This document shows, piece after piece, positions 1-64,000 of a stretch of 64,000 bases of DNA (positions are counted from its first letter, which is position 1; each line of letters opens with the position of its first letter). Position numbers and translations under genes: made by a program. Source of the stretch: Candidatus Wildermuthbacteria bacterium (GTDB lineage: Bacteria > Patescibacteriota > Minisyncoccia > Minisyncoccales > UBA10102). The notes under the pieces were generated by a model. It worked only from the letters and a program-made list of their open reading frames with translations. It searched no databases and was not told where the DNA came from. The stretch spans positions 26,470-90,469 of the forward strand of contig JACPMK010000003.1 in the NCBI GenBank assembly GCA_016186115.1. The letters are read 5' to 3'.

Positions 1-849
1 CTTTCGCCATTGGAAGGCGCGGAAACGCCAGAACAAGTAAACACGATTACCAGAGTTGCCAATACGCTCGCCGGCATTAAGGATGATGCGGCACGAAGGG
101 AAGTAAAAACGATTATTGATAAGGTTCGGGATCTTGACTCCAAGCGCAACATTGCAGAGGTTCTAGGAAAAGATCCTGATTTGCGATCTGCATTTCAAAG
201 CATCAAGGAAGAACGCGATCAAATTGAAGTAGCAAGAGCGCTGGCCGGAATCAGGGGCGTTGACGAAAACGATACCAAAGCAACCCGCAAAGAAATCGCA
301 GGCATTTTGGCCAATCGCCCCGCGTTGAGCAATGTTGCCAATGTTCTTGCCTCGTTCAAGGGCGCCGAACGAACAACGGCAGCCAATACTTTAGCTACCG
401 TTCTAAATCCTCCGGCTCGAGAGCAGGTCGGAGAGCTACTTAGGAAAAATTCTCAATTCCTTGAACCGACTCTGCGGCTTTCGCAACTTGCTGCACAGCA
501 GTATGAGATACGCTTTAAGCAAAGCAACGTTGAAAAGATGCGATCGGGTATACGATCTACACAAAATGCTGGAGGAAAAATATCTGCTGCGCGAGAAGCA
601 CAATTCAAGGAAGAAGAGCGAAAGTTGGCTGAGATGGAAAAGGCGACCGCAGCGCTAGCCCAAGAGCTGGATAAATACAAGAGGGATCTCCATCAGGTTC
701 CTGATACAACCCCGCAATCTCAAGAAGCCCGACGCGTAAGAGTGGCCCAGTGGGAGACGCTTGAACGTCTTATGAAAAGCCAGAAAACAGAAGCTCCTGG
801 AGCCGGCAAGCGACAGAAAAAACAACGAAGACAAGTAGGACAACCATAG
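1..849 (+). CDS. C-terminal part of a larger ORF (5' partial, open to the window edge); alpha-helical repeat / coiled-coil protein of unknown function
   Basis: The frame of track ORF 10..849 has no stop back to nt 1. It has repeated VAxxLAG-type helices and a K/E/Q-rich tail. No family recognised. Looks G+C-richer than the backbone. Confidence 0.5.
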   Translation, partial: LSPLEGAETPEQVNTITRVANTLAGIKDDAARREVKTIIDKVRDLDSKRNIAEVLGKDPDLRSAFQSIKEERDQIEVARALAGIRGVDENDTKATRKEIAGILANRPALSNVANVLASFKGAERTTAANTLATVLNPPAREQVGELLRKNSQFLEPTLRLSQLAAQQYEIRFKQSNVEKMRSGIRSTQNAGGKISAAREAQFKEEERKLAEMEKATAALAQELDKYKRDLHQVPDTTPQSQEARRVRVAQWETLERLMKSQKTEAPGAGKRQKKQRRQVGQP

Positions 850-880
850 AATATTGAATATCAAAAGTACCTATCCAATT

Positions 881-938
881 GAAAACAAAACGGGGCGAGA
901 CGGATTGAGCAATCTTGCTCTTTCCATCTCGCCCCTAA
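881..938 (-). terminator. Intrinsic terminator hairpin between convergent genes
   Basis: Outer stem GGGGCGAGACGGA (892-904) / TCCATCTCGCCCC (923-935) has one mismatch that is G-U on the minus strand. Inner stem is GAGCAA/TTGCTC. On the minus strand it is followed by GTTTTGTTTTC. Confidence 0.6.
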
Positions 939-951
939 GGAGCGGCAGTGA

Positions 952-1800
952 CTAGGTTCTGGCTTGTGCTCCACCAGGTGGCGTAGGGGGGGCACCAGTC
1001 GTGGTGCCGCCGCCATTGCCACCATTCCCTGTCGCAGCCTTACCGCCTGCGGCTTCATAGCCGCGGTGGTAAAGCCACCGATCTCCCTTTTGTGCGAGGC
1101 CGGAAAGGTCCTTTTCTGCGCCGGCTAGGGCATCGCGGAGCCCCCTCTGATAGGGAGCACTCCGCTTTTGCTCCTCGGTCATTTCCTCTTCGGTCAGCGG
1201 CCGCCGTGCCTCTTTCTTGCGCGGCAGCTGACCTCCCCAAGGAGTCGATGGACGAACCTCCTCGACCGCACCCCCTCCGTAGAACTGCTGCCGTAGTCCT
1301 CGGGCCTGAACCCGCAGGTCTCGCAGCTCTGCCTCTTCTCGTAACCCATCGATCTCGTCCTGCAGCAAGAATGTTTCCTGCTGACGCTCCAAGGATCTCC
1401 TCCGCAGTTCCTCCCCTCGCTCAGCAACCCGCCACAATCTTTCTGTCCTTATTAGTTGTACAGCAACATCTGTAGGCGAGGAGGGTTGCACTGGGCCAGC
1501 GGGAGCTGCCGTCGGCTGCTGTGGAGGAGTTGTTGGAACAGGACCTCCGCCTTGCGGCTGAGGAGTCGGTTGAGGCGGCTGCTTTGCAACGACAGCAATA
1601 GAATCGGCAGCATGTTTTGCTGCCTCCTCGATCCGCCTTGTCGCGTCGTCAGTCGCCTGATTGATCTCATCGATCGGCGACCGATCGCGATCATGCTCCA
1701 TAATCCTCATAACGACGAAATACACGACCGGCGCCGCCACGACCACCACCGCGACGGCAACCAAAAAACCCAAGAAAGCGTTCGCCAATAGAAGTTCCAT
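952..1800 (-). CDS. Membrane-anchored Pro/Gly/Arg-rich coiled-coil protein, function unknown
   Basis: Track ORF 952..1845. The internal ATG at 1800 is preceded by a GGGAGGAG SD. It has the TM helix LLLANAFLGFLVAVAVVVVAAPVVYFVV, a PQ-rich linker, an R/E coiled coil and a G-rich tail. Confidence 0.55.
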   Translation of the reverse strand: MELLLANAFLGFLVAVAVVVVAAPVVYFVVMRIMEHDRDRSPIDEINQATDDATRRIEEAAKHAADSIAVVAKQPPQPTPQPQGGGPVPTTPPQQPTAAPAGPVQPSSPTDVAVQLIRTERLWRVAERGEELRRRSLERQQETFLLQDEIDGLREEAELRDLRVQARGLRQQFYGGGAVEEVRPSTPWGGQLPRKKEARRPLTEEEMTEEQKRSAPYQRGLRDALAGAEKDLSGLAQKGDRWLYHRGYEAAGGKAATGNGGNGGGTTTGAPPTPPGGAQART

Positions 1801-1889
1801 GTCTCTCCTCCCTCGCCTGCGTCTTTTTTCAGACAGAACAGGCATTCTAAACTGCCACTATTATATATCATAACTATAAAAATGTCAAG

Positions 1890-2357
1890 ATGATTATGAC
1901 GAAACAATATACTCAAGATGAACTATGGAAATTATTTGATACGCTTCCTGAAGAGCTTAAGCAGGCGGTTTTTTCACCTGAAAATGCAGATCATATCTTT
2001 AATATCTGCGACCGCTATAATATAGAGCAGATGCCAAAGATTGCCTACTACGCAGGGCTCGTGCTGATGGGCATTATCCCTGCCGCTGATTTTGAGAGTA
2101 TATTAAAGAAAGAAATTGGTCTTGAAGAAGAGAAGGCGCAAACAGTTGCAAGAGAAGTTAATCGGTTTATTTTTTACCCCGCCAAGCCAGCGATCGAACA
2201 ATTGCAAAAAACCGCGGAAGCCAGCGCCAAACAAACAAAGCAAGGGACGATTTCTGCCGCACCGAGCCAACCGATTGCCAAAGAGAAAACAACGCAGGAA
2301 GAAGATATCGCGCAGAAGCCGAAAGCTCCCGATTCATACCGTGAACCCTTAGAATAG
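1890..2357 (+). CDS. Hypothetical protein, first gene of the T4SS-like cluster
   Basis: Track ORF, 11-nt gap to the next gene. No family recognised. Confidence 0.45.
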   Translation: MIMTKQYTQDELWKLFDTLPEELKQAVFSPENADHIFNICDRYNIEQMPKIAYYAGLVLMGIIPAADFESILKKEIGLEEEKAQTVAREVNRFIFYPAKPAIEQLQKTAEASAKQTKQGTISAAPSQPIAKEKTTQEEDIAQKPKAPDSYREPLE

Positions 2358-2368
2358 TATTTGGTATT

Positions 2369-2791
2369 ATGGAGTTTCAGGTGCCACAATTCATTGAACG
2401 GGAAACAAAAATTGTAGGACCGCTCACCTTCAAACAATTCGGATTTATTGGGGGAGCTGGCGCTGTTATTTTCATTCTGTATTTTTTTGTAAAAATACCG
2501 CTCCTTTTTATTCCTCTTGCTCTTGCGGTTGCCGGGATCGGGCTTACGCTGGCATTCGTAAAGATCGGGGCAAAAACATTTCCTGAATTTCTCTTAAGCA
2601 TGCTACAATTTACCGCAGGCCCCAAAACATATATCTGGAGAAAGGGGCAGCTGGCGCAGAGCCAGCAGCAAAAGCAGCAAGCAAAGATTATCCCGCCCAA
2701 AAAAGATGAGGCGCCGGAAAAACCAAAATTCAATCTTACTACCAAAAGCAAGCTTCAAGACCTCTCCACCAAAGTAACGACGCAGGAATAA
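2369..2791 (+). CDS. PrgI / VirB3-like T4SS membrane protein
   Basis: N-terminal FIERETKIVGPLTFKQF motif followed by two TM helices, as in PrgI-family proteins. Located two genes upstream of a VirB4-like ATPase. Confidence 0.6.
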   Translation: MEFQVPQFIERETKIVGPLTFKQFGFIGGAGAVIFILYFFVKIPLLFIPLALAVAGIGLTLAFVKIGAKTFPEFLLSMLQFTAGPKTYIWRKGQLAQSQQQKQQAKIIPPKKDEAPEKPKFNLTTKSKLQDLSTKVTTQE

Positions 2792-2793
2792 AC

Positions 2794-3441
2794 ATGGCAC
2801 AGGCAACAACCCAACAATTTTTGCCAATTGAAGAAATACGCCAAGGAATTTTGGTGCTCAAAGACCGGGGAGTGCGCGCGGTTCTCTTGGTATCCTCTCA
2901 AAACTTTGCTCTCAAATCAGGGGAAGAACAAGAGGCAATTATGTATCAGTTTCAGAATTTTTTGAATTCGCTTGATTTTTCTCTGCAGATTATTGTCCAG
3001 TCAAGAAGGGTAAATATTACGGGGTACCTGGACTATCTCAAAACCCTCGAGGAACAGCAAAAAAATGAGCTGTTGCAAAAGCAAACCGCAGATTACCGCG
3101 CATTCATTCATCAGTTAATTGGCGGGGGGTCGATTATGGCAAAAAACTTTTTCGTGGTGGTGCCTTTTACGCTTTTGGAAACTATTGCCTTGCCCCAAGA
3201 AAAAAAATCGCTTTTCCAGAAAACAAAAATGTTCGGCAGATTGTCAGAAGAAGAATTTGAACGCTTGAGATCACAGCTCTGGCAACGACTCGAATATGTT
3301 GCCATGGGCCTCAAAAGAGCAGGGCTTAACGCTGTGCCGTTGAATACCGAGGAATTAATTGAGGTGTTGTGGAGCTGGCATCATCCCAAAGAAGCAGAGG
3401 TCGGATACTACCCCGAAATTCCGCCCGAACTACTGACATAA
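2794..3441 (+). CDS. Hypothetical protein within the T4SS-like cluster
   Basis: Track ORF with a 2-nt gap to the PrgI-like gene and a 13-nt gap to the VirB4-like gene. No recognisable motif. Confidence 0.5.
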   Translation: MAQATTQQFLPIEEIRQGILVLKDRGVRAVLLVSSQNFALKSGEEQEAIMYQFQNFLNSLDFSLQIIVQSRRVNITGYLDYLKTLEEQQKNELLQKQTADYRAFIHQLIGGGSIMAKNFFVVVPFTLLETIALPQEKKSLFQKTKMFGRLSEEEFERLRSQLWQRLEYVAMGLKRAGLNAVPLNTEELIEVLWSWHHPKEAEVGYYPEIPPELLT

Positions 3442-3454
3442 TCCGAATCTACGA

Positions 3455-5233
3455 ATGAAATTACCCTTTCTAAAATCGAAACAGCCGGAACGAATTTTTG
3501 AGAGCGAACAAATTACGGTTCAAGATATTATCGCTCCCTCATCCATACGCGTGGATTCGGAATACCTTGAAATAAGCGGACGGCTCGCCAAATCGTTCTT
3601 TGTATTTTCTTACCCGCGGTATCTAAGCTCGGTGTGGCTTTCTTCTGCGATTAACCTCGACACGCCCATGGATATTTCGCTTTTCATTCATCCCGTTGAC
3701 ACCGGCAATATCTTGCGCCAACTTCGAAGACGCATCACCGAAGTGCAGGCAGAAATTATGGAGCGGGAAGACAAGGGTCTTATCCGCGACCCAGAACTCG
3801 AAATCGCGTTCCAGGATCTGGAGCAATTGCGCGACCAGCTGCAGACCGCGCAGGAACGAATGTTCCGATTGGGCATTTATCTTTCTGTCTACGGAGAGCG
3901 CTTTGAAGAATTGCGCGAAATTGAAACAACGCTGCGCTCCATTTTTGAATCCAAACTCATTTACATTAAGCCCGCAACCTATCAGCAAAAAGAAGGGTTT
4001 GCTTCTTGTTTGCCCTATGGCAAAGATATTCTTCAGGTGCACACCTCGCTCAACACATCGCCCCTTTCCTCGGCCTTCCCCTTCATTTCCTTTGACCTTA
4101 GCTCAAATCAAGGCATTCTCTATGGCGTCAATCTCCACAATAATTCCCTCATTCTCTTTGACCGATTTTCTCTGCCCAATGCCAATGAAGTAGTGTTTGC
4201 ATTCTCTGGCGCTGGGAAAAGCTACTATGCAAAACTCGAAATTATTCGTTCCTTAATGACCGGGACCGAAGTTATCGTACTAGACCCGGAAAACGAGTAC
4301 AAAACTCTGGCCGATGGGGTTGGAGGAAGTTTCTTTGATATTTCTTTGGGATCTGAAAACCATATCAACCCTTTTGATTTGGCCCAGCCAAGGGAAGACG
4401 AAAATGCCGCCGATGTATTGCGAAGCAATATTATCAACCTGGTGGGTTTGATGCGCATTATGCTTGGCGGCCTTACCCCCGAAGAAGACGCAATTATGGA
4501 CAGGGCAATTACCGAAACCTATGCCGCAAGAGATATCACCCCGAAATCGGATCCTGCAACTTGGGCCGAGAAAATTCCTCTCATGCAAGATCTCGAATTG
4601 GTGCTGCAAACCATGGAGCGTGCCGAATCGTTGCTGGAGCGTCTCCGCAAATTTACCACGGGCACCTACTCCAATTTTTTCAACCAGCCAACGAACATTT
4701 CACTCAACAACAATCTTTTGGTATTTGGCATCCGCGACATGGAGGAGGGGCTGCGACCCATGGCAATGTACATTATCATGAGATATATCTGGAATAAAAT
4801 TCGCTCGGAGTTAAAAAAGCGCATCCTTGTGGTTGACGAGGCGTGGTGGATTATGCAGACCGAAGACGGGGCTTCATTTCTCTACGGGGTCGCGAAGCGC
4901 GCAAGAAAATATTGGCTCGGCATCACCACCATCACGCAAGACGTTGGCGATTTTATGAAATCAGAATATGGAAAACCTATCATTACCAACTCTTCCATTC
5001 AGCTTCTTATGAAGCAATCCCCCGCAACCATTGAACTGGTGAAAAAATCATTCAACCTTACCGAACAAGAAAAAGAAATGCTTTTGTCGACAGAAACAGG
5101 GGAGGGAATTTTCTTTGCCGGGCAAAAACATGTGGCCGTCAAAGTGGTCGCATCTCCTCTCGAGCATCGCATTATTACCACCAATCCCGAAGAAATTGTC
5201 GAAATGAAACAATCAGATAAGGAAAACTCCTAA
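3455..5233 (+). CDS. virB4: VirB4/TrbE-type type IV secretion ATPase
   Basis: Walker A FSGAGKSYYAK, Walker B ILVVDEAWW, a TTITQD motif. Size and layout match VirB4-family ATPases. Confidence 0.8.
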   Translation: MKLPFLKSKQPERIFESEQITVQDIIAPSSIRVDSEYLEISGRLAKSFFVFSYPRYLSSVWLSSAINLDTPMDISLFIHPVDTGNILRQLRRRITEVQAEIMEREDKGLIRDPELEIAFQDLEQLRDQLQTAQERMFRLGIYLSVYGERFEELREIETTLRSIFESKLIYIKPATYQQKEGFASCLPYGKDILQVHTSLNTSPLSSAFPFISFDLSSNQGILYGVNLHNNSLILFDRFSLPNANEVVFAFSGAGKSYYAKLEIIRSLMTGTEVIVLDPENEYKTLADGVGGSFFDISLGSENHINPFDLAQPREDENAADVLRSNIINLVGLMRIMLGGLTPEEDAIMDRAITETYAARDITPKSDPATWAEKIPLMQDLELVLQTMERAESLLERLRKFTTGTYSNFFNQPTNISLNNNLLVFGIRDMEEGLRPMAMYIIMRYIWNKIRSELKKRILVVDEAWWIMQTEDGASFLYGVAKRARKYWLGITTITQDVGDFMKSEYGKPIITNSSIQLLMKQSPATIELVKKSFNLTEQEKEMLLSTETGEGIFFAGQKHVAVKVVASPLEHRIITTNPEEIVEMKQSDKENS

Positions 5234-5237
5234 CGGC

Positions 5238-5678
5238 ATGGCGGAAGACGAACTTACGATTGAGAATCCCAATATGTCTCAACAAAAAACAGAAGGGGGC
5301 CAAGAGAAAGCCCGAGTGTCTCCCTTTGAGGTGGATTTTCTTTTGGTGTTTCTATTTGCGACCATTGTAGATGTAGTCGATATTATACTTGAAATTCTTT
5401 CTTTTCTTATCGTGCCGAAGCTCTTTGGAATTTTCCTTGATGCGGTTACTTTTGTCGGAATCACGTACTGGGTCTATCAAAAGACGAACAGGATTGAGAC
5501 GGCAAAAGAACGGGGTTTTCGAGGGTTATCCCCGCAAACAAAACGGCGATATCAGCGAAAAGCGCTTACAAAAGCGTTACGAAAGGTCGGGCTAACCTGC
5601 GCGGGAGAACTTATCCCATTTGTAGGACTAGTGCCCTTCTGGACCCTGCGCGTGCTTTCGACATTACGAGAAAAATGA
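5238..5678 (+). CDS. Small integral membrane protein (T4SS-like cluster)
   Basis: Track ORF with about three hydrophobic helices and a basic loop. No family recognised. Confidence 0.5.
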   Translation: MAEDELTIENPNMSQQKTEGGQEKARVSPFEVDFLLVFLFATIVDVVDIILEILSFLIVPKLFGIFLDAVTFVGITYWVYQKTNRIETAKERGFRGLSPQTKRRYQRKALTKALRKVGLTCAGELIPFVGLVPFWTLRVLSTLREK

Positions 5679-5691
5679 TACACTAAAAAAG

Positions 5692-6705
5692 ATGAGTATG
5701 AAGAAATTCTCCCTTCTCTTTTTTGCCCTTGGTTTATTTTTGCCCCTCACGAGCACAGCGTCTTTAAAACTTAATCTCTCTTATCCAAAATTTGGCGGAA
5801 TAGATCTTGAGAATAATCCGGGCCTGCAAGGCATTGTCTTGTGGATATACATTTTTATGATCGGCATTGCGGGGCTGGCCGCATTTCTTATGATTGTGTG
5901 GGGCGGAATTCAGTGGCTTTCTTCAGCGGGAAACCCGGCGCAAATTGGCGACGCAAAGGATAAAATTCAAAAGGCGCTGCTCGGTCTTTTATTAATTCTT
6001 TCCTCTGTGCTTATCTTAAACCTCATCAACCCCGAGCTAACCAATCTCCAAAGCCCATGGCTCCCCGCCCCCAAGCCGGTAGCATCCCAAGCACAAAATA
6101 ATGCTGCCCCCTTACCCGACATCCTCTTTAGAGTTGGCAGCGCTCAAAACGCTAGCGTCAAGCCGGGGGAGGATGTTACGTTGATTTGGGTCTCGAGTTA
6201 CTCTTCTTGCTCTGGCGAGAGCGACCCTCCCTTGTCGGAATGGCAAGGACCCGTTTCGCTCCCAAGTGGATCGAAGTTACTCACCATGACCGAAGAAGGA
6301 TTTTACAGGCTTATTCTTACCTGTTTTAAGGTTGGCTCGCCAATAATAGAGGAGATGGTTACCATTCGAGTTTCTTCTGCGCCTCCTCTACCTCCTGTTA
6401 ATCCTGCCGTTGAATTTCGTGCGTATAACCCAGCGACTGGAAACCCATACGCAAGCCCTATCGATGGAAAGGATGTTGTCAAAGATACAAATGGCTTTAT
6501 CAAATTTGCTTGGAGCTCTACGGGCGCGCATGAATGCGACGGAGAAAAAGAATTCTTCCTTGTGAATGGCCCGCCTATGGGAGAAAAATTAGTTGATATA
6601 TCTTCTCTTGCTTGGGGAGACCATCGCTATCGCATCCGTTGTACAAATAGAGATACTGGTGAAACAGTGCGCTCCGATGACATCATCGTTGAAATTTCGA
6701 AATAA
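5692..6705 (+). CDS. TrbC/VirB2-like T4SS pilin domain protein with a C-terminal repeat extension
   Basis: Signal-like start, then a hydrophobic hairpin with the GGIQWLSSAGNPAQIGDAKDKIQKALLGL motif typical of T4SS pilins. The C-terminal half has two Cys-containing modules (WVSSYSSCSGESD / AWSSTGAHECDGEKE). Confidence 0.55.
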   Translation: MSMKKFSLLFFALGLFLPLTSTASLKLNLSYPKFGGIDLENNPGLQGIVLWIYIFMIGIAGLAAFLMIVWGGIQWLSSAGNPAQIGDAKDKIQKALLGLLLILSSVLILNLINPELTNLQSPWLPAPKPVASQAQNNAAPLPDILFRVGSAQNASVKPGEDVTLIWVSSYSSCSGESDPPLSEWQGPVSLPSGSKLLTMTEEGFYRLILTCFKVGSPIIEEMVTIRVSSAPPLPPVNPAVEFRAYNPATGNPYASPIDGKDVVKDTNGFIKFAWSSTGAHECDGEKEFFLVNGPPMGEKLVDISSLAWGDHRYRIRCTNRDTGETVRSDDIIVEISK

Positions 6706-6710
6706 AAATG

Positions 6711-7178
6711 CTAGATACCGCTTCCCTTTGGCTTGATCACAATGCGGCGGTTGGGCTCTTCGCCCACGCTCTCTGAAGTGATGTCGGTGCGGTTGCTAAG
6801 TTCGGTGTGAATAATTCTGCGGTCAGCAGCAGACATGGGCGGAAGCTCTCTCTCGTATTTTAAGAGCGCAACTTCGTCTGCGGTGGTGCGCGCCAATTCC
6901 CGTAAATACAGTTCTTTATTTTTCCGATATTCATTGATATCGATTGCGATCCGGATATTTTCTCCGGTCTGCTTTTTTATTATCAACCGCAGAATATATT
7001 GAATATCGAGCAGCACCTTGCCCTGCTCTCCAATAAAAAGGTTGGGGTCTTCTGCCTTTATTTCTATTAGACAAACTCCTTCTTCGGGAGAGCTAACTTT
7101 TATTTGCCCTTCGAGCCCGAGTTTTTCAAAAAGCTCTTTTGCAATTCGCTCAATTGTCTGAAAAATATCATCGGTCAT
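6711..7178 (-). CDS. jag: Jag/SpoIIIJ-associated RNA-binding protein (KH + R3H)
   Basis: KH-like FIGEQGKVLLDIQYIL and R3H ADRRIIHTELS motifs. The ATG at 7178 overlaps the yidC stop as ATGA. The longer track start at 7232 was rejected. Confidence 0.8.
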   Translation of the reverse strand: MTDDIFQTIERIAKELFEKLGLEGQIKVSSPEEGVCLIEIKAEDPNLFIGEQGKVLLDIQYILRLIIKKQTGENIRIAIDINEYRKNKELYLRELARTTADEVALLKYERELPPMSAADRRIIHTELSNRTDITSESVGEEPNRRIVIKPKGSGI

Positions 7179-7912
7179 ACTTTTTTCGGTGTTTTGTGCT
7201 GCTGGTTTCTTGTGATAAACCAATACTGCCAAATGGAAAATGCGCTACTCACAGCCCAATAAAGAGAGATAACCGCGGGAAGGCGCGCTCCGATAAGCAC
7301 GATAACAACCGGGAAAACAAAAAGTGTTTGCGTCCGGAGCATAGAGGCAAAATCCGTTGCGCCCTTCTTTTTTGAATCGTCCTTTTTGGCTGGCATGGTC
7401 TGCTTTGCCTGAAAAAACTGAAGTATGCCTGCTGCGACAGCAAAAAATAAAGATTTCTGGGCCAGATCCATAAACCCCAAAAAGGAGGTATTGATGATGC
7501 CGGGCGTTGGCACGAAGGAGTATAAAAAAACAAGCTGTTCCGGGCCGAATCCTTTCCAGAAAAGTTGGTACAGGGCAATTAAAATAGGGAACTGGATAAG
7601 AAGGGGGAGTAAAGGGGAAAAGGGGTTAATCTTTTCTTTTCGATAAAACTCGAAAACAGCTTTTGCCTGCTGTTCTTTGTTGTCTTTGAATTTTTCCTGA
7701 ATTTCCTTAATCCTCGGCTGGAGCTCGGCAAACTTTTTCTGTGCGATCGCCGCTTTTGCGCTTAGCGGATACAAAACCAAACGCAGAAGTATGGTGAGAG
7801 CAATAACGGCCACCCCAAAATCCCTTCCGGGGAGATATTCGTAAAGCAAGATGAGAGCGTTGAGGAATGGCTGATACAAAAGGGTTCGAAAAAGTTCAAC
7901 AAAAAAATCCAT
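7175..7912 (-). CDS. yidC: Membrane protein insertase YidC
   Basis: YidC/Oxa1 core TM pattern in the conserved rnpA-yidC-jag order. Confidence 0.9.
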   Translation of the reverse strand: MDFFVELFRTLLYQPFLNALILLYEYLPGRDFGVAVIALTILLRLVLYPLSAKAAIAQKKFAELQPRIKEIQEKFKDNKEQQAKAVFEFYRKEKINPFSPLLPLLIQFPILIALYQLFWKGFGPEQLVFLYSFVPTPGIINTSFLGFMDLAQKSLFFAVAAGILQFFQAKQTMPAKKDDSKKKGATDFASMLRTQTLFVFPVVIVLIGARLPAVISLYWAVSSAFSIWQYWFITRNQQHKTPKKV

Positions 7913-7930
7913 AAGTTATTTCTTGATGCT

Positions 7931-8278
7931 CTATCTTCCCCTCAAAAGAAGATTCTGACGCATGAGCTTCAAAAGCCGTTCTTCTACCTGAACTTGCGTG
8001 AAGCTACGAAAATCGGGCGAAACAATCAAGACGATATCGAAACCATTGCGTATGAAGCCCAGATTTTTGCGCACAGCTTCGCGAATCAAGCGACGGAACC
8101 GATTACGCTTAGTTGCCTGCTTTGATACCTTTTTGCTCACCATAATGCCAAATCTCGAAACGTCCAGCCCATTTTCCCTTGCCCGTATTGTAAGGCCATT
8201 GGCTCGAGATACTCTGCTCTTCTGAAATACGAAGTCGAAATCTCTTTTTCGTCGAAGCCGAAAAGCGGGGGGAAGCAT
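7931..8278 (-). CDS. rnpA: Ribonuclease P protein component
   Basis: Basic 115-aa protein with LRRKRDFDFVF and KKVSKQATKRNRFRRLIRE motifs. Lies downstream of rpmH. Confidence 0.85.
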   Translation of the reverse strand: MLPPAFRLRRKRDFDFVFQKSRVSRANGLTIRARENGLDVSRFGIMVSKKVSKQATKRNRFRRLIREAVRKNLGFIRNGFDIVLIVSPDFRSFTQVQVEERLLKLMRQNLLLRGR

Positions 8279-8289
8279 GTGTCGCTTTT

Positions 8290-8424
8290 TTATACGGCTA
8301 ATCTTGCACGCTGTTTTCTGCGTCTGCGCTGGAGCACCCTTCTGCCCTGTTTGGTTTTGCTCCGCCTTAAAAAACCATGCGCACGACTTCTCTTCCTTCT
8401 CTTGGGTTTATAAGTAAAACTCAT
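8290..8424 (-). CDS. rpmH: 50S ribosomal protein L34 (not in the ORF track, 44 aa)
   Basis: Hand translation of the minus strand gives [44 protein letters not shown]. This is classic L34 sequence in the classic position upstream of rnpA. Confidence 0.9.
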
Positions 8425-8580
8425 ACAATGTCAGTATACTCTCCAAATTGCGCCCGGTCAACTAAGTATTCACAACTTCTTCCCATATTTTCCACAGACA
8501 GAGCGATTCTCTTCTTTATTTGGCTCTTCAGCTTGGCATGCTATAATATCTCATTGCTTCAAATAAGCCGGTAGATTTTT
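8425..8580. promoter_or_regulatory. rpmH-dnaA intergenic region: DnaA-box-like sites and dnaA promoter (candidate oriC part)
   Basis: TTTTCCACA at 8488-8496 (1 mismatch to TTATCCACA), GTATTCACA at 8466-8474, and an extended -10 TGCTATAAT at 8539-8547. Confidence 0.5.
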
Positions 8581-9939
8581 ATGACAAAAGAAGAACTTTG
8601 GCAGGCGACTCTTGCCCGCATCCAGTTCCAGGTTTCTCCTGCAAATTTTGCAACGTGGCTCCAAAATACCTATATCCTTTCAAAAAAAGATGGGCAATTA
8701 CTTGTTTCTGTCCCTAACAATTTTTCAAAAGAGTGGCTCGAAAATAAATACAATAAAGCCATTTTCAAAACCCTTCGAGAGCTGGACCCGGAAATCAGAC
8801 AAGTAGCGTACACCGTTGAAAAGATTCTCGCAAAGCAAAAAGAGCCAGAAAAAAATTCTTCGGGCGCTTGCGGCGCCGAAGCGCAGCTTGAATTTGCAGA
8901 GTTCAAAATCAATAAATCCACCAATCTTAATCCTCGGTACGCTTTCGATAACTTCATCGTCGGCCCATTCAATGAGCTTGCGCATGCGGCTTCTTTGGCA
9001 ATCGCAAAAAATCCCGGCTCCGTGTATAATCCTCTTTTTGTTTATGGAGGGGTGGGGCTAGGGAAAACCCATCTTCTCCAAGCGGTTGGGAACGAAGTTA
9101 CCAAAGAGGCGCCGGAGAAAAAAGTTCGCTATGTTTCTTCGGAACGATTCACTTCTGGAGTTGTTGCCGCAATTCGCAACCGGACGGTCGACGCCTTTCG
9201 CGTTGCCTACCGAGATATCGACGTACTGATTATCGACGATGTGCAGTTCCTCGCGGGAAAAGACAAAACCCAAGAAGAGCTTTTCCATACTTTCAATACT
9301 CTGTACGAACGAAGCAAGCAAGTTATCTTTTCTTCGGATCGTCCACCCAAATCTATTCCCGCACTAGAGGAACGCCTTCGCTCGCGTTTCGAAGGAGGCA
9401 TGATCGCAGATATCAGCATGCCCGATTATGAAACGCGTGTCGCGATCCTAAAAGCAAAGATGCAGGAAAGAAGTTTCGTACTCGAGGAGCAGATTTGCGA
9501 ATACCTCGCTTCCCACATCCAAAGGAATATCAGAGAGCTTGAGGGGGCGCTCAACCGGCTTCATGCTCATTTCCGACTCGTTAATAAAATGCCCTCCATC
9601 GCCGAAGCGCGCTCTTTGCTAAAAAGCGTCATCCAGAGTCCAAATAAATCGGTGAACTATAAAAAAATTATTGAAACGGTTGCCGAGTTTTACGACCTTA
9701 AAGAAAGGGAGATTCTCGCCGCTTCAAGAAAAAAAGAAGTGGTAAGGCCGCGCCAAATCGCCATGTACCTTCTCCGGGAAGAACTCAAAAGCTCCTTTCC
9801 TTTTATTGGAGAGAGATTCGGTGGCAAAGACCATACAACCGCAATCTATGCCTGTGAAAAAATTGGAAAAGAGATCCAGGAATCCGAAGCTCTTTTTGAT
9901 GAAATCAACTTGATACGCCAGAGAATTTACAGTGCATAA
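8581..9939 (+). CDS. dnaA: Chromosomal replication initiator DnaA
   Basis: AAA+ Walker [11 protein letters not shown], Walker B LIIDDVQF, and a C-terminal DNA-binding helix region (HTTAIYA). Confidence 0.95.
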
Positions 9940-10093
9940 CTCGACGCGAGTAAAAAAGATAAAGATGTCCGAATAAAATTCTATTTTTTTCCACAGAGCT
10001 CTCCACAACATATTCAAGCTCAACCACGAGTAACCTTCCTAAAAAACGAGGAGACAATAACAATAAACACTCTTTTATAAACTTATTACTACA
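9940..10093. promoter_or_regulatory. dnaA-dnaN intergenic region with DnaA-box-like sites and A+T-rich stretches (candidate oriC part)
   Basis: TTTTCCACA at 9987-9995, CTCTCCACA at 9999-10007, flanked by AAAAAAGATAAAG and AATAAAATTCTATTTTTTT. Confidence 0.5.
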
Positions 10094-11212
10094 ATGAAAG
10101 TAAGTGTACGAAAAGAAAATTTAAAAGAAGGATTGTTTGTTGTGGAACGAGCGATCTCAAAATCGCTAACCCTGCCAATTTTGGGGAACGTCTTGCTGTT
10201 TGTAGAAAAAAATTTCCTTGAATTGGCGGCCACCGATCTCGAAATAGGGGTGCGGTACCGCATTCTTGCGAAGACCGATGAAGAAGGGCAGGTGGTCGCG
10301 CCCGCAAAGGCGCTTTCTCAATTTGTCGCGCTTCTCCCCGCGGCATCGGTTGCGCTTGATGCCAACGAAAAAAGCATGGAAGTTTCCTCTGGCGAGTACG
10401 CCACCAAAATCAAAGTCCTGTCTCCAGACGAGTTTCCTCTTATACCCCTACCGAAAGACGAAAAATACATCGAACTAGAGGCAAAAACATTTTGCCTTGG
10501 GGTTAACCAGGTGGTTGGGATGGCCGGGACGAGTCAGAGCAGGCCGGAAATCTCTGGAGTGTTTTTTTCTTTTGGAGAAAACCAGGTTCGGATTGCGGCA
10601 ACCGACAGCTTTCGGCTTGGAGAGAAGGTCCTTCGCTTGGAAGCGCCACAAGAAGAACGAAGTTTTATTCTGCCCCAACGAGCAGCCCGGGAACTGGTCT
10701 CGATATTTGGCGAAAGGGAGGGGCAGATAAAAACCTACTTTTCCCCAACGCAAGTAATTTTTGATTATATTGCAAACGATCCTTCCCAATCTCGCATCCA
10801 GCTTGTTTCCCGGCTTATCGAAGGAGAGTACCCTCGTTATCGGGATATTGTTCCCTCTCGATACAAAACCAGGGCAGTTGTTGATAAAAATGAGTTCATC
10901 AACCGCATAAAAATTGCGGGTATTTTTTCTGGCAAAACCAGCGAAGTTCGACTCGAGTTCCAGCCCGAAAAAAAAGGAATTGCCATTTTTTCCCAAAATA
11001 CCGACATAGGAGAACAGCATTCTTTTCTTTCGGCAGAGGTTACGGGAGAGCCAATGGAGGCCGCTTTTAATTGGAAATTTCTTTTGGAGGGGGCGCTGGG
11101 AGTGGAGGCAAATTCTTTGGAGATGGCAATGAGCGCGGAAGATGGTCCGGCAGCGTTTCTCCCCCCAGCAGAGGAAGGGTATATGTATATCATTATGCCC
11201 ATCCGAATGTAG
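10094..11212 (+). CDS. dnaN: DNA polymerase III beta sliding clamp
   Basis: 372-aa three-domain clamp pattern (ATDSFRL, LIEGEYPRY motifs), directly after dnaA. Confidence 0.95.
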   Translation: MKVSVRKENLKEGLFVVERAISKSLTLPILGNVLLFVEKNFLELAATDLEIGVRYRILAKTDEEGQVVAPAKALSQFVALLPAASVALDANEKSMEVSSGEYATKIKVLSPDEFPLIPLPKDEKYIELEAKTFCLGVNQVVGMAGTSQSRPEISGVFFSFGENQVRIAATDSFRLGEKVLRLEAPQEERSFILPQRAARELVSIFGEREGQIKTYFSPTQVIFDYIANDPSQSRIQLVSRLIEGEYPRYRDIVPSRYKTRAVVDKNEFINRIKIAGIFSGKTSEVRLEFQPEKKGIAIFSQNTDIGEQHSFLSAEVTGEPMEAAFNWKFLLEGALGVEANSLEMAMSAEDGPAAFLPPAEEGYMYIIMPIRM

Positions 11213-11227
11213 CGTACCTTACTTCTT

Positions 11228-13141
11228 CTACTGGGCGGGAGAGGAAAGATAGGGAAGCGCATTCCTCATAAAATAGTTCCAGATTGGAGCAGCAAGCTCA
11301 ACGCCGGGCCCACGTTCCATGTAATCATTGTTGTTGTTTCCAACCCATGCTCCGGCAACAATTTTATCGGTATAGCCAATAGCCCAAGCATCTTTATAGT
11401 CCTGCGTAGTTCCTGTTTTTGCCGCAACGCGATACCCTTCAATATAAAGCGGAGAGCGGGCTCCGAAGATGGGGGCCCGTGCGTCGTTATCAGAAAGAAT
11501 GTCAGTAATGAGTCGGGCTACATCAGGAGAGAGAACTGTCGCGGGGATTTTTTTGTTTTCTTCAATGGTATCTCCTTCAGAATCCTTGATGCGGATAATG
11601 GAAACAGGCGGCACCCTTCTCCCTTCGGTGGCAAAGACGCCGTAGGCCGAGGTTATATCTAGTAGCCGAACCTCTCCTCCTCCCAAAACCAAAGCGGGGC
11701 CGTAAAAAGAGAGATCGCGATTCAACGTGGTAACCCCCATTTTTTTTGCGGTCTCGATGCTTTCTTGGATGCCTGCGTACTCCAGCAGGGTTTTTACCGC
11801 GGGGATGTTCAATGATTGAGCGAGGGCAACGCGGATGGTTACGGGGCCACGGAATTTCCCGTCGTAGTTTTGGGGAATGTATTCTTTCCCGCCCCATACT
11901 CCAAAGTTCGTGAGCTCATCTATAATAATGGTTTGATCGTTTGCCGCCCCTCTTTCAAATGCAGTTGCGTATACAAAGGGCTTGAACGCGGAACCCGGTT
12001 GGCGTCCGGGGTACGCGTTCACAATATTAACCTTGGGGTCAAAAAGACAATTTTTGCCCGGGACGCATCCTTTTGGATAAGAATCTCCGTCCCAGCTTTT
12101 AGATCCTACCATAGCGAGAATTTCTCCTGTTTGGGGGGTGATTGCAACCAGCGCCGCATTATGCGCATTGTATGCCTTATTGCGCTCGACATAAGTCTGG
12201 ACCGCCGTTTCCGCGGCTTTTTGTAGATTCCAATCCAAGCTCGTATACACATTAAGCCCGTTTGTCCGGACAAAATCCTCTCCGTATCGGTCGAATAGCT
12301 GGTCGAGAATATACATGATAAAGTGAGGGGCTTTAATGCTCTCGGAGGGTTCCTGCGAGAGGAATTGTATCTCTGCTTTTTTCGCGTCTTCGGCCTCGTT
12401 GGTAGCGATGTATTCTTCCTGTGCCATGCGGTCTAGCACGTAATTTTTTCTTGCCAGCAATTTATCTTTCCGGTCGCCATATGGAGAATAATAAGAAGGT
12501 GCTTGGATCAGCGCAGCAAGGGTTGCGGATTCTGCAAGCGTAAGTTCGCCCGGCTTTTTACGAAAATAGAGTTGCGAGGCCGCACCCACGCCATAGGTGT
12601 TTGCGCCCAAGGGTACTTGATTGAGATAAAATCCCAAAATTTCATCCTTGGAATAGCGGCGCTCCAATTCAAGGGTGATAACAACTTCTTTGATTTTTCG
12701 TTCGAATGTTTTTTCTCTGGTGAGAAATGAGGTGCGCACTAACTGTTGAGTAATAGTTGAGCCGCCTTGAGCAGGACCACGCAGCCGGATATTTGCAAGA
12801 GCTGCTCTGGCAATGCTTGTGGGGTCAATGCCGAAATGATGGTAGAATCTCCTGTCTTCAGTTGCGATTACTGCCTGCTGAAGATATTTTGGAGTTTCCG
12901 AAAGCAGGACAGGATCGCGCTTTTCTTTTTCGTAAATTTCGTAGAGAAGCACTTTGCCGGTTCTGTCGTAAATTTTTGTGGGCTGGGAGAACGATGCTTC
13001 GGTGAATCGTTCGGGTCGCGGGAGGTCTTTTGTGTAATAAAAAAACAAGCCCATAATCACTGCAATCCCGAGCACCATAACCGCAAAGAAGGCCCCGATG
13101 CCCCACACAATGCCGCGCATGAGTGTTTTATGAGTTCGCAT
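11228..13141 (-). CDS. Class A penicillin-binding protein (transglycosylase/transpeptidase, PBP1A family)
   Basis: N-terminal TM; GT51 motifs EDRRFYHHFGID and GGSTITQQL; transpeptidase motifs SAFKPF and KTGTT. Confidence 0.9.
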   Translation of the reverse strand: MRTHKTLMRGIVWGIGAFFAVMVLGIAVIMGLFFYYTKDLPRPERFTEASFSQPTKIYDRTGKVLLYEIYEKEKRDPVLLSETPKYLQQAVIATEDRRFYHHFGIDPTSIARAALANIRLRGPAQGGSTITQQLVRTSFLTREKTFERKIKEVVITLELERRYSKDEILGFYLNQVPLGANTYGVGAASQLYFRKKPGELTLAESATLAALIQAPSYYSPYGDRKDKLLARKNYVLDRMAQEEYIATNEAEDAKKAEIQFLSQEPSESIKAPHFIMYILDQLFDRYGEDFVRTNGLNVYTSLDWNLQKAAETAVQTYVERNKAYNAHNAALVAITPQTGEILAMVGSKSWDGDSYPKGCVPGKNCLFDPKVNIVNAYPGRQPGSAFKPFVYATAFERGAANDQTIIIDELTNFGVWGGKEYIPQNYDGKFRGPVTIRVALAQSLNIPAVKTLLEYAGIQESIETAKKMGVTTLNRDLSFYGPALVLGGGEVRLLDITSAYGVFATEGRRVPPVSIIRIKDSEGDTIEENKKIPATVLSPDVARLITDILSDNDARAPIFGARSPLYIEGYRVAAKTGTTQDYKDAWAIGYTDKIVAGAWVGNNNNDYMERGPGVELAAPIWNYFMRNALPYLSSPAQ

Positions 13142-13244
13142 GATGTTCCTTCTACATGGCTCAAATTATCATCTTTTCTCTTCATGCGCAACCAGAGGCG
13201 TTTGAGATTGCGACGCAATTCAGCTAGAATAAAGAAAAGTATTT

Positions 13245-14429
13245 ATGCCCAAGAGAGATATCGCCTCCATTCTCACCCGACGGGTAGAAACCATTCTGCC
13301 TACAAGAGAAGGCCTTGAACAGTTGATGCGGCAACGCAAAATCAAGGTCTATCTTGGAGTTGATCCCACCAGTCCCAATTTGCATTTGGGCCATGCAGTA
13401 CTTTTCCATAAACTCCGAGAATTTCAAGAACTCGGACACAAAATAATTCTTTTGTTCGGCACATTCACCGCTCGCATTGGCGACCCTTCCGGACGGGAGA
13501 ATGCGCGGGAACAGCTTACACCCCAGCAGGTCAGGCAAAACATGATTGCTTACAAAAAGCAGGCGGCAAAGATTTTGGATGTTTCGAAAACAATAATCAA
13601 ATATAATGATACCTGGCTTAAGCGCCTTACATTTGAGGACGTACTTAAAATAGCATCCCAGTTTACGAGTAGTCAGCTTTTGGAACGGGACATGTTTCAG
13701 CAGCGTTTCAAAGAAGGAAAAGAGGTCTGGATGCATGAGCTTTTGTATCCCTTAATGCAGGGGTATGATTCCGTGGCATTGGACGTGGATTTGGAAATTG
13801 GAGCAATCGACCAAACGTTTAATATGCTGGTTGGCAGAAAACTAGAGAAGATATATCGCAATAAAGAAAAATTTGTTTTAACGACCCCTTTGCTTCTTGG
13901 CTTGGACGGCAGAAAAATGAGCAAAACATACGGGAACGCCGTTCATTTGCTCGATGGTCCAGATGAAATGTACGGGAAATTAATGAGCCTGAAAGACGAA
14001 TTGGTCTTGCATTATTTTGAACTTTGTACGGATGTGCCAGAAGAGGAGATTCGCACGATAGCAAAAGCTCTTCAGGAGCGGAGCATCTCGCCGCGCGATC
14101 TCAAGGCGCGTTTAGCCCGGGAAATTGTTACTTTCTATCACGGGGTAAAGAATGCGCAAAAAGCAGAGCAAGAATTTATCAGAGTGTTTCGGGAAAAGCA
14201 GATGCCCTCACGGATTCAGGAGGTACACATTGAGAAATTCCAGCTCGCCCTTCTCGATCTTCTCGTCGAGACGCAACTTGTTCCGAGCCGTTCTGAAGCA
14301 AGAAGAGTCATTACCCAAGGGGGCGTAAAAATTGATGGGAAAATGCAAAAAGAAGCCGATCGCATTGTCTCTCTCCAAAAAGGAATGGTGGTGCAGGTGG
14401 GGAAGAGGAATTTTGTGCGCCTAGCTTAG
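13245..14429 (+). CDS. tyrS: Tyrosyl-tRNA synthetase
   Basis: HLGH (HIGH-type) and KMSKT motifs, with a C-terminal S4-like domain (SRSEARRVITQGGVKIDG). Confidence 0.95.
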   Translation: MPKRDIASILTRRVETILPTREGLEQLMRQRKIKVYLGVDPTSPNLHLGHAVLFHKLREFQELGHKIILLFGTFTARIGDPSGRENAREQLTPQQVRQNMIAYKKQAAKILDVSKTIIKYNDTWLKRLTFEDVLKIASQFTSSQLLERDMFQQRFKEGKEVWMHELLYPLMQGYDSVALDVDLEIGAIDQTFNMLVGRKLEKIYRNKEKFVLTTPLLLGLDGRKMSKTYGNAVHLLDGPDEMYGKLMSLKDELVLHYFELCTDVPEEEIRTIAKALQERSISPRDLKARLAREIVTFYHGVKNAQKAEQEFIRVFREKQMPSRIQEVHIEKFQLALLDLLVETQLVPSRSEARRVITQGGVKIDGKMQKEADRIVSLQKGMVVQVGKRNFVRLA

Positions 14430-14930
14430 GGGGATATTCTTTTGGAGAAGCAGGGAGCAGCTTAGCGCAATACCAAGAGCGTCAGCCGCATCGTCGGGCT
14501 TTGGGATTTCCGGGAGCCGGAGCAACTCCTTGAGCATCCATTGGACTTGGCGCTTTTCTGCTCTTCCATAGCCGGTAACGGCAAGCTTCATTTGGAGCGG
14601 AGTAAATTCATGTACGGGAATTTTGTTTTTGGCAATGAGGGCCAGAAGAACTCCTCTGGCCTCACTCACGCCGATTATGGTTTTTTGATTCTTGAAAAAA
14701 AAGAGACGTTCAATACCGATGGCGTCTGGTTTATATTTTTTTAATACTTTTGCAAAGGATTTTTCCAATAAGAGCAGGCGTTCTCCTGCATTTTTGTCGC
14801 GCGGAGTTTTCATTACCCCATATCCGACGCATTCAAAGCCAGCGTGAGGATTTTTTGCCGCTCCCGACTTGTTGCAAAGCACGCCATACCCACACGATTC
14901 TGTGCCAGGGTCGAGACCGAGAATCGTCAT
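14421..14930 (-). CDS. ruvC: Holliday junction resolvase RuvC
   Basis: N-terminal ILGLDPG motif and C-terminal DAADALGIAL motif. Confidence 0.9.
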   Translation of the reverse strand: MTILGLDPGTESCGYGVLCNKSGAAKNPHAGFECVGYGVMKTPRDKNAGERLLLLEKSFAKVLKKYKPDAIGIERLFFFKNQKTIIGVSEARGVLLALIAKNKIPVHEFTPLQMKLAVTGYGRAEKRQVQWMLKELLRLPEIPKPDDAADALGIALSCSLLLQKNIPLS

Positions 14931-14934
14931 GAGT

Positions 14935-15666
14935 TTATTTCAAGTTTGAATATATTTCTTGCACGTCCTCGCTTTCATCAAGAGCGTCAAATAATTCTTG
15001 GGCAATTTTCTTATTCTGTTCGTCAAGAGCGATGCGTTCCTTGGGAACCCAATCGAGCGTCGCATCTTCAATCGCGAACCTCCTTTCCTGCAATTTCTTT
15101 TTTGTTTCTTCGAGTTGCGTTGGGATGGTGTAGATATCAAGCATAGTATCCTCGTGCCAATACAAGTCCTGTGCGCCTGCTTCAATCGCGGCAAGCTCAA
15201 GCTCTTCTTTGGGCGCCGCAGGGCCCTCTTCGGGATTGGGGCTGATGATTATTACTCCTTTTTGTTCAAACATCCAGCGCACCGAACCGCCTTCCGCAAG
15301 TTTCCCCTGGTGCCTGGCGAGAATTTGTTTTACTTCTCCCAACATTCGGTTGCGATTATCAGTGATGCCCTTAATGAGCAATGCGGCTCCGCCTGGTCCG
15401 TATGCCTCAAGCAGCACTTCTTCAAGGCGTGCGCCCGTTTCTTCGCCGGTTCCTCTTTTGATCGCCCTCGTAATGTTTTCAGAGGGCATATTGATGTCCT
15501 TTGCTTTTTCAATAATCGCGCGCAACACAGTATTGATGGAGGGGTCTCCACCCTGTCTTGCGGCAATGGTGAGCTCGCGAGCAAACTTTGAAAACAGTTT
15601 GCTGCGCTTGGCATCAGCCAGCCCTTTTTTATGTTTTATGCCTGCCCAATGGCTGTGTCCCGACAT
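14935..15666 (-). CDS. yebC: YebC/PmpR family DNA-binding regulator
   Basis: MSGHSHWAGIKHKKG start and full-length YebC pattern. Confidence 0.9.
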   Translation of the reverse strand: MSGHSHWAGIKHKKGLADAKRSKLFSKFARELTIAARQGGDPSINTVLRAIIEKAKDINMPSENITRAIKRGTGEETGARLEEVLLEAYGPGGAALLIKGITDNRNRMLGEVKQILARHQGKLAEGGSVRWMFEQKGVIIISPNPEEGPAAPKEELELAAIEAGAQDLYWHEDTMLDIYTIPTQLEETKKKLQERRFAIEDATLDWVPKERIALDEQNKKIAQELFDALDESEDVQEIYSNLK

Positions 15667-15750
15667 GCTTTATAATTTTAGCAGGGGGACTCCAAGTTTT
15701 CAATCCCTTCTCTTTAAGCTCGAGTAAGCGATTTTTCTTTATACAAAATA

Positions 15751-16734
15751 CTACATGCCAAATACTTTTCGCGGCAATTTCAGGCGGAGGTGCTCATAGG
15801 CGAGCTTGGTGGCGATTCTGCCGCGCGGGGTACGGTCGATAAAACCGAGACGGAGAAGATAAGGTTCGTAGACGTCAAGAATTGCGTCCTGTTCTTCCGA
15901 GGTCGCGGCGGCCAACGCCTGAATCCCCACCGGTCCCCCTGAAAATTTAAGGATAATGGCTTCGAGAATTTTTCGATCGCCGGGCTCCAATCCATAGTCG
16001 TCAATCTCAAAAGAGCAAAGCGCGTGCTCCGTGGTCTCTGTGGTGATTCCATCTTTTCCTTCGGTGACTGCAAAATCGCGGACGCGTTTTAAGATGCGGT
16101 TGGCGATGCGCGGAGTATAGCGGGAGCGATCTGCAATCAGCGCGACGGCTTTTCTATCGATCGCAATTTTTAAGAGAACAGCCGATCGCTCGATAATCTG
16201 CGCGAGTTCTTCTTTTTCGTACATGGAGAATCGGAAAATTGCTCCAAACCTGTTGCGCAGAGGCATGGGGAGAAGGGCAATTTTAGTGGTGGCGCCAATG
16301 AGCGTGAAGCGTGGGAGCGGAATATCTACGGTTCTTGCAAGAAGCCCCTTGCCAAGGATGATATGGAGCACAAATTCTTCCATTGCCGAGTACAGCGCTT
16401 CCATTGCGGTTTTGCGCACTCGGTGGCATTCGTCAATAAAAAGAATATCGTTGTCTTGGAGATTGGTGAGGAGCGATGCGAGGTCTCCGCTTTTTTCAAG
16501 AGCTGGCCCAGAGCAGATTTTCATTTGAGCGTTCATTTCGCGAGCCACGATATGCGCGAGCGTAGTCTTCCCAAGGCCAGAATTGCCGTAAAAGAGGAGA
16601 TGCTCCAAGGTTTCGCCTCTTTTTTTTGCGGATTCAATAATAATGCGGAGATTATGCTTAATTTTTTCTTGCCCAATATATTCAGCCCATGTGAAAGGCC
16701 GCAGATTGGTATCAAATTCTCGTTCTTCAACCAT
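15751..16734 (-). CDS. ruvB: Holliday junction branch-migration helicase RuvB
   Basis: Walker A GNSGLGKTTLA, Walker B ILFIDECHR, and a RuvB C-terminal winged helix. ATG at 16734 preferred over the TTG at 16743. Confidence 0.95.
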   Translation of the reverse strand: MVEEREFDTNLRPFTWAEYIGQEKIKHNLRIIIESAKKRGETLEHLLFYGNSGLGKTTLAHIVAREMNAQMKICSGPALEKSGDLASLLTNLQDNDILFIDECHRVRKTAMEALYSAMEEFVLHIILGKGLLARTVDIPLPRFTLIGATTKIALLPMPLRNRFGAIFRFSMYEKEELAQIIERSAVLLKIAIDRKAVALIADRSRYTPRIANRILKRVRDFAVTEGKDGITTETTEHALCSFEIDDYGLEPGDRKILEAIILKFSGGPVGIQALAAATSEEQDAILDVYEPYLLRLGFIDRTPRGRIATKLAYEHLRLKLPRKVFGM

Positions 16735-16776
16735 CCTTGACAATAAATTTCTTATATAGTATAATACTTGTGTTCT

Positions 16777-16929
16777 ATAATCTCTTTAAAGAACTGGGGA
16801 CAGCAGGAATGTTTCTTAGTTGGATGATCTGGTCCGCCCATTTTTGGGCGGACGAGATCTCTCCTCGGAAAGATTCTAAACTTTGGTCCAGGTACTATAG
16901 TTTTGTCCCCAGCTCTTTAAAGAGATTAT
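16777..16929. repeat. 153-bp element bounded by 26-bp terminal inverted repeats with an internal strong hairpin (MITE-like or structured RNA)
   Basis: ATAATCTCTTTAAAGAACTGGGGACA (16777-16802) against TGTCCCCAGCTCTTTAAAGAGATTAT (16904-16929), 25/26 complementary. The internal hairpin GATCTGGTCCGCCCA-TTTT-TGGGCGGACGAGATC carries one internal C/G mismatch. The element fills the pilB-ruvB gap. Confidence 0.55.
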
Positions 16930-16932
16930 TTG

Positions 16933-18219
16933 TTATTCGGGCGCCTCACGCTCAACCTCCTCCATGGTTGTAATACCCTCGAGCACTTTCATGATGCCGT
17001 TTTGGCGCATGGGTATCATGCCATGCCGAACCGTAAACCTCTGAATTTCTCCGATGGAGGGAGAACCCGCAAGAAAGGGTTCCATTTTTTCATCGATACG
17101 GAATGCTTCGAAAATACCAATTCGACCTCGGTATCCTGTCCCATTGCATTGTTCGCACCCCTTCGCTTGGGGGATACTCCATTGAGAAGAAATCTTTGGT
17201 CGTATATTTGGATTCAACTTTTTGAGCGCATCCTCAATCTGTTTGCGGGTTGCTTGGTCGGGGCTTATGAGCATTTTGCATTGTTGGCAAACCCTTCGTA
17301 CTAAGCGTTGGGCAATTGCCATGGTAAGCGCAGGAGCAATGAGAGATGGTTGTGCGCCCAAACTTAGGAGTCGCGGGATGGTTCCGGCAGCATTGTTGGT
17401 GTGAAGCGTGGTAAAGACAAGGTGGCCGGTGAGAGCTGCTTGCAGAGCAATTTCTGCGGTTTGGTTATCCCGCACCTCGCCCACAAAAATAATATCCGGA
17501 TCTTGCCGCACAATTGCCTGAAGGCCATTGGCAAAATCATATCCCTTCGCTGGGTTTACTTGAGTTTGCGAAATAGCGTTCAGATGATATTCGATAGGGT
17601 CTTCAATCGTAATAATTTTTAATTCCGGCTTTTGAAGCGCTTTAAGAAAGGCATACAGCGTTGTTGTTTTGCCGCAGCCCGTGGGGCCCGTGACAACGAT
17701 CATCCCGTTGGGCTTCCCTATTTCACTTTTGAACATTTGGAGGAGATCTTTTCTTAACCCGAGATTTTCGAGATCAACAAGATGAGCTGGGTTTAAAATT
17801 CGTATGACAATTGCCTCTCCGTATTCTGCGGGCAATGCAGAGACACGCGCTTCGATTGCATGTTCTTTGTCAAGCGCAAAAGAAAACCTGCCATCTTGAG
17901 GGCGATCGGTTACATTGAGCTTGATTCCATGGGAAAGGAGTTTGATGCGCGAAAGAACTTCTTGATAGAGCGCAGGCGGAATGGTTCCGGCGTCGTGGAG
18001 CATGCCGTCGATGCGAAGACGAATTTTTGTCACCTCATTTTCTGGCTCCATATGGAGATCAGAGACATCGAGAATAACCGCAGTAGCAAGGAGAAAGTCC
18101 ACGAGTTCGGATATCGTCTTTGATTGGGCAAGGGAAAGATATTGTTGAAATTCGGAGAGATTACGAACGCGTTCCTTCGCCTCGTTTTGAATGGAGGGCG
18201 AGAGAGCAATTTCATTCAT
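16933..18219 (-). CDS. pilB: GspE/PilB-type secretion / type IV pilus assembly ATPase
   Basis: Walker A GPTGCGKTTT, Asp box, Walker B IIFVGEVRD, His box LVFTTLHT, C-terminal CxxC...CxxC. The ATG at 18219 overlaps the upstream stop as ATGA. Confidence 0.85.
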   Translation of the reverse strand: MNEIALSPSIQNEAKERVRNLSEFQQYLSLAQSKTISELVDFLLATAVILDVSDLHMEPENEVTKIRLRIDGMLHDAGTIPPALYQEVLSRIKLLSHGIKLNVTDRPQDGRFSFALDKEHAIEARVSALPAEYGEAIVIRILNPAHLVDLENLGLRKDLLQMFKSEIGKPNGMIVVTGPTGCGKTTTLYAFLKALQKPELKIITIEDPIEYHLNAISQTQVNPAKGYDFANGLQAIVRQDPDIIFVGEVRDNQTAEIALQAALTGHLVFTTLHTNNAAGTIPRLLSLGAQPSLIAPALTMAIAQRLVRRVCQQCKMLISPDQATRKQIEDALKKLNPNIRPKISSQWSIPQAKGCEQCNGTGYRGRIGIFEAFRIDEKMEPFLAGSPSIGEIQRFTVRHGMIPMRQNGIMKVLEGITTMEEVEREAPE

Positions 18220-19055
18220 AAAGAAGAAAGAATTTGAATAAGATGGGTTTTGGCTTGGCCAAGATCTGATTGGGCGATGGGAAACAAGAGCCATTGTTCT
18301 TTTTGCTGCGCAGGAAAGGATTGGTTGATTTTTGCTCTGATTTCTGGCGAGGGAGACCAGAGCAATCCCCGATTTTTCTGTGGCTTCTCTTCGTATAGGA
18401 GAAGGTAAGAATAGTGAGAACCTATGCAGCGAATAAGGTATTGAATTGTAGCGGGCATTGTTTGAGGAGTTGTGTCTTGCGCCTCGAAATCCCCTCTGCT
18501 AAAGGTTCCGATATACAATGGTATGCCCGAGAGTTTTTCTGATTGCGCAAAGAGAGCCCCTGTGTATTCAAAAAGGCGTTTTTCTTGAGGTGAAAATCGC
18601 TGCAGCACCATCTCTTTTGCTTCAAGCGCATCCATGAGTACGGGGCCCGATTCCGACGATGTCGTTCCGTTGTCTCGCAGGGGGGAATGACCTACAATGA
18701 GAGTGAGATCGGAAGAGAAAATGGGCACGAGATGAACATTCTTTTCATCGAGTACCCCGTCGGAAAGCGAGAAATACAGCTTGAGATCTTTCTGATCCTT
18801 TTCATAGCGTACTCTTGAAATTCGGGGGGCTATGTCTTTCACGATAAGAGCAAATGTTTTTTCTTCTTCTTCCCGAATAGCTTCTGCGGGGAAGAGCAAC
18901 GTATCACTTTTTGTTCCTTCGATGCGTACCTGTTTTCCAAGTTGCCGCAGGCCGCAAAAGAGAGTGCACGCAATCTGAAGATCTCGTGGCGAAGCACCGG
19001 GAGGAAGCGATAAGGAAATCGTGCGAGCGGAAGTAAGAATGACCTCTTTGTTCAT
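18216..19055 (-). CDS. Hypothetical protein
   Basis: Track ORF, translationally coupled to pilB. No confident family. Confidence 0.5.
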   Translation of the reverse strand: MNKEVILTSARTISLSLPPGASPRDLQIACTLFCGLRQLGKQVRIEGTKSDTLLFPAEAIREEEEKTFALIVKDIAPRISRVRYEKDQKDLKLYFSLSDGVLDEKNVHLVPIFSSDLTLIVGHSPLRDNGTTSSESGPVLMDALEAKEMVLQRFSPQEKRLFEYTGALFAQSEKLSGIPLYIGTFSRGDFEAQDTTPQTMPATIQYLIRCIGSHYSYLLLYEEKPQKNRGLLWSPSPEIRAKINQSFPAQQKEQWLLFPIAQSDLGQAKTHLIQILSSL

Positions 19056-19554
19056 AGGAGAACATTTCCATAAAAAAGATTACTTCACCTTAACGCAAAG
19101 CCCTACGGAAGTCAATTTTATTTCCAATTCCCATACTTCAACGCAGAAAATGGGCGAGAACATTGCCCGCTTTTTGCTGCCATGTATTGGAAGAAGGAAA
19201 AGAGCAGTGGTCGTTGGATTGATCGGAGAACTTGGAAGCGGGAAAACAACGTTTGCGCAGGGATTTGCTAAGGGATTGGGAGTGAAAGAAAAGATATTGA
19301 GCCCCACGTTTCTTATTATGAGGAGTTATCAGCTTGCCGGTGAGCCAGTGCAGAGTTTCTATCATGTGGATGGGTATCGTCTTTCAAATCAAAAAGAATT
19401 GCTTTTGTTGGGGTGGAAAAAAATTACCGCTCTTCCATCGGCTTGTATTCTGGTGGAGTGGGCAGACAAGGTAAAGAGGGTTTTGCCAAGGGACACTATC
19501 TGGATTTCTTTCCGGGCGCTTGACAAAACAACAAGGAATATTAGCATTTCATGA
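19039..19554 (+). CDS. tsaE: tRNA t6A37 biosynthesis ATPase TsaE
   Basis: P-loop GELGSGKTTFAQG, SPTF motif, HVDGYRL. Start uncertain (ATG 19039 or TTG 19048). Confidence 0.8.
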   Translation: MTSLFIGEHFHKKDYFTLTQSPTEVNFISNSHTSTQKMGENIARFLLPCIGRRKRAVVVGLIGELGSGKTTFAQGFAKGLGVKEKILSPTFLIMRSYQLAGEPVQSFYHVDGYRLSNQKELLLLGWKKITALPSACILVEWADKVKRVLPRDTIWISFRALDKTTRNISIS

Positions 19555-21776
19555 AAAACGTTTTACTTATTATCGATTCAAATTCCTTAATTCATCGGGC
19601 ATATCACGCGCTCCCTCCGCTTTCGACTCAAAAGGGAGAACTTATTAATGCTGTCTACGGATTTTTGCAGATTTTTCTTCGATTGCTCAAAGAATTTCAT
19701 CCCCAATCAATTGCAGCCACGTTCGATCTCGATGGCCCGACTATTCGTTACCAAAAATTCCAAGCATACAAAGCAACGCGCCATAAAGCGCCCGATGAAT
19801 TGTATCGTCAAATCCCATATGTGCGCGACGTACTAAAGGTATTGCAAATCCCAATCTATGAAAAGCAAGGATTTGAGGCGGATGATGCGATTGGAACCAT
19901 CGTGCGGCAGGCAACCGAACAGTATCCTTCTCTTGAAATTATTATTGCGAGCGGCGATTTAGATACGCTGCAGCTCGTGAGCGATCGGGTGAGGGTATAC
20001 ACTTTGCGCAAAGGCATGGGGGATACTGTTTTGTACGACAAAGAAGGAGTTGCGAAACGATTTGGCGGGCTTAGCCCCTCCCAACTCCCTGATTACAAAG
20101 GACTATGCGGAGATGCTTCTGATAATATTCCGGGAGTCAATGGCATAGGGGAGAAAACAGCGATTCAGCTTTTGCAACGGTTCGGTTCCATTGAAGAATT
20201 GTACGCCTCCTTGGAGCGTGAAGACGAAAAAGCGCAAGCGATTTCTCCGGGCATTCGTACAAAGCTCTTGAAGGGAAGGGAGCAGGGATTATTTAGCAAG
20301 GAACTTGGAACGATCGAGAAAGCGGTTCCTATCTCTTTCGTGCTTCAGCAATTTTCTTTTGAGAATCTCTTCAAGCCCCAAGTTGCGCAAATGTTTCGTG
20401 AGCTTGAATTCCAGAAGCTTTTCCAGAGAATTCAGGAATTGAAAGAAGAGAAACGCGATGCACGGCAAAAAGAAACGTATGCCTCGCTCTATGAAGCCGA
20501 GGAGCAAATCTCTCAGATGTATCGCGAAGGCATTCTTTCTTCTCGTACGTTTTGTCTGGAGAAAAAACTTTTGCCGGTTCTGAAAGGGGCAGAGGAAATA
20601 GGAATGAAGATTGATGTTCCGTATTTTCAGCGGCTATCCAGCGAGGCGGCAAAAGAAATTGAAGAATTCCAGAAAACAATTTATCAAATCGCAGGCAAGG
20701 AATTTAACATGAATTCGCCACAGCAGCTTTCGAAAGTTTTATTTGAAGATTTGCAGCTTTCTCCTAAGGGGCTACGAAAGACCCCCGGAAGGGTTATTTC
20801 TACTGCCGCTCCCGAATTGGAAAAATTAAGACACGTTCACCCCATTATTGAGCGGCTGTTGGAATATCGGGAATTGCAAAAAATATTTACCACCTATATC
20901 AAAACCCTACCTTTGCTCGCAGACAGCAATTCAAGAGTTCATACCCATTTCCATCAGTTAGGCACTGCCACGGGCCGTATTTCTTCTTCGGAGCCCAATC
21001 TCCAGAATATCCCTATTCAGGGCGTGTGGGGCACGAAAATCCGCAAAGGATTTATTGCAGAACAGGGGTGGAAATTTGTTTCGTTTGATTACTCCCAGAT
21101 GGAGCTGCGTCTTGTAGCTCATATTTCCAAAGATCAGAACATGCAGGAGATTTTTGCCCAAGGAGCAGATATCCATCGTACCACGGCAGCGGAAGTGTTC
21201 GGTATTCCTCTTGAGCAGGTCACCAATGAAATGCGCTACAAGGCCAAGGCGTTGAACTTCGGCGTACTTTATGGCATGGGCGCGAATGGATTTGCCAGAG
21301 CAGCAGGAATTTCGCTAGAGGAGGCAGAAGAATTTATTGAAAATTATTTTTTGCAATTTCCCGGTATCAGAGAATATGTGGAGCATACCAAAGAATTTGC
21401 AAGAACGCATGGCTACGTGGAGACCCTGTGGGGAAGGAAGCGTTTTCTCCCCGATATTAACTCTCGCGTACCCCACTTGCGTTTTGCCGCAGAGCGCATG
21501 GCAATTAATCACCCCATTCAGGGGACTGCAGCCGATGTCATGAAAGAGGCAATGGCGCGCGCGTGGGAAAGCATATGCGGTTCTCAAGCCGGTTCGTGTC
21601 GTATGTTGCTTCAGATCCACGATGAATTGCTGTTCGAGCTCAAGGATGATATAATAACCCAAATTACTCCCGATATTCGGCGCATCATGGAGCGTGTTGA
21701 AACTTTTGCTGTCCCTCTACTTGTAGAAATGAAAATAGGAATTAATTGGGGCGAGATGCAAAAGTACCTTTCATGA
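19551..21776 (+). CDS. polA: DNA polymerase I (5' nuclease + polymerase domains, no 3'-5' exonuclease domain)
   Basis: 5'-nuclease motifs (FEADDAIGT, GDASDNIPGV) and polymerase motifs A (DYSQMELRL), B (RYKAKALNFGVLYG) and C (QIHDEL). Only about 45 aa lie between the nuclease and polymerase domains. Confidence 0.9.
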   Translation: MKNVLLIIDSNSLIHRAYHALPPLSTQKGELINAVYGFLQIFLRLLKEFHPQSIAATFDLDGPTIRYQKFQAYKATRHKAPDELYRQIPYVRDVLKVLQIPIYEKQGFEADDAIGTIVRQATEQYPSLEIIIASGDLDTLQLVSDRVRVYTLRKGMGDTVLYDKEGVAKRFGGLSPSQLPDYKGLCGDASDNIPGVNGIGEKTAIQLLQRFGSIEELYASLEREDEKAQAISPGIRTKLLKGREQGLFSKELGTIEKAVPISFVLQQFSFENLFKPQVAQMFRELEFQKLFQRIQELKEEKRDARQKETYASLYEAEEQISQMYREGILSSRTFCLEKKLLPVLKGAEEIGMKIDVPYFQRLSSEAAKEIEEFQKTIYQIAGKEFNMNSPQQLSKVLFEDLQLSPKGLRKTPGRVISTAAPELEKLRHVHPIIERLLEYRELQKIFTTYIKTLPLLADSNSRVHTHFHQLGTATGRISSSEPNLQNIPIQGVWGTKIRKGFIAEQGWKFVSFDYSQMELRLVAHISKDQNMQEIFAQGADIHRTTAAEVFGIPLEQVTNEMRYKAKALNFGVLYGMGANGFARAAGISLEEAEEFIENYFLQFPGIREYVEHTKEFARTHGYVETLWGRKRFLPDINSRVPHLRFAAERMAINHPIQGTAADVMKEAMARAWESICGSQAGSCRMLLQIHDELLFELKDDIITQITPDIRRIMERVETFAVPLLVEMKIGINWGEMQKYLS

Positions 21777-22363
21777 GGATTTCTCTTTTTTCTCTTCTTA
21801 GCATCATCGTCATTGTGACAATCAGCATCAACGCTTTTTTTCTTGCGTTTATTCCCGAGCATTACTCCATTTTTTTTGCGACCCTGCTTATTTTTTTTAA
21901 TATGAGCGCCGGGGCTTTGGTTGGATTTCTCTTGCAGCGTGGAATTTTTACCCCCTTAAAACGTATTCAGAAAAGTTTGGATGAGATCAAAAAAGATAAT
22001 TTCGATCTTCAGATGCCTGCGCCCTTTGCGCAAGAGCTGCGCGATTTTGTGGGATCAATTCAGGTACTGCTTCAAAAAATACAGCAGAGTAAAAAGGAGA
22101 CAGAAGAAGCCCGTGCGGTGCTTGAGATTCGGGTAGGGGCAAGAACAAGAGAGCTTCGGGAGCTGGCCGATTCTCTGGAAGGAAAAATACAGGAACGCAC
22201 GAAAGAGCTTCAGGGGCGCGTAAAGGAATTGGAACGATTCCAAAAACTTGTCGTGGGAAGAGAGCTTTGGATGAGAGATCTTAAGAGGAGGAACCGCGAA
22301 TTGCAGGCACGATTACGCAAGGAAACAGAGGAAAAATTTGAAGAAGCAAAGGTCGGCAGTTGA
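21773..22363 (+). CDS. Two-TM HAMP/coiled-coil protein
   Basis: The ATG at 21773 overlaps the polA stop (ATGA). Two TM helices, a HAMP-like segment, then a long R/E/K coiled coil. Confidence 0.6.
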   Translation: MRISLFSLLSIIVIVTISINAFFLAFIPEHYSIFFATLLIFFNMSAGALVGFLLQRGIFTPLKRIQKSLDEIKKDNFDLQMPAPFAQELRDFVGSIQVLLQKIQQSKKETEEARAVLEIRVGARTRELRELADSLEGKIQERTKELQGRVKELERFQKLVVGRELWMRDLKRRNRELQARLRKETEEKFEEAKVGS

Positions 22364-22387
22364 TTAACTTTTCCATCGTATTTCTTT

Positions 22388-22801
22388 ATGGAATTTACCC
22401 TTGATATTGCAAAAAAAATCGCAGAAGCATGCGAGAAAAAAGCTCGTCAAATGGGCATCCCCATGGTAGTCGCGATAGTTGATGCCGGAGGAAATGCGGT
22501 ATTGGTAGAGCGCATGGACGGAGCAATGCTTGCGGGCGTTCAGATCGCGCAGGATAAAGCGTATACTGCTGCTGCCACAGGATTCGATACTCATCAGATC
22601 GCGCAAATTTCCCAGCCCGGGCAGATTGCATATGGGCTTGCAAATACGGACAGAGGAAGGATCGTTATTTTTGGAGGAGGCATCGTCTTAAAGCAGGGCC
22701 AAAAAACAGTAGGTGGAGTTGGAGCAAGTGGAGGACTCGCGAATCAGGATCAAGAAGTTGCACAAGCCGGAGCGGATGCATTTGCCAAGTCAGAAAAATA
22801 A
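22388..22801 (+). CDS. GlcG/HbpS-like (DUF336) heme-binding protein
   Basis: 137 aa. Motifs VAIVDAGGN, IAQDKAYTAAA, GGGI and GVGASGG are typical of the family. Confidence 0.75.
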   Translation: MEFTLDIAKKIAEACEKKARQMGIPMVVAIVDAGGNAVLVERMDGAMLAGVQIAQDKAYTAAATGFDTHQIAQISQPGQIAYGLANTDRGRIVIFGGGIVLKQGQKTVGGVGASGGLANQDQEVAQAGADAFAKSEK

Positions 22802-22866
22802 TTTCCCCGTTTCGCAAGAGTAGTTATCTGTTTGGTTGTGCGCTTGCTTAACCATTCTTTTTTGCC

Positions 22867-25086
22867 ATGCCAGTAGCCAAGAAGTCAAAATCAGTATTGG
22901 CGGCGCTTGAACGCATCGCGTTTCATCTCCGTTTTCGGGGCAAGCTTGAGGACCTTCTGAATGATCTCACGCCATTTATTGGCGAGGCCTTTGGTGCGAA
23001 ATCAGTTGCAATATGGTTAGCTTCTGAAGATGGGAAATATCTTCGCATAGCAAGCTATTTTAATCTCACGCCCCAATTCGTTCAATTTTTTGCACAGCCC
23101 GAGCATTGGCCAAGACCCGGTCAGGGAGTCGTGGGGCGTTCTTTTGGAGAGAGGCGCATGTATGTAAAGCACGATCTTTTGAATCGCCCGGAAGTTCCAG
23201 AGACATGGAAAAACCTTCTTCGGAAGAAATATATCGAAGCGACGACATTGGTTTCCCATCCTCTTTTTGTGCAGAAAGACAAGCCCGTGGGGATCGTGAA
23301 CCTCTATTTTGCAGAAAAGAAAACATTTACTTCTCAGGAGCGCACTACTCTTAGTATTATTGCTTATCAATTGGGGGTCAGCATTGAAGGGCAGTCAATG
23401 TACAGTTCTTTGAGAGAAAATAGGGATGAATTGGTGCATGAGCGCGACCAGCTAGCCCATCTTCATCAGGCAGTGCAATCATTGAGGATCAGTGTTGAGA
23501 AGAATCTTTCTGAAATTCTCGATGAGCTGTCTGCCACCCTTGGGAAAGCGGTAGGGGCATCAGGGACTGCTATCTGGAAGGTAGCAGAGAAGGATCCCGA
23601 TTCCTTCCATATTTTTATGGCAAGCGGGATGAGCAAGGTATACGTTGATTACTTTAAGGGTCATCCCGTTCAGATATCATCTTTGGGCAGGTCCTCCCCG
23701 GTTGTTTTGGCGGCGCTAACTAAAAAGCCCGCTTTTGTTAATAATTTTTGGGATCCTGAAACAATAAAAAGATTCCCGCAAGGAATTCTCGATGCCATTA
23801 GCAAAGAACGCATTGCAACGGTCGCCTCCTTTCCTTTGTTTGATAAGGACGAGCTGTTCGGAGTTTTAAATTTTTATTTCGCAAAGGTTCATACGTATTC
23901 GCCAACTGAACGCTATATCCTGCAGGTAGCAGCAAATACCGTATCGATTGCAATCGAGAACACTGAATATCGCGAAGAACTTCAAGGAACTCAAAAGGCA
24001 TTGCTTAATATCCTTGAAGACGTTGATGAGTCAAGACAACGAGCCGAAGAAGAGCGTAATAAGACCCAGCTGATTATTGCCCATTTTGCCGATGGGCTTA
24101 TGGTTTTCAACGAACAAGGGCAGGTGGAGTTAGTCAATCCGCGGGCAGAGCAAATGCTGCGGCTTTCCAAGGAGCGCTTACTCCATAAGTCAACGGAGGA
24201 GTTGCGATCATTTCCTCAACTGAATTCCCTGCTTGCACTCCTCAAGGAGAAACCAGAAAGCGGATATCGCAAGGAATTCGAACTCTGGAAAAATACTTTT
24301 ATCGAGGTAAGCATTATTCTTCTCAAAGAGCGTGGGGGTGGCGAGGGAACGCTTCTCGTGGTGCACGATATTACCAGAGAGAAACAGATCGAGCGCTTAA
24401 AAACAGAATTTGTTTCTCTTGCTGCCCATCAGTTGCGTACTCCTCTTTCTGCAATCAAATGGACGTTGCGGATGCTTCTTGACGGAGATTTGGGGTCGCT
24501 CAACCCGGAACAGCGGGAGTTTATGGATAAAACCTATCAATCGAATGAACGCATGATCGCCCTGATTAATGATCTGCTCGACGTTACTCGCATTGAGGAG
24601 GGTCGGTATCTATATGCTCCCGGGCTGGCATCGATTGAGAAAGTGATTGAATCTGTGCTAGAATTATACAAAGAAGAGGCAAGGCGAAGAAATGTGGAAC
24701 TTGTCTTCCAGCGTCCCAAAGAGCAACTTCCTCAAGCGCTCGTTGATACGGGGAAAATCCAGTTAGCCATCGACAACCTTATTGACAATGCGCTACGTTA
24801 CAGCAGTGCTCAAGGCAAGGTGGTGGTGTCGATCGCGCAAGTCGGAGAAGAAATCAGGGTCAGTATTCAGGATGCCGGAGTGGGAATCCCGGGAGAAGAG
24901 CAAAAACGCGTATTTCAAAAATTTTTCAGAGCAAGCAACGCCCGAACCATCGATACAGAGGGGTCAGGGCTTGGGCTGTACCTCGTAAAGAATATCATCG
25001 AAGCCCACAAGGGGAGGGTGGAGTTTGCCTCCGAAGAGGGGAAGGGCACCACATTTTTCTTGACTATTCCCTTGGCAAAATCATGA
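22867..25086 (+). CDS. Sensor histidine kinase with two GAF-like domains and a PAS-like domain
   Basis: H-box FVSLAAHQLRTPL, N-box DNLIDNALRY, G-boxes DAGVGI and GSGLGLY. The N-terminal half has two GAF-like repeats. Confidence 0.9.
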   Translation: MPVAKKSKSVLAALERIAFHLRFRGKLEDLLNDLTPFIGEAFGAKSVAIWLASEDGKYLRIASYFNLTPQFVQFFAQPEHWPRPGQGVVGRSFGERRMYVKHDLLNRPEVPETWKNLLRKKYIEATTLVSHPLFVQKDKPVGIVNLYFAEKKTFTSQERTTLSIIAYQLGVSIEGQSMYSSLRENRDELVHERDQLAHLHQAVQSLRISVEKNLSEILDELSATLGKAVGASGTAIWKVAEKDPDSFHIFMASGMSKVYVDYFKGHPVQISSLGRSSPVVLAALTKKPAFVNNFWDPETIKRFPQGILDAISKERIATVASFPLFDKDELFGVLNFYFAKVHTYSPTERYILQVAANTVSIAIENTEYREELQGTQKALLNILEDVDESRQRAEEERNKTQLIIAHFADGLMVFNEQGQVELVNPRAEQMLRLSKERLLHKSTEELRSFPQLNSLLALLKEKPESGYRKEFELWKNTFIEVSIILLKERGGGEGTLLVVHDITREKQIERLKTEFVSLAAHQLRTPLSAIKWTLRMLLDGDLGSLNPEQREFMDKTYQSNERMIALINDLLDVTRIEEGRYLYAPGLASIEKVIESVLELYKEEARRRNVELVFQRPKEQLPQALVDTGKIQLAIDNLIDNALRYSSAQGKVVVSIAQVGEEIRVSIQDAGVGIPGEEQKRVFQKFFRASNARTIDTEGSGLGLYLVKNIIEAHKGRVEFASEEGKGTTFFLTIPLAKS

Positions 25087-25126
25087 GGCCCTTTGCCTAA
25101 CGCAAGCTATACAGTACAATAGAAGT

Positions 25127-25504
25127 ATGGATGCAAAAAAAATTTTACTTATTGAAGACGAGGAACTTCTTGCGGGAGTTTTGCAAAGGAAACTCCAGGA
25201 GAGCGGCTATGTGGTTACTGTTGCGCAGGATGGAGAAATTGGAATCGAAAAGGTAAGAAAAGAAAAACCCGATCTCATTCTGCTTGACATGCTGTTGCCC
25301 AAAAAAGATGGGATGGAAGTTCTTGAGGATATTCGTGGCGATGCTGAACTTTCTTATATTCCTGTCATTATTATTTCAAATTCAGGTCAGCCAGTGGAAA
25401 TCGAACGAGCCAAAGAATTGGGCGTTCAGGATTGGCTCGTGAAAACAGATTTTGATCCAAAAGAGGTCGTAGAAAAAGTAAATCGTTATCTTTTTTCCCA
25501 GTAA
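25127..25504 (+). CDS. Single-domain response regulator (receiver only)
   Basis: CheY-like DDE...D(LILLD)...S...K pattern, 125 aa. Confidence 0.9.
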   Translation: MDAKKILLIEDEELLAGVLQRKLQESGYVVTVAQDGEIGIEKVRKEKPDLILLDMLLPKKDGMEVLEDIRGDAELSYIPVIIISNSGQPVEIERAKELGVQDWLVKTDFDPKEVVEKVNRYLFSQ

Positions 25505-25508
25505 TGCT

Positions 25509-25889
25509 ATGGCAAGTATTTTGGTTGTAGAGGATGATAAGTTTTTGCGAGAACTCATCGTACAGAAACTTCTTAAAGAAGGATACGAGGTTTCTGAAGC
25601 GGTTGATGGCGAGGCAGGCGTAAAAAAGGTAAAAGAAGAGAACCCCAATTTAGTTCTTTTGGATTTGATTCTGCCGGGTATCGATGGCTTTGAAGTTTTG
25701 CGGCAGGTAAAAAGCGATGTCTCGACCGCAAAGACCCCGGTCATTATTCTTTCTAATTTGGGGCAGCAGGAAGATGTGGAAAAGGGAATAAAGCTTGGGG
25801 CAGTGGATTATCTTATCAAGGCGCACTTTACGCCCGGAGAGATCATTGAAAAAATCCGAACGATTATTGAAAACGCAGCAGCAAAATAG
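25509..25889 (+). CDS. Single-domain response regulator (receiver only)
   Basis: CheY-like pattern (VLLDLILPG, DYLIKAHFTP), 126 aa. Confidence 0.9.
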   Translation: MASILVVEDDKFLRELIVQKLLKEGYEVSEAVDGEAGVKKVKEENPNLVLLDLILPGIDGFEVLRQVKSDVSTAKTPVIILSNLGQQEDVEKGIKLGAVDYLIKAHFTPGEIIEKIRTIIENAAAK

Positions 25890-25926
25890 AGATACCTCCT
25901 CTTTCTTATTTGATTTTTGATTATTG

Positions 25927-25957
25927 CCGACTTCTTTTGCTCAAGTCGGATTTTTTT
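25927..25957 (+). terminator. Rho-independent terminator after the two-component genes
   Basis: CCGACTT-(9 nt)-AAGTCGG followed by A + T7. Confidence 0.7.
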
Positions 25958-25967
25958 ACCAATTTTT

Positions 25968-26927
25968 ATGATTATTCTTATTGCGGGTCCCGATACCTAT
26001 CGTTCGCGGCAGAAAATAAGGGCAATTATCAAGCGCTATCATCAGCTCTATCCGAGCGGATTTTATATGCACCAGTGGAATGGCCCGGAGATTGATGGTG
26101 AGGAGTTAAGGCGAGAACTTTTTACCCCCTCAATGTTTCAAGAAAAAAAGCTCTTTCTTTTTTTCAATTGCTTTGCGAGTCCTGTTCTCCAGGAATTCGT
26201 TATGAATTTGAAAGAAGATATGCTGAAGGGGAAAGGGATTGTTCTTATTTTTTTTGACGAGAATGCTCCCGTCTCCGCCCCCTTTCGTAAATTTCTTGAG
26301 CGACTTGCTGCGTTCGCTCAAGAATTTCCTTTTCTGAAAGGTGCCCAGCTGAATCAATGGATTAGAAAACGATTTCAAGCATATGGTATTGCCGGGATTT
26401 CTGCTTCTCTTATCGCGCAGCTTCAACAAGAAATTGGAGGAGATCTCTGGCGCATGGAACAGGAGATTCGCAAGCTCGCAGCATTTCTTCGGGCCCCTCG
26501 TCAAAAGGAAAGCAATTCTGATCTTAAGCTCCTATTGCCTTTCTCGATAGAGACAGATGCATTTCGCATCATTGATTGCATTGTGAAAAGCAAGAGTAAA
26601 GAAGGTCTGGCATTGCTGCGGGCGTATGAAGCGCAGGGCGTCTCCCCCTTTCCTCTTTTTTCTCTCCTTGGTTCTCAAATACGAAAAATGCTTGAGATAA
26701 AAGAAATGCAGCAGAATAAAAAACCATACGAAGAAATTCAAAAGAAAATGGCGCTCCACCCCTACGCCTTCAAAACCCTGTATGGGATGGCGCAGAATAT
26801 AGAATTTGGCAAAATAAAAGATCTTTATAAGAAGATCTTTGCGATAGACACCAACGTAAAGACAGGAACTCGAGAGCTTGAAGAATCTCTTGAGCTACTT
26901 GCTGTTGGTTTTGAGAGAATTAAATAG
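25968..26927 (+). CDS. holA: DNA polymerase III delta subunit
   Basis: The ATG at 25968 lies after the terminator. Size and N-terminal ILIAGPDTY pattern fit HolA. The longer track start at 25917 was rejected. Confidence 0.7.
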   Translation: MIILIAGPDTYRSRQKIRAIIKRYHQLYPSGFYMHQWNGPEIDGEELRRELFTPSMFQEKKLFLFFNCFASPVLQEFVMNLKEDMLKGKGIVLIFFDENAPVSAPFRKFLERLAAFAQEFPFLKGAQLNQWIRKRFQAYGIAGISASLIAQLQQEIGGDLWRMEQEIRKLAAFLRAPRQKESNSDLKLLLPFSIETDAFRIIDCIVKSKSKEGLALLRAYEAQGVSPFPLFSLLGSQIRKMLEIKEMQQNKKPYEEIQKKMALHPYAFKTLYGMAQNIEFGKIKDLYKKIFAIDTNVKTGTRELEESLELLAVGFERIK

Positions 26928-27170
26928 CCGGGTGAGACGCGATTTTTTTCTCGCAGCGGTATTTTTTTCTATAACTCTTCGTTTCGCGGCTTTATCGAGG
27001 ACTTGATAAAGCCGGGGAAGAAATTGCTTCGCCTCCTCGATATTTTTTTGGCCCGCAAGTTCTCTCATCTTTTTTACCGCTGTTCTAATCTCTTGCCTCG
27101 CCCCCCGATTTTTGAGCATTCTTCGTTTGCTTTGGCGAAGTGCTTTTTTTGCTGATTTTGTAATTGGCAT
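26895..27170 (-). CDS. rpsT: 30S ribosomal protein S20
   Basis: MPITKSAKKALRQSKRRMLKNR... is classic S20. Confidence 0.9.
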   Translation of the reverse strand: MPITKSAKKALRQSKRRMLKNRGARQEIRTAVKKMRELAGQKNIEEAKQFLPRLYQVLDKAAKRRVIEKNTAARKKSRLTRLFNSLKTNSK

Positions 27171-27233
27171 ACGCAACTATCCTATCACTGCCCCTCTCTT
27201 TTTGCAAGAGCCACGTCATACGTGGCAAGAGCA

Positions 27234-29180
27234 TCACTTCTTTTGAAGTGTCTTAATCAAATCGCGAATTTGGGCAGCACGCTCAAAGTCGAGATTATCT
27301 GCGGCATCCTTCATTTCTCTTCCGAGAATTGCAGTGTCTTTGATAAGCGCGAGCTCTGCTTCGACTGCCTCGTGTTTTTGGTCCGCAGCAAACTCCCATT
27401 TCCGAATTTCTTTGATAATTGGTTGTGGAGTAATGCCATGCGCTTGATTGTATGTTTCCTGAATTTTTCTTCTTCGGGAAACCTCGTTCATTGCTGCTTT
27501 CATGGAGCCGGTAATTTTATCGGCAAAAAGAATAACCCTACCTTCGGGATGGCGCGCAGCTCGCCCCATGGTTTGAATGAGGGTGGTATCGTTGCGCAAG
27601 AATCCTTCTTTATCTGCATCGAGAATTGCCACGAGCGCCACTTCGGGGATATCGAGTCCCTCCCGAAGAAGATTAATGCCTACAATCACGTCGAAATCGC
27701 CCCTTCGAAATTGTTCAAGAATGGCAGGGCGTTCCAGCGTTTTTACCTCTGAATGGAGCCAGCGGGTTCGTATCCCATGGTCTTCAAAATAGAGAGCCAC
27801 TTCTTCGGCAAGGCGTTTTGTAAGGGTGATTACGAGGGCGCGCTGCTGCTTTGCCTGAAGCTTCTTGAGTTCTGTAATGAGATTCTGAATCTGATTTTTG
27901 GTTGGTTTTATTGCAATTGCTGGTTCCAAAAGTCCGGTCGGCCGTATGAGTTGCTCGACAATATGTTCTCTTCCTGCTTGATTTTCTTCCCATTCTCCCG
28001 GAGTCGCAGAAACATACATGAGTTGCGATGCTTTTGCAAGGAATTCCTTAAAAGCAAGGGGCCTGTTGTCAATTGCAGAAGGCAATCGGAATCCATGTTC
28101 AATAAGGGTTTGTTTGCGTATTCGATCTTGCACAGACATGGCCCGCAATTGGGGAATGGTGAGATGGCTCTCATCGATGCATACCAGAAAATCATCAGGA
28201 AAATAGTCAAGCAGCGTGAAGGGGGCAGAGCCGGGGGCCCGAAATTCCATGTGTCGCGAATAATTTTCAATTCCATGGCAATAGCCGGATTCCTCAATCA
28301 TTTCGAGATCGTAATTGGTGCGTTGTTCCAAACGCTGGGCTTCAAGTAATTTTCCTTGGGCTTTTAATTTCTGTAGCTGATCAGCAAGTTCCAGCCGGAT
28401 ATTCTGCAACGCAATTTTGAGTTTTGCTTGCGGCGTCAGCCAAAACTTTGCAGGGTACAATTTATACGTACCCTCAAGGGGCTCGTACGTTGGATGGAGG
28501 GCATTCTCTGTAATGGAAATTTGTTCGATGATGTCACCGGTGAATTCAACCCTTACAATTTCTTTTCCCGTGATAAGAAATAGTTCAACAGTGTTTCCTC
28601 GCACGCGGAATGTGCCGGGCTTAAAATCCGTGTCATTTCTTGTATACTGGAGCGTGGTAATGTGCGCAAGAAGTTCTCTTCTTCTTATTTCTTGCCCCGG
28701 CCGGATTTCCAAGGCAATTTTTTGATATTCTTCGGGCGAGCCAATGTTATAAATGCATGAAACCGAAGCAACAACAATCACGTCATTGCGCGAGAGCACA
28801 TCCTGCACTGCTTCGTGGCGAAGGCGGTCGATCGTTTCATTGATTTGCGCGTCCTTTTCAATATAGGTATCGGTTTGGGGGATATAGGCCTCGGGCTGAT
28901 AGTAGTCGTAGTAAGAAACAAAATAATGTACGCCGTTTTTTGGGAAAAATTCTTTGAATTCCTGATAGAGTTGAGCCGCCAATGTTTTGTTGGGAGAAAT
29001 GACCAGCACGGGTTTTTGAACCTTGGAAACAACATTGGACATGGTAAAGGTTTTGCCGCTTCCGGTCACGCCCAAAAGCACTTGTTGGGGAGTCCCAGCT
29101 CGGATATTTTTTACCAACTGTTCAATCGCCTTCGGCTGATCTCCAGTTGGTTTGAATTTTGATACGAGTTCGAATTCCAT
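27234..29180 (-). CDS. uvrB: Excinuclease ABC subunit B
   Basis: Starts MEFELVSKFKPTGDQPKAIEQL, with GVTGSGKT and DESH motifs and a C-terminal UVR domain. The 141-codon N-terminal extension in the track was rejected. Confidence 0.95.
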   Translation of the reverse strand: MEFELVSKFKPTGDQPKAIEQLVKNIRAGTPQQVLLGVTGSGKTFTMSNVVSKVQKPVLVISPNKTLAAQLYQEFKEFFPKNGVHYFVSYYDYYQPEAYIPQTDTYIEKDAQINETIDRLRHEAVQDVLSRNDVIVVASVSCIYNIGSPEEYQKIALEIRPGQEIRRRELLAHITTLQYTRNDTDFKPGTFRVRGNTVELFLITGKEIVRVEFTGDIIEQISITENALHPTYEPLEGTYKLYPAKFWLTPQAKLKIALQNIRLELADQLQKLKAQGKLLEAQRLEQRTNYDLEMIEESGYCHGIENYSRHMEFRAPGSAPFTLLDYFPDDFLVCIDESHLTIPQLRAMSVQDRIRKQTLIEHGFRLPSAIDNRPLAFKEFLAKASQLMYVSATPGEWEENQAGREHIVEQLIRPTGLLEPAIAIKPTKNQIQNLITELKKLQAKQQRALVITLTKRLAEEVALYFEDHGIRTRWLHSEVKTLERPAILEQFRRGDFDVIVGINLLREGLDIPEVALVAILDADKEGFLRNDTTLIQTMGRAARHPEGRVILFADKITGSMKAAMNEVSRRRKIQETYNQAHGITPQPIIKEIRKWEFAADQKHEAVEAELALIKDTAILGREMKDAADNLDFERAAQIRDLIKTLQKK

Positions 29181-29195
29181 GTATAGTGGAGTAAC

Positions 29196-29762
29196 ATGCT
29201 TTCTTATCTCAAGGGCAAAGTGCTGCATAAAGGAGCCGGTTTTCTTATTCTCAATGTCAACAACGTTGGCTATAAGATTTTTGCTACAAAGAATATACAA
29301 GAACGAGCAAAAGAAGGAGAAGAATGCGAGGTATTTTGTTTCTTCCACCTTCGCGAGGACGCTGCTGAACTTTATGGCTTGCCGAGCATTGAAGCCCTCC
29401 AGCTGTTTGAGGCCTTGAACGATATTCAGGGCATTGGCCCCAGGGCCGCACTTGCCCTCTCTTCTCTTGGTAGCATAGAGGAACTGAAAAAAGCAATCGA
29501 AACAGGAAATCAAAAATTTTTCGAGGGAGTAAGGGGCATCGGGACAAAAAAACTTCAGAAGATCATGCTGGAACTTACGGGCAAGATAGAGAATATCGCG
29601 CAAAAGCGATCAATGGGCAAAAAAGACGAGGCAGTTGAGGCATTAGTAACGCTCGGATTTTCCCGTGCAGACGCAGCAGATGCGTTGTCGCAAATCTCGA
29701 CCGACATCCTCGACACCGGCCAGCGCGTAAAAGAAGCGCTGAAGTTTTTGGGGAGGGCTTGA
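29196..29762 (+). CDS. ruvA: Holliday junction DNA helicase RuvA
   Basis: MLSYLKGKV...VGYKIF OB fold, HhH motifs (GIGPRAAL, GIGTKKLQKI), C-terminal domain III. Confidence 0.9.
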   Translation: MLSYLKGKVLHKGAGFLILNVNNVGYKIFATKNIQERAKEGEECEVFCFFHLREDAAELYGLPSIEALQLFEALNDIQGIGPRAALALSSLGSIEELKKAIETGNQKFFEGVRGIGTKKLQKIMLELTGKIENIAQKRSMGKKDEAVEALVTLGFSRADAADALSQISTDILDTGQRVKEALKFLGRA

Positions 29763-29838
29763 CGCGCTTTTATGTTTGGGCGTAAATAAAAGTAAGGTCT
29801 TGAGGTGTGTAGCAAAGCCGAGAAAAGGGAGGCGTGCT

Positions 29839-30102
29839 ATGACAACCGATCGCACCGAAAGATTGGAGCAGGAGGAGGTGGAGGGGACAAGGAAAAAGTA
29901 TGCGGCAACAAAAGCAGTAGTTCGGGAATTTGCAATACGAGTTATCCTCAAGGGAGAGGAGCTTTCGAAAGAGGAAAAACAAATGAATCGGAATGCACTA
30001 CAGTACCTCTTTTCCGACCAAACGCGCGAACTTGCGCACGGGTTAACAAAAGCAGAGATCGTGCTCGATGTTTTTAGAGGATTCTTTGCTCGGAAGACTT
30101 AG
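29839..30102 (+). CDS. Small orphan protein (87 aa), SD-led
   Basis: ATG at 29839 lies 6 nt after AAGGGAGG (29825-32). Followed by a long terminator hairpin. No family recognised. Confidence 0.5.
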   Translation: MTTDRTERLEQEEVEGTRKKYAATKAVVREFAIRVILKGEELSKEEKQMNRNALQYLFSDQTRELAHGLTKAEIVLDVFRGFFARKT

Positions 30103-30126
30103 AAAGGAGAATGAGTGATGTTCTTT

Positions 30127-30190
30127 AAGGACGTTGTTTGCTTATGCCAATAGAAGGGGCATAGGCAAGCAACGTCCTTTGTTGTTGTGA
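30127..30190 (+). terminator. Long hairpin / probable terminator
   Basis: 22-bp stem AAGGACGTTGTTTGCTTATGCC / GGCATAGGCAAGCAACGTCCTT. Its two non-Watson-Crick positions are G-U only on the plus-strand RNA. Followed by TGTTGTTGT. Confidence 0.55.
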
Positions 30191-30216
30191 GTATAAAATT
30201 TCCTATGGTACACTGA

Positions 30217-31533
30217 ATGCGTGATATGAAAAGAATTTTAAAGAAGATCTTTCCTCCATTTATTTTGAGTTGGTACCATTTTGTATTGGCCTTTGTCGCG
30301 GCGGCGTGGTATCGGTTTCCCTCGAGAGATTTAACGGTGATTGGAGTTACGGGAACGAATGGGAAATCAACCACAGTCGATATGATCTCCCGAATTTTCG
30401 CAGAAGCAGGCATTGCGACTGCTTCTCTCTCTTCGATACGATTCCAAATCAACGAAAAGGAATGGCGCAATACGCTCAAGATGACAATGCCCGGCCCGTT
30501 TTTTGCGCAGAGATTTCTTCGCAAGGCAGTGAATGCCGGCTGCACGCATGCGGTGACGGAGGTAACTTCAGAAGGGATTCTTCAGTATCGCCACCGCTTT
30601 ATCAAATTTCATACGGCTGTGTTCACAAATTTGTCGCCCGAGCATATCGAACGGCATGGATCTTTCGAACATTATCGCCAAGCAAAAGGGGGACTATTTC
30701 AAGCCGCACAACAAGTGCATATTACGAATGGTGATGATAAAAATTCTGAATATTTTCTTCAATTTGCAGCCAGAGAAAAGTGGATATATGGTCTGAAAAA
30801 TTCGAAATCCGAAATTCGAAATCCGAAACAAATACCAAATACTAAATACCAAATATTAAATATTGAGAACATTCAAATAGAGCGAAACGGAGTAGAGTTT
30901 TTTGTAAAGGGTACTGAATTTCATCTCAAGCTCCTTGGGGAGTTTAACGCATATAACGCTTTGGCTGCAATTTGCGTTGGGCTTTCTCAAAATATTCCCT
31001 TAGAGACATGCAAAAACGCGCTCGAAAACATTGAAAAAGTGCCGGGCCGTATGGAACTGATTATCCAGAAGCCCTTTTGGGTATTTGTTGACTATGCTTT
31101 TACGCCCAATGCCCTAGAAAAAGTGTATCGGACCCTCAAAGAGTTGCAGCATATACCAAATACTAAATTGGTTTGCGTGCTCGGGGCTGCAGGCGGAGGG
31201 CGGGATAAATGGAAGCGGCCGGTATTGGGAAGGATTGCGGCATCGTATTGCGATAAAATTATTGTGACCAATGAAGATCCGTACGACGAAAATCCCACGG
31301 AAATCATTGAACAGGTGGCAGAAGGCGCCGGGGAAGAAGCAGAAAAAATCTTAGACCGCAGAGAAGCAATTGGAAAAGCATTGCACTTGGCGGGCTCGGG
31401 AGACGTCGTCGTGATAACGGGGAAGGGCAGCGAGGATTCTATTGATGTGGCCGGTGGCAAAAAAATTCCTTGGGATGATCGGGAAGTTGTTAGGGAGGAA
31501 TTTAGAAAAATCCATTCTCAAGAGACCGTATAG
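30217..31533 (+). CDS. Mur ligase family protein (MurE-like UDP-MurNAc-tripeptide synthetase) with N-terminal TM segment
   Basis: GVTGTNGKSTT P-loop, central and C-terminal Mur ligase motifs (GAAGGGRDKWKRP), hydrophobic N-terminus. Confidence 0.8.
   Translation: MRDMKRILKKIFPPFILSWYHFVLAFVAAAWYRFPSRDLTVIGVTGTNGKSTTVDMISRIFAEAGIATASLSSIRFQINEKEWRNTLKMTMPGPFFAQRFLRKAVNAGCTHAVTEVTSEGILQYRHRFIKFHTAVFTNLSPEHIERHGSFEHYRQAKGGLFQAAQQVHITNGDDKNSEYFLQFAAREKWIYGLKNSKSEIRNPKQIPNTKYQILNIENIQIERNGVEFFVKGTEFHLKLLGEFNAYNALAAICVGLSQNIPLETCKNALENIEKVPGRMELIIQKPFWVFVDYAFTPNALEKVYRTLKELQHIPNTKLVCVLGAAGGGRDKWKRPVLGRIAASYCDKIIVTNEDPYDENPTEIIEQVAEGAGEEAEKILDRREAIGKALHLAGSGDVVVITGKGSEDSIDVAGGKKIPWDDREVVREEFRKIHSQETV
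30798..30867 (+). repeat. Heptanucleotide-periodic tract (about 10 units) inside the MurE-like gene, in frame
   Basis: AAATTCG AAATCCG AAATTCG AAATCCG AAACAAA TACCAAA TACTAAA TACCAAA TATTAAA TATTGAG. Translated as NSKSEIRNPKQIPNTKYQILNIE. Confidence 0.85.
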
Positions 31534-31602
31534 ACGGAACAAGATTTTTGTGCTACCTTGAGTGATTGCGTGCTATGAGGACGCTTTCTATTTTATACAA
31601 GC

Positions 31603-31821
31603 ATGACAGGAAAGAATTTGCCCAAAAGCATACGGAAGTTTATTCGTCAAGAAAAAGCCAGAATTCGAAGGCAGATTTTTGATCCCAAAGAACAAGCCAA
31701 AGCAATCGAAGAGCTTTACCAGCGCATATATAATCAATACGGAAAATCAACAGTAAAGCAATCCAAAGAGATTCCCAATAAACCTAGGCTTGCCTTGAGC
31801 GAAGTTGAAGAGTCCCCATAG
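31603..31821 (+). CDS. Small basic protein (72 aa), uncertain
   Basis: Track ORF rich in K/R/Q. Its last 10 nt overlap the tRNA-Arg 5' end. No SD. Confidence 0.35.
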   Translation: MTGKNLPKSIRKFIRQEKARIRRQIFDPKEQAKAIEELYQRIYNQYGKSTVKQSKEIPNKPRLALSEVEESP

Positions 31822-31884
31822 TTTAACGGATAAAGCGTTGGCCTCCGAAGCCAAAGATTGGAGGTCCGATTCCTCCTGGGGACA
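31812..31884 (+). tRNA. tRNA-Arg (anticodon CCG)
   Basis: Hand-folded cloverleaf: acceptor GTCCCCA/TGGGGAC, D arm GTTT-AACGGATA-AAGC, anticodon arm TTGGC-CTCCGAA-GCCAA, T arm GGAGG-TCCGATT-CCTCC, discriminator A. 73 nt, no encoded CCA. Confidence 0.9.
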
Positions 31885-32053
31885 CGATTTGGAAGTGGAT
31901 AGCTCAAGTATTGACGAGATGACTGGAATCTGCAAAGATGTACTCTAATTCTTCCAGCACCTTGGCACATATCTTTTGAGCGCCTTTTTGTTCAGGAGAT
32001 TGTGTTCGTGGCTAAAAGGGCGCTCAAAACAGCAGCGGGAGAAAGGGAGCAAG

Positions 32054-32251
32054 ATGGACGCAAACGCAGATATAAATTATCCGATGATGGTATGCTGTAC
32101 ATGTGGCCATCGGGAATCTTCGCGGTTTCTTACTGGGACAAAGTGCCGCGTAGATGGAGGGGCAATGGCTGAAGAAAAACCGGGGCCGGTTATCATTCCC
32201 GCAAGGATCCGTCAAGCGGACGCGGTCCGGCAGTTAGCTAAGGCAGTGTAA
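32054..32251 (+). CDS. Small Cys-rich orphan protein (65 aa)
   Basis: ATG at 32054 after GGGAGAAAGGGAG. Contains VCCTCGH...TKCRVDGG. Followed by two hairpins including a terminator. Confidence 0.4.
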   Translation: MDANADINYPMMVCCTCGHRESSRFLTGTKCRVDGGAMAEEKPGPVIIPARIRQADAVRQLAKAV

Positions 32252-32337
32252 TTTCAATATTTAAGAAGGGAACCTCGGGATGAGATGAAGAGCGCCGCTC
32301 TTCCCGAGGTTTCCTCAGGGTAGCATTCAACATTGTG

Positions 32338-32369
32338 GCAGGAGCATAAAAACTCCTGCTTTTTCTTTT
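32338..32369 (+). terminator. Rho-independent terminator
   Basis: GCAGGAG-CATAAAAA-CTCCTGC followed by TTTTTCTTTT. Preceded by a 13-bp hairpin at 32268-32314. Confidence 0.75.
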
Positions 32370-32443
32370 CGCGAAAGAACGAATTGCATGATATACTGAA
32401 CATAAGCTTAAAGGTCGCACCTATTACATTTTTTATAAGAATC

Positions 32444-32752
32444 ATGCAGAAAAAACGTGTTTTAAAAAAGAAGATCGCAAAGAAACCCGTTGTAAAGAAA
32501 GTAAAAGAGCAGCCCATTGGCAAGGTGGCGCATTACTATGACAAGATCGGAGTAATCGCGCTGAAGCTTACAAATCCTGTGGCAGTGGGCAATACAATTA
32601 GGATTGAGGGAGGAGAAAAATCATTCACGCAAAAGATCGCATCCATGCAGATCGATCATGAGAAAATCAAAAAAGCGAAAAAAGGAGATGAGGTCGGGAT
32701 CAAGATTACTCAAAAGGCAAGAGAAGGGTATCGCGTGTTTCGACAAAAATGA
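32444..32752 (+). CDS. Small beta-barrel protein resembling translation-factor domain II (EF-Tu_D2-like)
   Basis: K-rich N-terminus, then IGKVAHYYDKIGVIALKL...VGNTIRIEGG...QKIASMQIDHEKIKKAKKGDEVGIK, recalled as a translation elongation factor-like family. ATG at 32444. Confidence 0.5.
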   Translation: MQKKRVLKKKIAKKPVVKKVKEQPIGKVAHYYDKIGVIALKLTNPVAVGNTIRIEGGEKSFTQKIASMQIDHEKIKKAKKGDEVGIKITQKAREGYRVFRQK

Positions 32753-33882
32753 ATAGTTTTATTTTGGCTTTGTCAACGCTCGTTGGGGCGATTGTGGGAG
32801 CGGGGATTTTTGGCATTCCCTATGCTATCGCAAAAAGCGGGGTTGTGCCGGGAATTTTTTACCTCGGTGTCCTTGCGGGGGCAGTGCTTATCCTCCACTT
32901 GCTTTTTGGAGAAGTATGCCTGCGCACCAAAGAAAAATACCGGCTTATTGGCTACGCAAGAAGATATCTTGGGAAATGGGGTGAGGCGGCAATGATTTTT
33001 GCGACTTTCGTTGGAACAGTCGGCACCCTGCTTGCCTACATTATTATTGGAGGGGACTTTCTCAAAATTGTTCTTTCTCCTCTTCTTTCTCTTTCTCCCA
33101 TTGCGGCAACCTTTCTTTTTTGGCTTGTCCTTTCCTTATTTGTTTTTCAGGGCATTCGTTTTATTGCAAAAACCGAATTTCTCATGAATATCGCGCTTTT
33201 TATCGTGATCGCGCTCGTATTTCTTTTTGCTATCCCCCATATTCGAATCGAAAACTTTTCTCTTGTGCATGGCGATTCTCTGTTTTTGCCCTACGGGATT
33301 ATCCTTTTTGCTTTGATAGGGTGGTCTGCGATCCCCGAAATTGCAGAACTTTTTAAAAAAGACGACGAGAAGAAAAAACTTCGCAATGTTCTTCGATTTG
33401 CATCTCTTATCACCTTTGCGCTCTATGCTCTTTTTGTGTTTTTCGTGATCGGAGTATCTGGAGCCAACACCTCGCCCGATGCTCTTGGCGGTCTCGTCCC
33501 TTTTCTGGGAGAAAATATCGTGATTATTGGAGCGATCATTGGATTGTTTATTATTGCTGACTCCTACATCATTTTCGGCGATTATCTCAAAAATTCACTG
33601 TACTATGATTACAAGATACCCCTGTTTTTTTCTGCTGCGATAACAATATCTCTCCCGCTTGCGCTTTTTATGCTGGGATTGCGCCAATTCTCTGAAGTGG
33701 TGGCAGTTGTTGGTTCATTTATAGGAGCCGTTGAGGGAGTAACGATTCTCTTGCTTTTTCAGAAGGCCAGGCACCACGGCGACCGCGAGCCCGAATACAT
33801 CGTCTCCATCCCACGAATTTTCCTCATTTTTCTTGGATTGATTCTTATCTCCGGCGCTCTCCTCGGATTTGTTTTCCCGTGA
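32749..33882 (+). CDS. Amino acid permease-like polytopic membrane protein
   Basis: About 11 TM helices. The N-terminal GAIVGAGIFGIPYAIAKSG motif resembles aromatic/amino-acid transporter families. Confidence 0.65.
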   Translation: MNSFILALSTLVGAIVGAGIFGIPYAIAKSGVVPGIFYLGVLAGAVLILHLLFGEVCLRTKEKYRLIGYARRYLGKWGEAAMIFATFVGTVGTLLAYIIIGGDFLKIVLSPLLSLSPIAATFLFWLVLSLFVFQGIRFIAKTEFLMNIALFIVIALVFLFAIPHIRIENFSLVHGDSLFLPYGIILFALIGWSAIPEIAELFKKDDEKKKLRNVLRFASLITFALYALFVFFVIGVSGANTSPDALGGLVPFLGENIVIIGAIIGLFIIADSYIIFGDYLKNSLYYDYKIPLFFSAAITISLPLALFMLGLRQFSEVVAVVGSFIGAVEGVTILLLFQKARHHGDREPEYIVSIPRIFLIFLGLILISGALLGFVFP

Positions 33883-33907
33883 TAGAATGAGGTGTGCGAG
33901 AAAAAAT

Positions 33908-34672
33908 ATGACAATCGATCTCTTCACCCAAAAGTGTGGGTACGAAATTAATGGAATGTGGATGCCGCGTGTTACTGCGATCACATCGATTATTCCCAAA
34001 CCCAATCTTGAAAGATTTCTCAATTCCTATGCGAATCCATTTGCTGCGCAGCGTGCGCTTGAACAATCTGCGGATTGGGGCAATCTTGTGCATGGGGCGG
34101 TAGAAGGCCTGTTGGTCGAAAAGCCCTTCGTTATTGATGCGCGCATTTCCCCTTCCGTCGACGCATTTCGACAGTGGCTCAAAGACAACTCCATGCGGCT
34201 TGTCAATAAAGCCCAGTCAATTGAAAGAAGGGTATTTGATATGGAAAATTGCTATGCGGGGACGATTGATGTGGTGGCAAAATTGGGTGGAAAGATAGGG
34301 GTGCTCGATATCAAAACAGGCAGCGGCATATGGAGAGAACATGCGTTGCAGACAGCAGCATACCTAAATGCCTACAATAAAAATGCGCCAAAGACACAAA
34401 AAGGAACCACGCGCTGGATTCTTCGGATCGATCAATACGAAGAATGTATGGGATGTTTTGCGAAAAGACGTCTCAAAGAAGGAGCGCCAAGGGTGCGCGG
34501 GGGAAATCGATTTTGCAACCATCAGTGGGGTGTAGCCAAGGCAGAGATCGAATTTAAAGAACTCCCTGATTTTCGGGAAGATATTGAGGCCTTTCTTGCC
34601 GCCAAAGAATTGTGGGAATGGCATCATCGTGATGCCTTAAAGCAGATCGGGAATTATCCCAAAAAGAAATAA
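33908..34672 (+). CDS. PD-(D/E)XK nuclease superfamily protein (RecB/Cas4-like fold) with Cys cluster
   Basis: GTIDVVAKL...GVLDIKTG...QTAAY motif set; CMGCFAKRR...FCNHQW cysteines. Start uncertain (33869 TTG, 33887 or 33908 ATG). Confidence 0.6.
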   Translation: MTIDLFTQKCGYEINGMWMPRVTAITSIIPKPNLERFLNSYANPFAAQRALEQSADWGNLVHGAVEGLLVEKPFVIDARISPSVDAFRQWLKDNSMRLVNKAQSIERRVFDMENCYAGTIDVVAKLGGKIGVLDIKTGSGIWREHALQTAAYLNAYNKNAPKTQKGTTRWILRIDQYEECMGCFAKRRLKEGAPRVRGGNRFCNHQWGVAKAEIEFKELPDFREDIEAFLAAKELWEWHHRDALKQIGNYPKKK

Positions 34673-34678
34673 GATGTT

Positions 34679-35926
34679 ATGAAACTTATTGGCGATTTCC
34701 ATATTCATTCCAGATTTTCAAGAGCAACCTCCAAAGAGTTAACCGTGGAAAATCTGGATCACTGGGCTTCTCTGAAGGGGATTACTATTATGGGAACGGG
34801 TGATTTTACTCACCCGTTATGGTTTCAGGAATTAAAAGAAAAACTCGAGCCCGCAGAAGCAGGATTGTATAAATTGAAAGGTGAGAAAAGTAGCGTACGC
34901 TTTCTTCTCACCAGCGAAATCAGCTGTATTTATTCAAAAAAGAGTGCGGTGCGTAGAATTCATCTGATTCTTTTTTCCCCTTCTTTTGAAGCAGTCGAGA
35001 AAATCAACACCCAGCTTGGTTGGATAGGGAATTTGAAAGCAGATGGTCGGCCAATTCTCGGTATTGACGCAAAAGAAGTGGTGAAAATTGCGCTGGATGC
35101 CTCGCCTGATTGCATGGTTATTCCTGCGCATGCGTGGACACCGTGGTTTTCTGTGTTCGGGTCAAAATCGGGCTTTAATTCGCTGGAGGAATGTTTTGAT
35201 GAGTACACAAAATATATTTATGCCATAGAAACAGGGTTATCTTCGGATCCCGCAATGAACTGGCGGCTTTCTGCTTTGGATGGCATTACCCTTATGAGCA
35301 ATTCTGATAGCCACAGTTTGGAAAAAATCGGGAGAGAGGCAAATGTATTCGATATCGAGTTGAGTTATTCTGCGCTCAAAGAAGTAATCCAAACAAAAAA
35401 CGCAAAAAAGTTTTTGTACACAGTAGAATTTTTCCCCGAAGAAGGAAAATATCATTATGACGGGCACCGTCTTTGCAATGTAAGCATGCATCCTGCGGAG
35501 GCAAAAAAGCAGAATAATCGCTGCCCCAAATGCGGCAGACCCCTTACCATTGGAGTGCTTCATCGCGTGGAAGAGCTGGCTGATCGGCCAGAGGGAACTG
35601 TTCCTGCCGGAGCAATTCCTTTTAAAAGCATGGTCCCTTTGCAAGAGATTATTGCTGATGTCCTTGGCGTGAGCGTTGGTACCAAGCAGGGGAAGCTAGA
35701 ATACGATAAATTAATCAAAGAGTTTGGCAGCGAATTTGCTGTGCTTCTTGATACGGATCAGTCAACCCTTCGCAATGTAACCTCGCCCGAAATTACCGAA
35801 GGCATTATCAGGGTGCGCGATGGGAAAATAAAAATTGACCCCGGATTTGATGGGGAATATGGCAAGATAGAAATTTTTGGCAAGAGCGAGTCGAAACAGT
35901 TTACAAGTCAGCACACTTTGTTTTAG
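34679..35926 (+). CDS. Endonuclease Q-like PHP-fold nuclease
   Basis: DFHIHSRFSRATS, GTGDFTHP, GRP, PAHAWTPW, SNSDSHS, GREANVF, GKYHYDGH, CPKCG zinc finger and C-terminal FDGEYGKIEIF, colinear with my recollection of archaeal EndoQ. Confidence 0.7.
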   Translation: MKLIGDFHIHSRFSRATSKELTVENLDHWASLKGITIMGTGDFTHPLWFQELKEKLEPAEAGLYKLKGEKSSVRFLLTSEISCIYSKKSAVRRIHLILFSPSFEAVEKINTQLGWIGNLKADGRPILGIDAKEVVKIALDASPDCMVIPAHAWTPWFSVFGSKSGFNSLEECFDEYTKYIYAIETGLSSDPAMNWRLSALDGITLMSNSDSHSLEKIGREANVFDIELSYSALKEVIQTKNAKKFLYTVEFFPEEGKYHYDGHRLCNVSMHPAEAKKQNNRCPKCGRPLTIGVLHRVEELADRPEGTVPAGAIPFKSMVPLQEIIADVLGVSVGTKQGKLEYDKLIKEFGSEFAVLLDTDQSTLRNVTSPEITEGIIRVRDGKIKIDPGFDGEYGKIEIFGKSESKQFTSQHTLF

Positions 35927-35940
35927 AATATATCCTTACT

Positions 35941-36810
35941 ATGGATATCCCTAAAAATCTTCTGGACTTTCAGCCAATTCAAGCATTTGTGAAGGGTATT
36001 GGCAAAGACGTGGAGAATTACTTTGGAAAAGATGATGGAGCTATCATCTATCTTCAGCCAGACGGCATTTGGTATGCGGAAGGATTGTATCAATGGTTGA
36101 GACAGCGTAAGCAGAATCTTGTCATTGCTACCATGGAAGATGACGGCGCTGGCTTAGAGGAAGATAAGGTGAAGGGGAGAAAAGTTCTTGTGGTGGACAA
36201 CGACGTGGTTACCGGCAAGGCGTACAAAAGGGCCATGGAAGCCTTGCGGGTGCGCAAGCGACGCCTGAATATAAGAGATATAAAATTCGCTACTTTCTTT
36301 GATCGGATCGGTGTGGCCGATTTCTTTGTTGAAAAATATTCGGCGGAAGCGATCTGGCATTTTGATGAATTTGATGCGGTGGACCTGAAAATTATTAAAC
36401 AGCTGGCGCAGGATGGGAAAAAACCGCTCGCAGAGATTGGGAAAGCAGTTGGCTTGAGCGCGGTTTCGGTGAAAAATCGTATCGACAAGCTTGTGGCATC
36501 CAAGACCCTTGAAATCAGGGGTATGCTGCGCATCGATCAGTTTTTTGTCATTGCCGGGCATATCTTTATTGAAGCCGACGGAGCAACAATTTCTAAACTT
36601 CTTGAGCAATTCGAACATATGCAAGAAGTGCTCCATGTTGCGAGAACCATCGGGAAGTGGAATTTACTTGTGTGCGTTCTTGGGCACAACGTGGAGAGCA
36701 TCGAACAATTTATTAATAGTACCATTCATACTCATGCAGGAGTGAAGCGCCTCGAGGTGTATCTTGGGGAACTTCCTGCCAAACCAAAGCTACTTCTCCC
36801 GCAAGCGTAG
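35941..36810 (+). CDS. Fusion protein: phosphoribosyltransferase-like domain + Lrp/AsnC-type HTH and RAM domain
   Basis: N-terminal KVLVVDNDVVTGKAY (PRPP-loop-like). C-terminal DLKIIKQLAQDGKKPLAEIGKAVGLSAVSVKNRIDKL HTH, followed by an about 80-aa ACT/RAM-like module. Confidence 0.65.
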   Translation: MDIPKNLLDFQPIQAFVKGIGKDVENYFGKDDGAIIYLQPDGIWYAEGLYQWLRQRKQNLVIATMEDDGAGLEEDKVKGRKVLVVDNDVVTGKAYKRAMEALRVRKRRLNIRDIKFATFFDRIGVADFFVEKYSAEAIWHFDEFDAVDLKIIKQLAQDGKKPLAEIGKAVGLSAVSVKNRIDKLVASKTLEIRGMLRIDQFFVIAGHIFIEADGATISKLLEQFEHMQEVLHVARTIGKWNLLVCVLGHNVESIEQFINSTIHTHAGVKRLEVYLGELPAKPKLLLPQA

Positions 36811-36869
36811 ACGTCCTTTTGTTCTTGTTGAGGTTGCAGGTTGTTTTGTCTGTGGTAGAATACATCTCA

Positions 36870-37976
36870 ATGCTCTCTAAAAGGAGAGCTAAAGAGGAGG
36901 AGGGAAAGGTGGTAACAGCTCGAACTGCAGTGAAAGTTGAAGAGGAAAGAACGGCGGCGGCATTGCATGAGCTCGTGGAGGAATTCTTCCGTACAGGCCG
37001 CTTGGTGGTTTTGGAGGCGTACGAGAGAGGATTGGGACGGCAGACACTTAGCGAGGTTCTCCATCGAAAGCGGGCGGAGGATGTGAAGATAGAGGCTGAT
37101 GACATAGGGGATGGCCTTTGGAAAGCGTTGCTAAGTGGGAGCAAGGAGGATCTCCAAGTATTACGCAAAATGCTTGCGATCTTTGGGAGCGTCTCTCTTG
37201 TATCAGCCGTAGAACGTTCCATCGGGAAAGCCCAAGAGCTGAAGAGAAGGCATCCGATCCTCGGCAAAATAAGGGTTCACTCCGAACATGGGGAGTACGG
37301 GAGCAGTGACCCACTGATCATTTGCTACATCGATCCCTTAGATGGGAGCGATGAATTTCGAAATAGGATCTCGGGGTGCTGGTACATTGCTGTGAGCTTT
37401 TTCAGTAAGGCCTTAAAACCTATTGCAGCAGCAATGCTCGATATTGGGCTTGGCGAGATGTTCTTTGTGCCCTCTCCTAGGGGAGATGGGAAGGTGCACG
37501 TTAAGTTCTTTGACTCCGGCAGAGAACGTTTTGAGAGCCCGATCTCGGCAAAAGTGCTCCCCAAAAAGGGCACAATCCTTGTATACATGGGTCGAGAAAA
37601 TTATCTCCGGTCATTCCTTGAGGTGGCATCCTTCGTTCACGATGAAGCGTACGAAGGACTCACTCTGCATGGAAAGGGCGGATCATTCATCTATGCATGG
37701 CTTGCAGCTGGCAGGGGCCTGGCTTACATCATGGCGAATGAGCCAGTGAACGAGATCCTCCCCGGGATAGGATTTGCAAAGCTCATGGGCTGCCCCGTGT
37801 GGGTTGTGTGGAAAGATGGCAGAAGGGAGCAATTCGATATTGAAAGACACGGCAAATTAGCTCGCGTTGACTATCTGGTAGTTGCTTGCAACGAGCGGTT
37901 TGGAGAGAATCTTCTTCCAAAGCTCAAGCTGCCGCAGCCAGGGTGGCTGTTGGAGCGAGAATTAGTTATGGTGTGA
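36870..37976 (+). CDS. Divergent inositol monophosphatase / FBPase-fold family protein
   Basis: YIDPLDGSDEF (DPxDGT-like) and GKGGSFIYAWLAAGRG motifs. Looks G+C-richer than its neighbours. Start uncertain. Confidence 0.55.
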   Translation: MLSKRRAKEEEGKVVTARTAVKVEEERTAAALHELVEEFFRTGRLVVLEAYERGLGRQTLSEVLHRKRAEDVKIEADDIGDGLWKALLSGSKEDLQVLRKMLAIFGSVSLVSAVERSIGKAQELKRRHPILGKIRVHSEHGEYGSSDPLIICYIDPLDGSDEFRNRISGCWYIAVSFFSKALKPIAAAMLDIGLGEMFFVPSPRGDGKVHVKFFDSGRERFESPISAKVLPKKGTILVYMGRENYLRSFLEVASFVHDEAYEGLTLHGKGGSFIYAWLAAGRGLAYIMANEPVNEILPGIGFAKLMGCPVWVVWKDGRREQFDIERHGKLARVDYLVVACNERFGENLLPKLKLPQPGWLLERELVMV

Positions 37977-37991
37977 CCATAACTATCAATC

Positions 37992-38040
37992 AAAGGGGCC
38001 TCTGGAGGTTTTCCCCAGAGGCCCCTTTTACTTTCTTTTT
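37992..38040 (+). terminator. Strong rho-independent terminator
   Basis: 14-bp perfect stem AAAGGGGCCTCTGG / CCAGAGGCCCCTTT followed by TACTTTCTTTTT. Confidence 0.85.
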
Positions 38041-38049
38041 GGAAACCCC

Positions 38050-38077
38050 TTGACAAATATTTTGCAATTCATACAAT
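38050..38077 (+). promoter_or_regulatory. Sigma70-type promoter of the greA leader
   Basis: TTGACA (38050-55), 16-nt spacer, TACAAT (38072-77). Confidence 0.6.
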
Positions 38078-38083
38078 GATATA

Positions 38084-38330
38084 TGATGTGGATTCGCCGT
38101 TAGGAAAATTAGGGCATTCACGGAGTGTTTGTTAGGATTTTGAAGCAGGTCAACATCATGGTACAACATTTGCAGCAAAATTGTTTTCGACAGTTCTCTC
38201 TCAAAAAGCTCAATAACCAGAAAGCCATTATTGAGATTTCGATTATTGCGCACAGCCGGATTTGTTGACAATACATATCATTAGTACTGCATCGTCAATA
38301 AATCTGGCTCTCGCAAGCCAGATTTTTTTC
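38084..38330 (+). promoter_or_regulatory. About 245-nt greA leader: candidate leader-peptide attenuator (Ile-rich micro-ORF 38158..38268, antiterminator/terminator alternative)
   Basis: Micro-ORF MVQHLQQNCFRQFSLKKLNNQKAIIEISIIAHSRIC. A 16-bp helix 38254-69 / 38294-309 competes with terminator AATCTGGCT-CTCGCA-AGCCAGATT + T7 (38301-38330). No room for a promoter before greA. Confidence 0.5.
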
Positions 38331-38352
38331 TTCAATAATATTCTCACTACGT

Positions 38353-38838
38353 ATGACAACTCAAACAACAACTCAACCCCCAAAATTTTATCTCACCAAA
38401 GAAGGACTCAAAAAAGTCCAAAAAGAATACGACAAGCTCCTTGAATTCCGCTCGCTGAAAATGAAGGGCGAAGTGCCCAGTATTTTGCATTCCGAAGATG
38501 TAAATCCTGATTACCTTACATTCCAAGAAGATATGAACTTGCTCGAATCCCGCATCGCCGAGTGCGAAAATATTCTCAAAAATGTTGAGTTGATTCAAAC
38601 TCCGAAAGAAGAAAAAAATATGGTCTGGTTAGGAGCAACAGTTACTCTTGAGGAAGTTCCAGACGGAACAATTAATGAGTACACTCTTCTGGGAACTCTT
38701 GAGGCGAATCCCGCAGAGGGTAAAATTTCTTCGGAATCCCCTGTGGGGCGGTCTCTTCTTGGGAAAAGAATAGGAGAAGAGGTGGTGATCAGTTCTCCTA
38801 TCCGAGTTGTCTACAAAGTTAAGAAAATTATTTATTAG
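38353..38838 (+). CDS. greA: Transcription elongation factor GreA
   Basis: N-terminal coiled coil (LTKEGLKKVQKEYDKL) and C-terminal FKBP-like domain (ISSESPVGRSLLGKRIGEEV). Confidence 0.85.
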   Translation: MTTQTTTQPPKFYLTKEGLKKVQKEYDKLLEFRSLKMKGEVPSILHSEDVNPDYLTFQEDMNLLESRIAECENILKNVELIQTPKEEKNMVWLGATVTLEEVPDGTINEYTLLGTLEANPAEGKISSESPVGRSLLGKRIGEEVVISSPIRVVYKVKKIIY

Positions 38839-38912
38839 ATTCATTTTAGCTTTTTTGGAGAATTATTATTCGTTGCGATAAGAACTAGATCGCAGGCGGT
38901 CTAGTTTTATTT

Positions 38913-40253
38913 ATGCTGTTTCGTGCATCTGTTATGCAACAACTTCTCAAATTTTTTTTGGAAGCGTCTCTATTAAAAACCACCCAAAGGACCGGGTGGG
39001 TTTGGAGAGGAATTTCGAATCCAGAAACCGTCGCAGAACATTCCTTTCGGTTAGCTTTTTTTGCATGGGTTTTAGGGAGGAAGGCCAACTTAAATACGAA
39101 TCGCTTGATTAAACTGGCACTCTTGCATGATATTTGTGAAGTGTATGCCGGTGACTTAACGCCCCATTATGGCACAGCCCGCTACAAAGAAATTATACGA
39201 TCAAAAGAGAAGAGGGGGGCCCTGCTGAAGCGCTGGATTCGCCTTCCGCGGAAGGAAAAAATAAAAGCCGCACGGCTCCGATTTCTTGCAGAGAAGCACG
39301 CTCTATTGCAAATCTTAAGGTTCTTGCCCCGAGAAAAACGTCAGGAGCTGCTCTCTTTGTGGATTGATTTTGAGAAGGGCAGAACAGCCGAAGGCAGATT
39401 TGTAAAACAACTCGATAAGATAGAGGTTCTTTTACAAGCCATTGAATACTTTGGAGTTGGGCAAAACACTTTTGTAACTGCATGGTGGGAGGAAGCAGAA
39501 GAACTGGTAGAGCACCCCGCTCTTCGGAGTTTTTTGAAGGCGCTTGAACAAAAACTTTACTACAAAGAAAAAACAGAGATGGATCCCCTCATTGACTTTT
39601 TGATGCAGATAGGAAAGTTGAAGAGAGCGCCATTGTATATATGGGTACTACGAAAAGTGAAGAATCCCGACTCAGTAGCAAATCACATATTTATGCTTGC
39701 GTTGATGGTCTGGCTGCTTTCTAGGGAAGAGAAACGTGTGTTTGATGCTGGAAGAGTCATAAAGATTGCTCTCTGTTCTGGCCTCTACGCAATACATCAG
39801 CCAGTCGTTACAAGCAGTTATGCCAAGGCTTTAGTGGGCGTAAAAACAGAAAAAGCAAGAGAAGAATTGTTAAAGAAATGGATTCGATATTCTGTAGAAG
39901 AAAAAAAAGCAATCGCAAGAGAACGCTATTCCCAAGAACGGCTAGCCGTTCAGAGGCTCGTTTCTTCATTAGGTGAAGATCTTCAAAAAGAGATTATTGG
40001 GTCATGGAGCGAATATCGAGATAGCCAGACCTCCGAAGCTCGCTTTGCCAATCAAGTATACGTTCTTGAACTTTTAACCCGAGCTCTTCAATATTGGACG
40101 AAAGATAAAGATTTTCCTATCAAGGCGTGGTGGGAATGGGCATTTGAAAGATCGGATACGCAGCAGAATTTACAATTCATGGCAGCATTAAAAAAGAAAT
40201 TTTACGTCTCGTCTCGCGTAGCTCGTAACAAAAAGGAAAGAGGGACTAGATAA
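38913..40253 (+). CDS. Tandem HD-domain protein (YfbR-like 5'-nucleotidase fold x2, second copy degenerate)
   Basis: First half has RTGW...VAEHSFR...LLHDICEVYAGD. The second half keeps VANH, but HD is replaced by SG (ALCSGLYA). Confidence 0.7.
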   Translation: MLFRASVMQQLLKFFLEASLLKTTQRTGWVWRGISNPETVAEHSFRLAFFAWVLGRKANLNTNRLIKLALLHDICEVYAGDLTPHYGTARYKEIIRSKEKRGALLKRWIRLPRKEKIKAARLRFLAEKHALLQILRFLPREKRQELLSLWIDFEKGRTAEGRFVKQLDKIEVLLQAIEYFGVGQNTFVTAWWEEAEELVEHPALRSFLKALEQKLYYKEKTEMDPLIDFLMQIGKLKRAPLYIWVLRKVKNPDSVANHIFMLALMVWLLSREEKRVFDAGRVIKIALCSGLYAIHQPVVTSSYAKALVGVKTEKAREELLKKWIRYSVEEKKAIARERYSQERLAVQRLVSSLGEDLQKEIIGSWSEYRDSQTSEARFANQVYVLELLTRALQYWTKDKDFPIKAWWEWAFERSDTQQNLQFMAALKKKFYVSSRVARNKKERGTR

Positions 40254-40273
40254 TCTTTATAGCTAGTCCCTCT

Positions 40274-40870
40274 TTACTCCTGCTCTTCTTTCCACCAGAT
40301 AAGTTCTTCTGGATTCTGCAAGAGTACTGCCCAGAGTGCTTTTGCGCTTTGCGTAACGATACGGAGCTCTATCTCCTTAATGAACTCGGCGGTATCGTAC
40401 CCTTCTTTTCTGTAGAATAGTGCTTGAATGCCCTGCTCAATAATCATGGCATCATGGACCACTTTCGACTCTATGGTTGTGTTCTCATGATATTCTTTGA
40501 GCAGCTCTTCGAGGAGGTTCTTGGCAGAAGAGGGGAGGCCTGCTCTTTGTTTTTCTTCTGCCGCTTGGTCGATTTCTATCTTTTTAACCCCTAGATTTTC
40601 CAGAAGTCGCGCGAGTGGCCGAGCGATGTCTCCCGTTCTGGATTCTCCAATATCGTGGAGAGTTGCCATTGTGCAACACCGGAAGGGGTTCGCGTTCTCT
40701 TCCTCAGCTAGTAAAACCGCAATGATCGCAGTAACGAAGGTATGGTCCGCAACGGATTCAACCTTCGAAGGGGAAACTCCAACGCGGAACCAACCGGTCC
40801 GAGGGAGTACCTTTAGGGTGAACGCTTCTATAATAAACCTTGCTATTCCTCTTAATTCTTCTGTTTCCAT
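40274..40870 (-). CDS. HD-domain phosphohydrolase (YfbR-like)
   Basis: PRTGW...VADHTF...TLHDIGESRTGD motif set. Confidence 0.75.
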   Translation of the reverse strand: METEELRGIARFIIEAFTLKVLPRTGWFRVGVSPSKVESVADHTFVTAIIAVLLAEEENANPFRCCTMATLHDIGESRTGDIARPLARLLENLGVKKIEIDQAAEEKQRAGLPSSAKNLLEELLKEYHENTTIESKVVHDAMIIEQGIQALFYRKEGYDTAEFIKEIELRIVTQSAKALWAVLLQNPEELIWWKEEQE

Positions 40871-40983
40871 CTTGTCCTCCCATGCCCTATATTTTGTGGG
40901 TGCGTGCTATATTGATAACATAAGCATTATCTTAAAGCAAATATTCCGACTCGCAATTGGCGATCTCGTTTTGTTAGCTTATA

Positions 40984-41988
40984 ATGAGAAGAATGAAAAA
41001 GATTGGTTTTTTTGTTTTGTTTTTTGCTGGCGGGGTTGCGCTGTTTTGGTGGACCATTGATCACATTGGATGGCAGGAAATTTTTCAGGCAGCCCAGAAT
41101 TTTTCATTTGTTCAGGCCGTCGTCATTCTTCTGCTTACTCTTGCAATGGTAATAGTTGGGATTTGGCGCTGGAGAATGATTCTTGGATATACGGGGTACT
41201 CCCTTCCTCTGCGTAAGCTTAGTGGGCTTTTCCTCGGGGGCTTTGGCATCACCTATTTCGTTCCCATGGTAATTCTGGGAGGGGAATTATTTCGCGCCTA
41301 TGCCTTAAAAGAACAACATCAAATTCCTTTCCAGAAGGGTTTGGCTTCGGTAAGCATCGAACGAATTTTAGAGATTACAACAAATTTTTTCTTTGGTATC
41401 ATTGGGCTTCTTGTTTTGGCTTTTCAGACCGAGACCATTCCTCCCAAAGGGGTCTTGGCCCTCATGGCGGTCGCATTGATTTTTGGCATTGTTATTCTTT
41501 TTTTCTATTTCCAAAGTTTCCGCAGAGAAAGTATTCTTCATATTTTTTTTCGGAAACGAGATTCTGATCTGGATGGTTTGGAGCAAGATGTACTCGGATT
41601 TTTTTATTGGAAAAACCGCTGGCTAAGAATTGGATTTGCGCTTTCTCTGTTGAGAAGCGGAATTGCTTTTGCAAGAACAATAGTTCTGATATTTTTTCTT
41701 ACCAATACGATAGAGCTTCTCCCTGCGCTTTCTATTCTTGGGTTTTACTATATCGCTTTGCTCCTGCCTATTTCTGCGTTGCTCGGTTCCCATGACGCAC
41801 TGCAGGCCTTCGCCTTTCAGGCATTCGGGCTTCAGCCCTCTGGGGGTGCTGCATTCGCGTTGATTATCCGCGGAGTCGAATTTCTGGTCGCTATTGTGGG
41901 GTTAATTATTGTGAGCGTAACGGGGACAAGATTATTTATTCGTCGGACCCTGGGAAGGGTTGAAGGAATTGTTCGTCATTTACCCTAG
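40984..41988 (+). CDS. Flippase-like / lysylphosphatidylglycerol-synthase TM-region family membrane protein
   Basis: About 8 TM helices. The N-terminal pattern (FFVLFFAGGVALFWWTIDHIGWQEI) is typical of the UPF0104/LPG_synthase_TM family. Confidence 0.65.
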   Translation: MRRMKKIGFFVLFFAGGVALFWWTIDHIGWQEIFQAAQNFSFVQAVVILLLTLAMVIVGIWRWRMILGYTGYSLPLRKLSGLFLGGFGITYFVPMVILGGELFRAYALKEQHQIPFQKGLASVSIERILEITTNFFFGIIGLLVLAFQTETIPPKGVLALMAVALIFGIVILFFYFQSFRRESILHIFFRKRDSDLDGLEQDVLGFFYWKNRWLRIGFALSLLRSGIAFARTIVLIFFLTNTIELLPALSILGFYYIALLLPISALLGSHDALQAFAFQAFGLQPSGGAAFALIIRGVEFLVAIVGLIIVSVTGTRLFIRRTLGRVEGIVRHLP

Positions 41989-41991
41989 AAT

Positions 41992-43737
41992 ATGCAAAAT
42001 CAAAAACTCGCCTCTATTCTCGCAACAATCTCTGCGTATCTGGCAATGGATGATGTTCCATTCAAGCCCCAAGCATATGAGCAGGCCGCAACTGCAGTGC
42101 AGGCGCTTTCAGAAGACGTGGAGGATATCTACAGAAAAGAGGGCTTGAAGGGCCTTGAACGGATTCCCGGCGTAGGAAAAAGTATTGCAGAGAAAATTGA
42201 AGAATATATAAAGACCGGTAGGATGCAATATTATGAAGAGTATCGCAAAAAAATCCCGGTGGATGTGGAAGAACTCATGGCAATTGAGGGAATAGGGCCA
42301 AAGACCGTGAAGACGCTGTACCAGCATTTAAAGATCAAAAATCTTGGGGATTTGGAACGGGCAGCAAAAGCAGGAAAAATCCGAAAGCTTCCTCATTTTG
42401 GTGAGAAAACTGAAAAGAATATTTTGCAAGGGATCGAATTCGTCAAAAACTCCAGCGGTAGAAAATTAATAGGATATATTTATCCTTATGTGGAAGAGAT
42501 TGTCGCGCTTTTAAAAAATTCCGGCCTTGTGGAGGAGGTAATTGCCGCAGGATCTTTTCGCCGCATGAAAGAAACCGTGGGAGATGTTGATATTTTGGTT
42601 ACAACCGGGCGCGATAACGAAAAAGAGATTGTGGAATATTTTCTTTCCCATGTCCCCTATGTAAAAATTTGGGGAAGGGGCTCGACCAAAGTTTCTATAC
42701 GCACCACGCAGGACTTTGATATAGACATACGCATTCTCCCCCAGAAGGCTTATGGGGCCGCTCTCCAATATTTTACTGGTTCAAAAGAGCATAATGTGAA
42801 AGTAAGAACGTATGCGTTGCAAAAGGGATTGAAGGTAAGCGAGTACGGGGTATTCCGGGGGAGAAAGCTTGTTGCGGGCAAGACCGAAGAAGAAGTATAC
42901 AAAGCCCTTGGATTGCCGTATATTGAGCCCGAATTACGCGAAGATCAGGGAGAATTTGAAGCAGCCCTCCGACTGGAACCCCCAAAGGTTATCCCATACA
43001 ATGCTCTGCGAGGAGATCTTCAGGTGCAAACAAATTGGACCGATGGCGCCCATTCTATCGAACAGATGGCAGAGGCAGCAACGAAACAGGGCTTGGAGTA
43101 TATCGCAATTACTGATCATACCAAGGATCTTGCCATGACCGGCGGCTGCGACGAAAAAAAGCTTTTGCGGCAGATGACAGAGATCGATGCAATAAATGTA
43201 AAATTAAAAATTAAAAATTTAACATTCAGAATTTTAAAGGGGGCGGAGGTGAATATAAGAAGAGATGGTACGCTTGATATTGCAGATGAGGTGTTGGCTA
43301 AACTTGATGTGGTAGGGGCTTCGGTGCATTCGTTGTTTAAAATGAATAAAAAAGACATGACCGAAAGGATTATCCGGGCCATGCGCAATCCTCATGTTGA
43401 TATTTTATTCCATCCCACCGGACGGATTATTCAAAAGCGTGATCCTTACGAATTAGATATGGACGAGATTATCAGGGTTGCAAAAGAGACGGGGACGATT
43501 CTGGAAGTAAATGCATATCCCGAACGTCTTGACCTTAAAGATACTGATGTTCGAAAGGCAGTGAATGCAGGGGTAAAGCTTGTGATTGACTCTGATGCCC
43601 ACCATGCCGATCATTTTCGATTTCTGCGCTTTGGGATTGCGCAGGCAAGGAGGGGCTGGGCAGAAGCAAAAGATGTAGTCAATACCCTTCCCTTAAAGCA
43701 GTTTCTTGTTTCATTAAAAGATCGAAAAAAGATCTGA
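41992..43737 (+). CDS. polX: Family X DNA polymerase with C-terminal PHP domain (PolX)
   Basis: HhH motifs (GVGKSIAEKI, GIGPKTVK), catalytic GSFRRMKETVGDVDILV, PHP motifs (ITDHT, HPTGR, DSDAHH). Confidence 0.9.
   Translation: MQNQKLASILATISAYLAMDDVPFKPQAYEQAATAVQALSEDVEDIYRKEGLKGLERIPGVGKSIAEKIEEYIKTGRMQYYEEYRKKIPVDVEELMAIEGIGPKTVKTLYQHLKIKNLGDLERAAKAGKIRKLPHFGEKTEKNILQGIEFVKNSSGRKLIGYIYPYVEEIVALLKNSGLVEEVIAAGSFRRMKETVGDVDILVTTGRDNEKEIVEYFLSHVPYVKIWGRGSTKVSIRTTQDFDIDIRILPQKAYGAALQYFTGSKEHNVKVRTYALQKGLKVSEYGVFRGRKLVAGKTEEEVYKALGLPYIEPELREDQGEFEAALRLEPPKVIPYNALRGDLQVQTNWTDGAHSIEQMAEAATKQGLEYIAITDHTKDLAMTGGCDEKKLLRQMTEIDAINVKLKIKNLTFRILKGAEVNIRRDGTLDIADEVLAKLDVVGASVHSLFKMNKKDMTERIIRAMRNPHVDILFHPTGRIIQKRDPYELDMDEIIRVAKETGTILEVNAYPERLDLKDTDVRKAVNAGVKLVIDSDAHHADHFRFLRFGIAQARRGWAEAKDVVNTLPLKQFLVSLKDRKKI
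43201..43235 (+). repeat. Heptanucleotide-periodic tract inside polX
   Basis: AAATTAA AAATTAA AAATTTA ACATTCA GAATTTT, translated KLKIKNLTFRIL. Confidence 0.6.
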
Positions 43738-43740
43738 AGT

Positions 43741-44178
43741 ATGAAATACGAACGATCTGCAGGCGCAATTGTATTCCGAATGGTACGAGGTAAGCCATCG
43801 TATCTTTTGCTTCATTACCCTTCTTCGGCAAGAACAGAGCGTGATTACTGGGATTTTCCAAAGGGCCACATAGAAAAACAGGAGGAAGATCAGGCGGCGG
43901 CGAAAAGAGAAATTACAGAGGAGACAGGCCTTGTTGATATCCAATTCCTTGAGGGGTTTGTCGAGACCATTCATTACTTTTTCTTTTTGCAGGGCCGGCG
44001 AATCTCCAAAACCGTTATTTTTTTTCTTGCAGAAACGAAAAAAAAGAAGGTTTGCATTTCTCCCGAGCACGTCGGTTTTCAATGGCTGCCGTTTCAAGGG
44101 GCATTGTCTCTTCTCAAATACAAAAACGCCAAGCATCTCCTTCTTAAGGCAAACGAATTTCTCGAACAGAATGCCTAG
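43741..44178 (+). CDS. NUDIX hydrolase
   Basis: Nudix box GHIEKQEEDQAAAKREITEETGL. Confidence 0.85.
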   Translation: MKYERSAGAIVFRMVRGKPSYLLLHYPSSARTERDYWDFPKGHIEKQEEDQAAAKREITEETGLVDIQFLEGFVETIHYFFFLQGRRISKTVIFFLAETKKKKVCISPEHVGFQWLPFQGALSLLKYKNAKHLLLKANEFLEQNA

Positions 44179-44522
44179 CGTTTTACTGTTTCGATGATTT
44201 TTTGGAATATTTTGGGCTCTTGTTGAGCGAGTTGCGCCAAGATTTTTCGGTCAAGTCCGATATTGCGTTTTTTAAGCGAAGAGATCAGTTTGCTAAATGA
44301 AATTCCTGCTTCTCTTGCTGCTGCATTGATTTGGACCTGCCAAAGCTGGCGAAAGCTTCTTTTCTTTGCTTTTCGGTCCCGAAAAGAATGTTGCCATGCA
44401 TGAATAAGGGCTTCTTTTGCCAGGCGATATTTTGATTTTCTTCCCCAGCGGAATCCTTTCGTGTCGGAAAGAAGATGCTTGCGACGCTTGTGCGCCATTG
44501 TTCCGCGTTTAACCCGGGCCAT
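44175..44522 (-). CDS. rplT: 50S ribosomal protein L20
   Basis: MARVKRGTMAHKRRKHLL... is classic L20. Confidence 0.95.
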   Translation of the reverse strand: MARVKRGTMAHKRRKHLLSDTKGFRWGRKSKYRLAKEALIHAWQHSFRDRKAKKRSFRQLWQVQINAAAREAGISFSKLISSLKKRNIGLDRKILAQLAQQEPKIFQKIIETVKR

Positions 44523-44525
44523 AGA

Positions 44526-44741
44526 TTATGAGCTTATTGCTTTTTTAATTTGTTGAATCTCTGAAGAAGACAAAGCGATCCATTTGCGTAGATTTCTTCG
44601 TGCTTTGCCTGATTTCTTTGCTAAAAAGTGATCTTGTCCTGTGGGTCTTCGGAGTATTTTTCCTGATCGTGTAAATCGAAAACGCTTCAAAATCGCCTTC
44701 CGTGTTTTTGCTTTTATTTTTTTGGTTCCTTTTTTTGCCAT
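44526..44741 (-). CDS. rpmI: 50S ribosomal protein L35
   Basis: KTRKAILKRFRFTRSGKILRR pattern, in infC-rpmI-rplT order. Confidence 0.9.
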   Translation of the reverse strand: MAKKGTKKIKAKTRKAILKRFRFTRSGKILRRPTGQDHFLAKKSGKARRNLRKWIALSSSEIQQIKKAISS

Positions 44742-44742
44742 A

Positions 44743-45261
44743 TCATCCTTTCAAAATAATCATTGCTAATCCACGCGGTTCCTTTTTGAGTTCATGCTCT
44801 ATCTTTATTGGCGTAACGCCCCTGACCATTTCAATAAGCTTGTCGAATTTTTCCCGTGCCACATTTTGGAGCGCATTCTCTCTTCCGCGGAGCCGGAGGG
44901 CAATGCGCACTCTGTTTCCTTCTAGCAGGAATTTTGCCGCCTGTCGAGCCCGTATCTCGAGATCATGGGTAGAGATATTGAAGGTGAGACGAATTTCTTT
45001 GAGTCCGCCTCCTCCTCCGCGCTTGTGCATTTCCCTGTCTTTTTTCTCTTTCTGATACAGATATTTTCCTAGCTCCCCGATTTTGCAAACAGGGGGTTCC
45101 ACGTGTTCGGTTACCTGAATCAAATCCAAGTCACGCTCTATTGCCATTTGAAGCGCATGCTGAATCGGCACAATCCCCACTTGTTTTCCGGTCTCATCGA
45201 TGAGCCGCACTTCTTTTGCCCGTATGAAATTATTGACTAAAACTCGTTTTTGCAAATTAAT
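44743..45261 (-). CDS. infC: Translation initiation factor IF-3, probably with a non-ATG start
   Basis: IRAKEVRLIDETGKQVGIV onward is IF3. The track start at 45363 runs through the tmRNA. The first in-frame candidates after the tmRNA 3' end are ATT (45261) and TTG (45255). Confidence 0.8.
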   Translation of the reverse strand: MNLQKRVLVNNFIRAKEVRLIDETGKQVGIVPIQHALQMAIERDLDLIQVTEHVEPPVCKIGELGKYLYQKEKKDREMHKRGGGGGLKEIRLTFNISTHDLEIRARQAAKFLLEGNRVRIALRLRGRENALQNVAREKFDKLIEMVRGVTPIKIEHELKKEPRGLAMIILKG

Positions 45262-45265
45262 AAAG

Positions 45266-45614
45266 TGGAGGTGGCGGGTACCGACCCCGCGTCTGGACAG
45301 GTCAAGGAATACAATCTTCAGGCATAGTCCGGTTGAGGTTGAGAAAGGGTTAAAACCGGACAAAATCCCTTTCCCTTAAGATCGAAAGGTTCAATAGTTC
45401 TCCTGATCTTAAAGAGAGCTATCTATCTCGATGGTTGGCACCTATTCCGTATACCGAGAATCAGCGGATAGGCGGCCTAAGCATTTTATGCGTAGGCAAG
45501 TGCCCTTTGAGGGGCAAATGGATTGGCAGTTGTTACTGCTCCAAGTTTTGAAGAGTTCTTGGAACTCTGTCTGCAGCATTCCTGTTGCTGTCCATCGAAA
45601 CCCTGTTCACCCCC
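45266..45614 (-). ncRNA. ssrA: tmRNA (SsrA), 349 nt
   Basis: 5' end is GGGGGTGAACAGGGTTTCGATGG and 3' end is GACGCGGGGTCGGTACCCGCCACCTCCA. Acceptor GGGGGUG/CACCUCC has the G3-U pair. Tag ORF (45527..45486) encodes ANPFAPQRALAYA plus stop. Adjacent to smpB. Confidence 0.85.
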
Positions 45615-45620
45615 TTATAC

Positions 45621-46067
45621 TTATGATGCTCTTAACGCTCGTTTCATTTCGCGCTCCGCTTCTCTGCGTCGGATGGTCTCGCGCTTATCATACTGTTTTT
45701 TGCCTTTTGCAAGAGCAAACTCAATCTTAATTTGAGCGTTTTTATTATACAATCGAAGCGACACCAAAGTCAATCCTCTCTCTTTTGCCTTGCCCATGAG
45801 ATAGCTTAGTTCTTTTTTGTGCAAGAGCAGCTTGCGGGAGCGTTGCGGATCATAGCTTGAAAGGGCATTTCTCGGCTGATAGGGGGGAATAGTCACGCCA
45901 ACAAGGAAAAGTTCATTTCCTCGGGGAACGATGTAGGATCCGGCCAACTGTGCCCGTCCTAATTTGATTGATTTTACCTCTTGTCCATTCAATACAATAC
46001 CCGCCTCGAACTTCTCGAGGATTTCATAATTAAAATACGCTTTTCGATTTTCTGCAAAATCTGTCAT
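45621..46067 (-). CDS. smpB: SsrA-binding protein SmpB
   Basis: NRKAYFNYEILEKFEAGIVL...KSIK...LLLHKKE is classic SmpB. Confidence 0.95.
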   Translation of the reverse strand: MTDFAENRKAYFNYEILEKFEAGIVLNGQEVKSIKLGRAQLAGSYIVPRGNELFLVGVTIPPYQPRNALSSYDPQRSRKLLLHKKELSYLMGKAKERGLTLVSLRLYNKNAQIKIEFALAKGKKQYDKRETIRRREAEREMKRALRAS

Positions 46068-46109
46068 TGCTTACATTCTAAAAGAAAATACGCTAAACTG
46101 AAATAGATT

Positions 46110-47861
46110 ATGGTCCGAGTGGAAATTGAGAGATTAATCAAACAAGCACTTGAAGGCCTTCAAAAAGCGCACCAATTGGAGAATTTTGAGCTGGGCGAAA
46201 TTCCCTTGGAGCATCCGCAAAATCCAGAGCATGGGGATTATGCCACGAGCGTGGCCTTTGCATTGGCAAAGCAACTTGGCAAAAATCCAAGCGAAGCAGC
46301 TGAATTAATTGCTTCGCGTTTCACGCCTCGTGCTTCAGAAATTCTGGACGAGGTCAAGGCAGTTGGCGGCTTCGTGAATTTTTCCATCTCCAAAAAGTAT
46401 CTTTTCCAAGAGCTTAACGCCGTGATCCAGCAAAAAGAACAGTATGGAAAGATCGATTCGCTGAAGGGGAAAAAAATCATGGTGGAGTATGCTCATCCTA
46501 ATACTCATAAAGAAATGCATATTGGGCATATGCGCACTTTAATTACGGGTGAGGCCTTGGCCCGTATTCTTGGTTTGTGCGGGGCAAAGGTTTTCCGGGC
46601 AAATTATCAGGGAGACATCGGGCCGCATGTTGCCAAAGCAATTTGGGGTACGCAAAAGATTCTCAAAGAGCGCAACCTTACATGGGCAAAGGCAGAGAAA
46701 TTGAGTTTGAGCGATAGGGCGCATTTGCTTGGCGAGGGATACGTGAAGGGTAACAGGGAATACGAGGCAAATAAAGAAGAAATTGACGAACTCAATGCAA
46801 AGCTTTATCGGCGAGATACGAAAATAATGTCGATCTATCGGCAGACGCGCGAATGGAGCTTGGATTATTTTTCTGCAATCTATAAACAATTTGGCACGAA
46901 GTTCGACAAGCTCTATTTTGAGAGCCAAGTTGCAAGTATCGGGAAAAATATTGTTCTCAAAAATATCGGGAGAGTATTTGAAAAAAGCGAAGGCGCATTT
47001 ATTTTTGACGGCGAAAAATATGGCCTTCATAAGCGCGTGTTCATTACGCAAGACGGAAATCCTACGTACGAAGGAAAAGAAATGGGATTGGCTTTTGTGC
47101 AGCACAAAGACTTTCCTTTTGATCTCAATGTGCATGTGGTGGCGAACGAACAGACGGGATATTTCAAAGTGGTAATGAAGGCCCTCGAACTAATAGACAA
47201 GAAATTCGCAGGAAAGGAATATCACTTGCCCATGGGAATGGTGCAATTGGTCGGTCTTAAAATGTCTTCCCGTACAGGCGTTGTGATTACGGTGGATGGG
47301 TTGCTCGTCCAAGTACAAGATGCGTTGCAAAAATTGATTACGAATAGGAAGCTTTCTCAAAAAGAAAAAAAACGGATTGCAGAAATAGGAGCGATGGCTG
47401 CCGTAAAGTATTCGATACTCAAAACAGATACAAAATCCAATGTAGTATTCGATATGAAAAAATCTGTGAGTTTGGATGGGGACTCTGGCCCGTATCTTCT
47501 TTATACGTATGCGAGGTGTAGAAGTATATTAAGAAAAGCACGAAATTCGAAATTCGAAATTCGAAATAAATCCCAAATTTTAAATTCAAAATTCTCAAAA
47601 GAAGAACTCGATGTTTTGCGAACGATTTATAAATTTCCCGAAGTGGTCAGAGAGGCGGCAGAGAAATTTTCACCAAGCATTATTTGCAGCTATATTTTTG
47701 ATGTGGCGCAAAAATACAATCTTTTTTACCATACGTCCCCCGTGTTGCAGGCAGAGACAAAAGAGCAAAAAGCATTTCGTCTTCTGCTCACCGGAGCAGT
47801 TGCCCAATTGATCAAAAATAGTTTATCCCTCTTGGGCATCCAAACTCTGGAGCGAATGTAA
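46110..47861 (+). CDS. argS: Arginyl-tRNA synthetase
   Basis: HPNTHKEMHIGH (HIGH), MSSRTG (KMSK-type), and a C-terminal DALR anticodon-binding domain ending in M. Confidence 0.95.
   Translation: MVRVEIERLIKQALEGLQKAHQLENFELGEIPLEHPQNPEHGDYATSVAFALAKQLGKNPSEAAELIASRFTPRASEILDEVKAVGGFVNFSISKKYLFQELNAVIQQKEQYGKIDSLKGKKIMVEYAHPNTHKEMHIGHMRTLITGEALARILGLCGAKVFRANYQGDIGPHVAKAIWGTQKILKERNLTWAKAEKLSLSDRAHLLGEGYVKGNREYEANKEEIDELNAKLYRRDTKIMSIYRQTREWSLDYFSAIYKQFGTKFDKLYFESQVASIGKNIVLKNIGRVFEKSEGAFIFDGEKYGLHKRVFITQDGNPTYEGKEMGLAFVQHKDFPFDLNVHVVANEQTGYFKVVMKALELIDKKFAGKEYHLPMGMVQLVGLKMSSRTGVVITVDGLLVQVQDALQKLITNRKLSQKEKKRIAEIGAMAAVKYSILKTDTKSNVVFDMKKSVSLDGDSGPYLLYTYARCRSILRKARNSKFEIRNKSQILNSKFSKEELDVLRTIYKFPEVVREAAEKFSPSIICSYIFDVAQKYNLFYHTSPVLQAETKEQKAFRLLLTGAVAQLIKNSLSLLGIQTLERM
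47543..47598 (+). repeat. Heptanucleotide-periodic tract (about 8 units) inside argS, in frame
   Basis: AAATTCG x3, then AAATAAA TCCCAAA TTTTAAA TTCAAAA TTCTCAA. Translated NSKFEIRNKSQILNSKFSK in a variable linker of ArgRS. Confidence 0.85.
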
Positions 47862-47942
47862 AAAGCGTTTCTCTGAATTTCGATAGTATCGAACACTGAA
47901 AAGAACTTGGAAAGAATCAAGAATGAAAACCAAGAATGAAAA

Positions 47943-48401
47943 ATGAAAATAAAAAGTACATCAATATTATGCGATAGGATAAAATTGATGTACAACGCTT
48001 TTTATCGGTTGCGCAAAGAGGGCTGCATTTATATCGAACGGCGCAACAATCAAATTTTTATTTCTCTCACCGAAAAAGGAAGAAGGAAAGCCGGACGGTT
48101 TTAGATTGATAGCTTGAAAATTAAAAAGCCAAAGCAATGGGATAGAAAATGGCGCTTGATTATGTTTGATATTGCACAGCTCCATCTTTTCAAGAGAAAC
48201 GCGCTCCGAGGAATTCTAAAACGACTGCAATTTTATCAACTTCAGAAAAGTATTTGGATTCATCCTTTTGATTGCCAGGATGAGTTCGATCTTCTGAAGG
48301 ATTTTTTCGGTTTGACCGTTAGGGAGATGAGATTTGTGGTTGCCAATGATATTGGGGACGATCAATCTTTGCGTACAATGTTTAAGTTGCAAACTGTTTG
48401 A
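47943..48401 (+). pseudogene. PaaX-like small regulator (wHTH + PaaX_C/Cas2-like fold) interrupted by an in-frame TAG
   Basis: ATG at 47943 or 47988 gives ...MYNAFYRLRKEGCIYIERRNNQIFISLTEKGRRKAGRF, then TAG (48102-04), then IDSLKIKKPKQWDRKWRLIMFDIAQ... in the same frame. The track only calls 48114..48401. Confidence 0.5.
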
Positions 48402-48433
48402 AAAGTCGGCTCAAAAATGTTAAATTGAGTGGC

Positions 48434-51400
48434 ATGGAAGTTAATTTTCCGAAGCTGGAGGAAAGAATATTAAAGCATTGGAAGGCGATTAGGGCATTTG
48501 AAAAATCGGTACAAATGCGAAGGGGATCGCCTCGTTTTGTTTTTTACGAAGGTCCTCCCACAGCCAATGGCGCCCCGGGCATCCATCACGTGCTTTCCCG
48601 TGCCTTTAAAGATATTATTCTGCGCTACAAAACCATGGCTGGATTTTACGTTGAGCGAAAAGCTGGCTGGGATACGCATGGTCTCCCCGTGGAATTGCAA
48701 ATTGAAAAAAAACTTGGATTGAAGTCAAAAAAGGATATCGAGAAATACGGCATCGCGAAATTCAATGCAGAGTGCAAAAAATCTGTCTGGGAATACAAGA
48801 AAGAATGGGAAAGTTTAACAGAGCGCATCGGATTTTGGCTCGACATGGAGCATCCCTACATCACTTATGAAACTCCATATATCGAAACTCTGTGGTCAAT
48901 TATTAAACAGTACTGGCAAAAGGGATTGCTCTATAAAGATTACAAGGTTGTGCCTTATTGTCCGCGCTGCGGCACTTCGCTTTCTTCTCATGAGCTAGCC
49001 CAAGGGTATAAAACCGTAAAAGAACCCTCGGTATATGTAAAATTCAAAATTCGAGCGGAAGATTTTCTTAAACTACCGACTACTAACCATAAACTACAAA
49101 CTGTTTATCTTTTGGCGTGGACTACAACTCCATGGACCCTGCCTTCGAATGTGGCATTGGCCGTCCATCCGGATATCTCTTATGTGGTTGCCAAACTCAA
49201 TAATGAGCATTACATCGTTGCACAAGAACGGGCAAAGCATGTGCTCGGCGAGACCTATGAAATTGCAGAAACGCTAAGGGGGAGCGATTTGGTGGGGGTT
49301 TCTTATGTCCCCCTATATCAATTTGAGCAGAGTGAAAAAGGGAAAAAAGTGTGGGAAGTAGTTCCTGCGGATTTTGTATCAACCAAAGAAGGCACCGGCA
49401 TCGTGCATACCGCAGTGGCCTATGGAGTTGATGATTTTGAGCTGGGCAAAAAACAGAATCTTGCAATGTTTCATTTCGTAACAGAAGAAGGAAAATTTCA
49501 TGACAAGGTAAAACCATTTGCCGGACTTTTTGTAAAAGATGCCGATCCCTTGATTATGGAAGATTTGAAAAAGCGCAGTACTCTTTTCAAAGAAGAGCTC
49601 TATGAGCATGAGTATCCTTTTTGCTGGAGATGCGACACGCCCCTGTTGTATTACGCGAAAGAGAGTTGGTTTTTGAATATGCAAAGGGTAAAAGATCAGT
49701 TGCTGGCGAACAATGAAAAAATTCATTGGATTCCTGCGTATATTAAGGAAGGGAGATTTGGCGAATGGCTTAAAGAGGTACGCGACTGGGCGTTTTCGAG
49801 AGAAAGATATTGGGGTACGCCCTTGCCTATCTGGCAATGCAAAGGATGCGTCCATCAAGAAACAATCGGCTCTCTCGATGATTTGAGGAAACAAAAATTC
49901 TCAACAAATACCTATTATATATTGCGTCATGGTGACTCCGAACGCCAGAAAACAAACGTCATGTCTTCTTGGCCAGAGAAAAAGCCATTACCCCTTACCT
50001 CAAGAGGAGTACGTGAAATTCAGGCGAGAGCAAAACAATTAAAAAAGAAAAAAATTGATTTCATTTTTTCTTCAGATATACTTCGAACGCAGCAAACCGC
50101 AGAAATCATAGGCAAAGAATTGGGCATTGCGCCAATTTTTGATAAGCGTTTGCGAGAGTGGGATATGGGCATATTGAATGGCAAGCATATCAAAGAATAC
50201 GGAAAAATGTTCGGCAGAAAAGGCGAGACCGCTTTGGAGCATTACCTGCGTAGATTTGAGGAGCCCGTACCAAAAGGAGAAAGCTGGAAAGATGTGCAGA
50301 AGCGATTGTATGGTTTGCTGCAAGAGCTTGAGAAAAAGTATGACGGGAAAACAGTTCTTGTTATCGGCCACGAGTTGCCGCTTACGCTTTTGGAGGGTCT
50401 TGCGAAGGGATTGTCGAGAGAAGAAGTTATCAAATTCCGGGAGAAAAAAGCATTGCATACCGCAGAATTGCGCAAGTTGTCAGTAACCCTGCTTCCTTAT
50501 AACGATGATATGGAAGTGGATCTTCATCGCCCCCACATCGATGCCGTTACTTTTTTTTGTTCTCAATGCGGCAAGCAAATGGAACGAGTAAAAGATGTGG
50601 TGGATGTATGGTTTGATTCTGGGGCAATGCCCTTTGCGCAAAATCCGAAATTCGAAATCCGAAATCCGAAATTAGCGCCTCCGGCGCTGTATCCGGCGGA
50701 TTATATTGTGGAGGGAATTGATCAAACACGGGGATGGTTTTATACCTTGCTTGCAATCGCCACGTTATTGGGTTTTGGCACGCCTTTTCGAAACGCAATT
50801 TCCTTGGGTCATATTCTGGATGAAAAGGGGGAAAAGATGTCCAAGACCAAAGGCAACGTGGTAAGCCCTTGGGATATGATTTCAAAGTATGGAGCAGATG
50901 CAGTGCGATGGTATTTCTATACCATGAATCATCCCGGAGACCCAAAATTATTTTCTGAAAGGGATATTCAGCAGACGCTTCGAAAATTCCTTTTTACGCT
51001 TTGGAATTCTTTTGTTTTTTATCAAATGTATAAACCTTCTTCCAATGCGAAGATTCCTGTCAAAATTCAAACCAGCCATATTCTTGATCGCTGGATTCTT
51101 TCGCGACTGCAATTGCTTATTGAGGAGATGACGAAACGCATCGATTCCTATGACGTCACAGGGGCGGCAAGAGCGCTGGAAGGTTTTGCGATCGATGATT
51201 TTTCACTTTGGTATATCCGAAGATCGCGTGTAAGATTTCAGAATCCAAGTTCTCCAAGAGAAAAACAAGAGGCGCTTACAACATTGCAGTATACTCTGGC
51301 GGAAGTAGCGAAGCTGGCAGCTCCTTTCGTGCCCATGATTAGCGAACATATCTATCAGGAACTTCAGCAGAAACGCAGCTCTTCTATGCAAAGTGTTCAC

Positions 51401-51949
51401 TGGAAAGATTGGCCGAAGTCCCAGCGGCAGTTTCGTAATCTGCCCCTTGAAGAAGAAATGAACAAGGCGCGAGAGGTCGTTGCCAAGGCGCTTGCCGAAC
51501 GCGCAAAAGCAGGGATCAAGGTGCGCCAGCCCCTCGCTTTGCTGAAAATCCGAAATCCGAAATCCGAAGTTCCAAACGAATTACTCAACGTAATTAAGGA
51601 TGAGGTGAATGTGAAAGAAGTTGTGTTTGATAAAAATCTCAAGGCAGAGGTTGAGTTGGATACGCGCCTCACTCCAGCGCTGAAAGAAGAAGGGATGCTG
51701 CGGGATATTCTGCGTTCCATACAGGATATGCGAAAAACAGCGGGGTACAAGCCACGGCATTCCATTGTGCTTAGTTTTGCCGGAGATGTTTTTCTTGGGC
51801 AGCTCTTGTTAAAGAACAGGATGGTGTTGAAGCGGGGCGTGGGAATAAAAAAGTTTATCCAGGGAGAAAAACCAAAGCATGTATTTGATATCGAACGCGA
51901 ATTTGAAATGGAAGGCAAGAGAATTTGGCTCGGCATAAAAAAAGCATAG
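48434..51949 (+). CDS. ileS: Isoleucyl-tRNA synthetase (type 2-like) with an inserted histidine-phosphatase domain
   Basis: PPTANGAPGIHHV (HIGH region), GWDTHGLP, WTTTPWTLPSN, CP1 editing region, KMSKTKGN, DQTRGWFY. ATG at 48434 (MEVNFPKLEE). Confidence 0.95.
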   Translation: MEVNFPKLEERILKHWKAIRAFEKSVQMRRGSPRFVFYEGPPTANGAPGIHHVLSRAFKDIILRYKTMAGFYVERKAGWDTHGLPVELQIEKKLGLKSKKDIEKYGIAKFNAECKKSVWEYKKEWESLTERIGFWLDMEHPYITYETPYIETLWSIIKQYWQKGLLYKDYKVVPYCPRCGTSLSSHELAQGYKTVKEPSVYVKFKIRAEDFLKLPTTNHKLQTVYLLAWTTTPWTLPSNVALAVHPDISYVVAKLNNEHYIVAQERAKHVLGETYEIAETLRGSDLVGVSYVPLYQFEQSEKGKKVWEVVPADFVSTKEGTGIVHTAVAYGVDDFELGKKQNLAMFHFVTEEGKFHDKVKPFAGLFVKDADPLIMEDLKKRSTLFKEELYEHEYPFCWRCDTPLLYYAKESWFLNMQRVKDQLLANNEKIHWIPAYIKEGRFGEWLKEVRDWAFSRERYWGTPLPIWQCKGCVHQETIGSLDDLRKQKFSTNTYYILRHGDSERQKTNVMSSWPEKKPLPLTSRGVREIQARAKQLKKKKIDFIFSSDILRTQQTAEIIGKELGIAPIFDKRLREWDMGILNGKHIKEYGKMFGRKGETALEHYLRRFEEPVPKGESWKDVQKRLYGLLQELEKKYDGKTVLVIGHELPLTLLEGLAKGLSREEVIKFREKKALHTAELRKLSVTLLPYNDDMEVDLHRPHIDAVTFFCSQCGKQMERVKDVVDVWFDSGAMPFAQNPKFEIRNPKLAPPALYPADYIVEGIDQTRGWFYTLLAIATLLGFGTPFRNAISLGHILDEKGEKMSKTKGNVVSPWDMISKYGADAVRWYFYTMNHPGDPKLFSERDIQQTLRKFLFTLWNSFVFYQMYKPSSNAKIPVKIQTSHILDRWILSRLQLLIEEMTKRIDSYDVTGAARALEGFAIDDFSLWYIRRSRVRFQNPSSPREKQEALTTLQYTLAEVAKLAAPFVPMISEHIYQELQQKRSSSMQSVHWKDWPKSQRQFRNLPLEEEMNKAREVVAKALAERAKAGIKVRQPLALLKIRNPKSEVPNELLNVIKDEVNVKEVVFDKNLKAEVELDTRLTPALKEEGMLRDILRSIQDMRKTAGYKPRHSIVLSFAGDVFLGQLLLKNRMVLKRGVGIKKFIQGEKPKHVFDIEREFEMEGKRIWLGIKKA
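49069..49103 (+). repeat. Heptanucleotide-periodic tract in ileS (TAAACTA type)
   Basis: TAAACTA CCGACTA CTAACCA TAAACTA CAAACTG, translated LKLPTTNHKLQT just before WTTTPWTLP. Shares the 14-mer ATAAACTACAAACT with 61785-61798. Confidence 0.75.
49900..50510 (+). other. Histidine phosphatase (phosphoglycerate-mutase-like, branch 1) domain embedded in IleRS
   Basis: YYILRHGDSERQ (RHG motif), SSDILRTQQTAEII, DKRLREWDMGILNG, PKGESWKDVQKRL, VLVIGHELPL. Inserted between ...ETIGSLDDLRKQKF and DLHRPHID.... Confidence 0.8.
50641..50675 (+). repeat. Heptanucleotide tandem repeat in ileS (AAATYCG x5)
   Basis: AAATCCG AAATTCG AAATCCG AAATCCG AAATTAG, translated NPKFEIRNPKLA. Confidence 0.85.
51546..51573 (+). 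repeat. Heptanucleotide tandem repeat in ileS (AAATCCG x3 + 1 degenerate)
   Basis: AAATCCG AAATCCG AAATCCG AAGTTCC, translated KIRNPKSEVP. Confidence 0.85.
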
Positions 51950-51951
51950 CC

Positions 51952-52719
51952 ATGGGATTTTCTCATTATCGAACCCAAGCAGTTGTTCTGGCGAGTCAGG
52001 ATCGGGGAGAGGCGGATCGGATATTCCATTTGTATACCAAGGACTTTGGAAAATTGAGAGCGTGGGCGATTTCGGAGCGAAAAATAACTTCCAAGCTCCG
52101 GGGGGGATTGGAGCCGTGGGGTCATTCTGAAGTCGAATTCATCGAGGGAAGAAACAGAAAAATTATTGTGGATACTGCTTCCCTTCATCGCTATCAAGCA
52201 ATACGGAACAATATAGAGAAAATACGATGCGCAGGGAGAGTTGTTTCTGCGCTTGACTCTCTTTGCAAAGAAGAAATTCCAGAGCAGCATATTTGGTTTT
52301 TCCTCTTGCATGTTTTGCAAATATTAGATACAGAAGAAAGAGAACAATGGGATTTTGAGCTGGTGTATTTTTATTTTCTCTGGAATATTTTTTCCTTGCT
52401 TGGGTACCAGCCCTTTCTGGAGGCGTGCAAAAATTGCAAGAGGGCTGTCGATCTTGAGAAGACGTATTTTTTCTTTTCGGAAGGCGGGATTCTGTGCCGG
52501 GATTGCACAAAGAAGAAGAATATTGCGCGAGCGCTTTCGCAAAAAATTGCCATTGAGCTTTCCCCCTTTCTCTTGCAAACAATGCGAGCGCTGACGAACC
52601 AAAAGATGGGCGAGAACAATTTGAATGCAATTTCCATGGCCTCGCAGGAGCGTTCTTTGTTAGAAGAATTATCTTCGCGCTACACTGCTCAATTGAGTGT
52701 CTATTCCTATGAATCCTAA
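51952..52719 (+). CDS. recO: DNA repair protein RecO
   Basis: N-terminal OB fold (AVVLASQDRGEADRIFHLYTKDFGKL) and a zinc-finger CKNC...CRDC. The ATG at 51952 lies just after the ileS stop. Confidence 0.85.
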   Translation: MGFSHYRTQAVVLASQDRGEADRIFHLYTKDFGKLRAWAISERKITSKLRGGLEPWGHSEVEFIEGRNRKIIVDTASLHRYQAIRNNIEKIRCAGRVVSALDSLCKEEIPEQHIWFFLLHVLQILDTEEREQWDFELVYFYFLWNIFSLLGYQPFLEACKNCKRAVDLEKTYFFFSEGGILCRDCTKKKNIARALSQKIAIELSPFLLQTMRALTNQKMGENNLNAISMASQERSLLEELSSRYTAQLSVYSYES

Positions 52720-54370
52720 GAAAGCAATTTTTATCCTTTTTATTCTTTTGGTTGCAGGAGGAGCTGCGGGGTTTTGGCTATGGCAGAAAAATACTTATTC
52801 CAAGGAGGCCTTAAAATTGGAAATCCTTGCTCCCAAAGAAGTTGAGGTTGGGGAAGAGCTAACGTATGTGGTGAAATATAAAAATAATGGAGATGTACGG
52901 TTGGAACATTCAAAACTTATCTTTGAGTATCCCGATGGGGCAATTCCTTCTGATGGCGGAGAGCAAAGAATTACTCAAGACCTTGAGGATATCTATCCCG
53001 GGCAGGAAGAGACCCGCAGGTTTTCGGCCCGTCTCTTTGGAAAAGAAGGCGATGTGAAACAAGCGCGGGCACAATTGACGTGGCAACCCAAGAATTTGAA
53101 TGCAGTGTATCGTTCCGAAACCGAAGCCAGCACCATGATTTCTTCTGTCCCATTGAGTTTTGAACTCGATCTTCCTTCCAAGGCAGAGAACGGCCAGAAA
53201 ATTGATTTTAGTTTGAACTATTTCTCCCAGGCCTCTTATCCCTTTTCCGACTTGCGCATTGGTATGGAATTCCCCGAAGGATTTGAGATGGTAAGCGCAA
53301 ATCCGGCCCCTATCGGCAATCGCGAGTGGCAGGTGGGTGTGCTCAATAAAGCAGCAGGAGGGAGAATACGGGTGCAGGGCATTATGCGCGGAGAATTGGA
53401 TCAAACAAAATTATTTCGGGCTACGATTGGCATCTGGAAAGACGGAGAATTCACGCTCCTCAAGGAAGTTGTCCGGGGTCTTGCCATTACCAAACCCGGG
53501 CTTCTCATTACGCAGACCATTAACGGTTCTCCGGCATACGTTGCGGCTTCCGGAGACGTACTTCATTACGAGATTTCTTTTCGTAATGTGAGCGAGAGAA
53601 ACTTGGAAAATCTTTTCCTGATTGTCAATCTCGATGGGGCTCCGCTTGATTTGGCATCGATCAAGCTCAATGCGGGAAAGTTCCAGCAGGGAGACAACTC
53701 TTTAACTTGGGGGTCGAAAGATATTCCAGCATTGCGTTTCCTTGGGCAAGGAGAAGAGGGGAAGGCAGAGTTTTGGGTGAATGTGAAGGATGAGTGGGAT
53801 GTGGTGAGCCAGCAAGACAAAAATTTTACAATTCAAGACAGGGTGTTGCTCTCCGATGCCAAAGAAGAATTTAGCACCAAGGTGAAGGCGAAACTTACAG
53901 TGGAGCAGAATGGATATTTTGAAAACGAGGCCTTTCCAAACAGCGGACCCCTGCCTCCCCAAGTTGGCAGGGCAACGAGCTACACTATTATTTGGAAAGC
54001 GCAAAATCTTTACAATGATGTTACAAATGCAAAAGTGCGGGCAGTTCTTCCTCAAGGCGTAGAACTTACCGGAGATGTTTTGCCAAGCGATGCTTCTTTG
54101 ACCTTTGATTCTCAATCAAGAGAAATTGTTTGGGATCTGAAGGATCTTGCCGCGGGAACGGGCAAATTCACTGCAGCTCCTTCGGTTGCATTTCAGGTGC
54201 GATTGATTCCTAATGATTCGCAGCGCGGCGCTGTCGCTCCTCTCATTGGTGAGGCGCGTATTACCGGCGAAGATGCCTTTGCTGGGATTACCCTGCAGCA
54301 TTCTGATCCTTCTATTGATACCTCACTTCCTGATGATCAAGCCAACTCCAAAGGTGGCATAGTCCAATAG
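52709..54370 (+). CDS. N-terminally anchored surface protein with repeated beta-sandwich (DUF11/CARDB-like) modules
   Basis: TM helix AIFILFILLVAGGAAGFWLW, then repeated modules such as GEELTYVVKYKNNGDV and GDVLHYEISFRNVSE. GTG at 52697 is an alternative start. Confidence 0.5.
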   Translation: MNPKKAIFILFILLVAGGAAGFWLWQKNTYSKEALKLEILAPKEVEVGEELTYVVKYKNNGDVRLEHSKLIFEYPDGAIPSDGGEQRITQDLEDIYPGQEETRRFSARLFGKEGDVKQARAQLTWQPKNLNAVYRSETEASTMISSVPLSFELDLPSKAENGQKIDFSLNYFSQASYPFSDLRIGMEFPEGFEMVSANPAPIGNREWQVGVLNKAAGGRIRVQGIMRGELDQTKLFRATIGIWKDGEFTLLKEVVRGLAITKPGLLITQTINGSPAYVAASGDVLHYEISFRNVSERNLENLFLIVNLDGAPLDLASIKLNAGKFQQGDNSLTWGSKDIPALRFLGQGEEGKAEFWVNVKDEWDVVSQQDKNFTIQDRVLLSDAKEEFSTKVKAKLTVEQNGYFENEAFPNSGPLPPQVGRATSYTIIWKAQNLYNDVTNAKVRAVLPQGVELTGDVLPSDASLTFDSQSREIVWDLKDLAAGTGKFTAAPSVAFQVRLIPNDSQRGAVAPLIGEARITGEDAFAGITLQHSDPSIDTSLPDDQANSKGGIVQ

Positions 54371-54436
54371 AGGAATAAACGCGGGGCGCAGCAAGTCCCA
54401 CTTTTATTTTTGGGAAAATCCAGTAGAATAGAGCCA

Positions 54437-55801
54437 ATGGAAGATCTGATGCAAAAAATTACAAACTTGGCAAAGCGCCGCGGATTCATTTTCCCCTCGT
54501 CGGAAATTTACGGAGGAGTGGAGGCATTATGGGATTACGGGCCTCTCGGCAGCATTTTGAAAAATAATCTCAAGCGTGCGTGGATCAAGCGCTTTATTCA
54601 GCAGAGAGACGATGTTGCGCTTATTGATGCCGCAATTTTAATGCATCCTCAAGTATGGAAGGCATCGGGGCATGTCGAACATTTTACCGATCCTTTGATC
54701 GAATGCAAAACCTGCCACAGCAGATTTCGCGCAGATCACATGATCGATGGCCGTTTTGTCGGGCAGGGCGAAGCCAAAGAGCCCAATCAATGTCCCACAT
54801 GCGGCGACAAGGACTTTACTCCGGCAAGACAATTCAATCTAATGTTTAAGACCTTTTTGGGGCCGGTTGAAAATGAAACCAATGTCACATACTTGCGGCC
54901 AGAAACCGCGCAGGCAATGTTCACCAACTTCCAGTTGGTGCAGGAATCGCAGCGTTTGCAGGTTCCATTTGGTATTGCTCAAGTAGGAAGATCTTTCCGT
55001 AATGAAATCACAACCGGCAATTTTATTTTCCGTTCCCGTGAGTTCGAAATTGCAGAAATCGAATATTTTGTTCAGCCGTGGCAAGATGATGCGGTATTTG
55101 AAACATGGCTCAACGAATGGAAACAATTCTGTGTGGCAGCGGGTTTATCCGAGAAAAATCTCCGCCTCTTCGAGCATCCCAAAGGAAGTTTGGCGCATTA
55201 TTCAAAACGAACTGTCGATATAGAGTATCGTTTTCCCTTTGGATGGGGCGAGATTGCGGGTGTGGCAAATCGTACTGATTTTGATTTGAAGCAACACGCG
55301 GAAGCGTCAGGCAAAAAGCTCGATATACTAGACGAGAAAACAGGAAAGAAATATATTCCCTTTGTGATCGAGCCGACTCTCGGCATTGACCGGTTGCTCT
55401 TGGCGATTTTTTGCGAAGCATACGAAGAGGTTGGAGGCGGACGCACCACAACCACAAAAGCAGCAAAAGAAAAAGAAATAGTGTTGCATCTTCCGCCCCT
55501 CCTTGCGCCTGTTCAGGTTGCGGTATTGCCGCTCGTCCGCAACAAGCAAGAGCTGACCGTACGAGCGCGCGAGGTTTTCAAACTCCTCAAGCAGCATTTT
55601 ATGTGCCAATACGACGAAACCGGATCCATTGGCAGACGCTACCGGAGACAAGATGAAATCGGCACGCCCTTTTGCGTAACGGTTGATTTCGAGAGCGTGC
55701 AAAAAAATGACGTGACGTTGCGGGACCGCGATACCATGAAGCAAGACCGCGTTTCCCTGCTCGACCTTGTATCAGCAATAAAAGAACGAATCCATGTTTA
55801 G
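54437..55801 (+). CDS. glyQS: Glycyl-tRNA synthetase (class II, dimeric GlyQS type)
   Basis: RRGFIFPSSEIYGG, FRNEITTGNFIFRSREF (motif 2), GIDRLLLAI (motif 3), C-terminal anticodon-binding domain. Confidence 0.95.
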   Translation: MEDLMQKITNLAKRRGFIFPSSEIYGGVEALWDYGPLGSILKNNLKRAWIKRFIQQRDDVALIDAAILMHPQVWKASGHVEHFTDPLIECKTCHSRFRADHMIDGRFVGQGEAKEPNQCPTCGDKDFTPARQFNLMFKTFLGPVENETNVTYLRPETAQAMFTNFQLVQESQRLQVPFGIAQVGRSFRNEITTGNFIFRSREFEIAEIEYFVQPWQDDAVFETWLNEWKQFCVAAGLSEKNLRLFEHPKGSLAHYSKRTVDIEYRFPFGWGEIAGVANRTDFDLKQHAEASGKKLDILDEKTGKKYIPFVIEPTLGIDRLLLAIFCEAYEEVGGGRTTTTKAAKEKEIVLHLPPLLAPVQVAVLPLVRNKQELTVRAREVFKLLKQHFMCQYDETGSIGRRYRRQDEIGTPFCVTVDFESVQKNDVTLRDRDTMKQDRVSLLDLVSAIKERIHV

Positions 55802-57059
55802 AAAAATTATTCTTCCTAACGGTCTGCGCTTAATTACCGTTCCCCAGAAAGAGACAAAGGCGGTCACTCTTTTGATTTTGGTTGGAACAGGATCAAAATA
55901 TGAGACCAAAGATATTATGGGCATCTCCCATTTCCTTGAGCACATGTTTTTTAAGGGCACCAAAAAACGCCCTACGCCCATCAAGGTAACAGAGGTGATT
56001 GATCGGGTTGGGGGCATATGTAACGCCTTTACCAGTCAGGATTACACCGGATATTGGGCAAAGGTGGATGCTTCGCATTTTGATTTGGCGTTGGATTGGG
56101 TTTCTGATATTTTTCTGAATTCTTTGCTTTCTCCAAAAGAAATCGAGAAAGAGAAAGGAGTAGTTATTGAAGAGATTAATATGTATCGCGATACTCCGAT
56201 GAGGCATATCGAAGAGATGTGGCCAGCTCTTTTGTATGGGGATCAGCCGGCCGGCTGGGATATTGCAGGGACAAAGGAAAGCGTGCATTCGTTAACAAGA
56301 GCAGATTTTCTTGGCTATATGCAGAGACAGTATGTTGTTTCTAATACCATTGTATGTGTCGCAGGGAATATTGACGGAGATAAGGTGGCGCGAAAGGTGG
56401 AGCAGTCATTCCGCGGTATTTCCGATTCTCCATTTCAAAAAAGATCGAAAGTCGTGGAACATCAAACAGCTCCGGCTGTTGCGCTTGAGTTTCGAAAAAC
56501 CGATCAAACTCACATTGCGATTGGTTCTCGCGCATGGAATCTTTTCCATCCCCAGCGCTTTACCCAGGAAGTATTGGCAAATATTTTAGGAGGGATGATG
56601 AGTTCCCGGCTTTTTGTTGAGGTGCGCGAAAAACTAGGGCTTGCCTATCGTATCTCTACTCAAAGTGAAACAAATCCTGATACCGGCTGGGTTGTCACGA
56701 TAGCTGGCCTCAAAAATGAATTTGTAGAAAAGGCAATCAAGGTTATTCTTAAGGAGTACAAGCGCATTGCCGAGGTAAAAGTAGGGCCTCGCGAATTGAA
56801 CAAGGCAAAGGATCATTTAATAGGAGAAATGACCCTGCGCTTGGAATCGTCCGACGAAAAGGCCTCGTTTTACGGCTTTCAAGAAATTCTTGAGAAGCGC
56901 ATCTTAACCCCGGAAAAGGTCTATGCTAAGATAAAAGAAGTAACGGCAGAGGATGTTTCTCTTCTTGCAAAAGAAATTTTCCGTCCCGAGCGTCTTAATT
57001 TAGCAGTGCTGGGTCCTTTCCAAGAGAAAACGCGTTTTGAACAATTACTATCTCTATGA
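55794..57059 (+). CDS. M16 family (pitrilysin/insulinase-like) zinc peptidase
   Basis: HFLEHMFFKGT (HxxEH) motif and two-domain length. Confidence 0.85.
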   Translation: MFRKIILPNGLRLITVPQKETKAVTLLILVGTGSKYETKDIMGISHFLEHMFFKGTKKRPTPIKVTEVIDRVGGICNAFTSQDYTGYWAKVDASHFDLALDWVSDIFLNSLLSPKEIEKEKGVVIEEINMYRDTPMRHIEEMWPALLYGDQPAGWDIAGTKESVHSLTRADFLGYMQRQYVVSNTIVCVAGNIDGDKVARKVEQSFRGISDSPFQKRSKVVEHQTAPAVALEFRKTDQTHIAIGSRAWNLFHPQRFTQEVLANILGGMMSSRLFVEVREKLGLAYRISTQSETNPDTGWVVTIAGLKNEFVEKAIKVILKEYKRIAEVKVGPRELNKAKDHLIGEMTLRLESSDEKASFYGFQEILEKRILTPEKVYAKIKEVTAEDVSLLAKEIFRPERLNLAVLGPFQEKTRFEQLLSL

Positions 57060-58117
57060 ACGAACAACGGGTGCTCGACATTTCATGGGGCACTATCGTC
57101 AAGCTTTCCATTGCGGCCCTTATTATTTATGTGGTGTTTTTGATCCGGGATCTTTTAATATGGATTCTCTTCGGTATTATTATCTCCATTATTTTTGATC
57201 CTGCCCTTGATTTTCTAAAAAAACGAAGAGTGCCCCGTACATTTGCTGCGGTCGGGCTTTATTTGATTGTATTCGGGCTTATCGCATTTGCTATTTATGC
57301 CACTGCCCCATTATTTATCGGGGAGGTGCAGCGTTTTTCTCAATTTTTGCCGCGTTATCTGGAAAATCTGCTGCCTGCGCTGGAAGATTTGGGGATAGCT
57401 GCTTTTTCTGATCTCGACGCACTCGTAAGCGCTCTTACAGAAAATGTACAGGAAAATTCGGCAAATATCTTGAGAGCCCTTGGCGCAATATTCGGAGGTA
57501 TTTTTTCTACTATTTTTGTTATCAGCATTGCCCTGTTTCTTTCTATCGAGGAAAAGGCAATGGAGCGCATGCTGCTTTTGCTTTTCCCCAAGAGATACGA
57601 AATATTTGTTCTTGATGTGTGGAGGCGTTCGCAAAGAAAGGTAGCAGGATGGTTTTTCTCTCGCGTATTAAGCTCCATTTTCGTTGGGGCTGCAACCTAT
57701 GCTGCTCTTGCTCTCTTTGACGTGCGTTATCCTCTTATTTTGAGTTTGATCTCCGGATTTTTGAATTTCATTCCTATTATTGGGCCTTTTATTGCAGGGT
57801 TTATCGTTGTGATTGTTGTGGCGTTTGATCCCGTAACCTTTGCTACGGGCGGGATTAACCTTTTGCGAGTAGTTTTTGTGGTCTTGGCCATGATTTTGAT
57901 TCAGCAGATTGAGAGTTACATTTTAACGCCACTTTTAACAAAGCGATTCATCGGTATGTCTCCGGTGCTGGTGTTGGTTGCATTGGCTATCGGCGGAGAA
58001 TTATGGGGAATTATGGGAGCTATTTTGGCGATTCCTCTTTTTGGAATCGTCTTTGAATTCTTCCGCGACTTTTTGCAGCGGAGGCGGGAAGAAGAAACGG
58101 CTACCCCTCTTGTGTAA
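57056..58117 (+). CDS. AI-2E family transporter (PerM/UPF0118)
   Basis: About 8 TM helices with the characteristic C-terminal GxxGxxLAIPL region. Confidence 0.8.
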   Translation: MNEQRVLDISWGTIVKLSIAALIIYVVFLIRDLLIWILFGIIISIIFDPALDFLKKRRVPRTFAAVGLYLIVFGLIAFAIYATAPLFIGEVQRFSQFLPRYLENLLPALEDLGIAAFSDLDALVSALTENVQENSANILRALGAIFGGIFSTIFVISIALFLSIEEKAMERMLLLLFPKRYEIFVLDVWRRSQRKVAGWFFSRVLSSIFVGAATYAALALFDVRYPLILSLISGFLNFIPIIGPFIAGFIVVIVVAFDPVTFATGGINLLRVVFVVLAMILIQQIESYILTPLLTKRFIGMSPVLVLVALAIGGELWGIMGAILAIPLFGIVFEFFRDFLQRRREEETATPLV

Positions 58118-58788
58118 TGGGCACTCTTTTTATTGTCGCCACACCAATCGGCAATCTCGAAGATATTACTCATCGGGCGCTTCGCGTATTGCGCCAAGCA
58201 GATTTTATCTTATGCGAAGATACAAGGGTTACCAAGAAATTGCTCGATCATTACGGAATTGCAACTCCAACGTTGAGCTATCATCAACACAGCACTCCAG
58301 AGAAGATGAGCTATGTTTTTGGTCTTTTATCTACTGGAAAGAATATCGCATTGGTTTCTGATTCCGGAACTCCCGGAATTGCAGACCCCGGCAATGAACT
58401 CATCGAATTTTTGCTCCAGAAAAATCCCGGAATAAACATAGCTCCTATTCCTGGCCCTTCTGCGGTCGCCGCAATCGCAAGCATTTCTGGGTTTCCAACG
58501 AATTCCTTTTTATTCTTGGGATATCCGCCGAGTAAAAAAGGCAGAAAGAAATTTTTTGAGAAAGTTGCAGAGTCGCAATGCCCAGTGATTTTCTACGAGT
58601 CGCCCTACCGGATTATAAAAACTCTGCAGCAGTTGCAGGAGTTAAGCCCAGAGGTATATGCGGTAGTGGGCAGGGAACTTACCAAACAATTCGAAACAAT
58701 CTCCCGCGGCCCTATTGACCAAGTGCTCCAAATAATGCAGAAAGATAAGGTAAAAGGAGAATTTGTGGTAATTGTATACAACCAATGA
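58117..58788 (+). CDS. rsmI: 16S rRNA (cytidine1402-2'-O)-methyltransferase
   Basis: LFIVATPIGNLEDIT, CEDTR, DSGTPGIADPG, and a tetrapyrrole-methylase fold pattern. Confidence 0.9.
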   Translation: MGTLFIVATPIGNLEDITHRALRVLRQADFILCEDTRVTKKLLDHYGIATPTLSYHQHSTPEKMSYVFGLLSTGKNIALVSDSGTPGIADPGNELIEFLLQKNPGINIAPIPGPSAVAAIASISGFPTNSFLFLGYPPSKKGRKKFFEKVAESQCPVIFYESPYRIIKTLQQLQELSPEVYAVVGRELTKQFETISRGPIDQVLQIMQKDKVKGEFVVIVYNQ

Positions 58789-60278
58789 ACAAAAAATTCT
58801 ATATCACAACTGCAATTCCCTATGTGAATGCCCGCCCGCACATCGGGCATGCTTTGGAATTTATTCAGGCCGATGTCATTGCGCGCTACCATCGTCTGAA
58901 GGGTGAGGAGGTTTTGCTTTTGTCTGGAAGCGATGAGAATGCGCTTAAAAATGTTCAAGCCGCCCAGAGCGCCGGAGTCCCTGTGCAGCAATTTATTGAT
59001 GAAAACGCCGTGCTTTTTGTCGAGTTGGCCAATGCGCTTGGCGTGCAATTCGACGTATTTCAAAAGGGAAGCAGCAAAGAACACCATCTCTCCAGTCAGA
59101 AACTGTGGCAACTTTGCGCCGAAAATGGGGATATCTACAAAAAATCCTACGAAGGTTTGTACTGCACGGGATGCGAAGCATTTTATACTCCAGATGAGCT
59201 TGATGCGAATCAGGAATGCCTTGAGCATCCCGGCCGAAAACTCGAGAGCGTCTCCGAAGAAAATTATTTTTTCAAACTTTCACGATATCAGGACAAAATC
59301 ATTAGTGTATTGGAAAGCGATGAATTGGAAATTGTTCCCGCGACCCGAAAAAATGAAATGCTCGCTTTTTTGAAACAGACACTGCAAGATATTAGCATTT
59401 CGCGCACCAATGAACGCGCCAAAAATTGGGGCGTGCCAGTTCCGGCCGATGATTCTCAAAGAATGTATGTTTGGTTCGATGCCCTCAATATGTATCAGTC
59501 GGGAGTTGGATTTGGATTAGATGAACAAAAGCATAACAAGTGGTGGCCGGCAGATATTCATGTGATTGGCAAGGGGATTATTCGTTTTCACGCGGTGTAC
59601 TGGCCGGCATTTCTTTTGTCGGCTGGGTTGCCTTTGCCCAAGAAAATCTTTGTTCATGGCTATATCACTTCAAGCGGACAAAAAATGTCAAAGACACTGG
59701 GAAATGTGGTTGATCCTTTTCCGCTTGTCGAAAAATATGGAAGTGGTGCAGTACGTTACTTTTTCTTGCGCGAAATTCCGCCGACAGAAGACGGCGATTT
59801 TTCCTATGAAAAATTCGAAGAGAGGTATAATTCTGACCTTGCGAGTGGTTTGGGAAATCTTGTCGCGAGAGTACTCGCGCTTGTAGGAAAAATAAATCCG
59901 AAATCCTTTGACAAGCTCAGAATCCCGAGCGAAGTCGAGGGACAAATTCAAAGTCCAAAACTGCGGGAAATTATAAATGCAGCGAGAGAAAAGGTGGATA
60001 CGGCGTTGGAAAAGTTTCAGTTTCAGGATGCGTTGATTGCCATTTGGGATGTGATTCATTTTTGCGACAGATATATTGAGGAGAAAAAACCGTGGTCTTT
60101 CGACTTCGCTCAAGATAAACCCGATCAAAAAGAAGTAATCGACGATTTATTGCTAGCAATTTTAGCAATCGGCACGCTTCTCAAGCCATTTCTCCCCGCG
60201 ACTTCAGAGAAAATAGCGAATCAATTGCAACATGGAAAAGGCGATCCTCTCTTCCCGCGTCTTGACAGAAATGTATGA
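58785..60278 (+). CDS. metG: Methionyl-tRNA synthetase (short form)
   Basis: PYVNARPHIGH (HIGH), KMSKTLGN, zinc knuckle CTGCEAF, C-terminal anticodon-binding helices. Confidence 0.95.
   Translation: MNKKFYITTAIPYVNARPHIGHALEFIQADVIARYHRLKGEEVLLLSGSDENALKNVQAAQSAGVPVQQFIDENAVLFVELANALGVQFDVFQKGSSKEHHLSSQKLWQLCAENGDIYKKSYEGLYCTGCEAFYTPDELDANQECLEHPGRKLESVSEENYFFKLSRYQDKIISVLESDELEIVPATRKNEMLAFLKQTLQDISISRTNERAKNWGVPVPADDSQRMYVWFDALNMYQSGVGFGLDEQKHNKWWPADIHVIGKGIIRFHAVYWPAFLLSAGLPLPKKIFVHGYITSSGQKMSKTLGNVVDPFPLVEKYGSGAVRYFFLREIPPTEDGDFSYEKFEERYNSDLASGLGNLVARVLALVGKINPKSFDKLRIPSEVEGQIQSPKLREIINAAREKVDTALEKFQFQDALIAIWDVIHFCDRYIEEKKPWSFDFAQDKPDQKEVIDDLLLAILAIGTLLKPFLPATSEKIANQLQHGKGDPLFPRLDRNV
59894..59941 (+). 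repeat. In-frame composite insertion in metG: two AAATCCN heptamers plus an imperfect palindrome
   Basis: AAATCCG AAATCCT, then CCTTTGAC (59905-12) / GTCGAGGG (59934-41) pairing with two G-U, and an inner GCTC/GAGC. Translated NPKSFDKLRIPSEVEG. Confidence 0.55.
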
Positions 60279-60289
60279 AAAAGTATACT
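60262..60289 (+). promoter_or_regulatory. Sigma70-type promoter overlapping the metG 3' end (cassette A)
   Basis: TTGACA (60262-67), 16-nt spacer, TATACT (60284-89). Confidence 0.6.
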
Positions 60290-60298
60290 ACACTAATC

Positions 60299-60379
60299 AT
60301 GAGCAGCCAGATCAGAAAAGGATTTTATTTCTTCTTTTTTACCAGCCCCGGCGAAGAGCGAGGTCGTTATTCTTGTTAA
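60299..60379 (+). CDS. Candidate near-leaderless leader peptide with a Phe/Tyr run (26 aa)
   Basis: MSSQIRKGFYFFFFTSPGEERGRYSC. The ATG is about 3-4 nt from the predicted TSS. The F/Y codons 60323-60340 are followed directly by ACCAGCCCC, which can pair with the terminator 3' arm. Confidence 0.35.
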   Translation: MSSQIRKGFYFFFFTSPGEERGRYSC

Positions 60380-60405
60380 TCGAAAACATCTAACCAAGAA
60401 ATCAC

Positions 60406-60441
60406 CCAGCCCTTCGTCAAACGAGGGGCTGGTTTTCTTTT
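60406..60441 (+). terminator. Rho-independent terminator / attenuator in the leader of the 117-aa ORF
   Basis: CCAGCCCTTCG-TCAAA-CGAGGGGCTGG (11 bp, one G-U) followed by TTTTCTTTT. Confidence 0.7.
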
Positions 60442-60542
60442 CGCCCTGCGGCGAAAAGACGATGTTTTCTGATGAGAGCTCCAACACATTCGGGTTTCTC
60501 ACCAGAGAAGATCTTAACTATCTCTGGTTAAGGAGGGAAACA

Positions 60543-60896
60543 ATGGCCGAACATCGTATGGGTATAATACAGGGTAGCACTGGAACGCTCAAAGAGGTTC
60601 TTGGAATGCTTGGGGTGTCGATAACAAAATTCGCATTCCAAGGGCATAATTCGTCGGACTCGTGTGGACAGCAAGGGGTGCATCCTCCTCACGTACTGGA
60701 GGAGTATAGACATTATTGCATTGGGAAAGCTGGCTGTGTGGGAGAGGATGTGCTTATCGTAATTGCCGAAGAACGGCAACTGTACCCAGCACGTGCAAAA
60801 GGGATTTACTTCCTCCTTCCAAGAAATGCATTCCCCTCTTTCCGGGATCCGCTTATGCAAGTTGGCGTAGGGCAAGGTCCTGGATATACCGGCTAA
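60543..60896 (+). CDS. Orphan protein, 117 aa, SD-led (P3)
   Basis: AAGGAGG (60530-36), 6-nt spacer, ATG at 60543. Cys/His-rich middle (SCGQQGVHPPH...YRHYCIGKAGCVGED). No family recognised. Confidence 0.55.
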   Translation: MAEHRMGIIQGSTGTLKEVLGMLGVSITKFAFQGHNSSDSCGQQGVHPPHVLEEYRHYCIGKAGCVGEDVLIVIAEERQLYPARAKGIYFLLPRNAFPSFRDPLMQVGVGQGPGYTG

Positions 60897-60917
60897 ATCT
60901 GGAAAGTACGGCCTATA

Positions 60918-60953
60918 GGGCGGAGCTTTACCGAGCTCCGCCCGTTTTCTTTT
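60918..60953 (+). terminator. Rho-independent terminator
   Basis: GGGCGGAGCT-TTACCG-AGCTCCGCCC (10 bp) followed by GTTTTCTTTT. Confidence 0.8.
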
Positions 60954-60998
60954 GACAAGCAGTTGACAACCCTGTTTTCAATTTGCTATGGTTATAAT
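60952..60998 (+). promoter_or_regulatory. Promoter of cassette B
   Basis: Consensus TATAAT at 60993-98. Two TTGACA copies (60952-57, 60963-68) are spaced too far away for a canonical -35, so the -35 is ambiguous. Confidence 0.45.
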
Positions 60999-61008
60999 AC
61001 TTGAGCTT

Positions 61009-61095
61009 ATGAAGAAAATCTCCCAAACAATGTTGCTTTTGTTGGTCTTGGTAACTAATCCTACTCGGTTGGGAGATTTTGATCGCAGAAGTTAA
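61009..61095 (+). CDS. Candidate near-leaderless leader peptide with a Leu/Val run (28 aa)
   Basis: MKKISQTMLLLLVLVTNPTRLGDFDRRS. The TTG CTT TTG TTG GTC TTG GTA codons are in phase. The ORF spans attenuator segments 1 and 2. Confidence 0.5.
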   Translation: MKKISQTMLLLLVLVTNPTRLGDFDRRS

Positions 61096-61121
61096 AAATA
61101 CAAAATTCCTTGCGACAACGT

Positions 61122-61153
61122 AACCTCCCAACCGCGGGAGGTTTCTTCTTTTG
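61122..61153 (+). terminator. Rho-independent terminator (segments 3:4 of the cassette B attenuator)
   Basis: AACCTCCC-AACCGC-GGGAGGTT followed by TCTTCTTTTGTCTT. Confidence 0.75.
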
Positions 61154-61327
61154 TCTTGAGGAGTAAGGAAAAGTTTATTCCTTATTCCCCAGGCCAGAAG
61201 AGTATGTCTGGTTTGGAGCAGCAAGTTCACCTACCATAAGCGTGAGCGTGCTGTAGGAAGATAATCCTGCGATCGGGTAACATCTGTGAGCAGGATAATC
61301 CTCTGAATTGCTAAGGAGGAGAACGAG

Positions 61328-61387
61328 GTGGTTGAGAAGACCCCCCACTTTCTTGGCTGCTTCGTTCTCTTCCCGCGCAATGTTTAG
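61328..61387 (+). CDS. Possible 19-aa micro-ORF, SD-led
   Basis: AAGGAGG (61313-19), 8-nt spacer, GTG at 61328. Encodes MVEKTPHFLGCFVLFPRNV. Confidence 0.25.
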   Translation: MVEKTPHFLGCFVLFPRNV

Positions 61388-61410
61388 CACATTGTATGAA
61401 GGAGGGTGAG

Positions 61411-61584
61411 ATGTACTTTGGTTCGCACATTTGCTGTCTGGATGCCTTTTTCATAGGGGAGGACGGCAGTGGGGCGGTGAAAAAACTTAAAGAGGCGCCA
61501 CCGCCGCCACCAGAAAACGAAAAGGAGAAACTTCTTCCTGCTGACGAAGACCTGCAAGGTCAGCAGGACGAGAAATCATCCTAG
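61411..61584 (+). CDS. Orphan protein, 57 aa, SD-led (P4)
   Basis: AAGGAGGG (61399-406), then ATG at 61411. Encodes MYFGSHICCLDAFFIGEDGSG...APPPPPENEKEK... with an acidic tail. Confidence 0.45.
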   Translation: MYFGSHICCLDAFFIGEDGSGAVKKLKEAPPPPPENEKEKLLPADEDLQGQQDEKSS

Positions 61585-61594
61585 CTCTCCCATG

Positions 61595-61647
61595 CGGCTC
61601 CTTTTGTTTGCGCATCAACGCGCAGCAGGAGGAGCCGTCCATTTTTT
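61595..61647 (+). terminator. Compound hairpin terminator
   Basis: CGGCTCCT (61595-602) / AGGAGCCG (61630-37) with inner TGCGC/GCGCA, followed by TCCATTTTTT. Confidence 0.6.
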
Positions 61648-61649
61648 AC

Positions 61650-61678
61650 TTGACATTATCCCTTGAGCTTACTAGTAT
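61650..61678 (+). promoter_or_regulatory. Sigma70-type promoter of cassette E
   Basis: TTGACA (61650-55), 17-nt spacer, TAGTAT (61673-78). Confidence 0.55.
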
Positions 61679-61695
61679 AAAATATACTCTTCAGC

Positions 61696-61788
61696 ATGGA
61701 CATTATTTTACAGATCAGACAAGCGATTATTGGCATTATTACCATTATTAGCCCCACCAAACGAGGGAGTTTCTTGCAGCAGCTATAA
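61696..61788 (+). CDS. Candidate leader peptide with an Ile run (30 aa)
   Basis: MDIILQIRQAIIGIITIISPTKRGSFLQQL. Four ATTATT pairs plus one ATC are all in frame with the ATG. Confidence 0.45.
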   Translation: MDIILQIRQAIIGIITIISPTKRGSFLQQL

Positions 61789-61813
61789 ACTACAAACTAC
61801 TAACTAAAATCTG
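61786..61813 (+). repeat. Heptanucleotide-periodic tract (TAAACTA type) between micro-ORF and terminator
   Basis: TAAACTA CAAACTA CTAACTA AAATCTG. Confidence 0.7.
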
Positions 61814-61814
61814 C

Positions 61815-61845
61815 ATCAGCTCCCTCGCGGGGGCTGATTTTTTTG
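61815..61845 (+). terminator. Rho-independent terminator (cassette E)
   Basis: ATCAGCTCCC-TCGC-GGGGGCTGAT (10 bp, one G-U); the run of seven T (61838-61844) begins at the last stem T. Confidence 0.8.
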
Positions 61846-61928
61846 AGCATAGTGCATGGGCTTGATTCTCCAATCTCATTCACTGCGCTCAATACCAGAG
61901 AGTGCAGTAATAGCACGAGGAGGGTGTA

Positions 61929-62111
61929 ATGAAAAGGGAAGAGAAGTCCGATATTATTGAAGAAATCGTGACGGTTCTCGCGGGAGGAGATTTTGCCGGA
62001 GGCGAGAAACAGCGCCGCAAAAATCGAAAAGATAAGCTGGAGAAGAAGAGGTGGGGGAAAGCTGCTGCTGACGCAGGAGCTCTGCCTGCCAAAGACAGTC
62101 TTGATTTGTAA
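61929..62111 (+). CDS. Orphan protein, 60 aa, SD-led (P5), highly charged
   Basis: GAGGAGGG (61916-23), then ATG at 61929. Encodes MKREEKSDIIEEIVTVLAGGDFAGGEKQRRKNRKDKLEKKRWGK.... Confidence 0.5.
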   Translation: MKREEKSDIIEEIVTVLAGGDFAGGEKQRRKNRKDKLEKKRWGKAAADAGALPAKDSLDL

Positions 62112-62136
62112 TTTATGTTTCTCTTCCTTAGGTTTC

Positions 62137-62177
62137 GGGGGCTCGCTGAATGGTTCGCGAAGTGAGCCCCCTTTTTT
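62137..62177 (+). terminator. Rho-independent terminator
   Basis: GGGGGCTCGC / GTGAGCCCCC (10 bp, one G-U), 15-nt loop, followed by TTTTTT. Confidence 0.8.
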
Positions 62178-62192
62178 GTGGAAATATTCCTC

Positions 62193-62221
62193 TTGACGAT
62201 ATTTTGCAAAGAGATTATTCT
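62193..62221 (+). promoter_or_regulatory. Sigma70-type promoter of cassette G
   Basis: TTGACG (62193-98), 17-nt spacer, TATTCT (62216-21). Confidence 0.5.
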
Positions 62222-62281
62222 AGGTATTGTTTTAAGAATCACTGCACCTTAAACAGAGCATTAGTTGAAGGGAGAAGGAGA

Positions 62282-62590
62282 ATGGCAAAGACAGCTGTCC
62301 TCCTTAGGAAGGGGGATTGGCAGAATGGCAGGACGGGAGATTACAGTAAAATCGTAGAGCTGTTGAAGATTCTTCACAGGGAGTTCAAGGTTCAGCGGCT
62401 CTTACTTGATCAGGAAGTTCTTGATGCGTTGCCTTCAAAACTTCGTGATGTTAAGCTTGTGTTTCTTGTTCCCTCCGGAGGCCAGAAGCCACAAACTCCG
62501 GAAGGGATCAAGATAACAATAGCTGAACTTCCAGAGAATTTCTCGAAGATGGAATTCATCGCAGCCGTCTTTCCCGATTTCCCACAATAG
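62282..62590 (+). CDS. Orphan protein, 102 aa, SD-led (P6)
   Basis: GGAGAAGGAG, then ATG at 62282. Encodes MAKTAVLLRKGDWQNGRTGDYSKIVELLKIL.... No family recognised. The longer track start at 62150 was rejected. Confidence 0.55.
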   Translation: MAKTAVLLRKGDWQNGRTGDYSKIVELLKILHREFKVQRLLLDQEVLDALPSKLRDVKLVFLVPSGGQKPQTPEGIKITIAELPENFSKMEFIAAVFPDFPQ

Positions 62591-62618
62591 CCCGTCCACT
62601 AGGCCGGGCTATTTTTTT
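62588..62618 (+). terminator. Rho-independent terminator
   Basis: TAGCCCGTCC-ACTA-GGCCGGGCTA (one mismatch) followed by T7. The stop codon lies in the stem. Confidence 0.75.
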
Positions 62619-62659
62619 GTCTTCTTTATTATTCTTGCTTTTTGAGTACAATAAAACAT

Positions 62660-63544
62660 ATGCCTTTTCTCATCGATACCCATGGACATGTTAATTTCAA
62701 TGCGTTTCGCAACGATGCGGACGATGTTCTTGGCCGCGCATTGAAAAATGATACGTGGGTGATCATGCCCGGCTCTCAATATTCCACATCGCAGCGGGCG
62801 GTTGAAATCGCAGAGCGTTTTAAAAATGGAGTTTTCGCCGCAGTCGGCATTCACCCCATCCATTTGGAGCATCGGGAAGTAGATGTGATGGAGGTACAGT
62901 CAGCGAAGGGAGAGAAAGAGAGCTGGATGACCTTTGAAACTAGAGCCGAAGAATTTGATCATGAGGCCTATAAAGATTTAGCAAAAAGCAAAAAAGTGGT
63001 GGCCATCGGCGAGGTTGGTCTTGACTATTATTACGAACCCAAAGGCAAGGCGAAAAGAGAGGAATTCCGGGCGCGACAAAAGGAAACTCTCGAGAAACAA
63101 ATTTCACTGGCCCTTGAATTGAATCTTCCCGTCATTTTGCATTGCCGCGCCGCCCATCCCGATCTTTTTAATCTACTCACTACCCGCTATCCACTGCCAA
63201 CCAGCGATTTTCGTGGCGTGCTGCATTGTTACACAGGAAATCTTGAGCAGGCGAAAAAATTTTTGGATCTGGGTTTATACTTCGGATTCAATGGTTTGAT
63301 TTTCAAAAAAGTTCCTGCGCTCCCTGATCCGCGCGAAATTATTTCTTTTCTTCCATTGGATCGCATTCTTCTCGAGACCGATTCGCCGTATTTGGTTCCA
63401 TCGCAGGCGGCTGTAGAACGAAATGAACCTTTGTTTGTAAAGTACGTTGCCCAGGAAATTTCCCGCATCAAAAATATCCCCCTTGAAAAGGTAGCAGAAA
63501 TTACCACCCAAAACGCCTTGACTCTTTTCCATTTATCTTTTTAG
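62660..63544 (+). CDS. tatD: TatD family metal-dependent hydrolase/DNase
   Basis: MPFLIDTHGHV start, GIHP, EVGLDYYY, HCR and ETDSPYL motifs. It has an unusually long insert between the GIHP and EVGLDYYY motifs. Confidence 0.9.
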   Translation: MPFLIDTHGHVNFNAFRNDADDVLGRALKNDTWVIMPGSQYSTSQRAVEIAERFKNGVFAAVGIHPIHLEHREVDVMEVQSAKGEKESWMTFETRAEEFDHEAYKDLAKSKKVVAIGEVGLDYYYEPKGKAKREEFRARQKETLEKQISLALELNLPVILHCRAAHPDLFNLLTTRYPLPTSDFRGVLHCYTGNLEQAKKFLDLGLYFGFNGLIFKKVPALPDPREIISFLPLDRILLETDSPYLVPSQAAVERNEPLFVKYVAQEISRIKNIPLEKVAEITTQNALTLFHLSF

Positions 63545-63550
63545 CCATCC

Positions 63551-63579
63551 TTGACAAAGAACTATGGAAATTTTAAGGT
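63551..63579 (+). promoter_or_regulatory. Possible promoter
   Basis: TTGACA (63551-56), 17-nt spacer, TAAGGT (weak -10). Confidence 0.4.
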
Positions 63580-63606
63580 GGAGCTAAGCTAGGAGGGAGG
63601 AAAACA

Positions 63607-63786
63607 ATGAGCACATCCGAGATAGGAAAGCATATCTGTAGAGAGTGGGCGGAGAGAATCCCAGGGGCTCCGGGTTTCTGTATCTGTCGGAAATGTGGGG
63701 GGCGGGTGTTGACAGAAGAACCAAATAGACCCCCCGAAGGTACAAACAGGAAAGGAACCACCGCACAATTTCTGGAGGTGGCGTAG
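63607..63786 (+). CDS. Small Cys-rich orphan protein (59 aa, below track threshold), SD-led (P7)
   Basis: AGGAGGGAGG, then ATG at 63607. Encodes MSTSEIGKHICREWAERIPGAPGFCICRKCGGRVLTEEPNRPPEGTNRKGTTAQFLEVA, a possible zinc ribbon. Confidence 0.45.
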   Translation: MSTSEIGKHICREWAERIPGAPGFCICRKCGGRVLTEEPNRPPEGTNRKGTTAQFLEVA

Positions 63787-63804
63787 TTGAAGACCCATAT
63801 TCGA

Positions 63805-63856
63805 GGGGGCGAGACAACGGAGAAGATTAATTCTTCTTTCTCTGTTTCGCCCCTAA
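63805..63856 (+). terminator. Long compound hairpin between convergent genes
   Basis: GGGGCGAGACA (63806-16) / TGTTTCGCCCC (63843-53) with one G-U, inner GAAGA-TTAAT-TCTTC, followed by TAATTTGTT. Confidence 0.55.
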
Positions 63857-63877
63857 TTTGTTCTCCGCCATGAGCGT

Positions 63878-64000
63878 TCAAAGGGAATAGTGGGTTGCGG
63901 ATTGTTTAATGAGGTTGTCTTTGAGGAGAGAGGCAATAACTTTAGAAGGTGCGAACGACGCGTTTTTCTTTTTGATTTCGTTTGCGAGAAACGTATAAAC
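63878..64000 (-). CDS. 3' end of an ORF entering from the right window edge (partial)
   Basis: Hand translation of the minus strand gives ...VYTFLANEIKKKNASFAPSKVIASLLKDNLIKQSATHYSL, with the stop (TGA) at 63880-63878. Function unknown. Confidence 0.3.
   Translation of the reverse strand, partial: VYTFLANEIKKKNASFAPSKVIASLLKDNLIKQSATHYSL

Follow-up and report, generated by a model that had tools for sequence, protein, structure and literature searches.

Two probable initiation modes and predicted Phe, Leu and Ile attenuators upstream of small-protein genes in a Candidatus Wildermuthbacteria locus

Organization of the metG–tatD island

The window analyzed here is a 64,000-nucleotide stretch of DNA from a Candidatus Wildermuthbacteria bacterium, an ultra-small member of the Patescibacteria (CPR). 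Among its products, the identities of GreA, PolX, ArgRS, GlyRS, TyrS, a Mur ligase, a histidine kinase, DnaA/DnaN, TatD and MetRS were upheld. An island between metG and tatD, a 2.4-kb insert, contains three leader ORFs with Phe, Leu or Ile runs and several small ORFs preceded by Shine–Dalgarno (SD) sequences.

60262..60289, +, Phe-unit promoter: TTGACA, 16 nt, TATACT; 9 nt separate the −10 box from the leader ATG
60299..60379, +, Phe leader ORF: MSSQIRKGFYFFFFTSPGEERGRYSC, then stop; run FYFFFF
60323-60340, +, Phe leader regulatory codons; segment 2 (ACCAGCCCCGGCGAAGAG) at 60341-60358
60406..60442, +, Phe attenuator terminator: 12-bp stem, then TTTTCTTTT
60530..60896, +, SD AAGGAGGG and S3: 117 aa, NCBI HYW95_02835, ORF start 60543
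60918-60943, +, S3's own terminator
60952..60998, +, Leu-unit promoter: two TTGACA boxes; −10 box TATGGT/TATAAT
61009..61095, +, Leu leader ORF: MKKISQTMLLLLVLVTNPTRLGDFDRRS, then stop; run LLLLVLV
61033-61053, +, Leu leader regulatory run; segment 1 at 61018-61026, segment 2 at 61066-61077
61122..61152, +, Leu attenuator terminator: AACCTCCCAACCGCGGGAGGTT and T-run
61313..61387, +, SD AAGGAGGAG and S4: GTG start, 19-codon ORF (61328)
61398..61584, +, SD GAAGGAGGG and S5: 57 aa (61411); terminator 61596-61636
61650..61678, +, Ile-unit promoter: TTGACA, 17 nt, TAGTAT
61696..61788, +, Ile leader ORF: MDIILQIRQAIIGIITIISPTKRGSFLQQL, then stop; run IIGIITII
61762-61771, +, Ile leader segment 2
61815..61846, +, Ile attenuator terminator and T-run
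61917..62111, +, SD GAGGAGGG and S6: 60 aa (61929); terminator 62137-62171
62193..62610, +, S7 unit: promoter TTGACG, 17 nt, TATTCT; 5' UTR of ~53 nt, SD, terminator
62282-62590, +, S7 ORF: 102 aa, HYW95_02850
62647..63544, +, tatD: TACAAT, 7 nt, ATG at 62660, without SD

The small ORFs had been described as individually bracketed by promoters and terminators. This is incorrect for 60543, 61328/61411 and 61929, as these signals lie upstream, around the leader ORFs. Between the TTGACA promoters (60262, 60963 and 61650) and the hairpins (60406, 61122 and 61815) lie leader ORFs of 26–30 codons, and a promoter scan found no promoter-like site between the three hairpins and the SD sites of the genes that follow.

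SD sites are confined to a small set of genes

SD-like sites were defined by a duplex ΔG of −7 kcal/mol or lower, computed with the canonical anti-SD, from which the host's own 16S 3' end may differ. The energies were bimodal, with ten SD-led ORFs between −7.8 (the 32054 ORF, S2) and −12.6 kcal/mol versus 48 long genes between +2.8 and −6.5 kcal/mol. None of these 48 reached −7 at any ATG, GTG or TTG from the upstream in-frame stop to codon +20, bearing out the earlier description of the housekeeping genes as SD-less; the background reaching this threshold at start-like triplets within genes was 6.8%. SD use was similarly low in seven relatives, as seen for 87% of 77 long ORFs. The AGGAGG-type motif reported at each listed ORF start was present at all of them. 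Since that list had been chosen by eye for SD motifs, the statement that small ORFs have SD sites is partly circular; strong SD–ATG sites also occur within genes (e.g. 7494) in an unbiased SD scan. The SD-led genes outside the island are as follows.

892..1888, −, S9 unit: perfect promoter TTGACA, 17 nt, TATAAT; SD GGGAGGAG, terminator; the 282-aa protein (952-1800, −) is membrane-anchored and low-complexity, and the gene is 60% GC
29759..30176, +, S1 unit: promoter TTGACG, 18 nt, TAAATA; SD AAGGGAGG, 87-aa ORF 29839-30102, terminator
32044..32314, +, S2: weak SD, Cys-rich 65-aa ORF 32054-32251, terminator; borderline coding score
36850..37976, +, G36909: extended −10 promoter, SD GAGGAGGAGGG, GTG start, 355 aa; DPLDGS motif, no Pfam family
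40241..40881, −, HD-domain gene: ORF 40274-40870, SD GGGAGGA
63551..63853, +, S8 unit: promoter, SD AGGAGGGAGG, Cys-rich 59-aa ORF 63607-63786, terminator; coding doubtful

Two of these, 40870(−) and 36909(+), were absent from the earlier list.

A Pfam search of the small ORFs gave no family, as had been claimed. Nine of the ten SD-led ORFs lacked a Pfam family versus about 8 of 50 others, and this association is real; the HD-domain gene is the sole SD-led gene with a family. The size range of 57–117 aa given for most of the ORFs does not extend to the 61328 ORF, which has 19 codons only. Codon usage was scored for eleven ORFs (the eleventh, 31603, is not SD-led) against 133 spurious ORFs. Host codon preference exceeded that of all 133 in eight (S1, S3, S5, S6, S7, S9, the HD-domain gene and G36909), was borderline for S2, and did not distinguish S8 (63607) from spurious ORFs. 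The reported G+C enrichment proved modest (z = 0.9–3.9 relative to long genes), with only 1800(−), S9, standing out (z = 7.1).

Genes without SD sites appear to be leaderless or coupled

A TAnnnT box ending 5–11 nt 5' of the ATG was found in 13 of 24 operon-first genes, tatD among them, and was missing from the other 11. The shuffled expectation was 4.9 ± 1.9, and 0 of 2000 shuffles reached 13. Such a box was not enriched at internal operon genes (4/24), which start −11 to +38 nt relative to the upstream stop codon, overlapping or abutting it, and which had no SD in any of 24 cases. As the −10 box ends ~7 nt 5' of the ATG, the mRNA would be leaderless or nearly so. From this spacing we infer that the SD-less class is largely leaderless; for most genes, the absence of a ribosome-binding site would reflect an mRNA that has no leader, and downstream cistrons would be reached by coupling. 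The SD class would comprise genes with real 5' UTRs of roughly 20–250 nt, which would depend on internal initiation and which carry near-perfect SD sites. The 'distinct expression regime' that had been suggested is supported, in the form of two initiation modes in one genome; their cause is probably transcript architecture, and not gene class or origin.

In this respect the window resembles the 'group C' of GeneMarkS-2, in which bacterial leaderless transcription occurs together with RBS-led genes (PMC6028130): a Pribnow box lies at a fixed short distance from operon-first starts, and a second gene set has SD sites. Internal operon genes use SD sites in group C, whereas none of 24 does here, and only a few genes here, leadered and mostly orphan, have SD sites.

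Leader ORFs and predicted alternative structures

In the window, an unbiased scan of both strands for a promoter, an ORF of 8–45 codons and a terminator returned three units and no others; they cluster within 1.6 kb, and each carries an amino-acid run. The same scan of 1.41 Mb of other Patescibacteria loci gave six matches, only one of which (L006) was leader-like. All eight Ile codons of the Ile leader are AUU, six of them in the regulatory run (61726-61749). In the Leu unit the 5' arm of the terminator complements segment 2 perfectly over 10 bp. Across nine genomes, the 3' part of the leader ORF was significantly complementary to the terminator 5' arm in 17 of 20 units (mean z = −3.9), and the geometry was uniform, with 20–39 nt from leader stop to terminator. 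The distance from the −10 box to the leader ATG is 3–17 nt; therefore, some leader ORFs would carry short leaders without an SD.

Folding was then modeled by ribosome position, with only RNA 3' of the ribosome free to fold. The terminator had a probability at or near 0 while the ribosome occupied early run codons (Leu, 7 of 7 positions; Ile, first 6 of 8; Phe, first 3 of 6), and one of 0.87–0.98 in all three units once the ribosome was placed at the leader stop. The switch to the terminator appears only when pairing across the bound ribosome is barred; under plain equilibrium folding, a ribosome positioned on the leader stop still left the antiterminator preferred in the Phe and Ile units. In six Phe units, terminator and antiterminator were each ~86% paired versus ~40% with partners slid. 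One compensatory CG→UA change was seen, although the sequences are few and similar and the covariation is thin.

Conservation of leaders and of downstream genes

Homologous attenuators occupy the metG–tatD interval in at least eight related genomes, and the content of the interval differs in every relative. Leaders homologous to the Phe leader occur in L005, L205, L208, L209, L210 and L211, and precede the gene for DAHP synthase in L005 and L208 and that for prephenate dehydratase in L205 and L209. A homologous Leu leader is found in L206, and similarly built Leu-rich leaders in L208, L005 and L210; in L005 and L210 the Leu leader lies 5' of the gene for a LeuA_dimer (LeuA-regulatory-domain) protein. 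Leaders related to the Ile leader occur in L207 and L210, with which the S6 5' UTR hairpin (CACTGCGCTC...) is also common.

S3 has a homologue, P0123 (39% identity, E = 7e-16, 19 invariant residues), between metG and tatD, preceded by homologous leader, terminator and SD elements (GCA_016177065.1); judged by this conservation, S3 is a real gene. Homologues of S5, S6 and S7 were not detected, including in relatives that keep the leaders, and the small ORFs other than S3 are apparently lineage-specific. S4, which includes a poly-C tract (61341-61346), probably derives by truncation from a family of small helical proteins, intact members of which have 60 aa in L206, 71 aa in L208 and 68 aa in L211.

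Attenuation model and alternative explanations

These results point to a genome with two initiation modes in which S3, S4/S5 and S6 are payloads of ribosome-mediated attenuators responding to Phe, Leu and Ile in a variable island, a reading that we consider probable; the attenuators had gone unremarked in the sequence-only reading. Transcription would begin at a consensus promoter, and the first 26–30 codons, with an SD-less start, would hold the amino-acid run. When the charged tRNA is scarce, the ribosome would stall in the run, the downstream segment would pair with the terminator 5' arm, and RNA polymerase would read through into the SD-led gene. Once the ribosome had arrived at the leader stop, the terminator alone could form, and transcription would end. 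Attenuation is a known mechanism, here with orphan small proteins as predicted payloads in Wildermuthbacteria; full-text literature searches found no report of leader-peptide attenuators in this bacterial group.

Alternatively, the attenuator RNAs or leader peptides could be conserved products acting in trans, with S4, S5, S6 and perhaps S7 as decaying or de novo ORFs after loss of amino-acid genes. Leaders and terminators are indeed kept from genome to genome, whereas the ORFs that follow lack homology, relatives have DAHP synthase, prephenate dehydratase or LeuA_dimer genes at the same positions, and S4 is remnant-like. A documented trans-acting attenuator sRNA also exists, rnTrpL of Sinorhizobium meliloti (PMC6614838), and the units here are likewise retained as transcription units with their own promoter and terminator; trans targets are not in evidence here, however, and rnTrpL serves only as the basis of this explanation. 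S3 has been kept behind the same leader, S5 and S6 start with ATG behind an optimal SD, keep native codon usage and end in a stop codon immediately followed by a terminator, and a similarity search detected no remaining DAHP synthase similarity in the window. We therefore regard the trans explanation as unlikely.

The foreign origin raised in the sequence-only reading, with the small SD-led genes arriving by phage or horizontal transfer and keeping the translation signals of an SD-using donor, is very unlikely. Their slightly raised GC, the scarcity of Pfam families and the changing content of the interval would fit such an origin, as would P0126, a distant S3 homologue that lies beside a type II hammerhead ribozyme; its contig, AT-rich and carrying small SD-led genes, is one that we interpret as phage-like. 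However, the codon usage of the small ORFs is native and a foreign origin is therefore not supported. The leader–terminator cassettes are vertically common to Wildermuthbacteria, S3 has a syntenic homologue and the promoters match the host's own consensus. Neither an integrase nor a transposase nor repeats were found beside the island within the window, and a tRNA-Leu lies inside the island only in relatives. That ORFs 60299, 61009 and 61696 encode hydrophobic peptides (type I toxin-like or membrane) or mark plain sRNA units is scarcely credible: each unit has its own strong promoter, terminator and hydrophobic core, but the hydrophobic stretches span just 8–10 residues of one amino acid, in relatives this amino acid fits the pathway to which the downstream gene belongs, the complementarity to the terminator arm is placed as in classical attenuators, and the promoter scan gave no antisense promoter.

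Relationship to known attenuators

Leader-peptide attenuators of enterobacteria include pheL-pheA, pheM-pheST, leuL, ilvL/ivbL and trpL, with Rfam families such as Phe_leader (RF01859) and Leu_leader. Like the enterobacterial attenuators, the predicted units combine a short ORF that carries a run of codons for the sensed amino acid, segments pairing as 1:2, 2:3 and 3:4, and, ahead of the regulated gene, an intrinsic terminator; all four segments are present in the Leu unit. The best Rfam score, 25 bits on the Leu unit, was below the gathering threshold of 55. Several features set the units apart from the enterobacterial systems. The leader ORFs lack an SD, start 3–17 nt beyond the −10 box and themselves contain segment 2, placed ~20 nt before the leader stop codon. 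The payloads in the window are small proteins of no recognized family rather than biosynthetic operons, and attenuators for several amino acids are arrayed in one island.

In Corynebacterium glutamicum and other actinobacteria, leader peptides precede trpE, leuA, ilvB and aroF, and leaderless mRNAs are abundant in C. glutamicum (PMC3890552); an actinobacterial ilvBNC leader peptide has also been described (PMC11857589). C. glutamicum thus likewise has attenuator leader peptides alongside widespread leaderless initiation. It belongs to another phylum and sequence similarity is not established; the genome studied here is reduced, its internal operon genes lack SD sites, and its payloads include orphan small proteins. 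The aromatic leader of C. glutamicum before the DAHP synthase gene aroF has the same arrangement as the Phe leaders of L005 and L208.

SD motifs separate two classes of genes

The window carries dnaA, dnaN, genes for many aminoacyl-tRNA synthetases, ruvABC, polA, polX, greA, smpB/tmRNA and infC-rplT, together with a type IV secretion/pilin-like cluster and a two-component system. Its MetRS and the small proteins S3 (HYW95_02835) and S7 (HYW95_02850) are identical to NCBI proteins of a Candidatus Wildermuthbacteria MAG, and the next-closest MetRS sequences share only 74–76% identity with that of the window. The sequence-only reading had set housekeeping genes without an SD against small ORFs preceded by a strong one, an observation that proved largely right. 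SD strength was scored as the best duplex of nucleotides −20 to −3 with the anti-SD, for which the canonical sequence was assumed and may not be that of this organism; a 16S rRNA gene was not found in the window or the compared loci. Forty-eight long genes were used whose starts are tightly bounded, with a median of 9 codons from the upstream in-frame stop to the chosen ATG. Many of their Pfam domains begin at residues 1–6, and MetRS and TatD align from residues 1–5 with dozens of relatives. The SD energies of these genes ranged from +2.8 to −6.5 kcal/mol, and none of the 48 reached −7 when the best value over all ATG, GTG and TTG codons from the upstream stop to +20 codons was taken. Because 6.8% of start-like triplets inside genes reach this value, SD-like sequence is depleted at long-gene starts, beyond mere absence. 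By comparison, ten ORFs gave energies of −7.8 to −12.6 kcal/mol. Eight of these were on the earlier list, starting at 1800 (minus strand; S9), 29839 (S1), 32054 (S2), 60543 (S3), 61411 (S5), 61929 (S6), 62282 (S7) and 63607 (S8). The other two, an HD-domain gene at 40870 (minus strand) and a 355-aa GTG-started ORF at 36909 (G36909), were absent from that list, and its ninth member, the 19-codon ORF at 61328 (S4), was treated separately. Low SD use extends to seven related genomes, in which 87% of 77 long ORFs are without an SD.

Codon-usage log-odds trained on the long genes were compared with those of 133 spurious ORFs of similar length. S1, S3, S5, S6, S7, S9, the HD gene and G36909 outscored all 133, and in each case the annotated frame was the best of six; S2 was borderline, and S8 could not be distinguished from spurious ORFs. 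Each small ORF ends at a terminator lying just past or overlapping it, with the first stem base at most 28 nt past the stop. A Pfam family is missing in nine of the ten SD-led ORFs, all but the HD gene, versus about 8 of 50 SD-less genes. Most ORFs of the earlier list had been called G+C-richer by eye, and the set possibly foreign. Long genes average 45.3% GC; in the comparison of the two classes the small ORFs have 47–53% versus 45.1 ± 2.1% in long genes, a slight rise only (z = 0.9–3.9), and S9 reaches 60% owing to its many Pro, Ala and Gly residues. A recent foreign origin is unsupported, because codon usage is native, the leaders described below are vertically shared, and mobility genes are lacking (no integrase or transposase lies between metG and tatD).

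Predicted leaderless, coupled and leadered transcripts

A TAnnnT hexamer ends 5–11 nt before the ATG in 13 of 24 operon-first long genes, with a peak at 7–8 nt; examples are tatD (TACAAT-7-ATG), smpB and glyS (both TAGAAT-7-ATG). Shuffled upstream regions yielded 4.9 ± 1.9 genes with the hexamer, and none of 2000 shuffles reached 13. The hexamer was not enriched at this spacing before internal genes (4 of 24). Between the 24 internal genes and the stop codon before them the distance is −11 to +38 nt, with an overlap in nine cases. Such spacing fits translational coupling to the upstream cistron, and an SD (ΔG ≤ −7) precedes none of the 24. For the SD-led genes the predicted 5′ UTRs are ~20–55 nt behind consensus-type promoters or 100–250 nt behind attenuators. 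As regards SD-independent initiation of the Bacteroidota type, which is marked by a masked or altered 16S 3′ end and an A-rich motif other than an SD, the region from −20 to −1 is 66–69% A+T versus 55% overall. Judged from promoter spacing, the two classes most plausibly differ in their transcripts, which would be leaderless or coupled in the one and leadered in the other; this would keep the two-class split and replace the proposed opposition of housekeeping genes and foreign orphans.

A −10 box near first-gene starts is the signature by which leaderless transcription is called in the ‘group C’ genomes of GeneMarkS-2 (PMC6028130). The window resembles this group in having such a box at a fixed short distance before operon-first genes, but differs from it at internal operon genes, which use an SD there and in 0 of 24 cases here. 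Taken alone, the split between SD-led and SD-less genes is an already described genome type. Gene finders that assume an SD will mis-start genes in this lineage and miss leader ORFs; the NCBI start positions of S3 and S7 disagree with the SD-supported starts.

One element of the plus strand, 38051–38335, consists of a consensus promoter (TTGACA-17-TACAAT), ~250 nt without an ORF of more than 6 codons, and a terminator at 38300–38330 directly before greA (38353). It has no Rfam match and a fold z-score of only −1.65; an sRNA or a greA leader that ends at the terminator are possible readings.

Three putative attenuators between metG and tatD

In most Patescibacteria tatD lies directly 3′ of metG. 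The corresponding gap in the window is 2.4 kb (60279–62659) and holds S3, S4/S5, S6 and S7. It also contains three TTGACA promoters (60262, 60963 and 61650). Behind each of them a short ORF starts 9–17 nt past the −10 box, and a strong terminator comes next.

Predicted leader ORFs and attenuator terminators
60299 (+), start of the Phe leader ORF, MSSQIRKGFYFFFFTSPGEERGRYSC and stop, with the run FYFFFF
61009 (+), start of the Leu leader ORF, MKKISQTMLLLLVLVTNPTRLGDFDRRS and stop, with the run LLLLVLV
61696 (+), start of the Ile leader ORF, MDIILQIRQAIIGIITIISPTKRGSFLQQL and stop, with the run IIGIITII
60406–60442 (+), terminator of the Phe unit, GC-rich stem and T-run
61122–61152 (+), terminator of the Leu unit, GC-rich stem and T-run
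61815–61846 (+), terminator of the Ile unit, GC-rich stem and T-run

The leader ORFs have 26–30 codons with tandem codons for the sensed amino acid, the background frequencies of F, L and I being 5.3, 10.5 and 7.6%. Each intrinsic terminator begins 26–28 nt past the leader stop, ahead of the gene that would be regulated. Scanning both strands of the whole window for a promoter, an ATG ORF of 8–45 codons and a terminator returned exactly these three units (60299, 61009 and 61696), and the same scan of 1.41 Mb of other Patescibacteria loci returned six, of which only that in L006, another Patescibacteria locus, is leader-like. The stretches from the three terminators to the SD sites of S3, S4/S5 and S6 are free of promoter-like sites, so these genes would be transcribed by read-through only. 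On the minus strand of the island there is a single promoter-like match (60592–60564, 9/12), inside S3 and opposite no leader unit. We conclude that the core of the region probably consists of three arrayed ribosome-mediated attenuators, one each for Phe, Leu and Ile, gating SD-led small proteins.

No Rfam leader family reached its gathering score in the window; the best sub-threshold match was RF01859 (Phe_leader; 25 bits against a threshold of 55, E = 0.44) at 61017–61151, on the Leu unit. Searching metagenome DNA with the conserved leader segment ACCAGCCCNGGCGAAGAG gave at least 120 chance matches, with a leader context in none among the matches listed. A type I toxin or small membrane peptide as the product of the short ORFs is unsupported: it would call for a membrane-spanning hydrophobic stretch and an antisense RNA, whereas the runs have only 8–10 residues and the one minus-strand match faces none of the leader units.

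Directly after the Phe terminator, a hairpin at 60436–60459 re-uses the U-tract, and the conserved ATGTTYTCTGATGAG that comes next (region 60436–60530, plus strand) opens a second hairpin, long and imperfectly paired, whose end is ~15 nt away from the payload SD on its 5′ side. This post-terminator element also occurs in five loci of related genomes (L005, L208, L209, L210 and L211), and two stem positions appear by eye to covary. A hammerhead ribozyme at CUGAUGAG after the Phe terminator was rejected, since the motif is part of the long hairpin and no Rfam ribozyme was found in the window.

Predicted switching of the terminators

In each unit the leader ORF contains, towards its 3′ end and right behind the amino-acid run, a segment (segment 2) with complementarity to the terminator's 5′ arm (segment 3). 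The pairs forming the predicted 2:3 antiterminators are GGCGAAGAG with CCCTTCGTC for Phe, CGGTTGGGAG with CTCCCAACCG for Leu, a perfect 10-bp match, and CGAGGGAG with CTCCCTCG for Ile; in the Leu unit an upstream segment 1, ATCTCCCAA, can pair with segment 2. Against shuffled controls the 2:3 duplexes scored z = −3.5 (Phe), −6.1 (Leu) and −5.8 (Ile). Of 20 units examined in nine genomes, 17 showed significant complementarity (mean z = −3.9). Their geometry is constant, with 20–39 nt from leader stop to terminator.

Folding was then computed for successive ribosome positions with only the RNA 3′ of the ribosome allowed to pair. With the A site at early codons of the run, the probability of the terminator was at or near 0 (Leu, 7 of 7 positions; Ile, the first 6 of 8; Phe, the first 3 of 6), and it rose to 0.87–0.98 in all three units with the ribosome at the leader stop. 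Computationally, then, the antiterminator would be freed by a stalled ribosome and blocked by one at the stop. Plain equilibrium folding, which allows pairing across the ribosome, switched the Leu unit alike, but the Phe and Ile units still favoured the antiterminator with the ribosome at the stop. Because of this failure for Phe and Ile, the switch model depends on the assumption, which we consider reasonable, that a bound ribosome would separate segment 2 from segment 3. Across six aligned Phe units the terminator and antiterminator were each ~86% paired versus ~40% with slid partners; one compensatory change was present, and the sequences vary too little to test covariation properly.

Leaders precede pathway genes in related genomes

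The metG-tatD interval was compared in relatives at 66–76% MetRS identity. Phe leaders that are homologous (…FFF.FTSP…) and share their terminator lie ahead of the gene for DAHP synthase in L005 and L208, for prephenate dehydratase in L205 and for both enzymes in L209, and of small ORFs of no known family in L207, L210, L211 and the window. Behind Leu-rich leaders, L005 and L210 encode a stand-alone leucine-binding (LeuA_dimer) domain protein, L206 and L208 a small helical protein. Five units are present in L207: Trp (VWWWA), Phe, branched-chain, Ile and Tyr/Phe. A downstream gene in the pathway of the sensed amino acid is thus seen in relatives, and the window payloads S3, S4/S5 and S6 match no known function. 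We take the agreement between the amino acid of the run and the downstream pathway to be the strongest argument for the putative attenuator function. The metG-tatD interval is a gene-turnover hot spot.

In L207 (12620–13144, plus strand) the Trp-run leader (…VRVWWWA…) is followed by a 104-aa ORF with 7 W (6.7%, versus 1.2% in window genes). A tRNA-Leu(GAG) gene, which is not in the island of the window, lies inside the island beside leader units in L207 (15468–15544), L209 (16163–16237) and L210 (15492–15583).

Putative payload proteins

No significant match to S1–S9 came up when 80 Patescibacteria loci and 8 close relatives were searched by tblastn and blastp; S5, S6 and S7 had no homologue even in relatives, and a protein search with S7 returned only itself. 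A word-indexed search of 5.8 billion proteins likewise matched S3 to itself only. An exhaustive HMMER search with S3 found P0123 (114 aa, 39% identity, E = 7e-16) and P0126 (115 aa, E = 2.5e-4). In the genome encoding P0123 (GCA_016177065.1) the arrangement matches that around S3, the order being metG, a promoter, the leader MKNAISRIINFYLFTCSGEEKGTCSC and stop, a terminator, AAGGAGGG, P0123, a small helical protein and tatD. Nineteen residues are invariant in the three proteins, among them those of F.F.G.N, C, H.PH and C.G, and the family profile had no meaningful match among PDB sequences and Pfam. Single-sequence AlphaFold2 models (pLDDT 40 for S3 and 52 for S7) were too poor for fold comparison. 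S3 as a decayed biosynthetic gene was rejected for DAHP synthase, since a tblastn search of the window with the L005 enzyme found nothing in the island.

P0126 lies on a short AT-rich contig (L213) of SD-led small genes, with a type II hammerhead ribozyme (RF02276, 49 bits; 797–860, plus strand) immediately upstream of its SD. We read this contig as phage-like, and the S3 family may for this reason have been exchanged with mobile elements.

S4, which starts with GTG and has 19 codons, is similar to the N-terminal end of the helical family of L206, L208 and L211 and may be a remnant; the profile of this family did not significantly recover S6 or S4/S5. A C6 tract in S4 (61341–61346, plus strand), at which a −1 shift would fuse S4 with the S5 frame, could reflect a pseudogene, an assembly error or a slippery site.

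Relation to known attenuators

The attenuation mechanism itself is of a known kind. The closest described situation is that of Corynebacterium, whose many leaderless mRNAs go together with leader peptides ahead of trpE, leuA, ilvB and aroF (PMC3890552). Full-text searches returned no paper joining leader peptides or transcription attenuation with Patescibacteria/CPR, and CPR matches for SD or leaderless were reference-list mentions only. What is new are attenuators in CPR, leader ORFs of the leaderless type, an arrayed modular layout in a variable island, and orphan payloads.

CPR/Patescibacteria are believed to rely on hosts for their amino acids, and to our knowledge almost nothing is known of their gene regulation. 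A wider reading, which we put forward tentatively and regard as rather doubtful, is that metG-tatD is a modular ‘amino-acid supply sensor’ island of arrayed leaderless attenuators (Phe/Leu/Ile here; Trp, branched-chain and Tyr/Phe types in relatives), each gating its own SD-led payload. In genomes that lost DAHP synthase and prephenate dehydratase, the sensors would now govern small proteins that evolve fast, among them the conserved S3 family, in which a C...HxPH...C motif is invariant, and an obligate symbiont unable to make amino acids could thus answer individual shortages, for example by acting on its host or on its own translation. Independently of this wider reading, a set of textbook-style attenuators tuned to one amino acid each would show that these cells monitor the charging of individual tRNAs and would give direct, testable reporters of tRNA charging state; sensors gating uncharacterised small proteins would point to a starvation response made of uncharacterised genes.

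Other features of the window

The isoleucyl-tRNA synthetase (48434–51949, plus strand) contains an inserted His_Phos_1 (histidine-phosphatase) domain at residues 495–669, and the same architecture is listed for L205, L206 and L209. A Mur ligase gene (30226–31533) carries in-frame AT-rich low-complexity repeats, beginning aaattcgaaatccgaaattcgaaatccgaaac and ataccaaatactaaat, at 30795–30865 and ~31150–31170 (plus strand). In the interval 27234–29762 the longest minus-strand frame of uvrB (to 29603) overlaps ruvA (29196–29762, plus strand) by ~400 nt; this is probably an artefact of ORF extension, as a start at or after 29228 would agree with the UvrB domains. A 72-aa Lys/Arg-rich ORF with a gene-like codon score (31603–31821, plus strand) overlaps the 5′ end of tRNA-Arg(CCG) (31812–31885) by 10 nt. 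Near S2 and G36909 lie an amino-acid permease gene (Aa_trans/Trp_Tyr_perm; 32749–33882, plus strand) and a gene for an AsnC/Lrp-type regulator (35941–36810, plus strand), neighbours that hint at further amino-acid-linked control in the window.

Follow-up and report, generated by a model that had tools for sequence, protein, structure and literature searches.

Several housekeeping genes of a Candidatus Wildermuthbacteria (Parcubacteria/CPR) genome contain in-frame tracts with a 7-nt period, and this periodicity is set at the nucleotide level. The tracts are probably heptanucleotide simple-sequence repeats (SSRs) that are made at the nucleotide level, filtered by selection, and slowly remodelled. 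They would then belong to a known kind of bacterial microsatellite, in a form unusual for lying in coding regions, and would not be mobile elements.

Period-7 tracts in the window

The window, a 64,000-nt stretch of this genome, contained 4 exact period-7 runs compared to 0.12 in dinucleotide shuffles and 6 period-7 tracts with 17 or more matches in 21 compared to none in 30 shuffles. When periods 4 to 21 were scanned, enrichment besides that at 7 was found only at its multiple, 14. Two 50-kb stretches (100 kb) of E. coli K-12 contained no period-7 tracts. The tandem AAATYCG pair (AAATYCGAAATYC, at most 1 mismatch) matched 16 times versus 2.0 expected, always on the + strand, while single AAATYCG heptamers were not enriched (60 versus 47 expected). 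Arrays were called with Tandem Repeats Finder (TRF), and host genes were assigned by Pfam (Table 1). At least five unit types occur among the tracts of the window alone. The TRF arrays and shuffle enrichment confirm the tracts listed in the first-pass annotation, and the translations bear out its claim of in-frame 7-aa periods: the tracts keep the frames of their host genes open and encode peptides of the K[NS]SK[SF]EIRNPK type.

Table 1. Period-7 tracts of the window and their host ORFs
Feature	Position	Strand	Arrays (TRF)	Encoded residues	Basis
Mur ligase ORF	30217-31533	+			Pfam
Compound heptamer tract, Mur ligase ORF	30798-30867	+	30798-30828, AAATYCG, 4.4 copies; 30829-30862, CAAATAC type, 4.7 copies	aa 194-217, KNSKSEIRNPKQIPNTKYQILNIE	TRF, translation, Pfam
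PolX ORF	41992-43737	+			Pfam
Heptamer tract, PolX ORF	43194-43235	+	43200-43219, AAAATTA, 2.9 copies, 100% matches, plus degenerate units	aa 404-415, KLKIKNLTFRIL	TRF, translation
ArgRS ORF	46110-47861	+			Pfam
Heptamer tract, ArgRS ORF	47541-47598	+	47541-47567, CGAAATT (= AAATTCG unit), 3.9 copies, 100% matches; then degenerate AAATNNN units	aa 478-497, RNSKFEIRNKSQILNSKFSK	TRF, translation
Intergenic degenerate heptamer tract (AAGAATC / AATGAAA)	47912-47949	+	Period 7 at 70% matches; periods 13 and 20 too		TRF
IleRS ORF	48398-51949	+			Pfam
IleRS hot spot A, 2-unit proto-tract (49040-49052, AAATTCAAAATTC) and degenerate TAAACTA/CAAACTA tract (49069-49103)	49040-49103	+	49070-49102, 4.7 copies, 65% matches	aa ~215-236	TRF
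IleRS hot spot C, AAATYCG tract	50641-50675	+	50641-50672, 4.6 copies, 92% matches	aa 748-760, QNPKFEIRNPKLA	TRF
IleRS hot spot G, AAATCCG tract	51546-51573	+	51546-51568, 3.3 copies, 100% matches	aa 1050-1059, KIRNPKSEVP	TRF, Pfam domain borders
MetRS ORF	58785-60278	+			Pfam
Two units AAATCCG AAATCCT, MetRS ORF	59894-59907	+	Unreported	aa 370-375, INPKSF	Minimal or proto-tract
Non-coding heptamer tract (TAAACTA CAAACTA CTAACTA AAATCTG)	61783-61813	+	61783-61806, 3.4 copies, 88% matches		TRF

Three of the listed tracts need qualification. The metG tract is present but has just two units and is without significance alone, and the tract at 49069 is present in degenerate form. The tract at 61786, which had been placed in a non-coding leader, is indeed non-coding but runs from the stop codon that closes a 30-aa ORF (61697-61788) to the hairpin of an intrinsic terminator (61815-61838, fold z = -2.97), with a promoter-like site at 61650-61678. 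It has the 14-mer ATAAACTACAAACT in common with the 49069 tract. The proto-tract at 49040 and the intergenic tract at 47912, which follows the argS stop codon at a distance of 51 nt, had escaped the first-pass annotation.

The tracts are not assembly artefacts, a possibility raised at the outset, because Logan assemblies are identical and 52 of 80 independent MAGs contain tracts. In Logan assemblies from three SRA runs, the tracts at 49069, 51546, 59894, and 61786 were covered whole and were 100% identical. The 50641 tract was also 100% identical in independent Logan assemblies, where it lies at a contig end.

As had been proposed, the tracts lie in sequence-variable segments of their enzymes. 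The site of the Mur ligase tract varies in length among orthologues, which either have a 7-aa-periodic peptide there or are missing the whole segment; in an AF2 model (pLDDT 91.6), aa 194-209 form a loop and short helix (pLDDT ~81-84), and tract residues aa 210-217 begin strand E210-222. The view of the tracts as insertions holds for IleRS 224-236, which adds 7 to 12 aa relative to IleRS structures 1ILE and 8C8W, and for the PolX tract, where the protein exceeds T. thermophilus PolX 3AU2 by 4 aa. Other segments are of about normal length relative to solved structures: IleRS 748-760 aligns with the HYPFEHEEVF segment of 1ILE without a large gap, IleRS 1050-1059, at the Anticodon_1/DUF5915 junction, equals the matching segment of 8C8W, and the ArgRS tract, a loop after the conserved SILRKA helix, is about as long as that in P. 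horikoshii ArgRS 2ZUE.

Hot spots across Parcubacteria

In 1.40 Mb around ileS from 80 other Parcubacteria species, 133 period-7 tracts were found versus 0 to 8 for other periods, so that period 7 stands out from other periods here as it does from shuffled controls in the window. Strict tracts lie mostly inside ORFs (99 of 125, 79%), and in 88 of the 99 genic tracts the sense strand is the A-rich one. The tracts had been expected to be specific to this genome or lineage, but the same hot spots carry them across Parcubacteria: about seven in IleRS, four in ArgRS, and one or two in PolX. Hot-spot sharing spans Parcubacteria with IleRS only 41 to 67% identical, and the bearers at a given hot spot cover all of the diversity sampled, some pairs having an IleRS identity as low as 41%. 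The unit at a given hot spot varies from species to species. IleRS hot spot A has a tract in six species and hot spot G in 21 to 26 of 80, the latter with many different units; the ArgRS site has 11 tracts in 10 genomes (window included), again with differing units, and two further PolX genes (L002 and L027) have a tract at the site of the window PolX. At IleRS hot spot C, the AAATCCG unit is common to L003, L009, and L011 despite saturated four-fold sites (0.29 to 0.38 identity). Unit sharing at the same site rises from 21% of pairs below 50% IleRS identity to 55% above 70%, while that between different sites stays at 9 to 21%.

Tract density per 10 kb was 1.96 in IleRS, 2.57 in ArgRS, and 1.39 in PolX, ∼15 times that in 154 other ORFs of at least 450 aa (0.11; P ∼3e-30). 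Genes within 10 kb of ileS had no tracts, which indicates that the enrichment is not regional. Tracts occur in non-coding DNA and ORF edges at 2.26 per 10 kb, and coding function is therefore unnecessary for making them; the density in the three genes equals this value. Hot spots lie in poorly conserved columns (conservation of 0.40 versus 0.61), and several sit at domain borders. Carrying a tract goes with 2 to 7 extra aa in IleRS at hot spots B, C, D, and E+F; hot spot G shows no such difference. Of 896 IleRS tract residues, 688 fall in core alignment columns.

No change in tract length was observed among strains. The window strain was identical in three independent assemblies, and ten Nealsonbacteria contigs from different samples, with 42 SNP columns in 11.4 kb, showed no tract indel and no presence/absence difference; their only indel was a G6/G5 homopolymer change outside the tracts. 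Mur ligase clusters at ≥90% identity also had no indels at the tract site. The 7- or 21-nt length variation that the first-pass annotation proposed to look for was thus not seen in strain assemblies or these clusters.

Nucleotide-level periodicity and stop-codon avoidance

At four-fold synonymous third positions in tracts, 176 of 193 (91%) match the unit consensus versus 24% from codon usage, a test with some circularity, since periodicity was also the criterion by which tracts were detected. Codon positions 1 and 2 match at 92%. Four-fold sites are as strictly periodic as other sites, so the periodicity must be set at the nucleotide level. Stop codons are depleted: the consensus unit would give a tandem stop in 31 of 99 genic tracts versus 53% of random heptamers of the same composition, and deviations from consensus are concentrated at would-be stops (37% versus 8% elsewhere).

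The SSR interpretation would account for these data as follows. A nucleotide-level repeat process, most likely replication or repair slippage favouring 7-nt units, would create the tracts and keep their units homogeneous. Because no length variation was seen, ongoing slippage is presumed rather than observed. Parcubacteria genomes are ∼90% coding, so selection would decide tract survival. The net length change would have to be a multiple of 3, with a practical step of three units (21 nt, 7 aa), and the unit would have to be stop-free in every sense frame or have its would-be stop mutated away. The A-rich strand would also have to be sense, giving a hydrophilic peptide (Lys, Asn, Ser, Gln, and similar), and the site would be a sequence-tolerant surface loop or inter-domain linker; the strand bias would then be due to selection on hydrophilicity. 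Once seated, a tract would be inherited vertically and would change slowly as units turn over, small expansions arise, and the adjoining loop sequence is overwritten; it would not act as a fast-switching locus. For hot-spot bearers to be spread over the whole diversity, tracts must have either persisted very long or arisen repeatedly at the same sites; of these, persistence appears the more plausible. Two further points sit uneasily with the SSR interpretation: 7-nt steps do not readily yield a tract that preserves the frame, and a purely neutral permissive-loop picture does not predict the gene enrichment.

It is also possible, though unlikely, that the tracts are adaptive surface loops, in which Lys/Asn/Ser-rich flexible peptides are kept, and perhaps recruited, for better non-specific binding to tRNA or DNA in aaRSs, PolX, and further enzymes of this type, with the heptamer as mere raw material. 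The hosts are mostly nucleic-acid enzymes (IleRS, ArgRS, MetRS, PolX, Pol I, TGT, SmpB, RNase J, TatD, GlyRS, and UvrB), but the gene content of the ileS neighbourhood is biased to information-processing genes, and Mur ligase and a solute-binding protein are hosts as well. Adaptive loops would fit the enrichment in IleRS, ArgRS, and PolX, the recurrence of hot spots in deep lineages, the Lys content of tract peptides (22% versus 10% of IleRS overall), and the partly ordered model of the Mur ligase tract. However, protein-level selection would not make synonymous sites equally periodic, tract density is equal in non-coding DNA, and peptides at one site diverge widely between species (KIRNPKSE, KFSISNFQFS, LKIQDTRYK, and ELRIKNQKL). 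Somewhat less probable is a cis-acting signal, selected at the DNA or RNA level, that controls how class I aaRSs and PolX are expressed or folded, either as an array for a single-strand-binding, cold-shock-type, or other protein (one per heptamer) or as translational pause sites at domain borders. CspB is cited in PMC4679880 as binding heptamer direct repeats, one protein per heptamer, and periodic synonymous sites, gene- and site-specific enrichment, and hot spots at domain borders are all consistent with such a signal. Against it, units are heterogeneous within a genome (19.6% sharing within loci versus 12.4% between loci, besides the diversity in the window), the unit at one site differs by species (in contrast to Beggiatoa, Geobacter, and Xanthomonas, which each have one unit genome-wide), no RNA structure was found in tracts (z-scores of +0.4 to -0.7), and many orthologues are tract-free at each hot spot.

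The first-pass annotation likened the tracts to Rickettsia palindromic elements (RPEs), which are ∼100- to 150-bp elements with a family consensus and palindromic structure that insert as units. Like RPEs, the tracts add in-frame peptide segments to conserved essential proteins at surface-exposed tolerant positions; unlike them, they have only the 7-nt unit as a consensus, vary in length, and lack both a palindrome and defined ends. We consider it improbable that they are selfish mini-insertions of this or the cyanobacterial small dispersed repeat type, self-copied in frame into tolerant sites of essential genes. The occurrence of AAATYCG in five window genes, the 14-mer common to two tracts, the 4- to 12-aa insertions at some sites, and contigs of independent assemblies that start at or beside tracts would point that way. 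Yet conserved termini, shared flanks, target duplications, and RNA folds were not found, tract length varies continuously (14 to 91 nt), the window shows no dispersal of single units, many tracts replace sequence instead of adding it, unit similarity tracks phylogeny at orthologous sites, strains do not differ in presence or absence, and no transposase or reverse transcriptase was noticed near tracts. Nor is AAATYCG a special unit: in IMG/VR, control heptamers of the same composition were as common or commoner as triplets. It is very improbable that the tracts are contingency loci, in which single-unit slippage switches genes on or off or varies the protein. By the accounts in PMC8262952 and bioRxiv 2024.05.01.592015, 7-bp repeats drive phase variation of H. 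influenzae HMW1 and a heptanucleotide hyper-mutable locus evolved in Pseudomonas, but the hosts here are single-copy essential housekeeping genes, the tracts are short (3 to 5 units) and mid-gene, and neither length variants nor a frameshifted allele was seen; what looks like a break in the IleRS of L017 is a stretch of N. Given the lack of conserved ends, RNA structure, and strain length variation, the tracts are neither RPE-like elements nor phase-variation loci.

Relation to known heptamer repeats

Heptanucleotides are the most abundant class among 5- to 11-nt SSRs in many prokaryotes, and polymerase slippage has been proposed for them (Mrazek, Guo, and Shah 2007, as relayed in PMC4679880 and PMC4692102). 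By these secondary accounts, such LSSR5-11 resemble the tracts in their tandem head-to-tail 7-nt units, the prominence of period 7, many loci per genome, proposed slippage origin, and lack of a known specific function. By the same accounts, LSSR5-11 occur mainly in large, often GC-rich non-pathogen genomes, with non-triplet units disfavoured in coding regions, whereas the tract genome is tiny (∼45% GC) and its tracts are predominantly intragenic and in frame. Orthologous hot spots in particular genes also set the tracts apart from LSSR5-11 as relayed there. The literature search found no description of heptamer tracts in aaRS genes or in CPR bacteria, in line with the first-pass annotation, which knew of none in aaRS genes.

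A likeness to cyanobacterial STRR-type repeats, noted early, is well founded. STRR and the Xanthomonas/Nostoc GGGNATC and GGGGAYT repeats are also genome-spread families of tandem heptamers, some of them ≤50 nt downstream of stops on the sense strand (PMC4692102); 9 of 26 non-coding or edge tracts, the 61783 tract included, are located near a stop, between 45 nt before it and 60 nt after it. However, those repeats are G-rich and form G-quadruplexes, have one or few fixed units per genome in 2 to 26 copies, and are over-represented between genes and under-represented in coding sequence (PMC4692102), whereas the tracts are A-rich, diverse in unit, at most 10 units long in the window, and mostly coding. 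The GGGACCG elements of Geobacter metallireducens are likewise multi-copy arrays of about four heptamers, found in genes and between genes (PMC2700814), and may be compared with the three tracts of the window IleRS. They have one GC-rich unit genome-wide, in contrast to the heterogeneous tract units, and were read as regulatory RNA with no cross-species analysis (PMC2700814), whereas tract hot spots are conserved across a whole bacterial class. The TAACTGA repeats of marine Beggiatoaceae (2 to 6 copies) are also heptamer direct repeats at many loci, with one fixed unit where tract units vary (PMC4679880). The same paper treats coding consequences, including 7-aa periods and stop codons in one orientation: because the forward orientation of TAACTGA holds stops, nearly all of the repeats lie between genes, immediately before start codons.

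Heptamer tracts of the window

Tandem Repeats Finder (TRF) returned an array with a 7-nt period at every place where the first-pass annotation had described one except metG, which holds two units only (AAATCCG AAATCCT). Two further sites, one in the argS-ileS spacer and one a 2-unit proto-tract, were absent from that annotation (see table). Nine tract loci are confined to 31 kb of the window, and a period-7 scan found zero tracts in its first 30 kb. The seven TRF arrays contain 2.9 to 4.7 copies, which qualifies them as heptanucleotide SSRs by the measure of at least three tandem copies. The units of the window are AAATYCG, CAAATAC, AAAATTA, TAAACTA, and AAGAATC, with AAATYCG present at five of the nine loci.

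Coordinates of heptamer tracts, host genes, IleRS tract clusters, and inverted tract pairs (nt positions are those of the window unless a locus is named; aa positions follow window IleRS)
Feature	Position	Source	Remark
Abutting arrays, Mur ligase	30798-30828 + 30829-30862	TRF	AAATYCG then CAAATAC type; 10 units together
Array, PolX	43200-43219	TRF	period 7
Array, ArgRS	47541-47567	TRF	period 7; degenerate continuation to ~47598
Tract, argS-ileS spacer	47912-47949		absent from first-pass annotation
Proto-tract	49040-49052		2 units; absent from first-pass annotation
Array, IleRS	49070-49102	TRF	period 7; weak, 65% matches
Array, IleRS	50641-50672	TRF	period 7
Array, IleRS	51546-51568	TRF	period 7
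Site, metG		sequence	two units; not among TRF arrays
Array, non-coding	61783-61806	TRF	period 7; whole tract 61783-61813
Mur ligase	30217-31533	Pfam	host gene
PolX	41992-43737	Pfam	host gene
ArgRS	46110-47861	Pfam	host gene
IleRS	48398-51949	Pfam	host gene
MetRS	58785-60278	Pfam	host gene
IleRS cluster A	aa 214-236	alignment	
IleRS cluster B	aa 347-359	alignment	
IleRS cluster C	aa 747-765	alignment	
IleRS cluster D	aa 879-895	alignment	
IleRS cluster E	aa 986-999	alignment	
IleRS cluster F	aa 1005-1019	alignment	
IleRS cluster G	aa 1046-1062	alignment	occupied in 21-26 species
Inverted pair, L027	17652-17696 / 17734-17764		Parcubacteria locus
Inverted pair, L022	6783-6828 / 6834-6863		Parcubacteria locus
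Inverted pair, L065	4491-4528 / 4532-4576		Parcubacteria locus
Inverted pair, L109	6180-6215 / 6219-6266		IMG/VR contig

Against dinucleotide-preserving shuffles of the window, four exact period-7 runs were observed where 0.12 were expected, and six tracts had at least 17 of 21 matches versus none in the shuffles. Among periods 4 to 21, enrichment was found only for 7 and its double. Tandem AAATYCG pairs with at most one mismatch numbered 16 (2.0 expected), all 16 on the + strand, while the lone heptamer was not enriched in the window (60 versus 47 expected). The unusual feature is therefore the tandem arrangement and not the word itself. Logan assemblies from three SRA runs match the window at 100% across the tracts at 49069, 51546, 59894, and 61786, each covered whole, and the 50641 tract, located at a contig end, is likewise 100% identical. 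This agreement among independent assemblies rules out assembly artefacts, a concern that the first-pass annotation had raised.

A database protein identical to the Mur ligase host, P0001 of a Candidatus Wildermuthbacteria MAG, bears the NCBI name MurE. Translation confirmed that all genic tracts sit in open frames, as had been claimed, and encode peptides that include KNSKSEIRNPKQIPNTKYQILNIE, RNSKFEIRNKSQILNSKFSK, QNPKFEIRNPKLA, and KIRNPKSEVP. The tract at 61783-61813 had been assigned to a noncoding leader, but it lies between the stop codon of a 30-aa ORF, which forms its 5' edge and has a promoter-like site upstream, and a strong terminator hairpin, which forms its 3' edge. The interval between metG and tatD (60280-62640) comprises 2.3 kb without a long ORF, in which several promoter-like sites are paired with strong terminator hairpins; one such unit contains a 30-aa hydrophobic ORF at 61697-61788. 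An Rfam search of this interval gave no match, and its layout points to a series of small transcription units.

Occurrence and hot spots across Parcubacteria

An IleRS-protein search limited to one genome per GTDB species retrieved 80 loci, all from Parcubacteria/Paceibacteria-type MAGs, with IleRS identities of 44 to 67%. Their 1.40 Mb contain 133 period-7 and 75 period-14 tracts and between 0 and 8 at every other period. At least one tract is present in 52 of the 80 loci, the density is 0.85 per 10 kb, and an E. coli control contained none. A strict pooled set comprised 125 tracts. ORFs of at least 100 aa wholly enclose 99 of them (genic tracts), 15 straddle an ORF end, and the remaining 11 lie between genes; 88 of the genic tracts have the A-rich strand as sense. 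The units are diverse and 48% A overall, with AAATTCG, AAAAATT, AAATCCG, and AAAAGTT the commonest. A strongly genome-specific unit was rejected, since unit sharing is only weakly raised within loci (19.6%, versus 12.4% between loci; permutation P = 0.01). Nor is AAATYCG universally special: three tandem copies occur in 36 IMG/VR contigs, mostly of 56 to 68% GC and rich in other heptamers, and triplicate arrays of control heptamers of equal composition are just as frequent there (no fewer than 80, 25, and 11 contigs). Some viral-classed contigs of that collection (L084-L119, e.g., L110, L097, and L100; 56 to 68% GC) are extremely heptamer rich, with up to 23 tracts in 14 kb and the units GGAGTTA, GCGCATA, CAGCACT, and GGGGATT, so heptamer-rich genomes exist well outside the Parcubacteria. 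Intergenic heptamer tracts often lie side by side in inverted orientation, with one unit repeated first on one strand and then on the other (see table); such pairs could form long hairpins.

When the 80 IleRS proteins were aligned, their 67 tracts formed approximately seven clusters, which we refer to as hot spots A to G along the protein and which include the three IleRS tracts of the window. ArgRS has four clusters, of which the one at the window site (aa 475-497) holds 11 tracts from 10 genomes, and PolX has a cluster at the window site (aa 401-416). At the Mur ligase site, a segment of variable length that is missing in ~25 orthologues, other orthologues carry 7-aa-periodic peptides such as IKNQKSKIKN, LRNPKSEIRNPKQIQNSKSQIPN, and IRNQESGIRNQES. 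Tract density per 10 kb is 1.96 in IleRS, 2.57 in ArgRS, and 1.39 in PolX, compared to 0.13 in all other ORFs, 0.11 in the 154 other ORFs of at least 450 aa, and 2.26 in non-coding DNA plus ORF edges. The difference between these three genes and all other ORFs is ~15-fold (binomial P ~3e-30). Because the comparison ORFs are the immediate neighbors of ileS, density is a property of the genes and not of the region. A regional effect such as proximity to the origin was rejected on the same grounds, genes within 10 kb of ileS in the 80 genomes having 0.13 tracts per 10 kb; in the window, dnaA (8581-9939) and dnaN lie at 8.6 to 11.2 kb and coincide with the cumulative GC skew minimum. In one Parcubacteria locus (L001), a 24-nt in-frame tandem repeat encoding (SAQDKPFD)n is present instead of a heptamer tract at hot spot C (approximately window aa 757), which indicates that this site accepts other repeat types too.

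Nucleotide periodicity, inheritance, and protein context

Four-fold degenerate third positions in the tracts match the unit consensus at 176 of 193 sites, where codon usage predicts 24%; the resulting 91% is inflated by detection bias and depends in part on the criteria by which tracts and ORFs were chosen. Codon positions 1 and 2 match at 92%. These values are supportive, rather than decisive, evidence that the repeat is a nucleotide-level feature and not the by-product of a conserved peptide. The consensus unit in tandem would give a stop in 31 of the 99 genic tracts versus 53% expected, a result subject to the same dependence, and deviations from the tract consensus concentrate at would-be stops. 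In the PolX tract of the window (AAAATTA AAAATTA AAAATTT), the unit changes exactly where an in-frame TAA would fall. To that extent selection is visible in stop avoidance, which is likewise supportive rather than decisive.

AAATCCG arrays occupy IleRS hot spot C in the window and in three other Parcubacteria loci (L003, L009, and L011), and the four-fold sites of IleRS are saturated between the window and these loci (0.29 to 0.38 identity). Pairs of tracts at the same site share a unit in 21% of cases at <50% IleRS identity and in up to 55% at >70%, while sharing between different sites is flat at 9 to 21% across identity classes. This relation of same-site sharing to kinship fits vertical inheritance with slow unit turnover. 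The species that carry a tract at a given hot spot come from all parts of the sampled diversity, clustering weakly at the local scale, and tract lengths and units differ between species at orthologous sites.

Among strains and close orthologues, tracts appeared stable. The Logan contigs of the window strain (three assemblies) showed no variation in tract length, and Mur ligase orthologue clusters at 90% identity showed no indel at the tract site; the protein database holds no relative of the window species between 68% and 100% identity. Over 11.4 kb, ten Nealsonbacteria contigs, each set obtained from a separate sample, differ at 42 columns and have identical tracts. Their only indel is a G6/G5 homopolymer (L238 at ~19196, alignment column 9196, versus L239-L247) that splits a signal-peptide-peptidase-like gene in one sample. 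No frameshifted tract allele was found, and the break in the IleRS gene of Parcubacteria locus L017 is a run of N, a scaffold gap at hot spot D (5400-5408). Tracts also tend to coincide with assembly breaks: three Logan contigs of the window strain have their starts in or next to one (L081 at window 47625, L083 at 50636, and L082 at 50725), and a 13-unit heptamer array adjoins an N gap in Parcubacteria locus L041 (23072-23162). Shared repeat k-mers could be responsible, as could heterogeneity within the population.

The proposal that the tracts are simple lineage-specific insertions held at some sites and failed at others. Relative to solved structures, the tract at IleRS aa 224-236 is an insertion of 7 to 12 aa and the PolX tract adds 4 aa, but the ArgRS tract fills a loop of normal length, and the counterpart of IleRS aa 1050-1059 in 8C8W is equally long. 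IleRS aa 748-760 have only 2 residues more than the corresponding HYPFEHEEVF of Thermus thermophilus IleRS. Across the alignment, 688 of 896 IleRS tract residues fall in columns present in most sequences, and the columns that hold tracts are poorly conserved (0.40 versus 0.61). IleRS proteins with a tract are 2 to 7 aa longer at hot spots B, C, D, and E+F, with no gain at G. The HWPF motif is intact before the tract in L003 and L009 and replaced by it in the window and L011. In an AlphaFold model of the Mur ligase (pLDDT 91.6), aa 194-209 form a loop and a short helix (pLDDT ~81 to 84), and aa 210-217 are the beginning of a beta strand. Since residues are added at some sites and segments are of equal length at others, tracts both extend and overwrite tolerant segments.

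Known heptanucleotide repeats and possible origins

The tracts belong to a known kind, the heptanucleotide SSRs. The likeness to cyanobacterial STRRs drawn in the first-pass annotation is borne out by tandem 7-nt units, a period-7 excess, and many loci with related units, all of which are common to LSSR5-11 and STRR-like repeats. As Mrazek et al. 2007 are cited in PMC4679880 and PMC4692102, heptanucleotides are the most abundant SSR unit of 5 to 11 nt in many prokaryotes, with a rationale in polymerase contact and slippage; heptamers go unmentioned in Lin & Kussell 2012. Xanthomonas and Nostoc have intergenic GGGNATC repeats, which are scarcer than expected in coding sequence (PMC4692102), and the TAACTGA repeats of Beggiatoaceae are intergenic because the unit contains stops (PMC4679880). 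The four-unit GGGACCG elements of Geobacter metallireducens are both genic and intergenic (PMC2700814), so a genic location occurs there too. The main departure of the Parcubacteria tracts from the mostly intergenic STRR, GGGNATC, and TAACTGA repeats is that 99 of 125 are inside ORFs; they also depart from described cases by keeping the frame, by an A-rich sense strand, by heterogeneous units, and by orthologous hot spots across a deep radiation. The canonical STRR units are CCCCAGT, TTGGTCA, and CAACAGT, none of which is among the window units or the 40 commonest units of the related loci. In a literature survey of incomplete coverage, we found no paper on heptanucleotide repeats in Parcubacteria/CPR or in aaRS genes, in keeping with the earlier impression that such repeats in aaRS genes are undescribed.

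A second proposed likeness, to Rickettsia palindromic elements, did not survive comparison. RPE-like insertions have a consensus of ~100 bp or more, defined ends, and a palindromic or hairpin form, and they lie in frame at tolerant sites. Conserved proteins with extra residues added in frame at a tolerant site do occur here (IleRS hot spot A and PolX), but the tracts span 14 to 91 nt, have unrelated flanks and neither defined ends nor a palindrome, and share only the repeated unit. RNA folds of four genic tracts were no better than shuffled sequences (z-scores of +0.39 to -0.68), and an Rfam scan of the window returned only one tmRNA and one tRNA. Phase-variable contingency loci are typical of genes for surface structures, antigens, or restriction-modification and usually lie in promoters or close to the 5' end of the gene, whereas the tracts here are mid-gene in IleRS, ArgRS, MetRS, PolX, and Mur ligase. 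This explanation was rejected because the tracts are unchanged in the three window-strain assemblies and the ten Nealsonbacteria contigs.

We consider it rather probable that a slippage-type process, the most likely mechanism, would generate and homogenize the 7-nt repeats, that selection would filter them for frame, freedom from stops, and hydrophilic surface peptides, and that the filtered tracts would then be inherited vertically and slowly remodeled. Alternatively, an active heptamer-specific process could maintain arrays at particular sites of a small set of genes, among them class I aaRS and PolX, through very long evolutionary spans, either by homogenizing repair or replication or by nucleotide-level selection for a cis-element bound one heptamer per subunit, for example in the control of synthesis or co-translational folding of the host enzymes. 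The arrays would then be a conserved functional feature and not tolerated junk. Fully periodic synonymous sites, hot spots common to lineages with only 41 to 45% IleRS identity, and an enrichment that is gene-specific and not regional are in line with such maintenance, which we nonetheless regard as unlikely; it is the ~15-fold concentration in IleRS, ArgRS, and PolX that makes a functional or targeted process conceivable and is the part most worth following. If slippage followed by selective filtering is the correct reading, a non-triplet microsatellite would regularly, and over long periods, supply essential enzymes with loop sequence, adding or rewriting seven residues per step across one of the largest bacterial radiations. 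It would be a concrete case of mutation bias shaping proteins in streamlined genomes, and it sharpens the old question of why 7 nt is favored among longer bacterial SSR units, here in a lineage with few DNA polymerases and repair proteins. CPR annotation and assembly are affected as well, through contig breaks at tracts and through tract peptides such as KSEIRNPK that recur in unrelated proteins and may create spurious similarity.

A full-length PolX with a PHP domain is encoded near ileS in 22 of 81 loci, and PolX is itself a tract host; a connection between this slippage-prone repair polymerase and the making of the repeats is pure speculation. IleRS of the window also contains an inserted histidine-phosphatase domain (PF00300) of ~175 aa at aa 507-681 (approximately nt 49916-50440), between the halves of the catalytic core, with the RHG motif in YILRHGDSE and a second His in VIGHELP. 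Absent from solved IleRS structures, this insert is 155 to 180 aa long in all 80 retrieved Parcubacteria IleRS genes, and RH[GA] is kept in 66 of them.

Follow-up and report, generated by a model that had tools for sequence, protein, structure and literature searches.

The greA locus

The window, by which I mean the whole 64,000-nucleotide stretch of Candidatus Wildermuthbacteria DNA analysed here, contains a greA gene preceded by a promoter, a short open reading frame (ORF) and two hairpins that share a strand (Table 1). The gene product is GreA-like by its domain content: both Pfam GreA_GreB domains were matched, and the top NCBIfam matches were full-length GreA models, with scores under the curated cut-offs. 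The promoter is near-consensus and lies exactly where a preliminary description of this DNA had placed it. It is the top-scoring promoter-like site within the 4 kb between 36500 and 40500, and it predicts a transcription start at about 38083-85. The leader would then measure about 245 nt, against roughly 130-210 nt in relatives, 10 of which have a TTGACA/TAnAAT promoter in the corresponding position. Tandem promoters are also frequent in the relatives' greA leaders.

The terminator of the upstream gene, whose arms are 100% complementary (-27.1 kcal/mol in a hairpin scan), isolates the greA unit, so greA should rely on its own promoter. Taken together with the terminator-like hairpin after the gene, this implies that greA is monocistronic and dependent on the promoter at 38050-77. 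A second terminator stands inside the leader, and only 23 nt separate its last T from the greA ATG. This promoter-terminator-greA anatomy is real and is conserved in relatives, supporting the earlier proposal that greA is expressed by read-through. Minus-strand ORFs across the leader had no Pfam match and the minus frames contain stops in relatives; a search of a phage collection found no similarity to the leader.

Table 1. Features at the greA locus; positions are counted from the first nucleotide of the window
Feature	Position	Strand	Description
Intrinsic terminator of the upstream gene	37992..38028	+	14-bp stem, 9-nt loop, T-run; inverted repeat I1
Sigma-70-type promoter, TTGACA-16-TACAAT	38050..38077	+	TTGACA 38050-55, 16-nt spacer, TACAAT 38072-77; 11/12 consensus positions matched
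5'-terminal ATGATG mini-ORF (MMWIRR*)	38083..38103	+	in the frame of the leader ORF; TAG at 38101 and again at 38110
Window-specific 5' extension, ~75 nt	38083..38160	+	absent from relatives (leader alignment); inverted repeat I10
Leader-peptide ORF	38158..38268	+	ATG 38158, 36 codons, TGA 38266-68; product MVQHLQQNCFRQFSLKKLNNQKAIIEISIIAHSRIC
Region 2, antiterminator 5' arm	38254..38269	+	AGCCGGATTTGTTGAC; leader fold; helix chosen by RNAalifold; pairing kept in alignment A1
Region 3, antiterminator 3' arm	38294..38309	+	GTCAATAAATCTGGCT; leader fold, alignment
Intrinsic terminator of the leader	38300..38329	+	10-bp stem, AAATCTGGCT (38300-09) with AGCCAGATTT (38316-25); 6-nt loop CTCGCA; T7 run 38323-29
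greA	38353..38838	+	GreA/GreB-family transcript cleavage factor, 161 aa; ATG 38353, stop codon TAG; regulated gene; Pfam PF01272 and PF03449
Terminator-like hairpin after greA	38881..38908	+	end of monocistronic unit

Two mutually exclusive hairpins

Regions 2 and 3 of the leader pair over 16 bp with 2 G-U, just as the preliminary description had it. The final 10 nt of region 3 (38300-09) double as the 5' arm of the terminator, and because this segment is common to both helices the antiterminator and the terminator are mutually exclusive. The terminator motif occurs once in the window. Its stem and its distance from the greA ATG are as first described, but the T-run is one base off the position originally given. 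The antiterminator hairpin (-23 kcal/mol, z -6.75) and the terminator (38300-25; -13.1 kcal/mol, z -5.26) were each matched by 0/200 shuffles, and the minimum-free-energy fold of the full leader adopts the antiterminator; the overall stability of the full leader is unremarkable (z -1.65). Given the greater stability of the antiterminator, the default of the naked RNA would be read-through.

In a classical attenuator one would look for a further helix formed by region 2 with sequence upstream of it. The preliminary description proposed that GTCAACA (38149-55) can pair with TGTTGAC (38263-69); the two are indeed exactly complementary, but the pairing has no counterpart in relatives. More generally, the relatives' leaders folded up to region 2 have no common region 1:2 pause or anti-antiterminator helix, and the small local hairpins adjoining region 2 in these folds are restricted to subgroups.

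Distribution among relatives

Its GreA relatives assign the window to the Patescibacteria, with Wildermuthbacteria and Paceibacteria as the nearest named matches. Relatives' loci were gathered from representative genomes, metagenomes and exact-protein look-ups. One of them (L161, from run SRR4343435) is the same strain, with a GreA 99% identical to that of the window. Eleven further distinct leaders carry the region 2/3/4 pattern of the window (L162, L163, L164, L166-L170, L172, L091 and L002), in genomes whose GreA is 52-77% identical to the window's; the L165 leader is identical to that of L164 and the pair was counted once. The L002 leader lacks its 5' end, and counts of the ORF are accordingly given over 11 complete leaders, the window's included.

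Two loci with GreA 58-70% identical (L173 and L086) have short plain leaders and no attenuator, and at loci with GreA 28-46% identical the design is mostly absent. At L082 the stop of an upstream ORF overlaps the greA ATG and there is no terminator. A covariance model of the antiterminator region, run over 97 loci, recovered only the sequences from which it was built and did not detect L081 or more distant Patescibacteria.

A second group of relatives (L171, L003, L005, L001, L089 and L004, with L087, L090 and L083 the same as L003, L005 and L001, respectively) has leader sequences unrelated to those above and the same parts in the same order: a consensus promoter, an ORF of 27-44 codons, a pairing segment and a hairpin just before greA. 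Here too the upstream segment pairs with the 5' arm of the pre-greA hairpin. Shuffle fractions in this group, from a less rigorous analysis, are 0.09-0.54 per leader. Basic runs (RKKR, KKKK) are common at the C-termini of the peptides, and in some members the 3' arm of the hairpin is GGAGG, which may point to translational control.

Both helices are conserved through sequence change

The conserved core of the leaders consists of GGCCGGATTT in region 2, AAATCTGGCC in region 3 and GGCCAGATTT in region 4, and the consensus structure chosen by RNAalifold is the antiterminator. In the alignment, 89% of cells are paired in the antiterminator, as against 31-43% when the partner is slid by 1-3 columns, and 4 pairs have changed on both sides; for the terminator the figures are 92% as against 15-55%, with 5 pairs changed on both sides. 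None of 500 shuffles of the terminator alignment (12 leaders) reached the observed score. Individual leaders illustrate the same behaviour. Region 3 of L163 reads AAACCTGGCT and a matching A-to-G change is found in both region 2 and region 4, while L166 has lost one base from each of the three regions. The outer part of the antiterminator varies between lineages and yet remains paired (TTGAC/GTCAA, GATGATTG/CAATCAGC, TATATCGATTGAT/ATCAATCGATATA and GCTG/CAGC).

Per-leader antiterminator duplexes range from -15 to -30 kcal/mol (z -2.5 to -9.4), and in every member the duplex is stronger than the terminator (-10 to -17 kcal/mol). The U-tract after the hairpin is poor in some relatives (L163, L170). 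By this comparative evidence both hairpins have persisted while their sequences changed, and the covariation that the preliminary description had proposed looking for in related greA leaders is present in both helices. I regard the antiterminator/terminator switch as very likely real.

A leader ORF held in one frame

The 36-codon ORF first noted in the window, with its six ATT codons, was found at the positions then given, and its stop lies within the antiterminator 5' arm. Taken alone it is not significant (shuffle p 0.07) and becomes so only through its relatives. To compare them, the leaders were anchored on region 2 and the three forward frames were examined side by side. The frame that stops inside region 2 contains an ORF that begins with ATG and runs for 17-32 codons before reaching region 2 in 11/11 complete leaders, and the other two forward frames hold almost no such ORF; the preliminary description would have been undermined by relatives that lacked the micro-ORF, and every complete leader has one. 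In 12/12 members the first base of the stop is 3-18 nt into region 2, although the way in which the frame ends differs: AGC CGG ATT TGT TGA in the window, GGC CGG ATT TAT TGA in L169 and L091, GGC TAG in L164, L166 and L002, and CGC CAG GTT TGA in L163. The frame is open back to the -10 box in 10/11 leaders, with the ATG 9-34 nt past that box.

Dinucleotide shuffling gave p-values of 0.01-0.08 per leader, which combine by Fisher's method to 1.3e-7, or to 9e-5 using the worst member of each of six groups; the leaders are phylogenetically related, so these combined values overstate independence. Counted over the 22 codons that precede region 2, the ORF frame is free of stops (0 in 242 codons), compared with 13 and 11 in the other forward frames. 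ATG triplets downstream of the -10 box and upstream of region 2 fall in the ORF frame in 17/20 cases (in the window, all three), and the first ATG is in this frame in 10/11 leaders. Identity upstream of region 2 is mostly 20-45% ungapped, which is near random, and the differences in peptide length are whole codons. The absence of stops and the in-frame ATGs, set against near-random identity, therefore indicate that the frame has been kept open through extensive divergence. Judged from this pattern, a single frame of the leader, the one ending within the antiterminator arm, has been maintained as an ORF, which is probably translated and coupled to the switch.

The ORF is what an RNA-only attenuator would do without. 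Under such a scheme RNA polymerase, GreA, a trans factor or a ligand would choose between the hairpins, and the ORF would be irrelevant or serve as a stabiliser. In its favour, leader terminators are widespread upstream of greA, and the E. coli gene is repressed by its own product by way of the cis-acting leader (PMC2836576, PMC6829880); greA leaders with antiterminators have been predicted in Proteobacteria and Firmicutes (PMC2965389). The Chloroflexi greA loci in my collection have short GraL-like leader terminators and no ORF, and in the present leaders the peptide sequences are poorly conserved. An RNA-only switch nevertheless leaves several observations unexplained: one frame is kept open in 11/11 leaders and has an ATG close to the 5' end; ATGs in the other frames hardly occur; the stop lies within region 2 in every member; and the ORF frame alone is depleted of acidic residues. 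Furthermore, an Rfam scan of the leader, at the gathering threshold and at permissive E-values, produced nothing relevant; the only match was a sub-threshold His_leader on the opposite strand, over the terminator of the neighbouring gene, and the lack of a matching RNA family also speaks against control by RNA alone. I consider this explanation improbable.

What the peptide does and does not conserve

Peptide sequences are unalignable between subgroups, with lengths of 18 to 36 aa. Conservation is seen within subgroups, in the C-terminal halves, and between L164 and L168 most changes in this half look synonymous when read by eye, with synonymous changes also relative to L172. Across whole ORFs, variation by codon position ([15,16,22] and [24,21,25]) shows a weak third-position concentration, which suggests that the peptide sequence is barely constrained. 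Composition is another matter: acidic residues number 5/309, compared with 19 expected from base composition (p 1e-4), and 45/569 in the off-frames, and the net charge is positive in every peptide (+1 to +6). On these data I would claim selection on the existence and composition of the ORF only, and not on the sequence of the peptide.

This constraint on composition suggests selection on a product, and the ORF could conceivably specify a small peptide, basic and hydrophobic, that has its own function in trans or as a small protein, the attenuator then setting the ratio of peptide to GreA. The subgroup conservation of C-terminal halves and the synonymous changes among L164, L168 and L172 would fit, and trans-acting leader peptides are known, for example peTrpL (PMC7298713). 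However, the sequences cannot be aligned between subgroups, they vary in length and have no Pfam match, and the one constant feature, the position of the stop within region 2, is a relation at the level of RNA. An independent peptide function is a long shot.

A related idea is that the nascent peptide is an arrest sensor. Its C-terminus (…SRIC*, …GRIY*, …LRGQIC*) would stall the ribosome near the stop, leaving region 2 covered, in response to a small molecule or an antibiotic that binds in the tunnel. The motif [S/G]-[R/Q/W]-I-[C/Y]-stop is recurrent, the stop stands in a poor termination context (UGA-C) in four members, one of them the window, and the peptides are basic. But it is the conserved RNA arm that encodes this C-terminus, and its recurrence does not require selection on the peptide; L164, L166 and L002 stop three codons earlier, at GGC TAG, and lose the motif; and greA is not a resistance gene. 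Such a sensor is very unlikely.

Isoleucine sensing is unsupported

The preliminary description proposed that stalling at the Ile codons would favour read-through. In such a model, scarcity of charged isoleucine tRNA would stall the ribosome at the six ATT codons, so that the antiterminator forms and greA is induced. The tail of the window's peptide, AIIEISIIAHSRIC, contains the six in-phase ATT codons, and all 6 Ile, every one of them ATT, fall among the last 13 residues. Ile 24-27 lie 16-27 nt upstream of region 2, far enough for a stall there to keep region 2 accessible, whereas stalling at Ile 29, 30 or 35 would place the ribosome on region 2 itself.

The comparison with relatives does not back this model. 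Over 12 peptides the number of Ile ranges from 0 to 6, with 6 in the window, 0-4 in relatives and none in L163 and L002, and Ile makes up 10% of residues overall in these AT-rich leader ORFs. The relatives' peptides have neither tandem Ile runs nor a shared enriched residue. The sole recurrent Ile is the ATT inside the conserved region 2 arm GGATTT, which is conserved as RNA structure. No functional link between GreA and isoleucine is known. Because Ile is not conserved in relatives, the proposed read-through by Ile-specific stalling is unsupported and I rate it as very improbable; the Ile-rich tail of the window looks like lineage-specific AT-rich coding, though Ile sensing confined to the window's own lineage is conceivable.

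How the leader ORF might be started

In the window, 38/43 long ORFs are without any Shine-Dalgarno (SD)-like motif, and several have a -10 box (TAnAAT) 6-8 nt before the ATG. Leaderless or short-leader initiation thus seems normal for this organism, and the relatives' leader ORFs agree with this, their AUG being 2-27 nt from the predicted 5' end. With the AUG so near the 5' end and SD motifs hardly used, initiation of the leader ORF is probably leaderless or otherwise dependent on the 5' end.

The window itself departs from this arrangement, as its leader ORF starts about 75 nt from the 5' end, unlike in relatives, and without an SD. The additional sequence is a 5' extension with a weak hairpin at whose base the 5' AUGAUGU is paired with the bases before and including the leader AUG; the fold of the extension (-18.9 kcal/mol, z -1.8) is not significant against shuffles. 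In the fold of the full leader the AUG at 38158 sits in a 17-nt loop. The extension begins with the ATGATG mini-ORF, which is lineage-specific and is present also in L161. I considered recoding of TAG as an explanation for the two in-frame TAGs that follow it and rejected it, as greA itself stops at TAG. Initiation at 38158 is therefore uncertain: there is no SD, the site is far from the 5' end and the in-frame ATGATG is cut off by two TAGs.

A probable leader-peptide attenuator without regulatory codons

These features suggest that a ribosome-dependent leader-peptide transcription attenuator controls greA, to which I would assign a probability of roughly 60%. The best reading is the logic of the trp attenuator without its regulatory codons. 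A ribosome following close behind RNA polymerase would reach the stop of the ORF and cover region 2 as regions 3 and 4 emerge; with region 2 covered, the terminator (3:4) would form and most transcripts would end, at about 38326-30, before greA. If the ribosome lags, has stalled upstream or was never loaded, region 2 would instead pair with region 3 and greA would be transcribed. This is the same logic as that first put forward, with termination when a ribosome is at the stop and read-through when it lags, and it fits the conserved geometry.

Under this model no single amino acid would be sensed. The signal would be general translation status or the coupling of transcription to translation, and the anti-backtracking factor GreA would rise whenever polymerases have no ribosome in their wake. 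Backtracking is more frequent in uncoupled polymerases, which Gre factors rescue, and regulation in this direction would therefore make biological sense. The direction of regulation and the signal as given here nonetheless fall somewhat short of even odds, and I offer coupling as the signal in the spirit of a hypothesis. Less likely again is that the leader is a dedicated coupling sensor, in which a codon-agnostic peptide started at or near the 5' end would gauge whether the first ribosome is keeping up with RNA polymerase and set the level of GreA to suit. By altering pausing within the leader, GreA might in turn influence this kinetic race, although the sign of such a loop is not derivable from sequence.

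If correct, the model would matter for three reasons. The regulation of greA is incompletely understood even in E. coli (PMC6829880), and a leader-peptide attenuator would give it a concrete and testable input, namely ribosome occupancy of the leader, along with a suggested rationale: more GreA when polymerases are uncoupled and prone to backtrack. It would be among the few regulatory mechanisms inferred for the Patescibacteria, with their tiny genomes and, here, almost no SD use. Finally, it would exemplify attenuation built on leaderless-type initiation.

Comparison with known attenuators

The closest precedents by gene are the greA leaders of other bacteria. In E. coli, strong promoters drive greA and termination in the leader gives rise to the GraL RNAs (PMC2836576), and GreA autoregulation needs the cis-acting leader together with a further, unidentified factor (PMC6829880). 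The locus described here is similar in having a strong promoter or promoters (in tandem in relatives too), a terminator inside the greA leader and a greA mRNA that is the product of read-through, and an abundant short leader transcript would be expected. It differs in that GraL is 40-60 nt long with no ORF or leader peptide reported (PMC2836576, PMC6829880), whereas here a leader of some 245 nt contains a conserved ORF and an explicit antiterminator, with no sequence similarity to GraL; control through GraL is, moreover, autoregulation by GreA through an undefined cis mechanism.

In Naville and Gautheret's (2010) ranking of attenuator-preceded gene families greA/rnk stands seventh, and the paper draws antiterminators for the greA leaders of enterobacteria and bacilli (PMC2965389). 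Their greA/rnk leaders, from Proteobacteria, bacilli and clostridia, resemble the present ones in combining a 5' terminator with an upstream antiterminator, but they are RNA motifs of other taxa and other sequences, treated in a greA section without a leader peptide (PMC2965389). Literature on greA together with "leader peptide", judged mostly by titles and abstracts, described none. Thus, greA leader terminators are known, and a greA attenuator with a leader-peptide mechanism appears to be new so far as those titles and abstracts reveal.

Among leader-peptide systems, the antibiotic-inducible attenuators of erm, vmlR and msrD differ from the greA leaders, which have no arrest motif conserved across subgroups and have greA as the downstream gene. 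In pyrBI, whose leader ORF extends across the terminator, termination is prevented by a ribosome close behind the polymerase. The greA leader is like pyrBI in that the outcome would be set by the distance between ribosome and polymerase and not by a specific charged tRNA, but its ORF stops short of region 3, and the prediction is that a closely following ribosome promotes termination.

The amino-acid operon attenuators (the trp, his, leu, thr, pheA and ilv leaders) invite the fullest comparison. The greA leader fails the defining feature of this family, regulatory codons, as it has neither tandem regulatory codons nor a conserved enriched residue. No conserved region 1:2 hairpin was found in it, its target is the transcription factor GreA and not a biosynthetic operon, and translation of its ORF apparently begins close to the 5' end with no SD. 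What it has in common with this family is a promoter-proximal short ORF followed by an antiterminator and a terminator that share one strand, and the same predicted logic, in which the terminator forms when a ribosome finishes the peptide and masks region 2, and read-through results when the ribosome lags.

The greA neighbourhood and its leader

The neighbourhood of greA is conserved between the window and its relatives. The next gene after greA in nearly all of the latter encodes two HD domains (YfbR-like 5'-deoxynucleotidase), and the gene in front of greA is often that of an AsnC-type regulator with a fused phosphoribosyltransferase-like domain. One or two extra near-consensus TTGACA/TATAAT promoters stand in tandem 5' of the greA leader promoter in seven relatives (Table), and the spacer of the proximal promoter (AAGCTTTCTTGG...) is itself conserved in several.

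The window's predicted leader transcript carries ATGATG at its 5' terminus, in the frame of the leader ORF, and within 38083-38112 this reading frame is interrupted by two in-frame TAG codons, at 38101 and 38110, 9 nt apart. An ancestral ORF may have been split here, or the ATGATG may open a mini-ORF that is followed by re-initiation; chance is a third possibility.

At the greA locus L084, ~220 nt (~655-875) are inserted between leader terminator and greA. This insert has inverted repeats at its termini, GGCCTACTGCGCAAAGATTT ... AAATCTTTGCGCAGTAGGCC, and resembles a miniature transposable element. In L082 (~1150-1250), the TGA stop of a 30-codon upstream ORF overlaps the greA ATG (ATGA) and there is no terminator, which looks like translational coupling in place of attenuation in this one relative.

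Features of the window and of compared greA loci
Feature	Window position or loci	Remark
Two-HD-domain gene, YfbR-like 5'-deoxynucleotidase	38913-40253	3' of greA
Methionyl-tRNA-synthetase-like ORF	58785-60278	upstream of hairpin-rich stretch
Five terminator-like hairpins	60406-32, 60918-43, 61122-43, 61815-38, 62586-613	+ strand
Example ATGs	36870, 54437, 62660	little SD use / TAnAAT context
Tandem extra promoters	L164, L167, L168, L169, L170, L172, L081	~110-130 nt 5' of leader promoter
Short leader terminator, Dehalococcoidia-like greA	L107, L106, L020, L122, L007	
Short leader terminator, Anaerolineae-like greA	L050, L130, L148, L153	

Other features of the window

Shine-Dalgarno (SD) motifs are hardly used in this genome: of the 43 long ORFs in the whole window, 38 are preceded by nothing that resembles one. 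A TAnAAT box stands 6-8 nt 5' of the ATG in several genes, which suggests that leaderless mRNAs are frequent.

I found no convincing ORF in the ~1.9 kb (60280-62150) that follow the methionyl-tRNA-synthetase-like ORF, nor any Rfam match in that stretch. The hairpins 3' of this ORF are strong.

Leader terminators in Chloroflexi

Chloroflexi greA genes have short, conserved leader terminators directly after the promoter, with stems of GACTGAAGG...CCTTCAGTC plus a T-run (5-6 T), or of GGGCACAGC...GCTGTGTCTTT. None of the nine loci named has an upstream ORF at the leader. In their arrangement these leaders, from a phylum other than the window's, resemble E. coli GraL.
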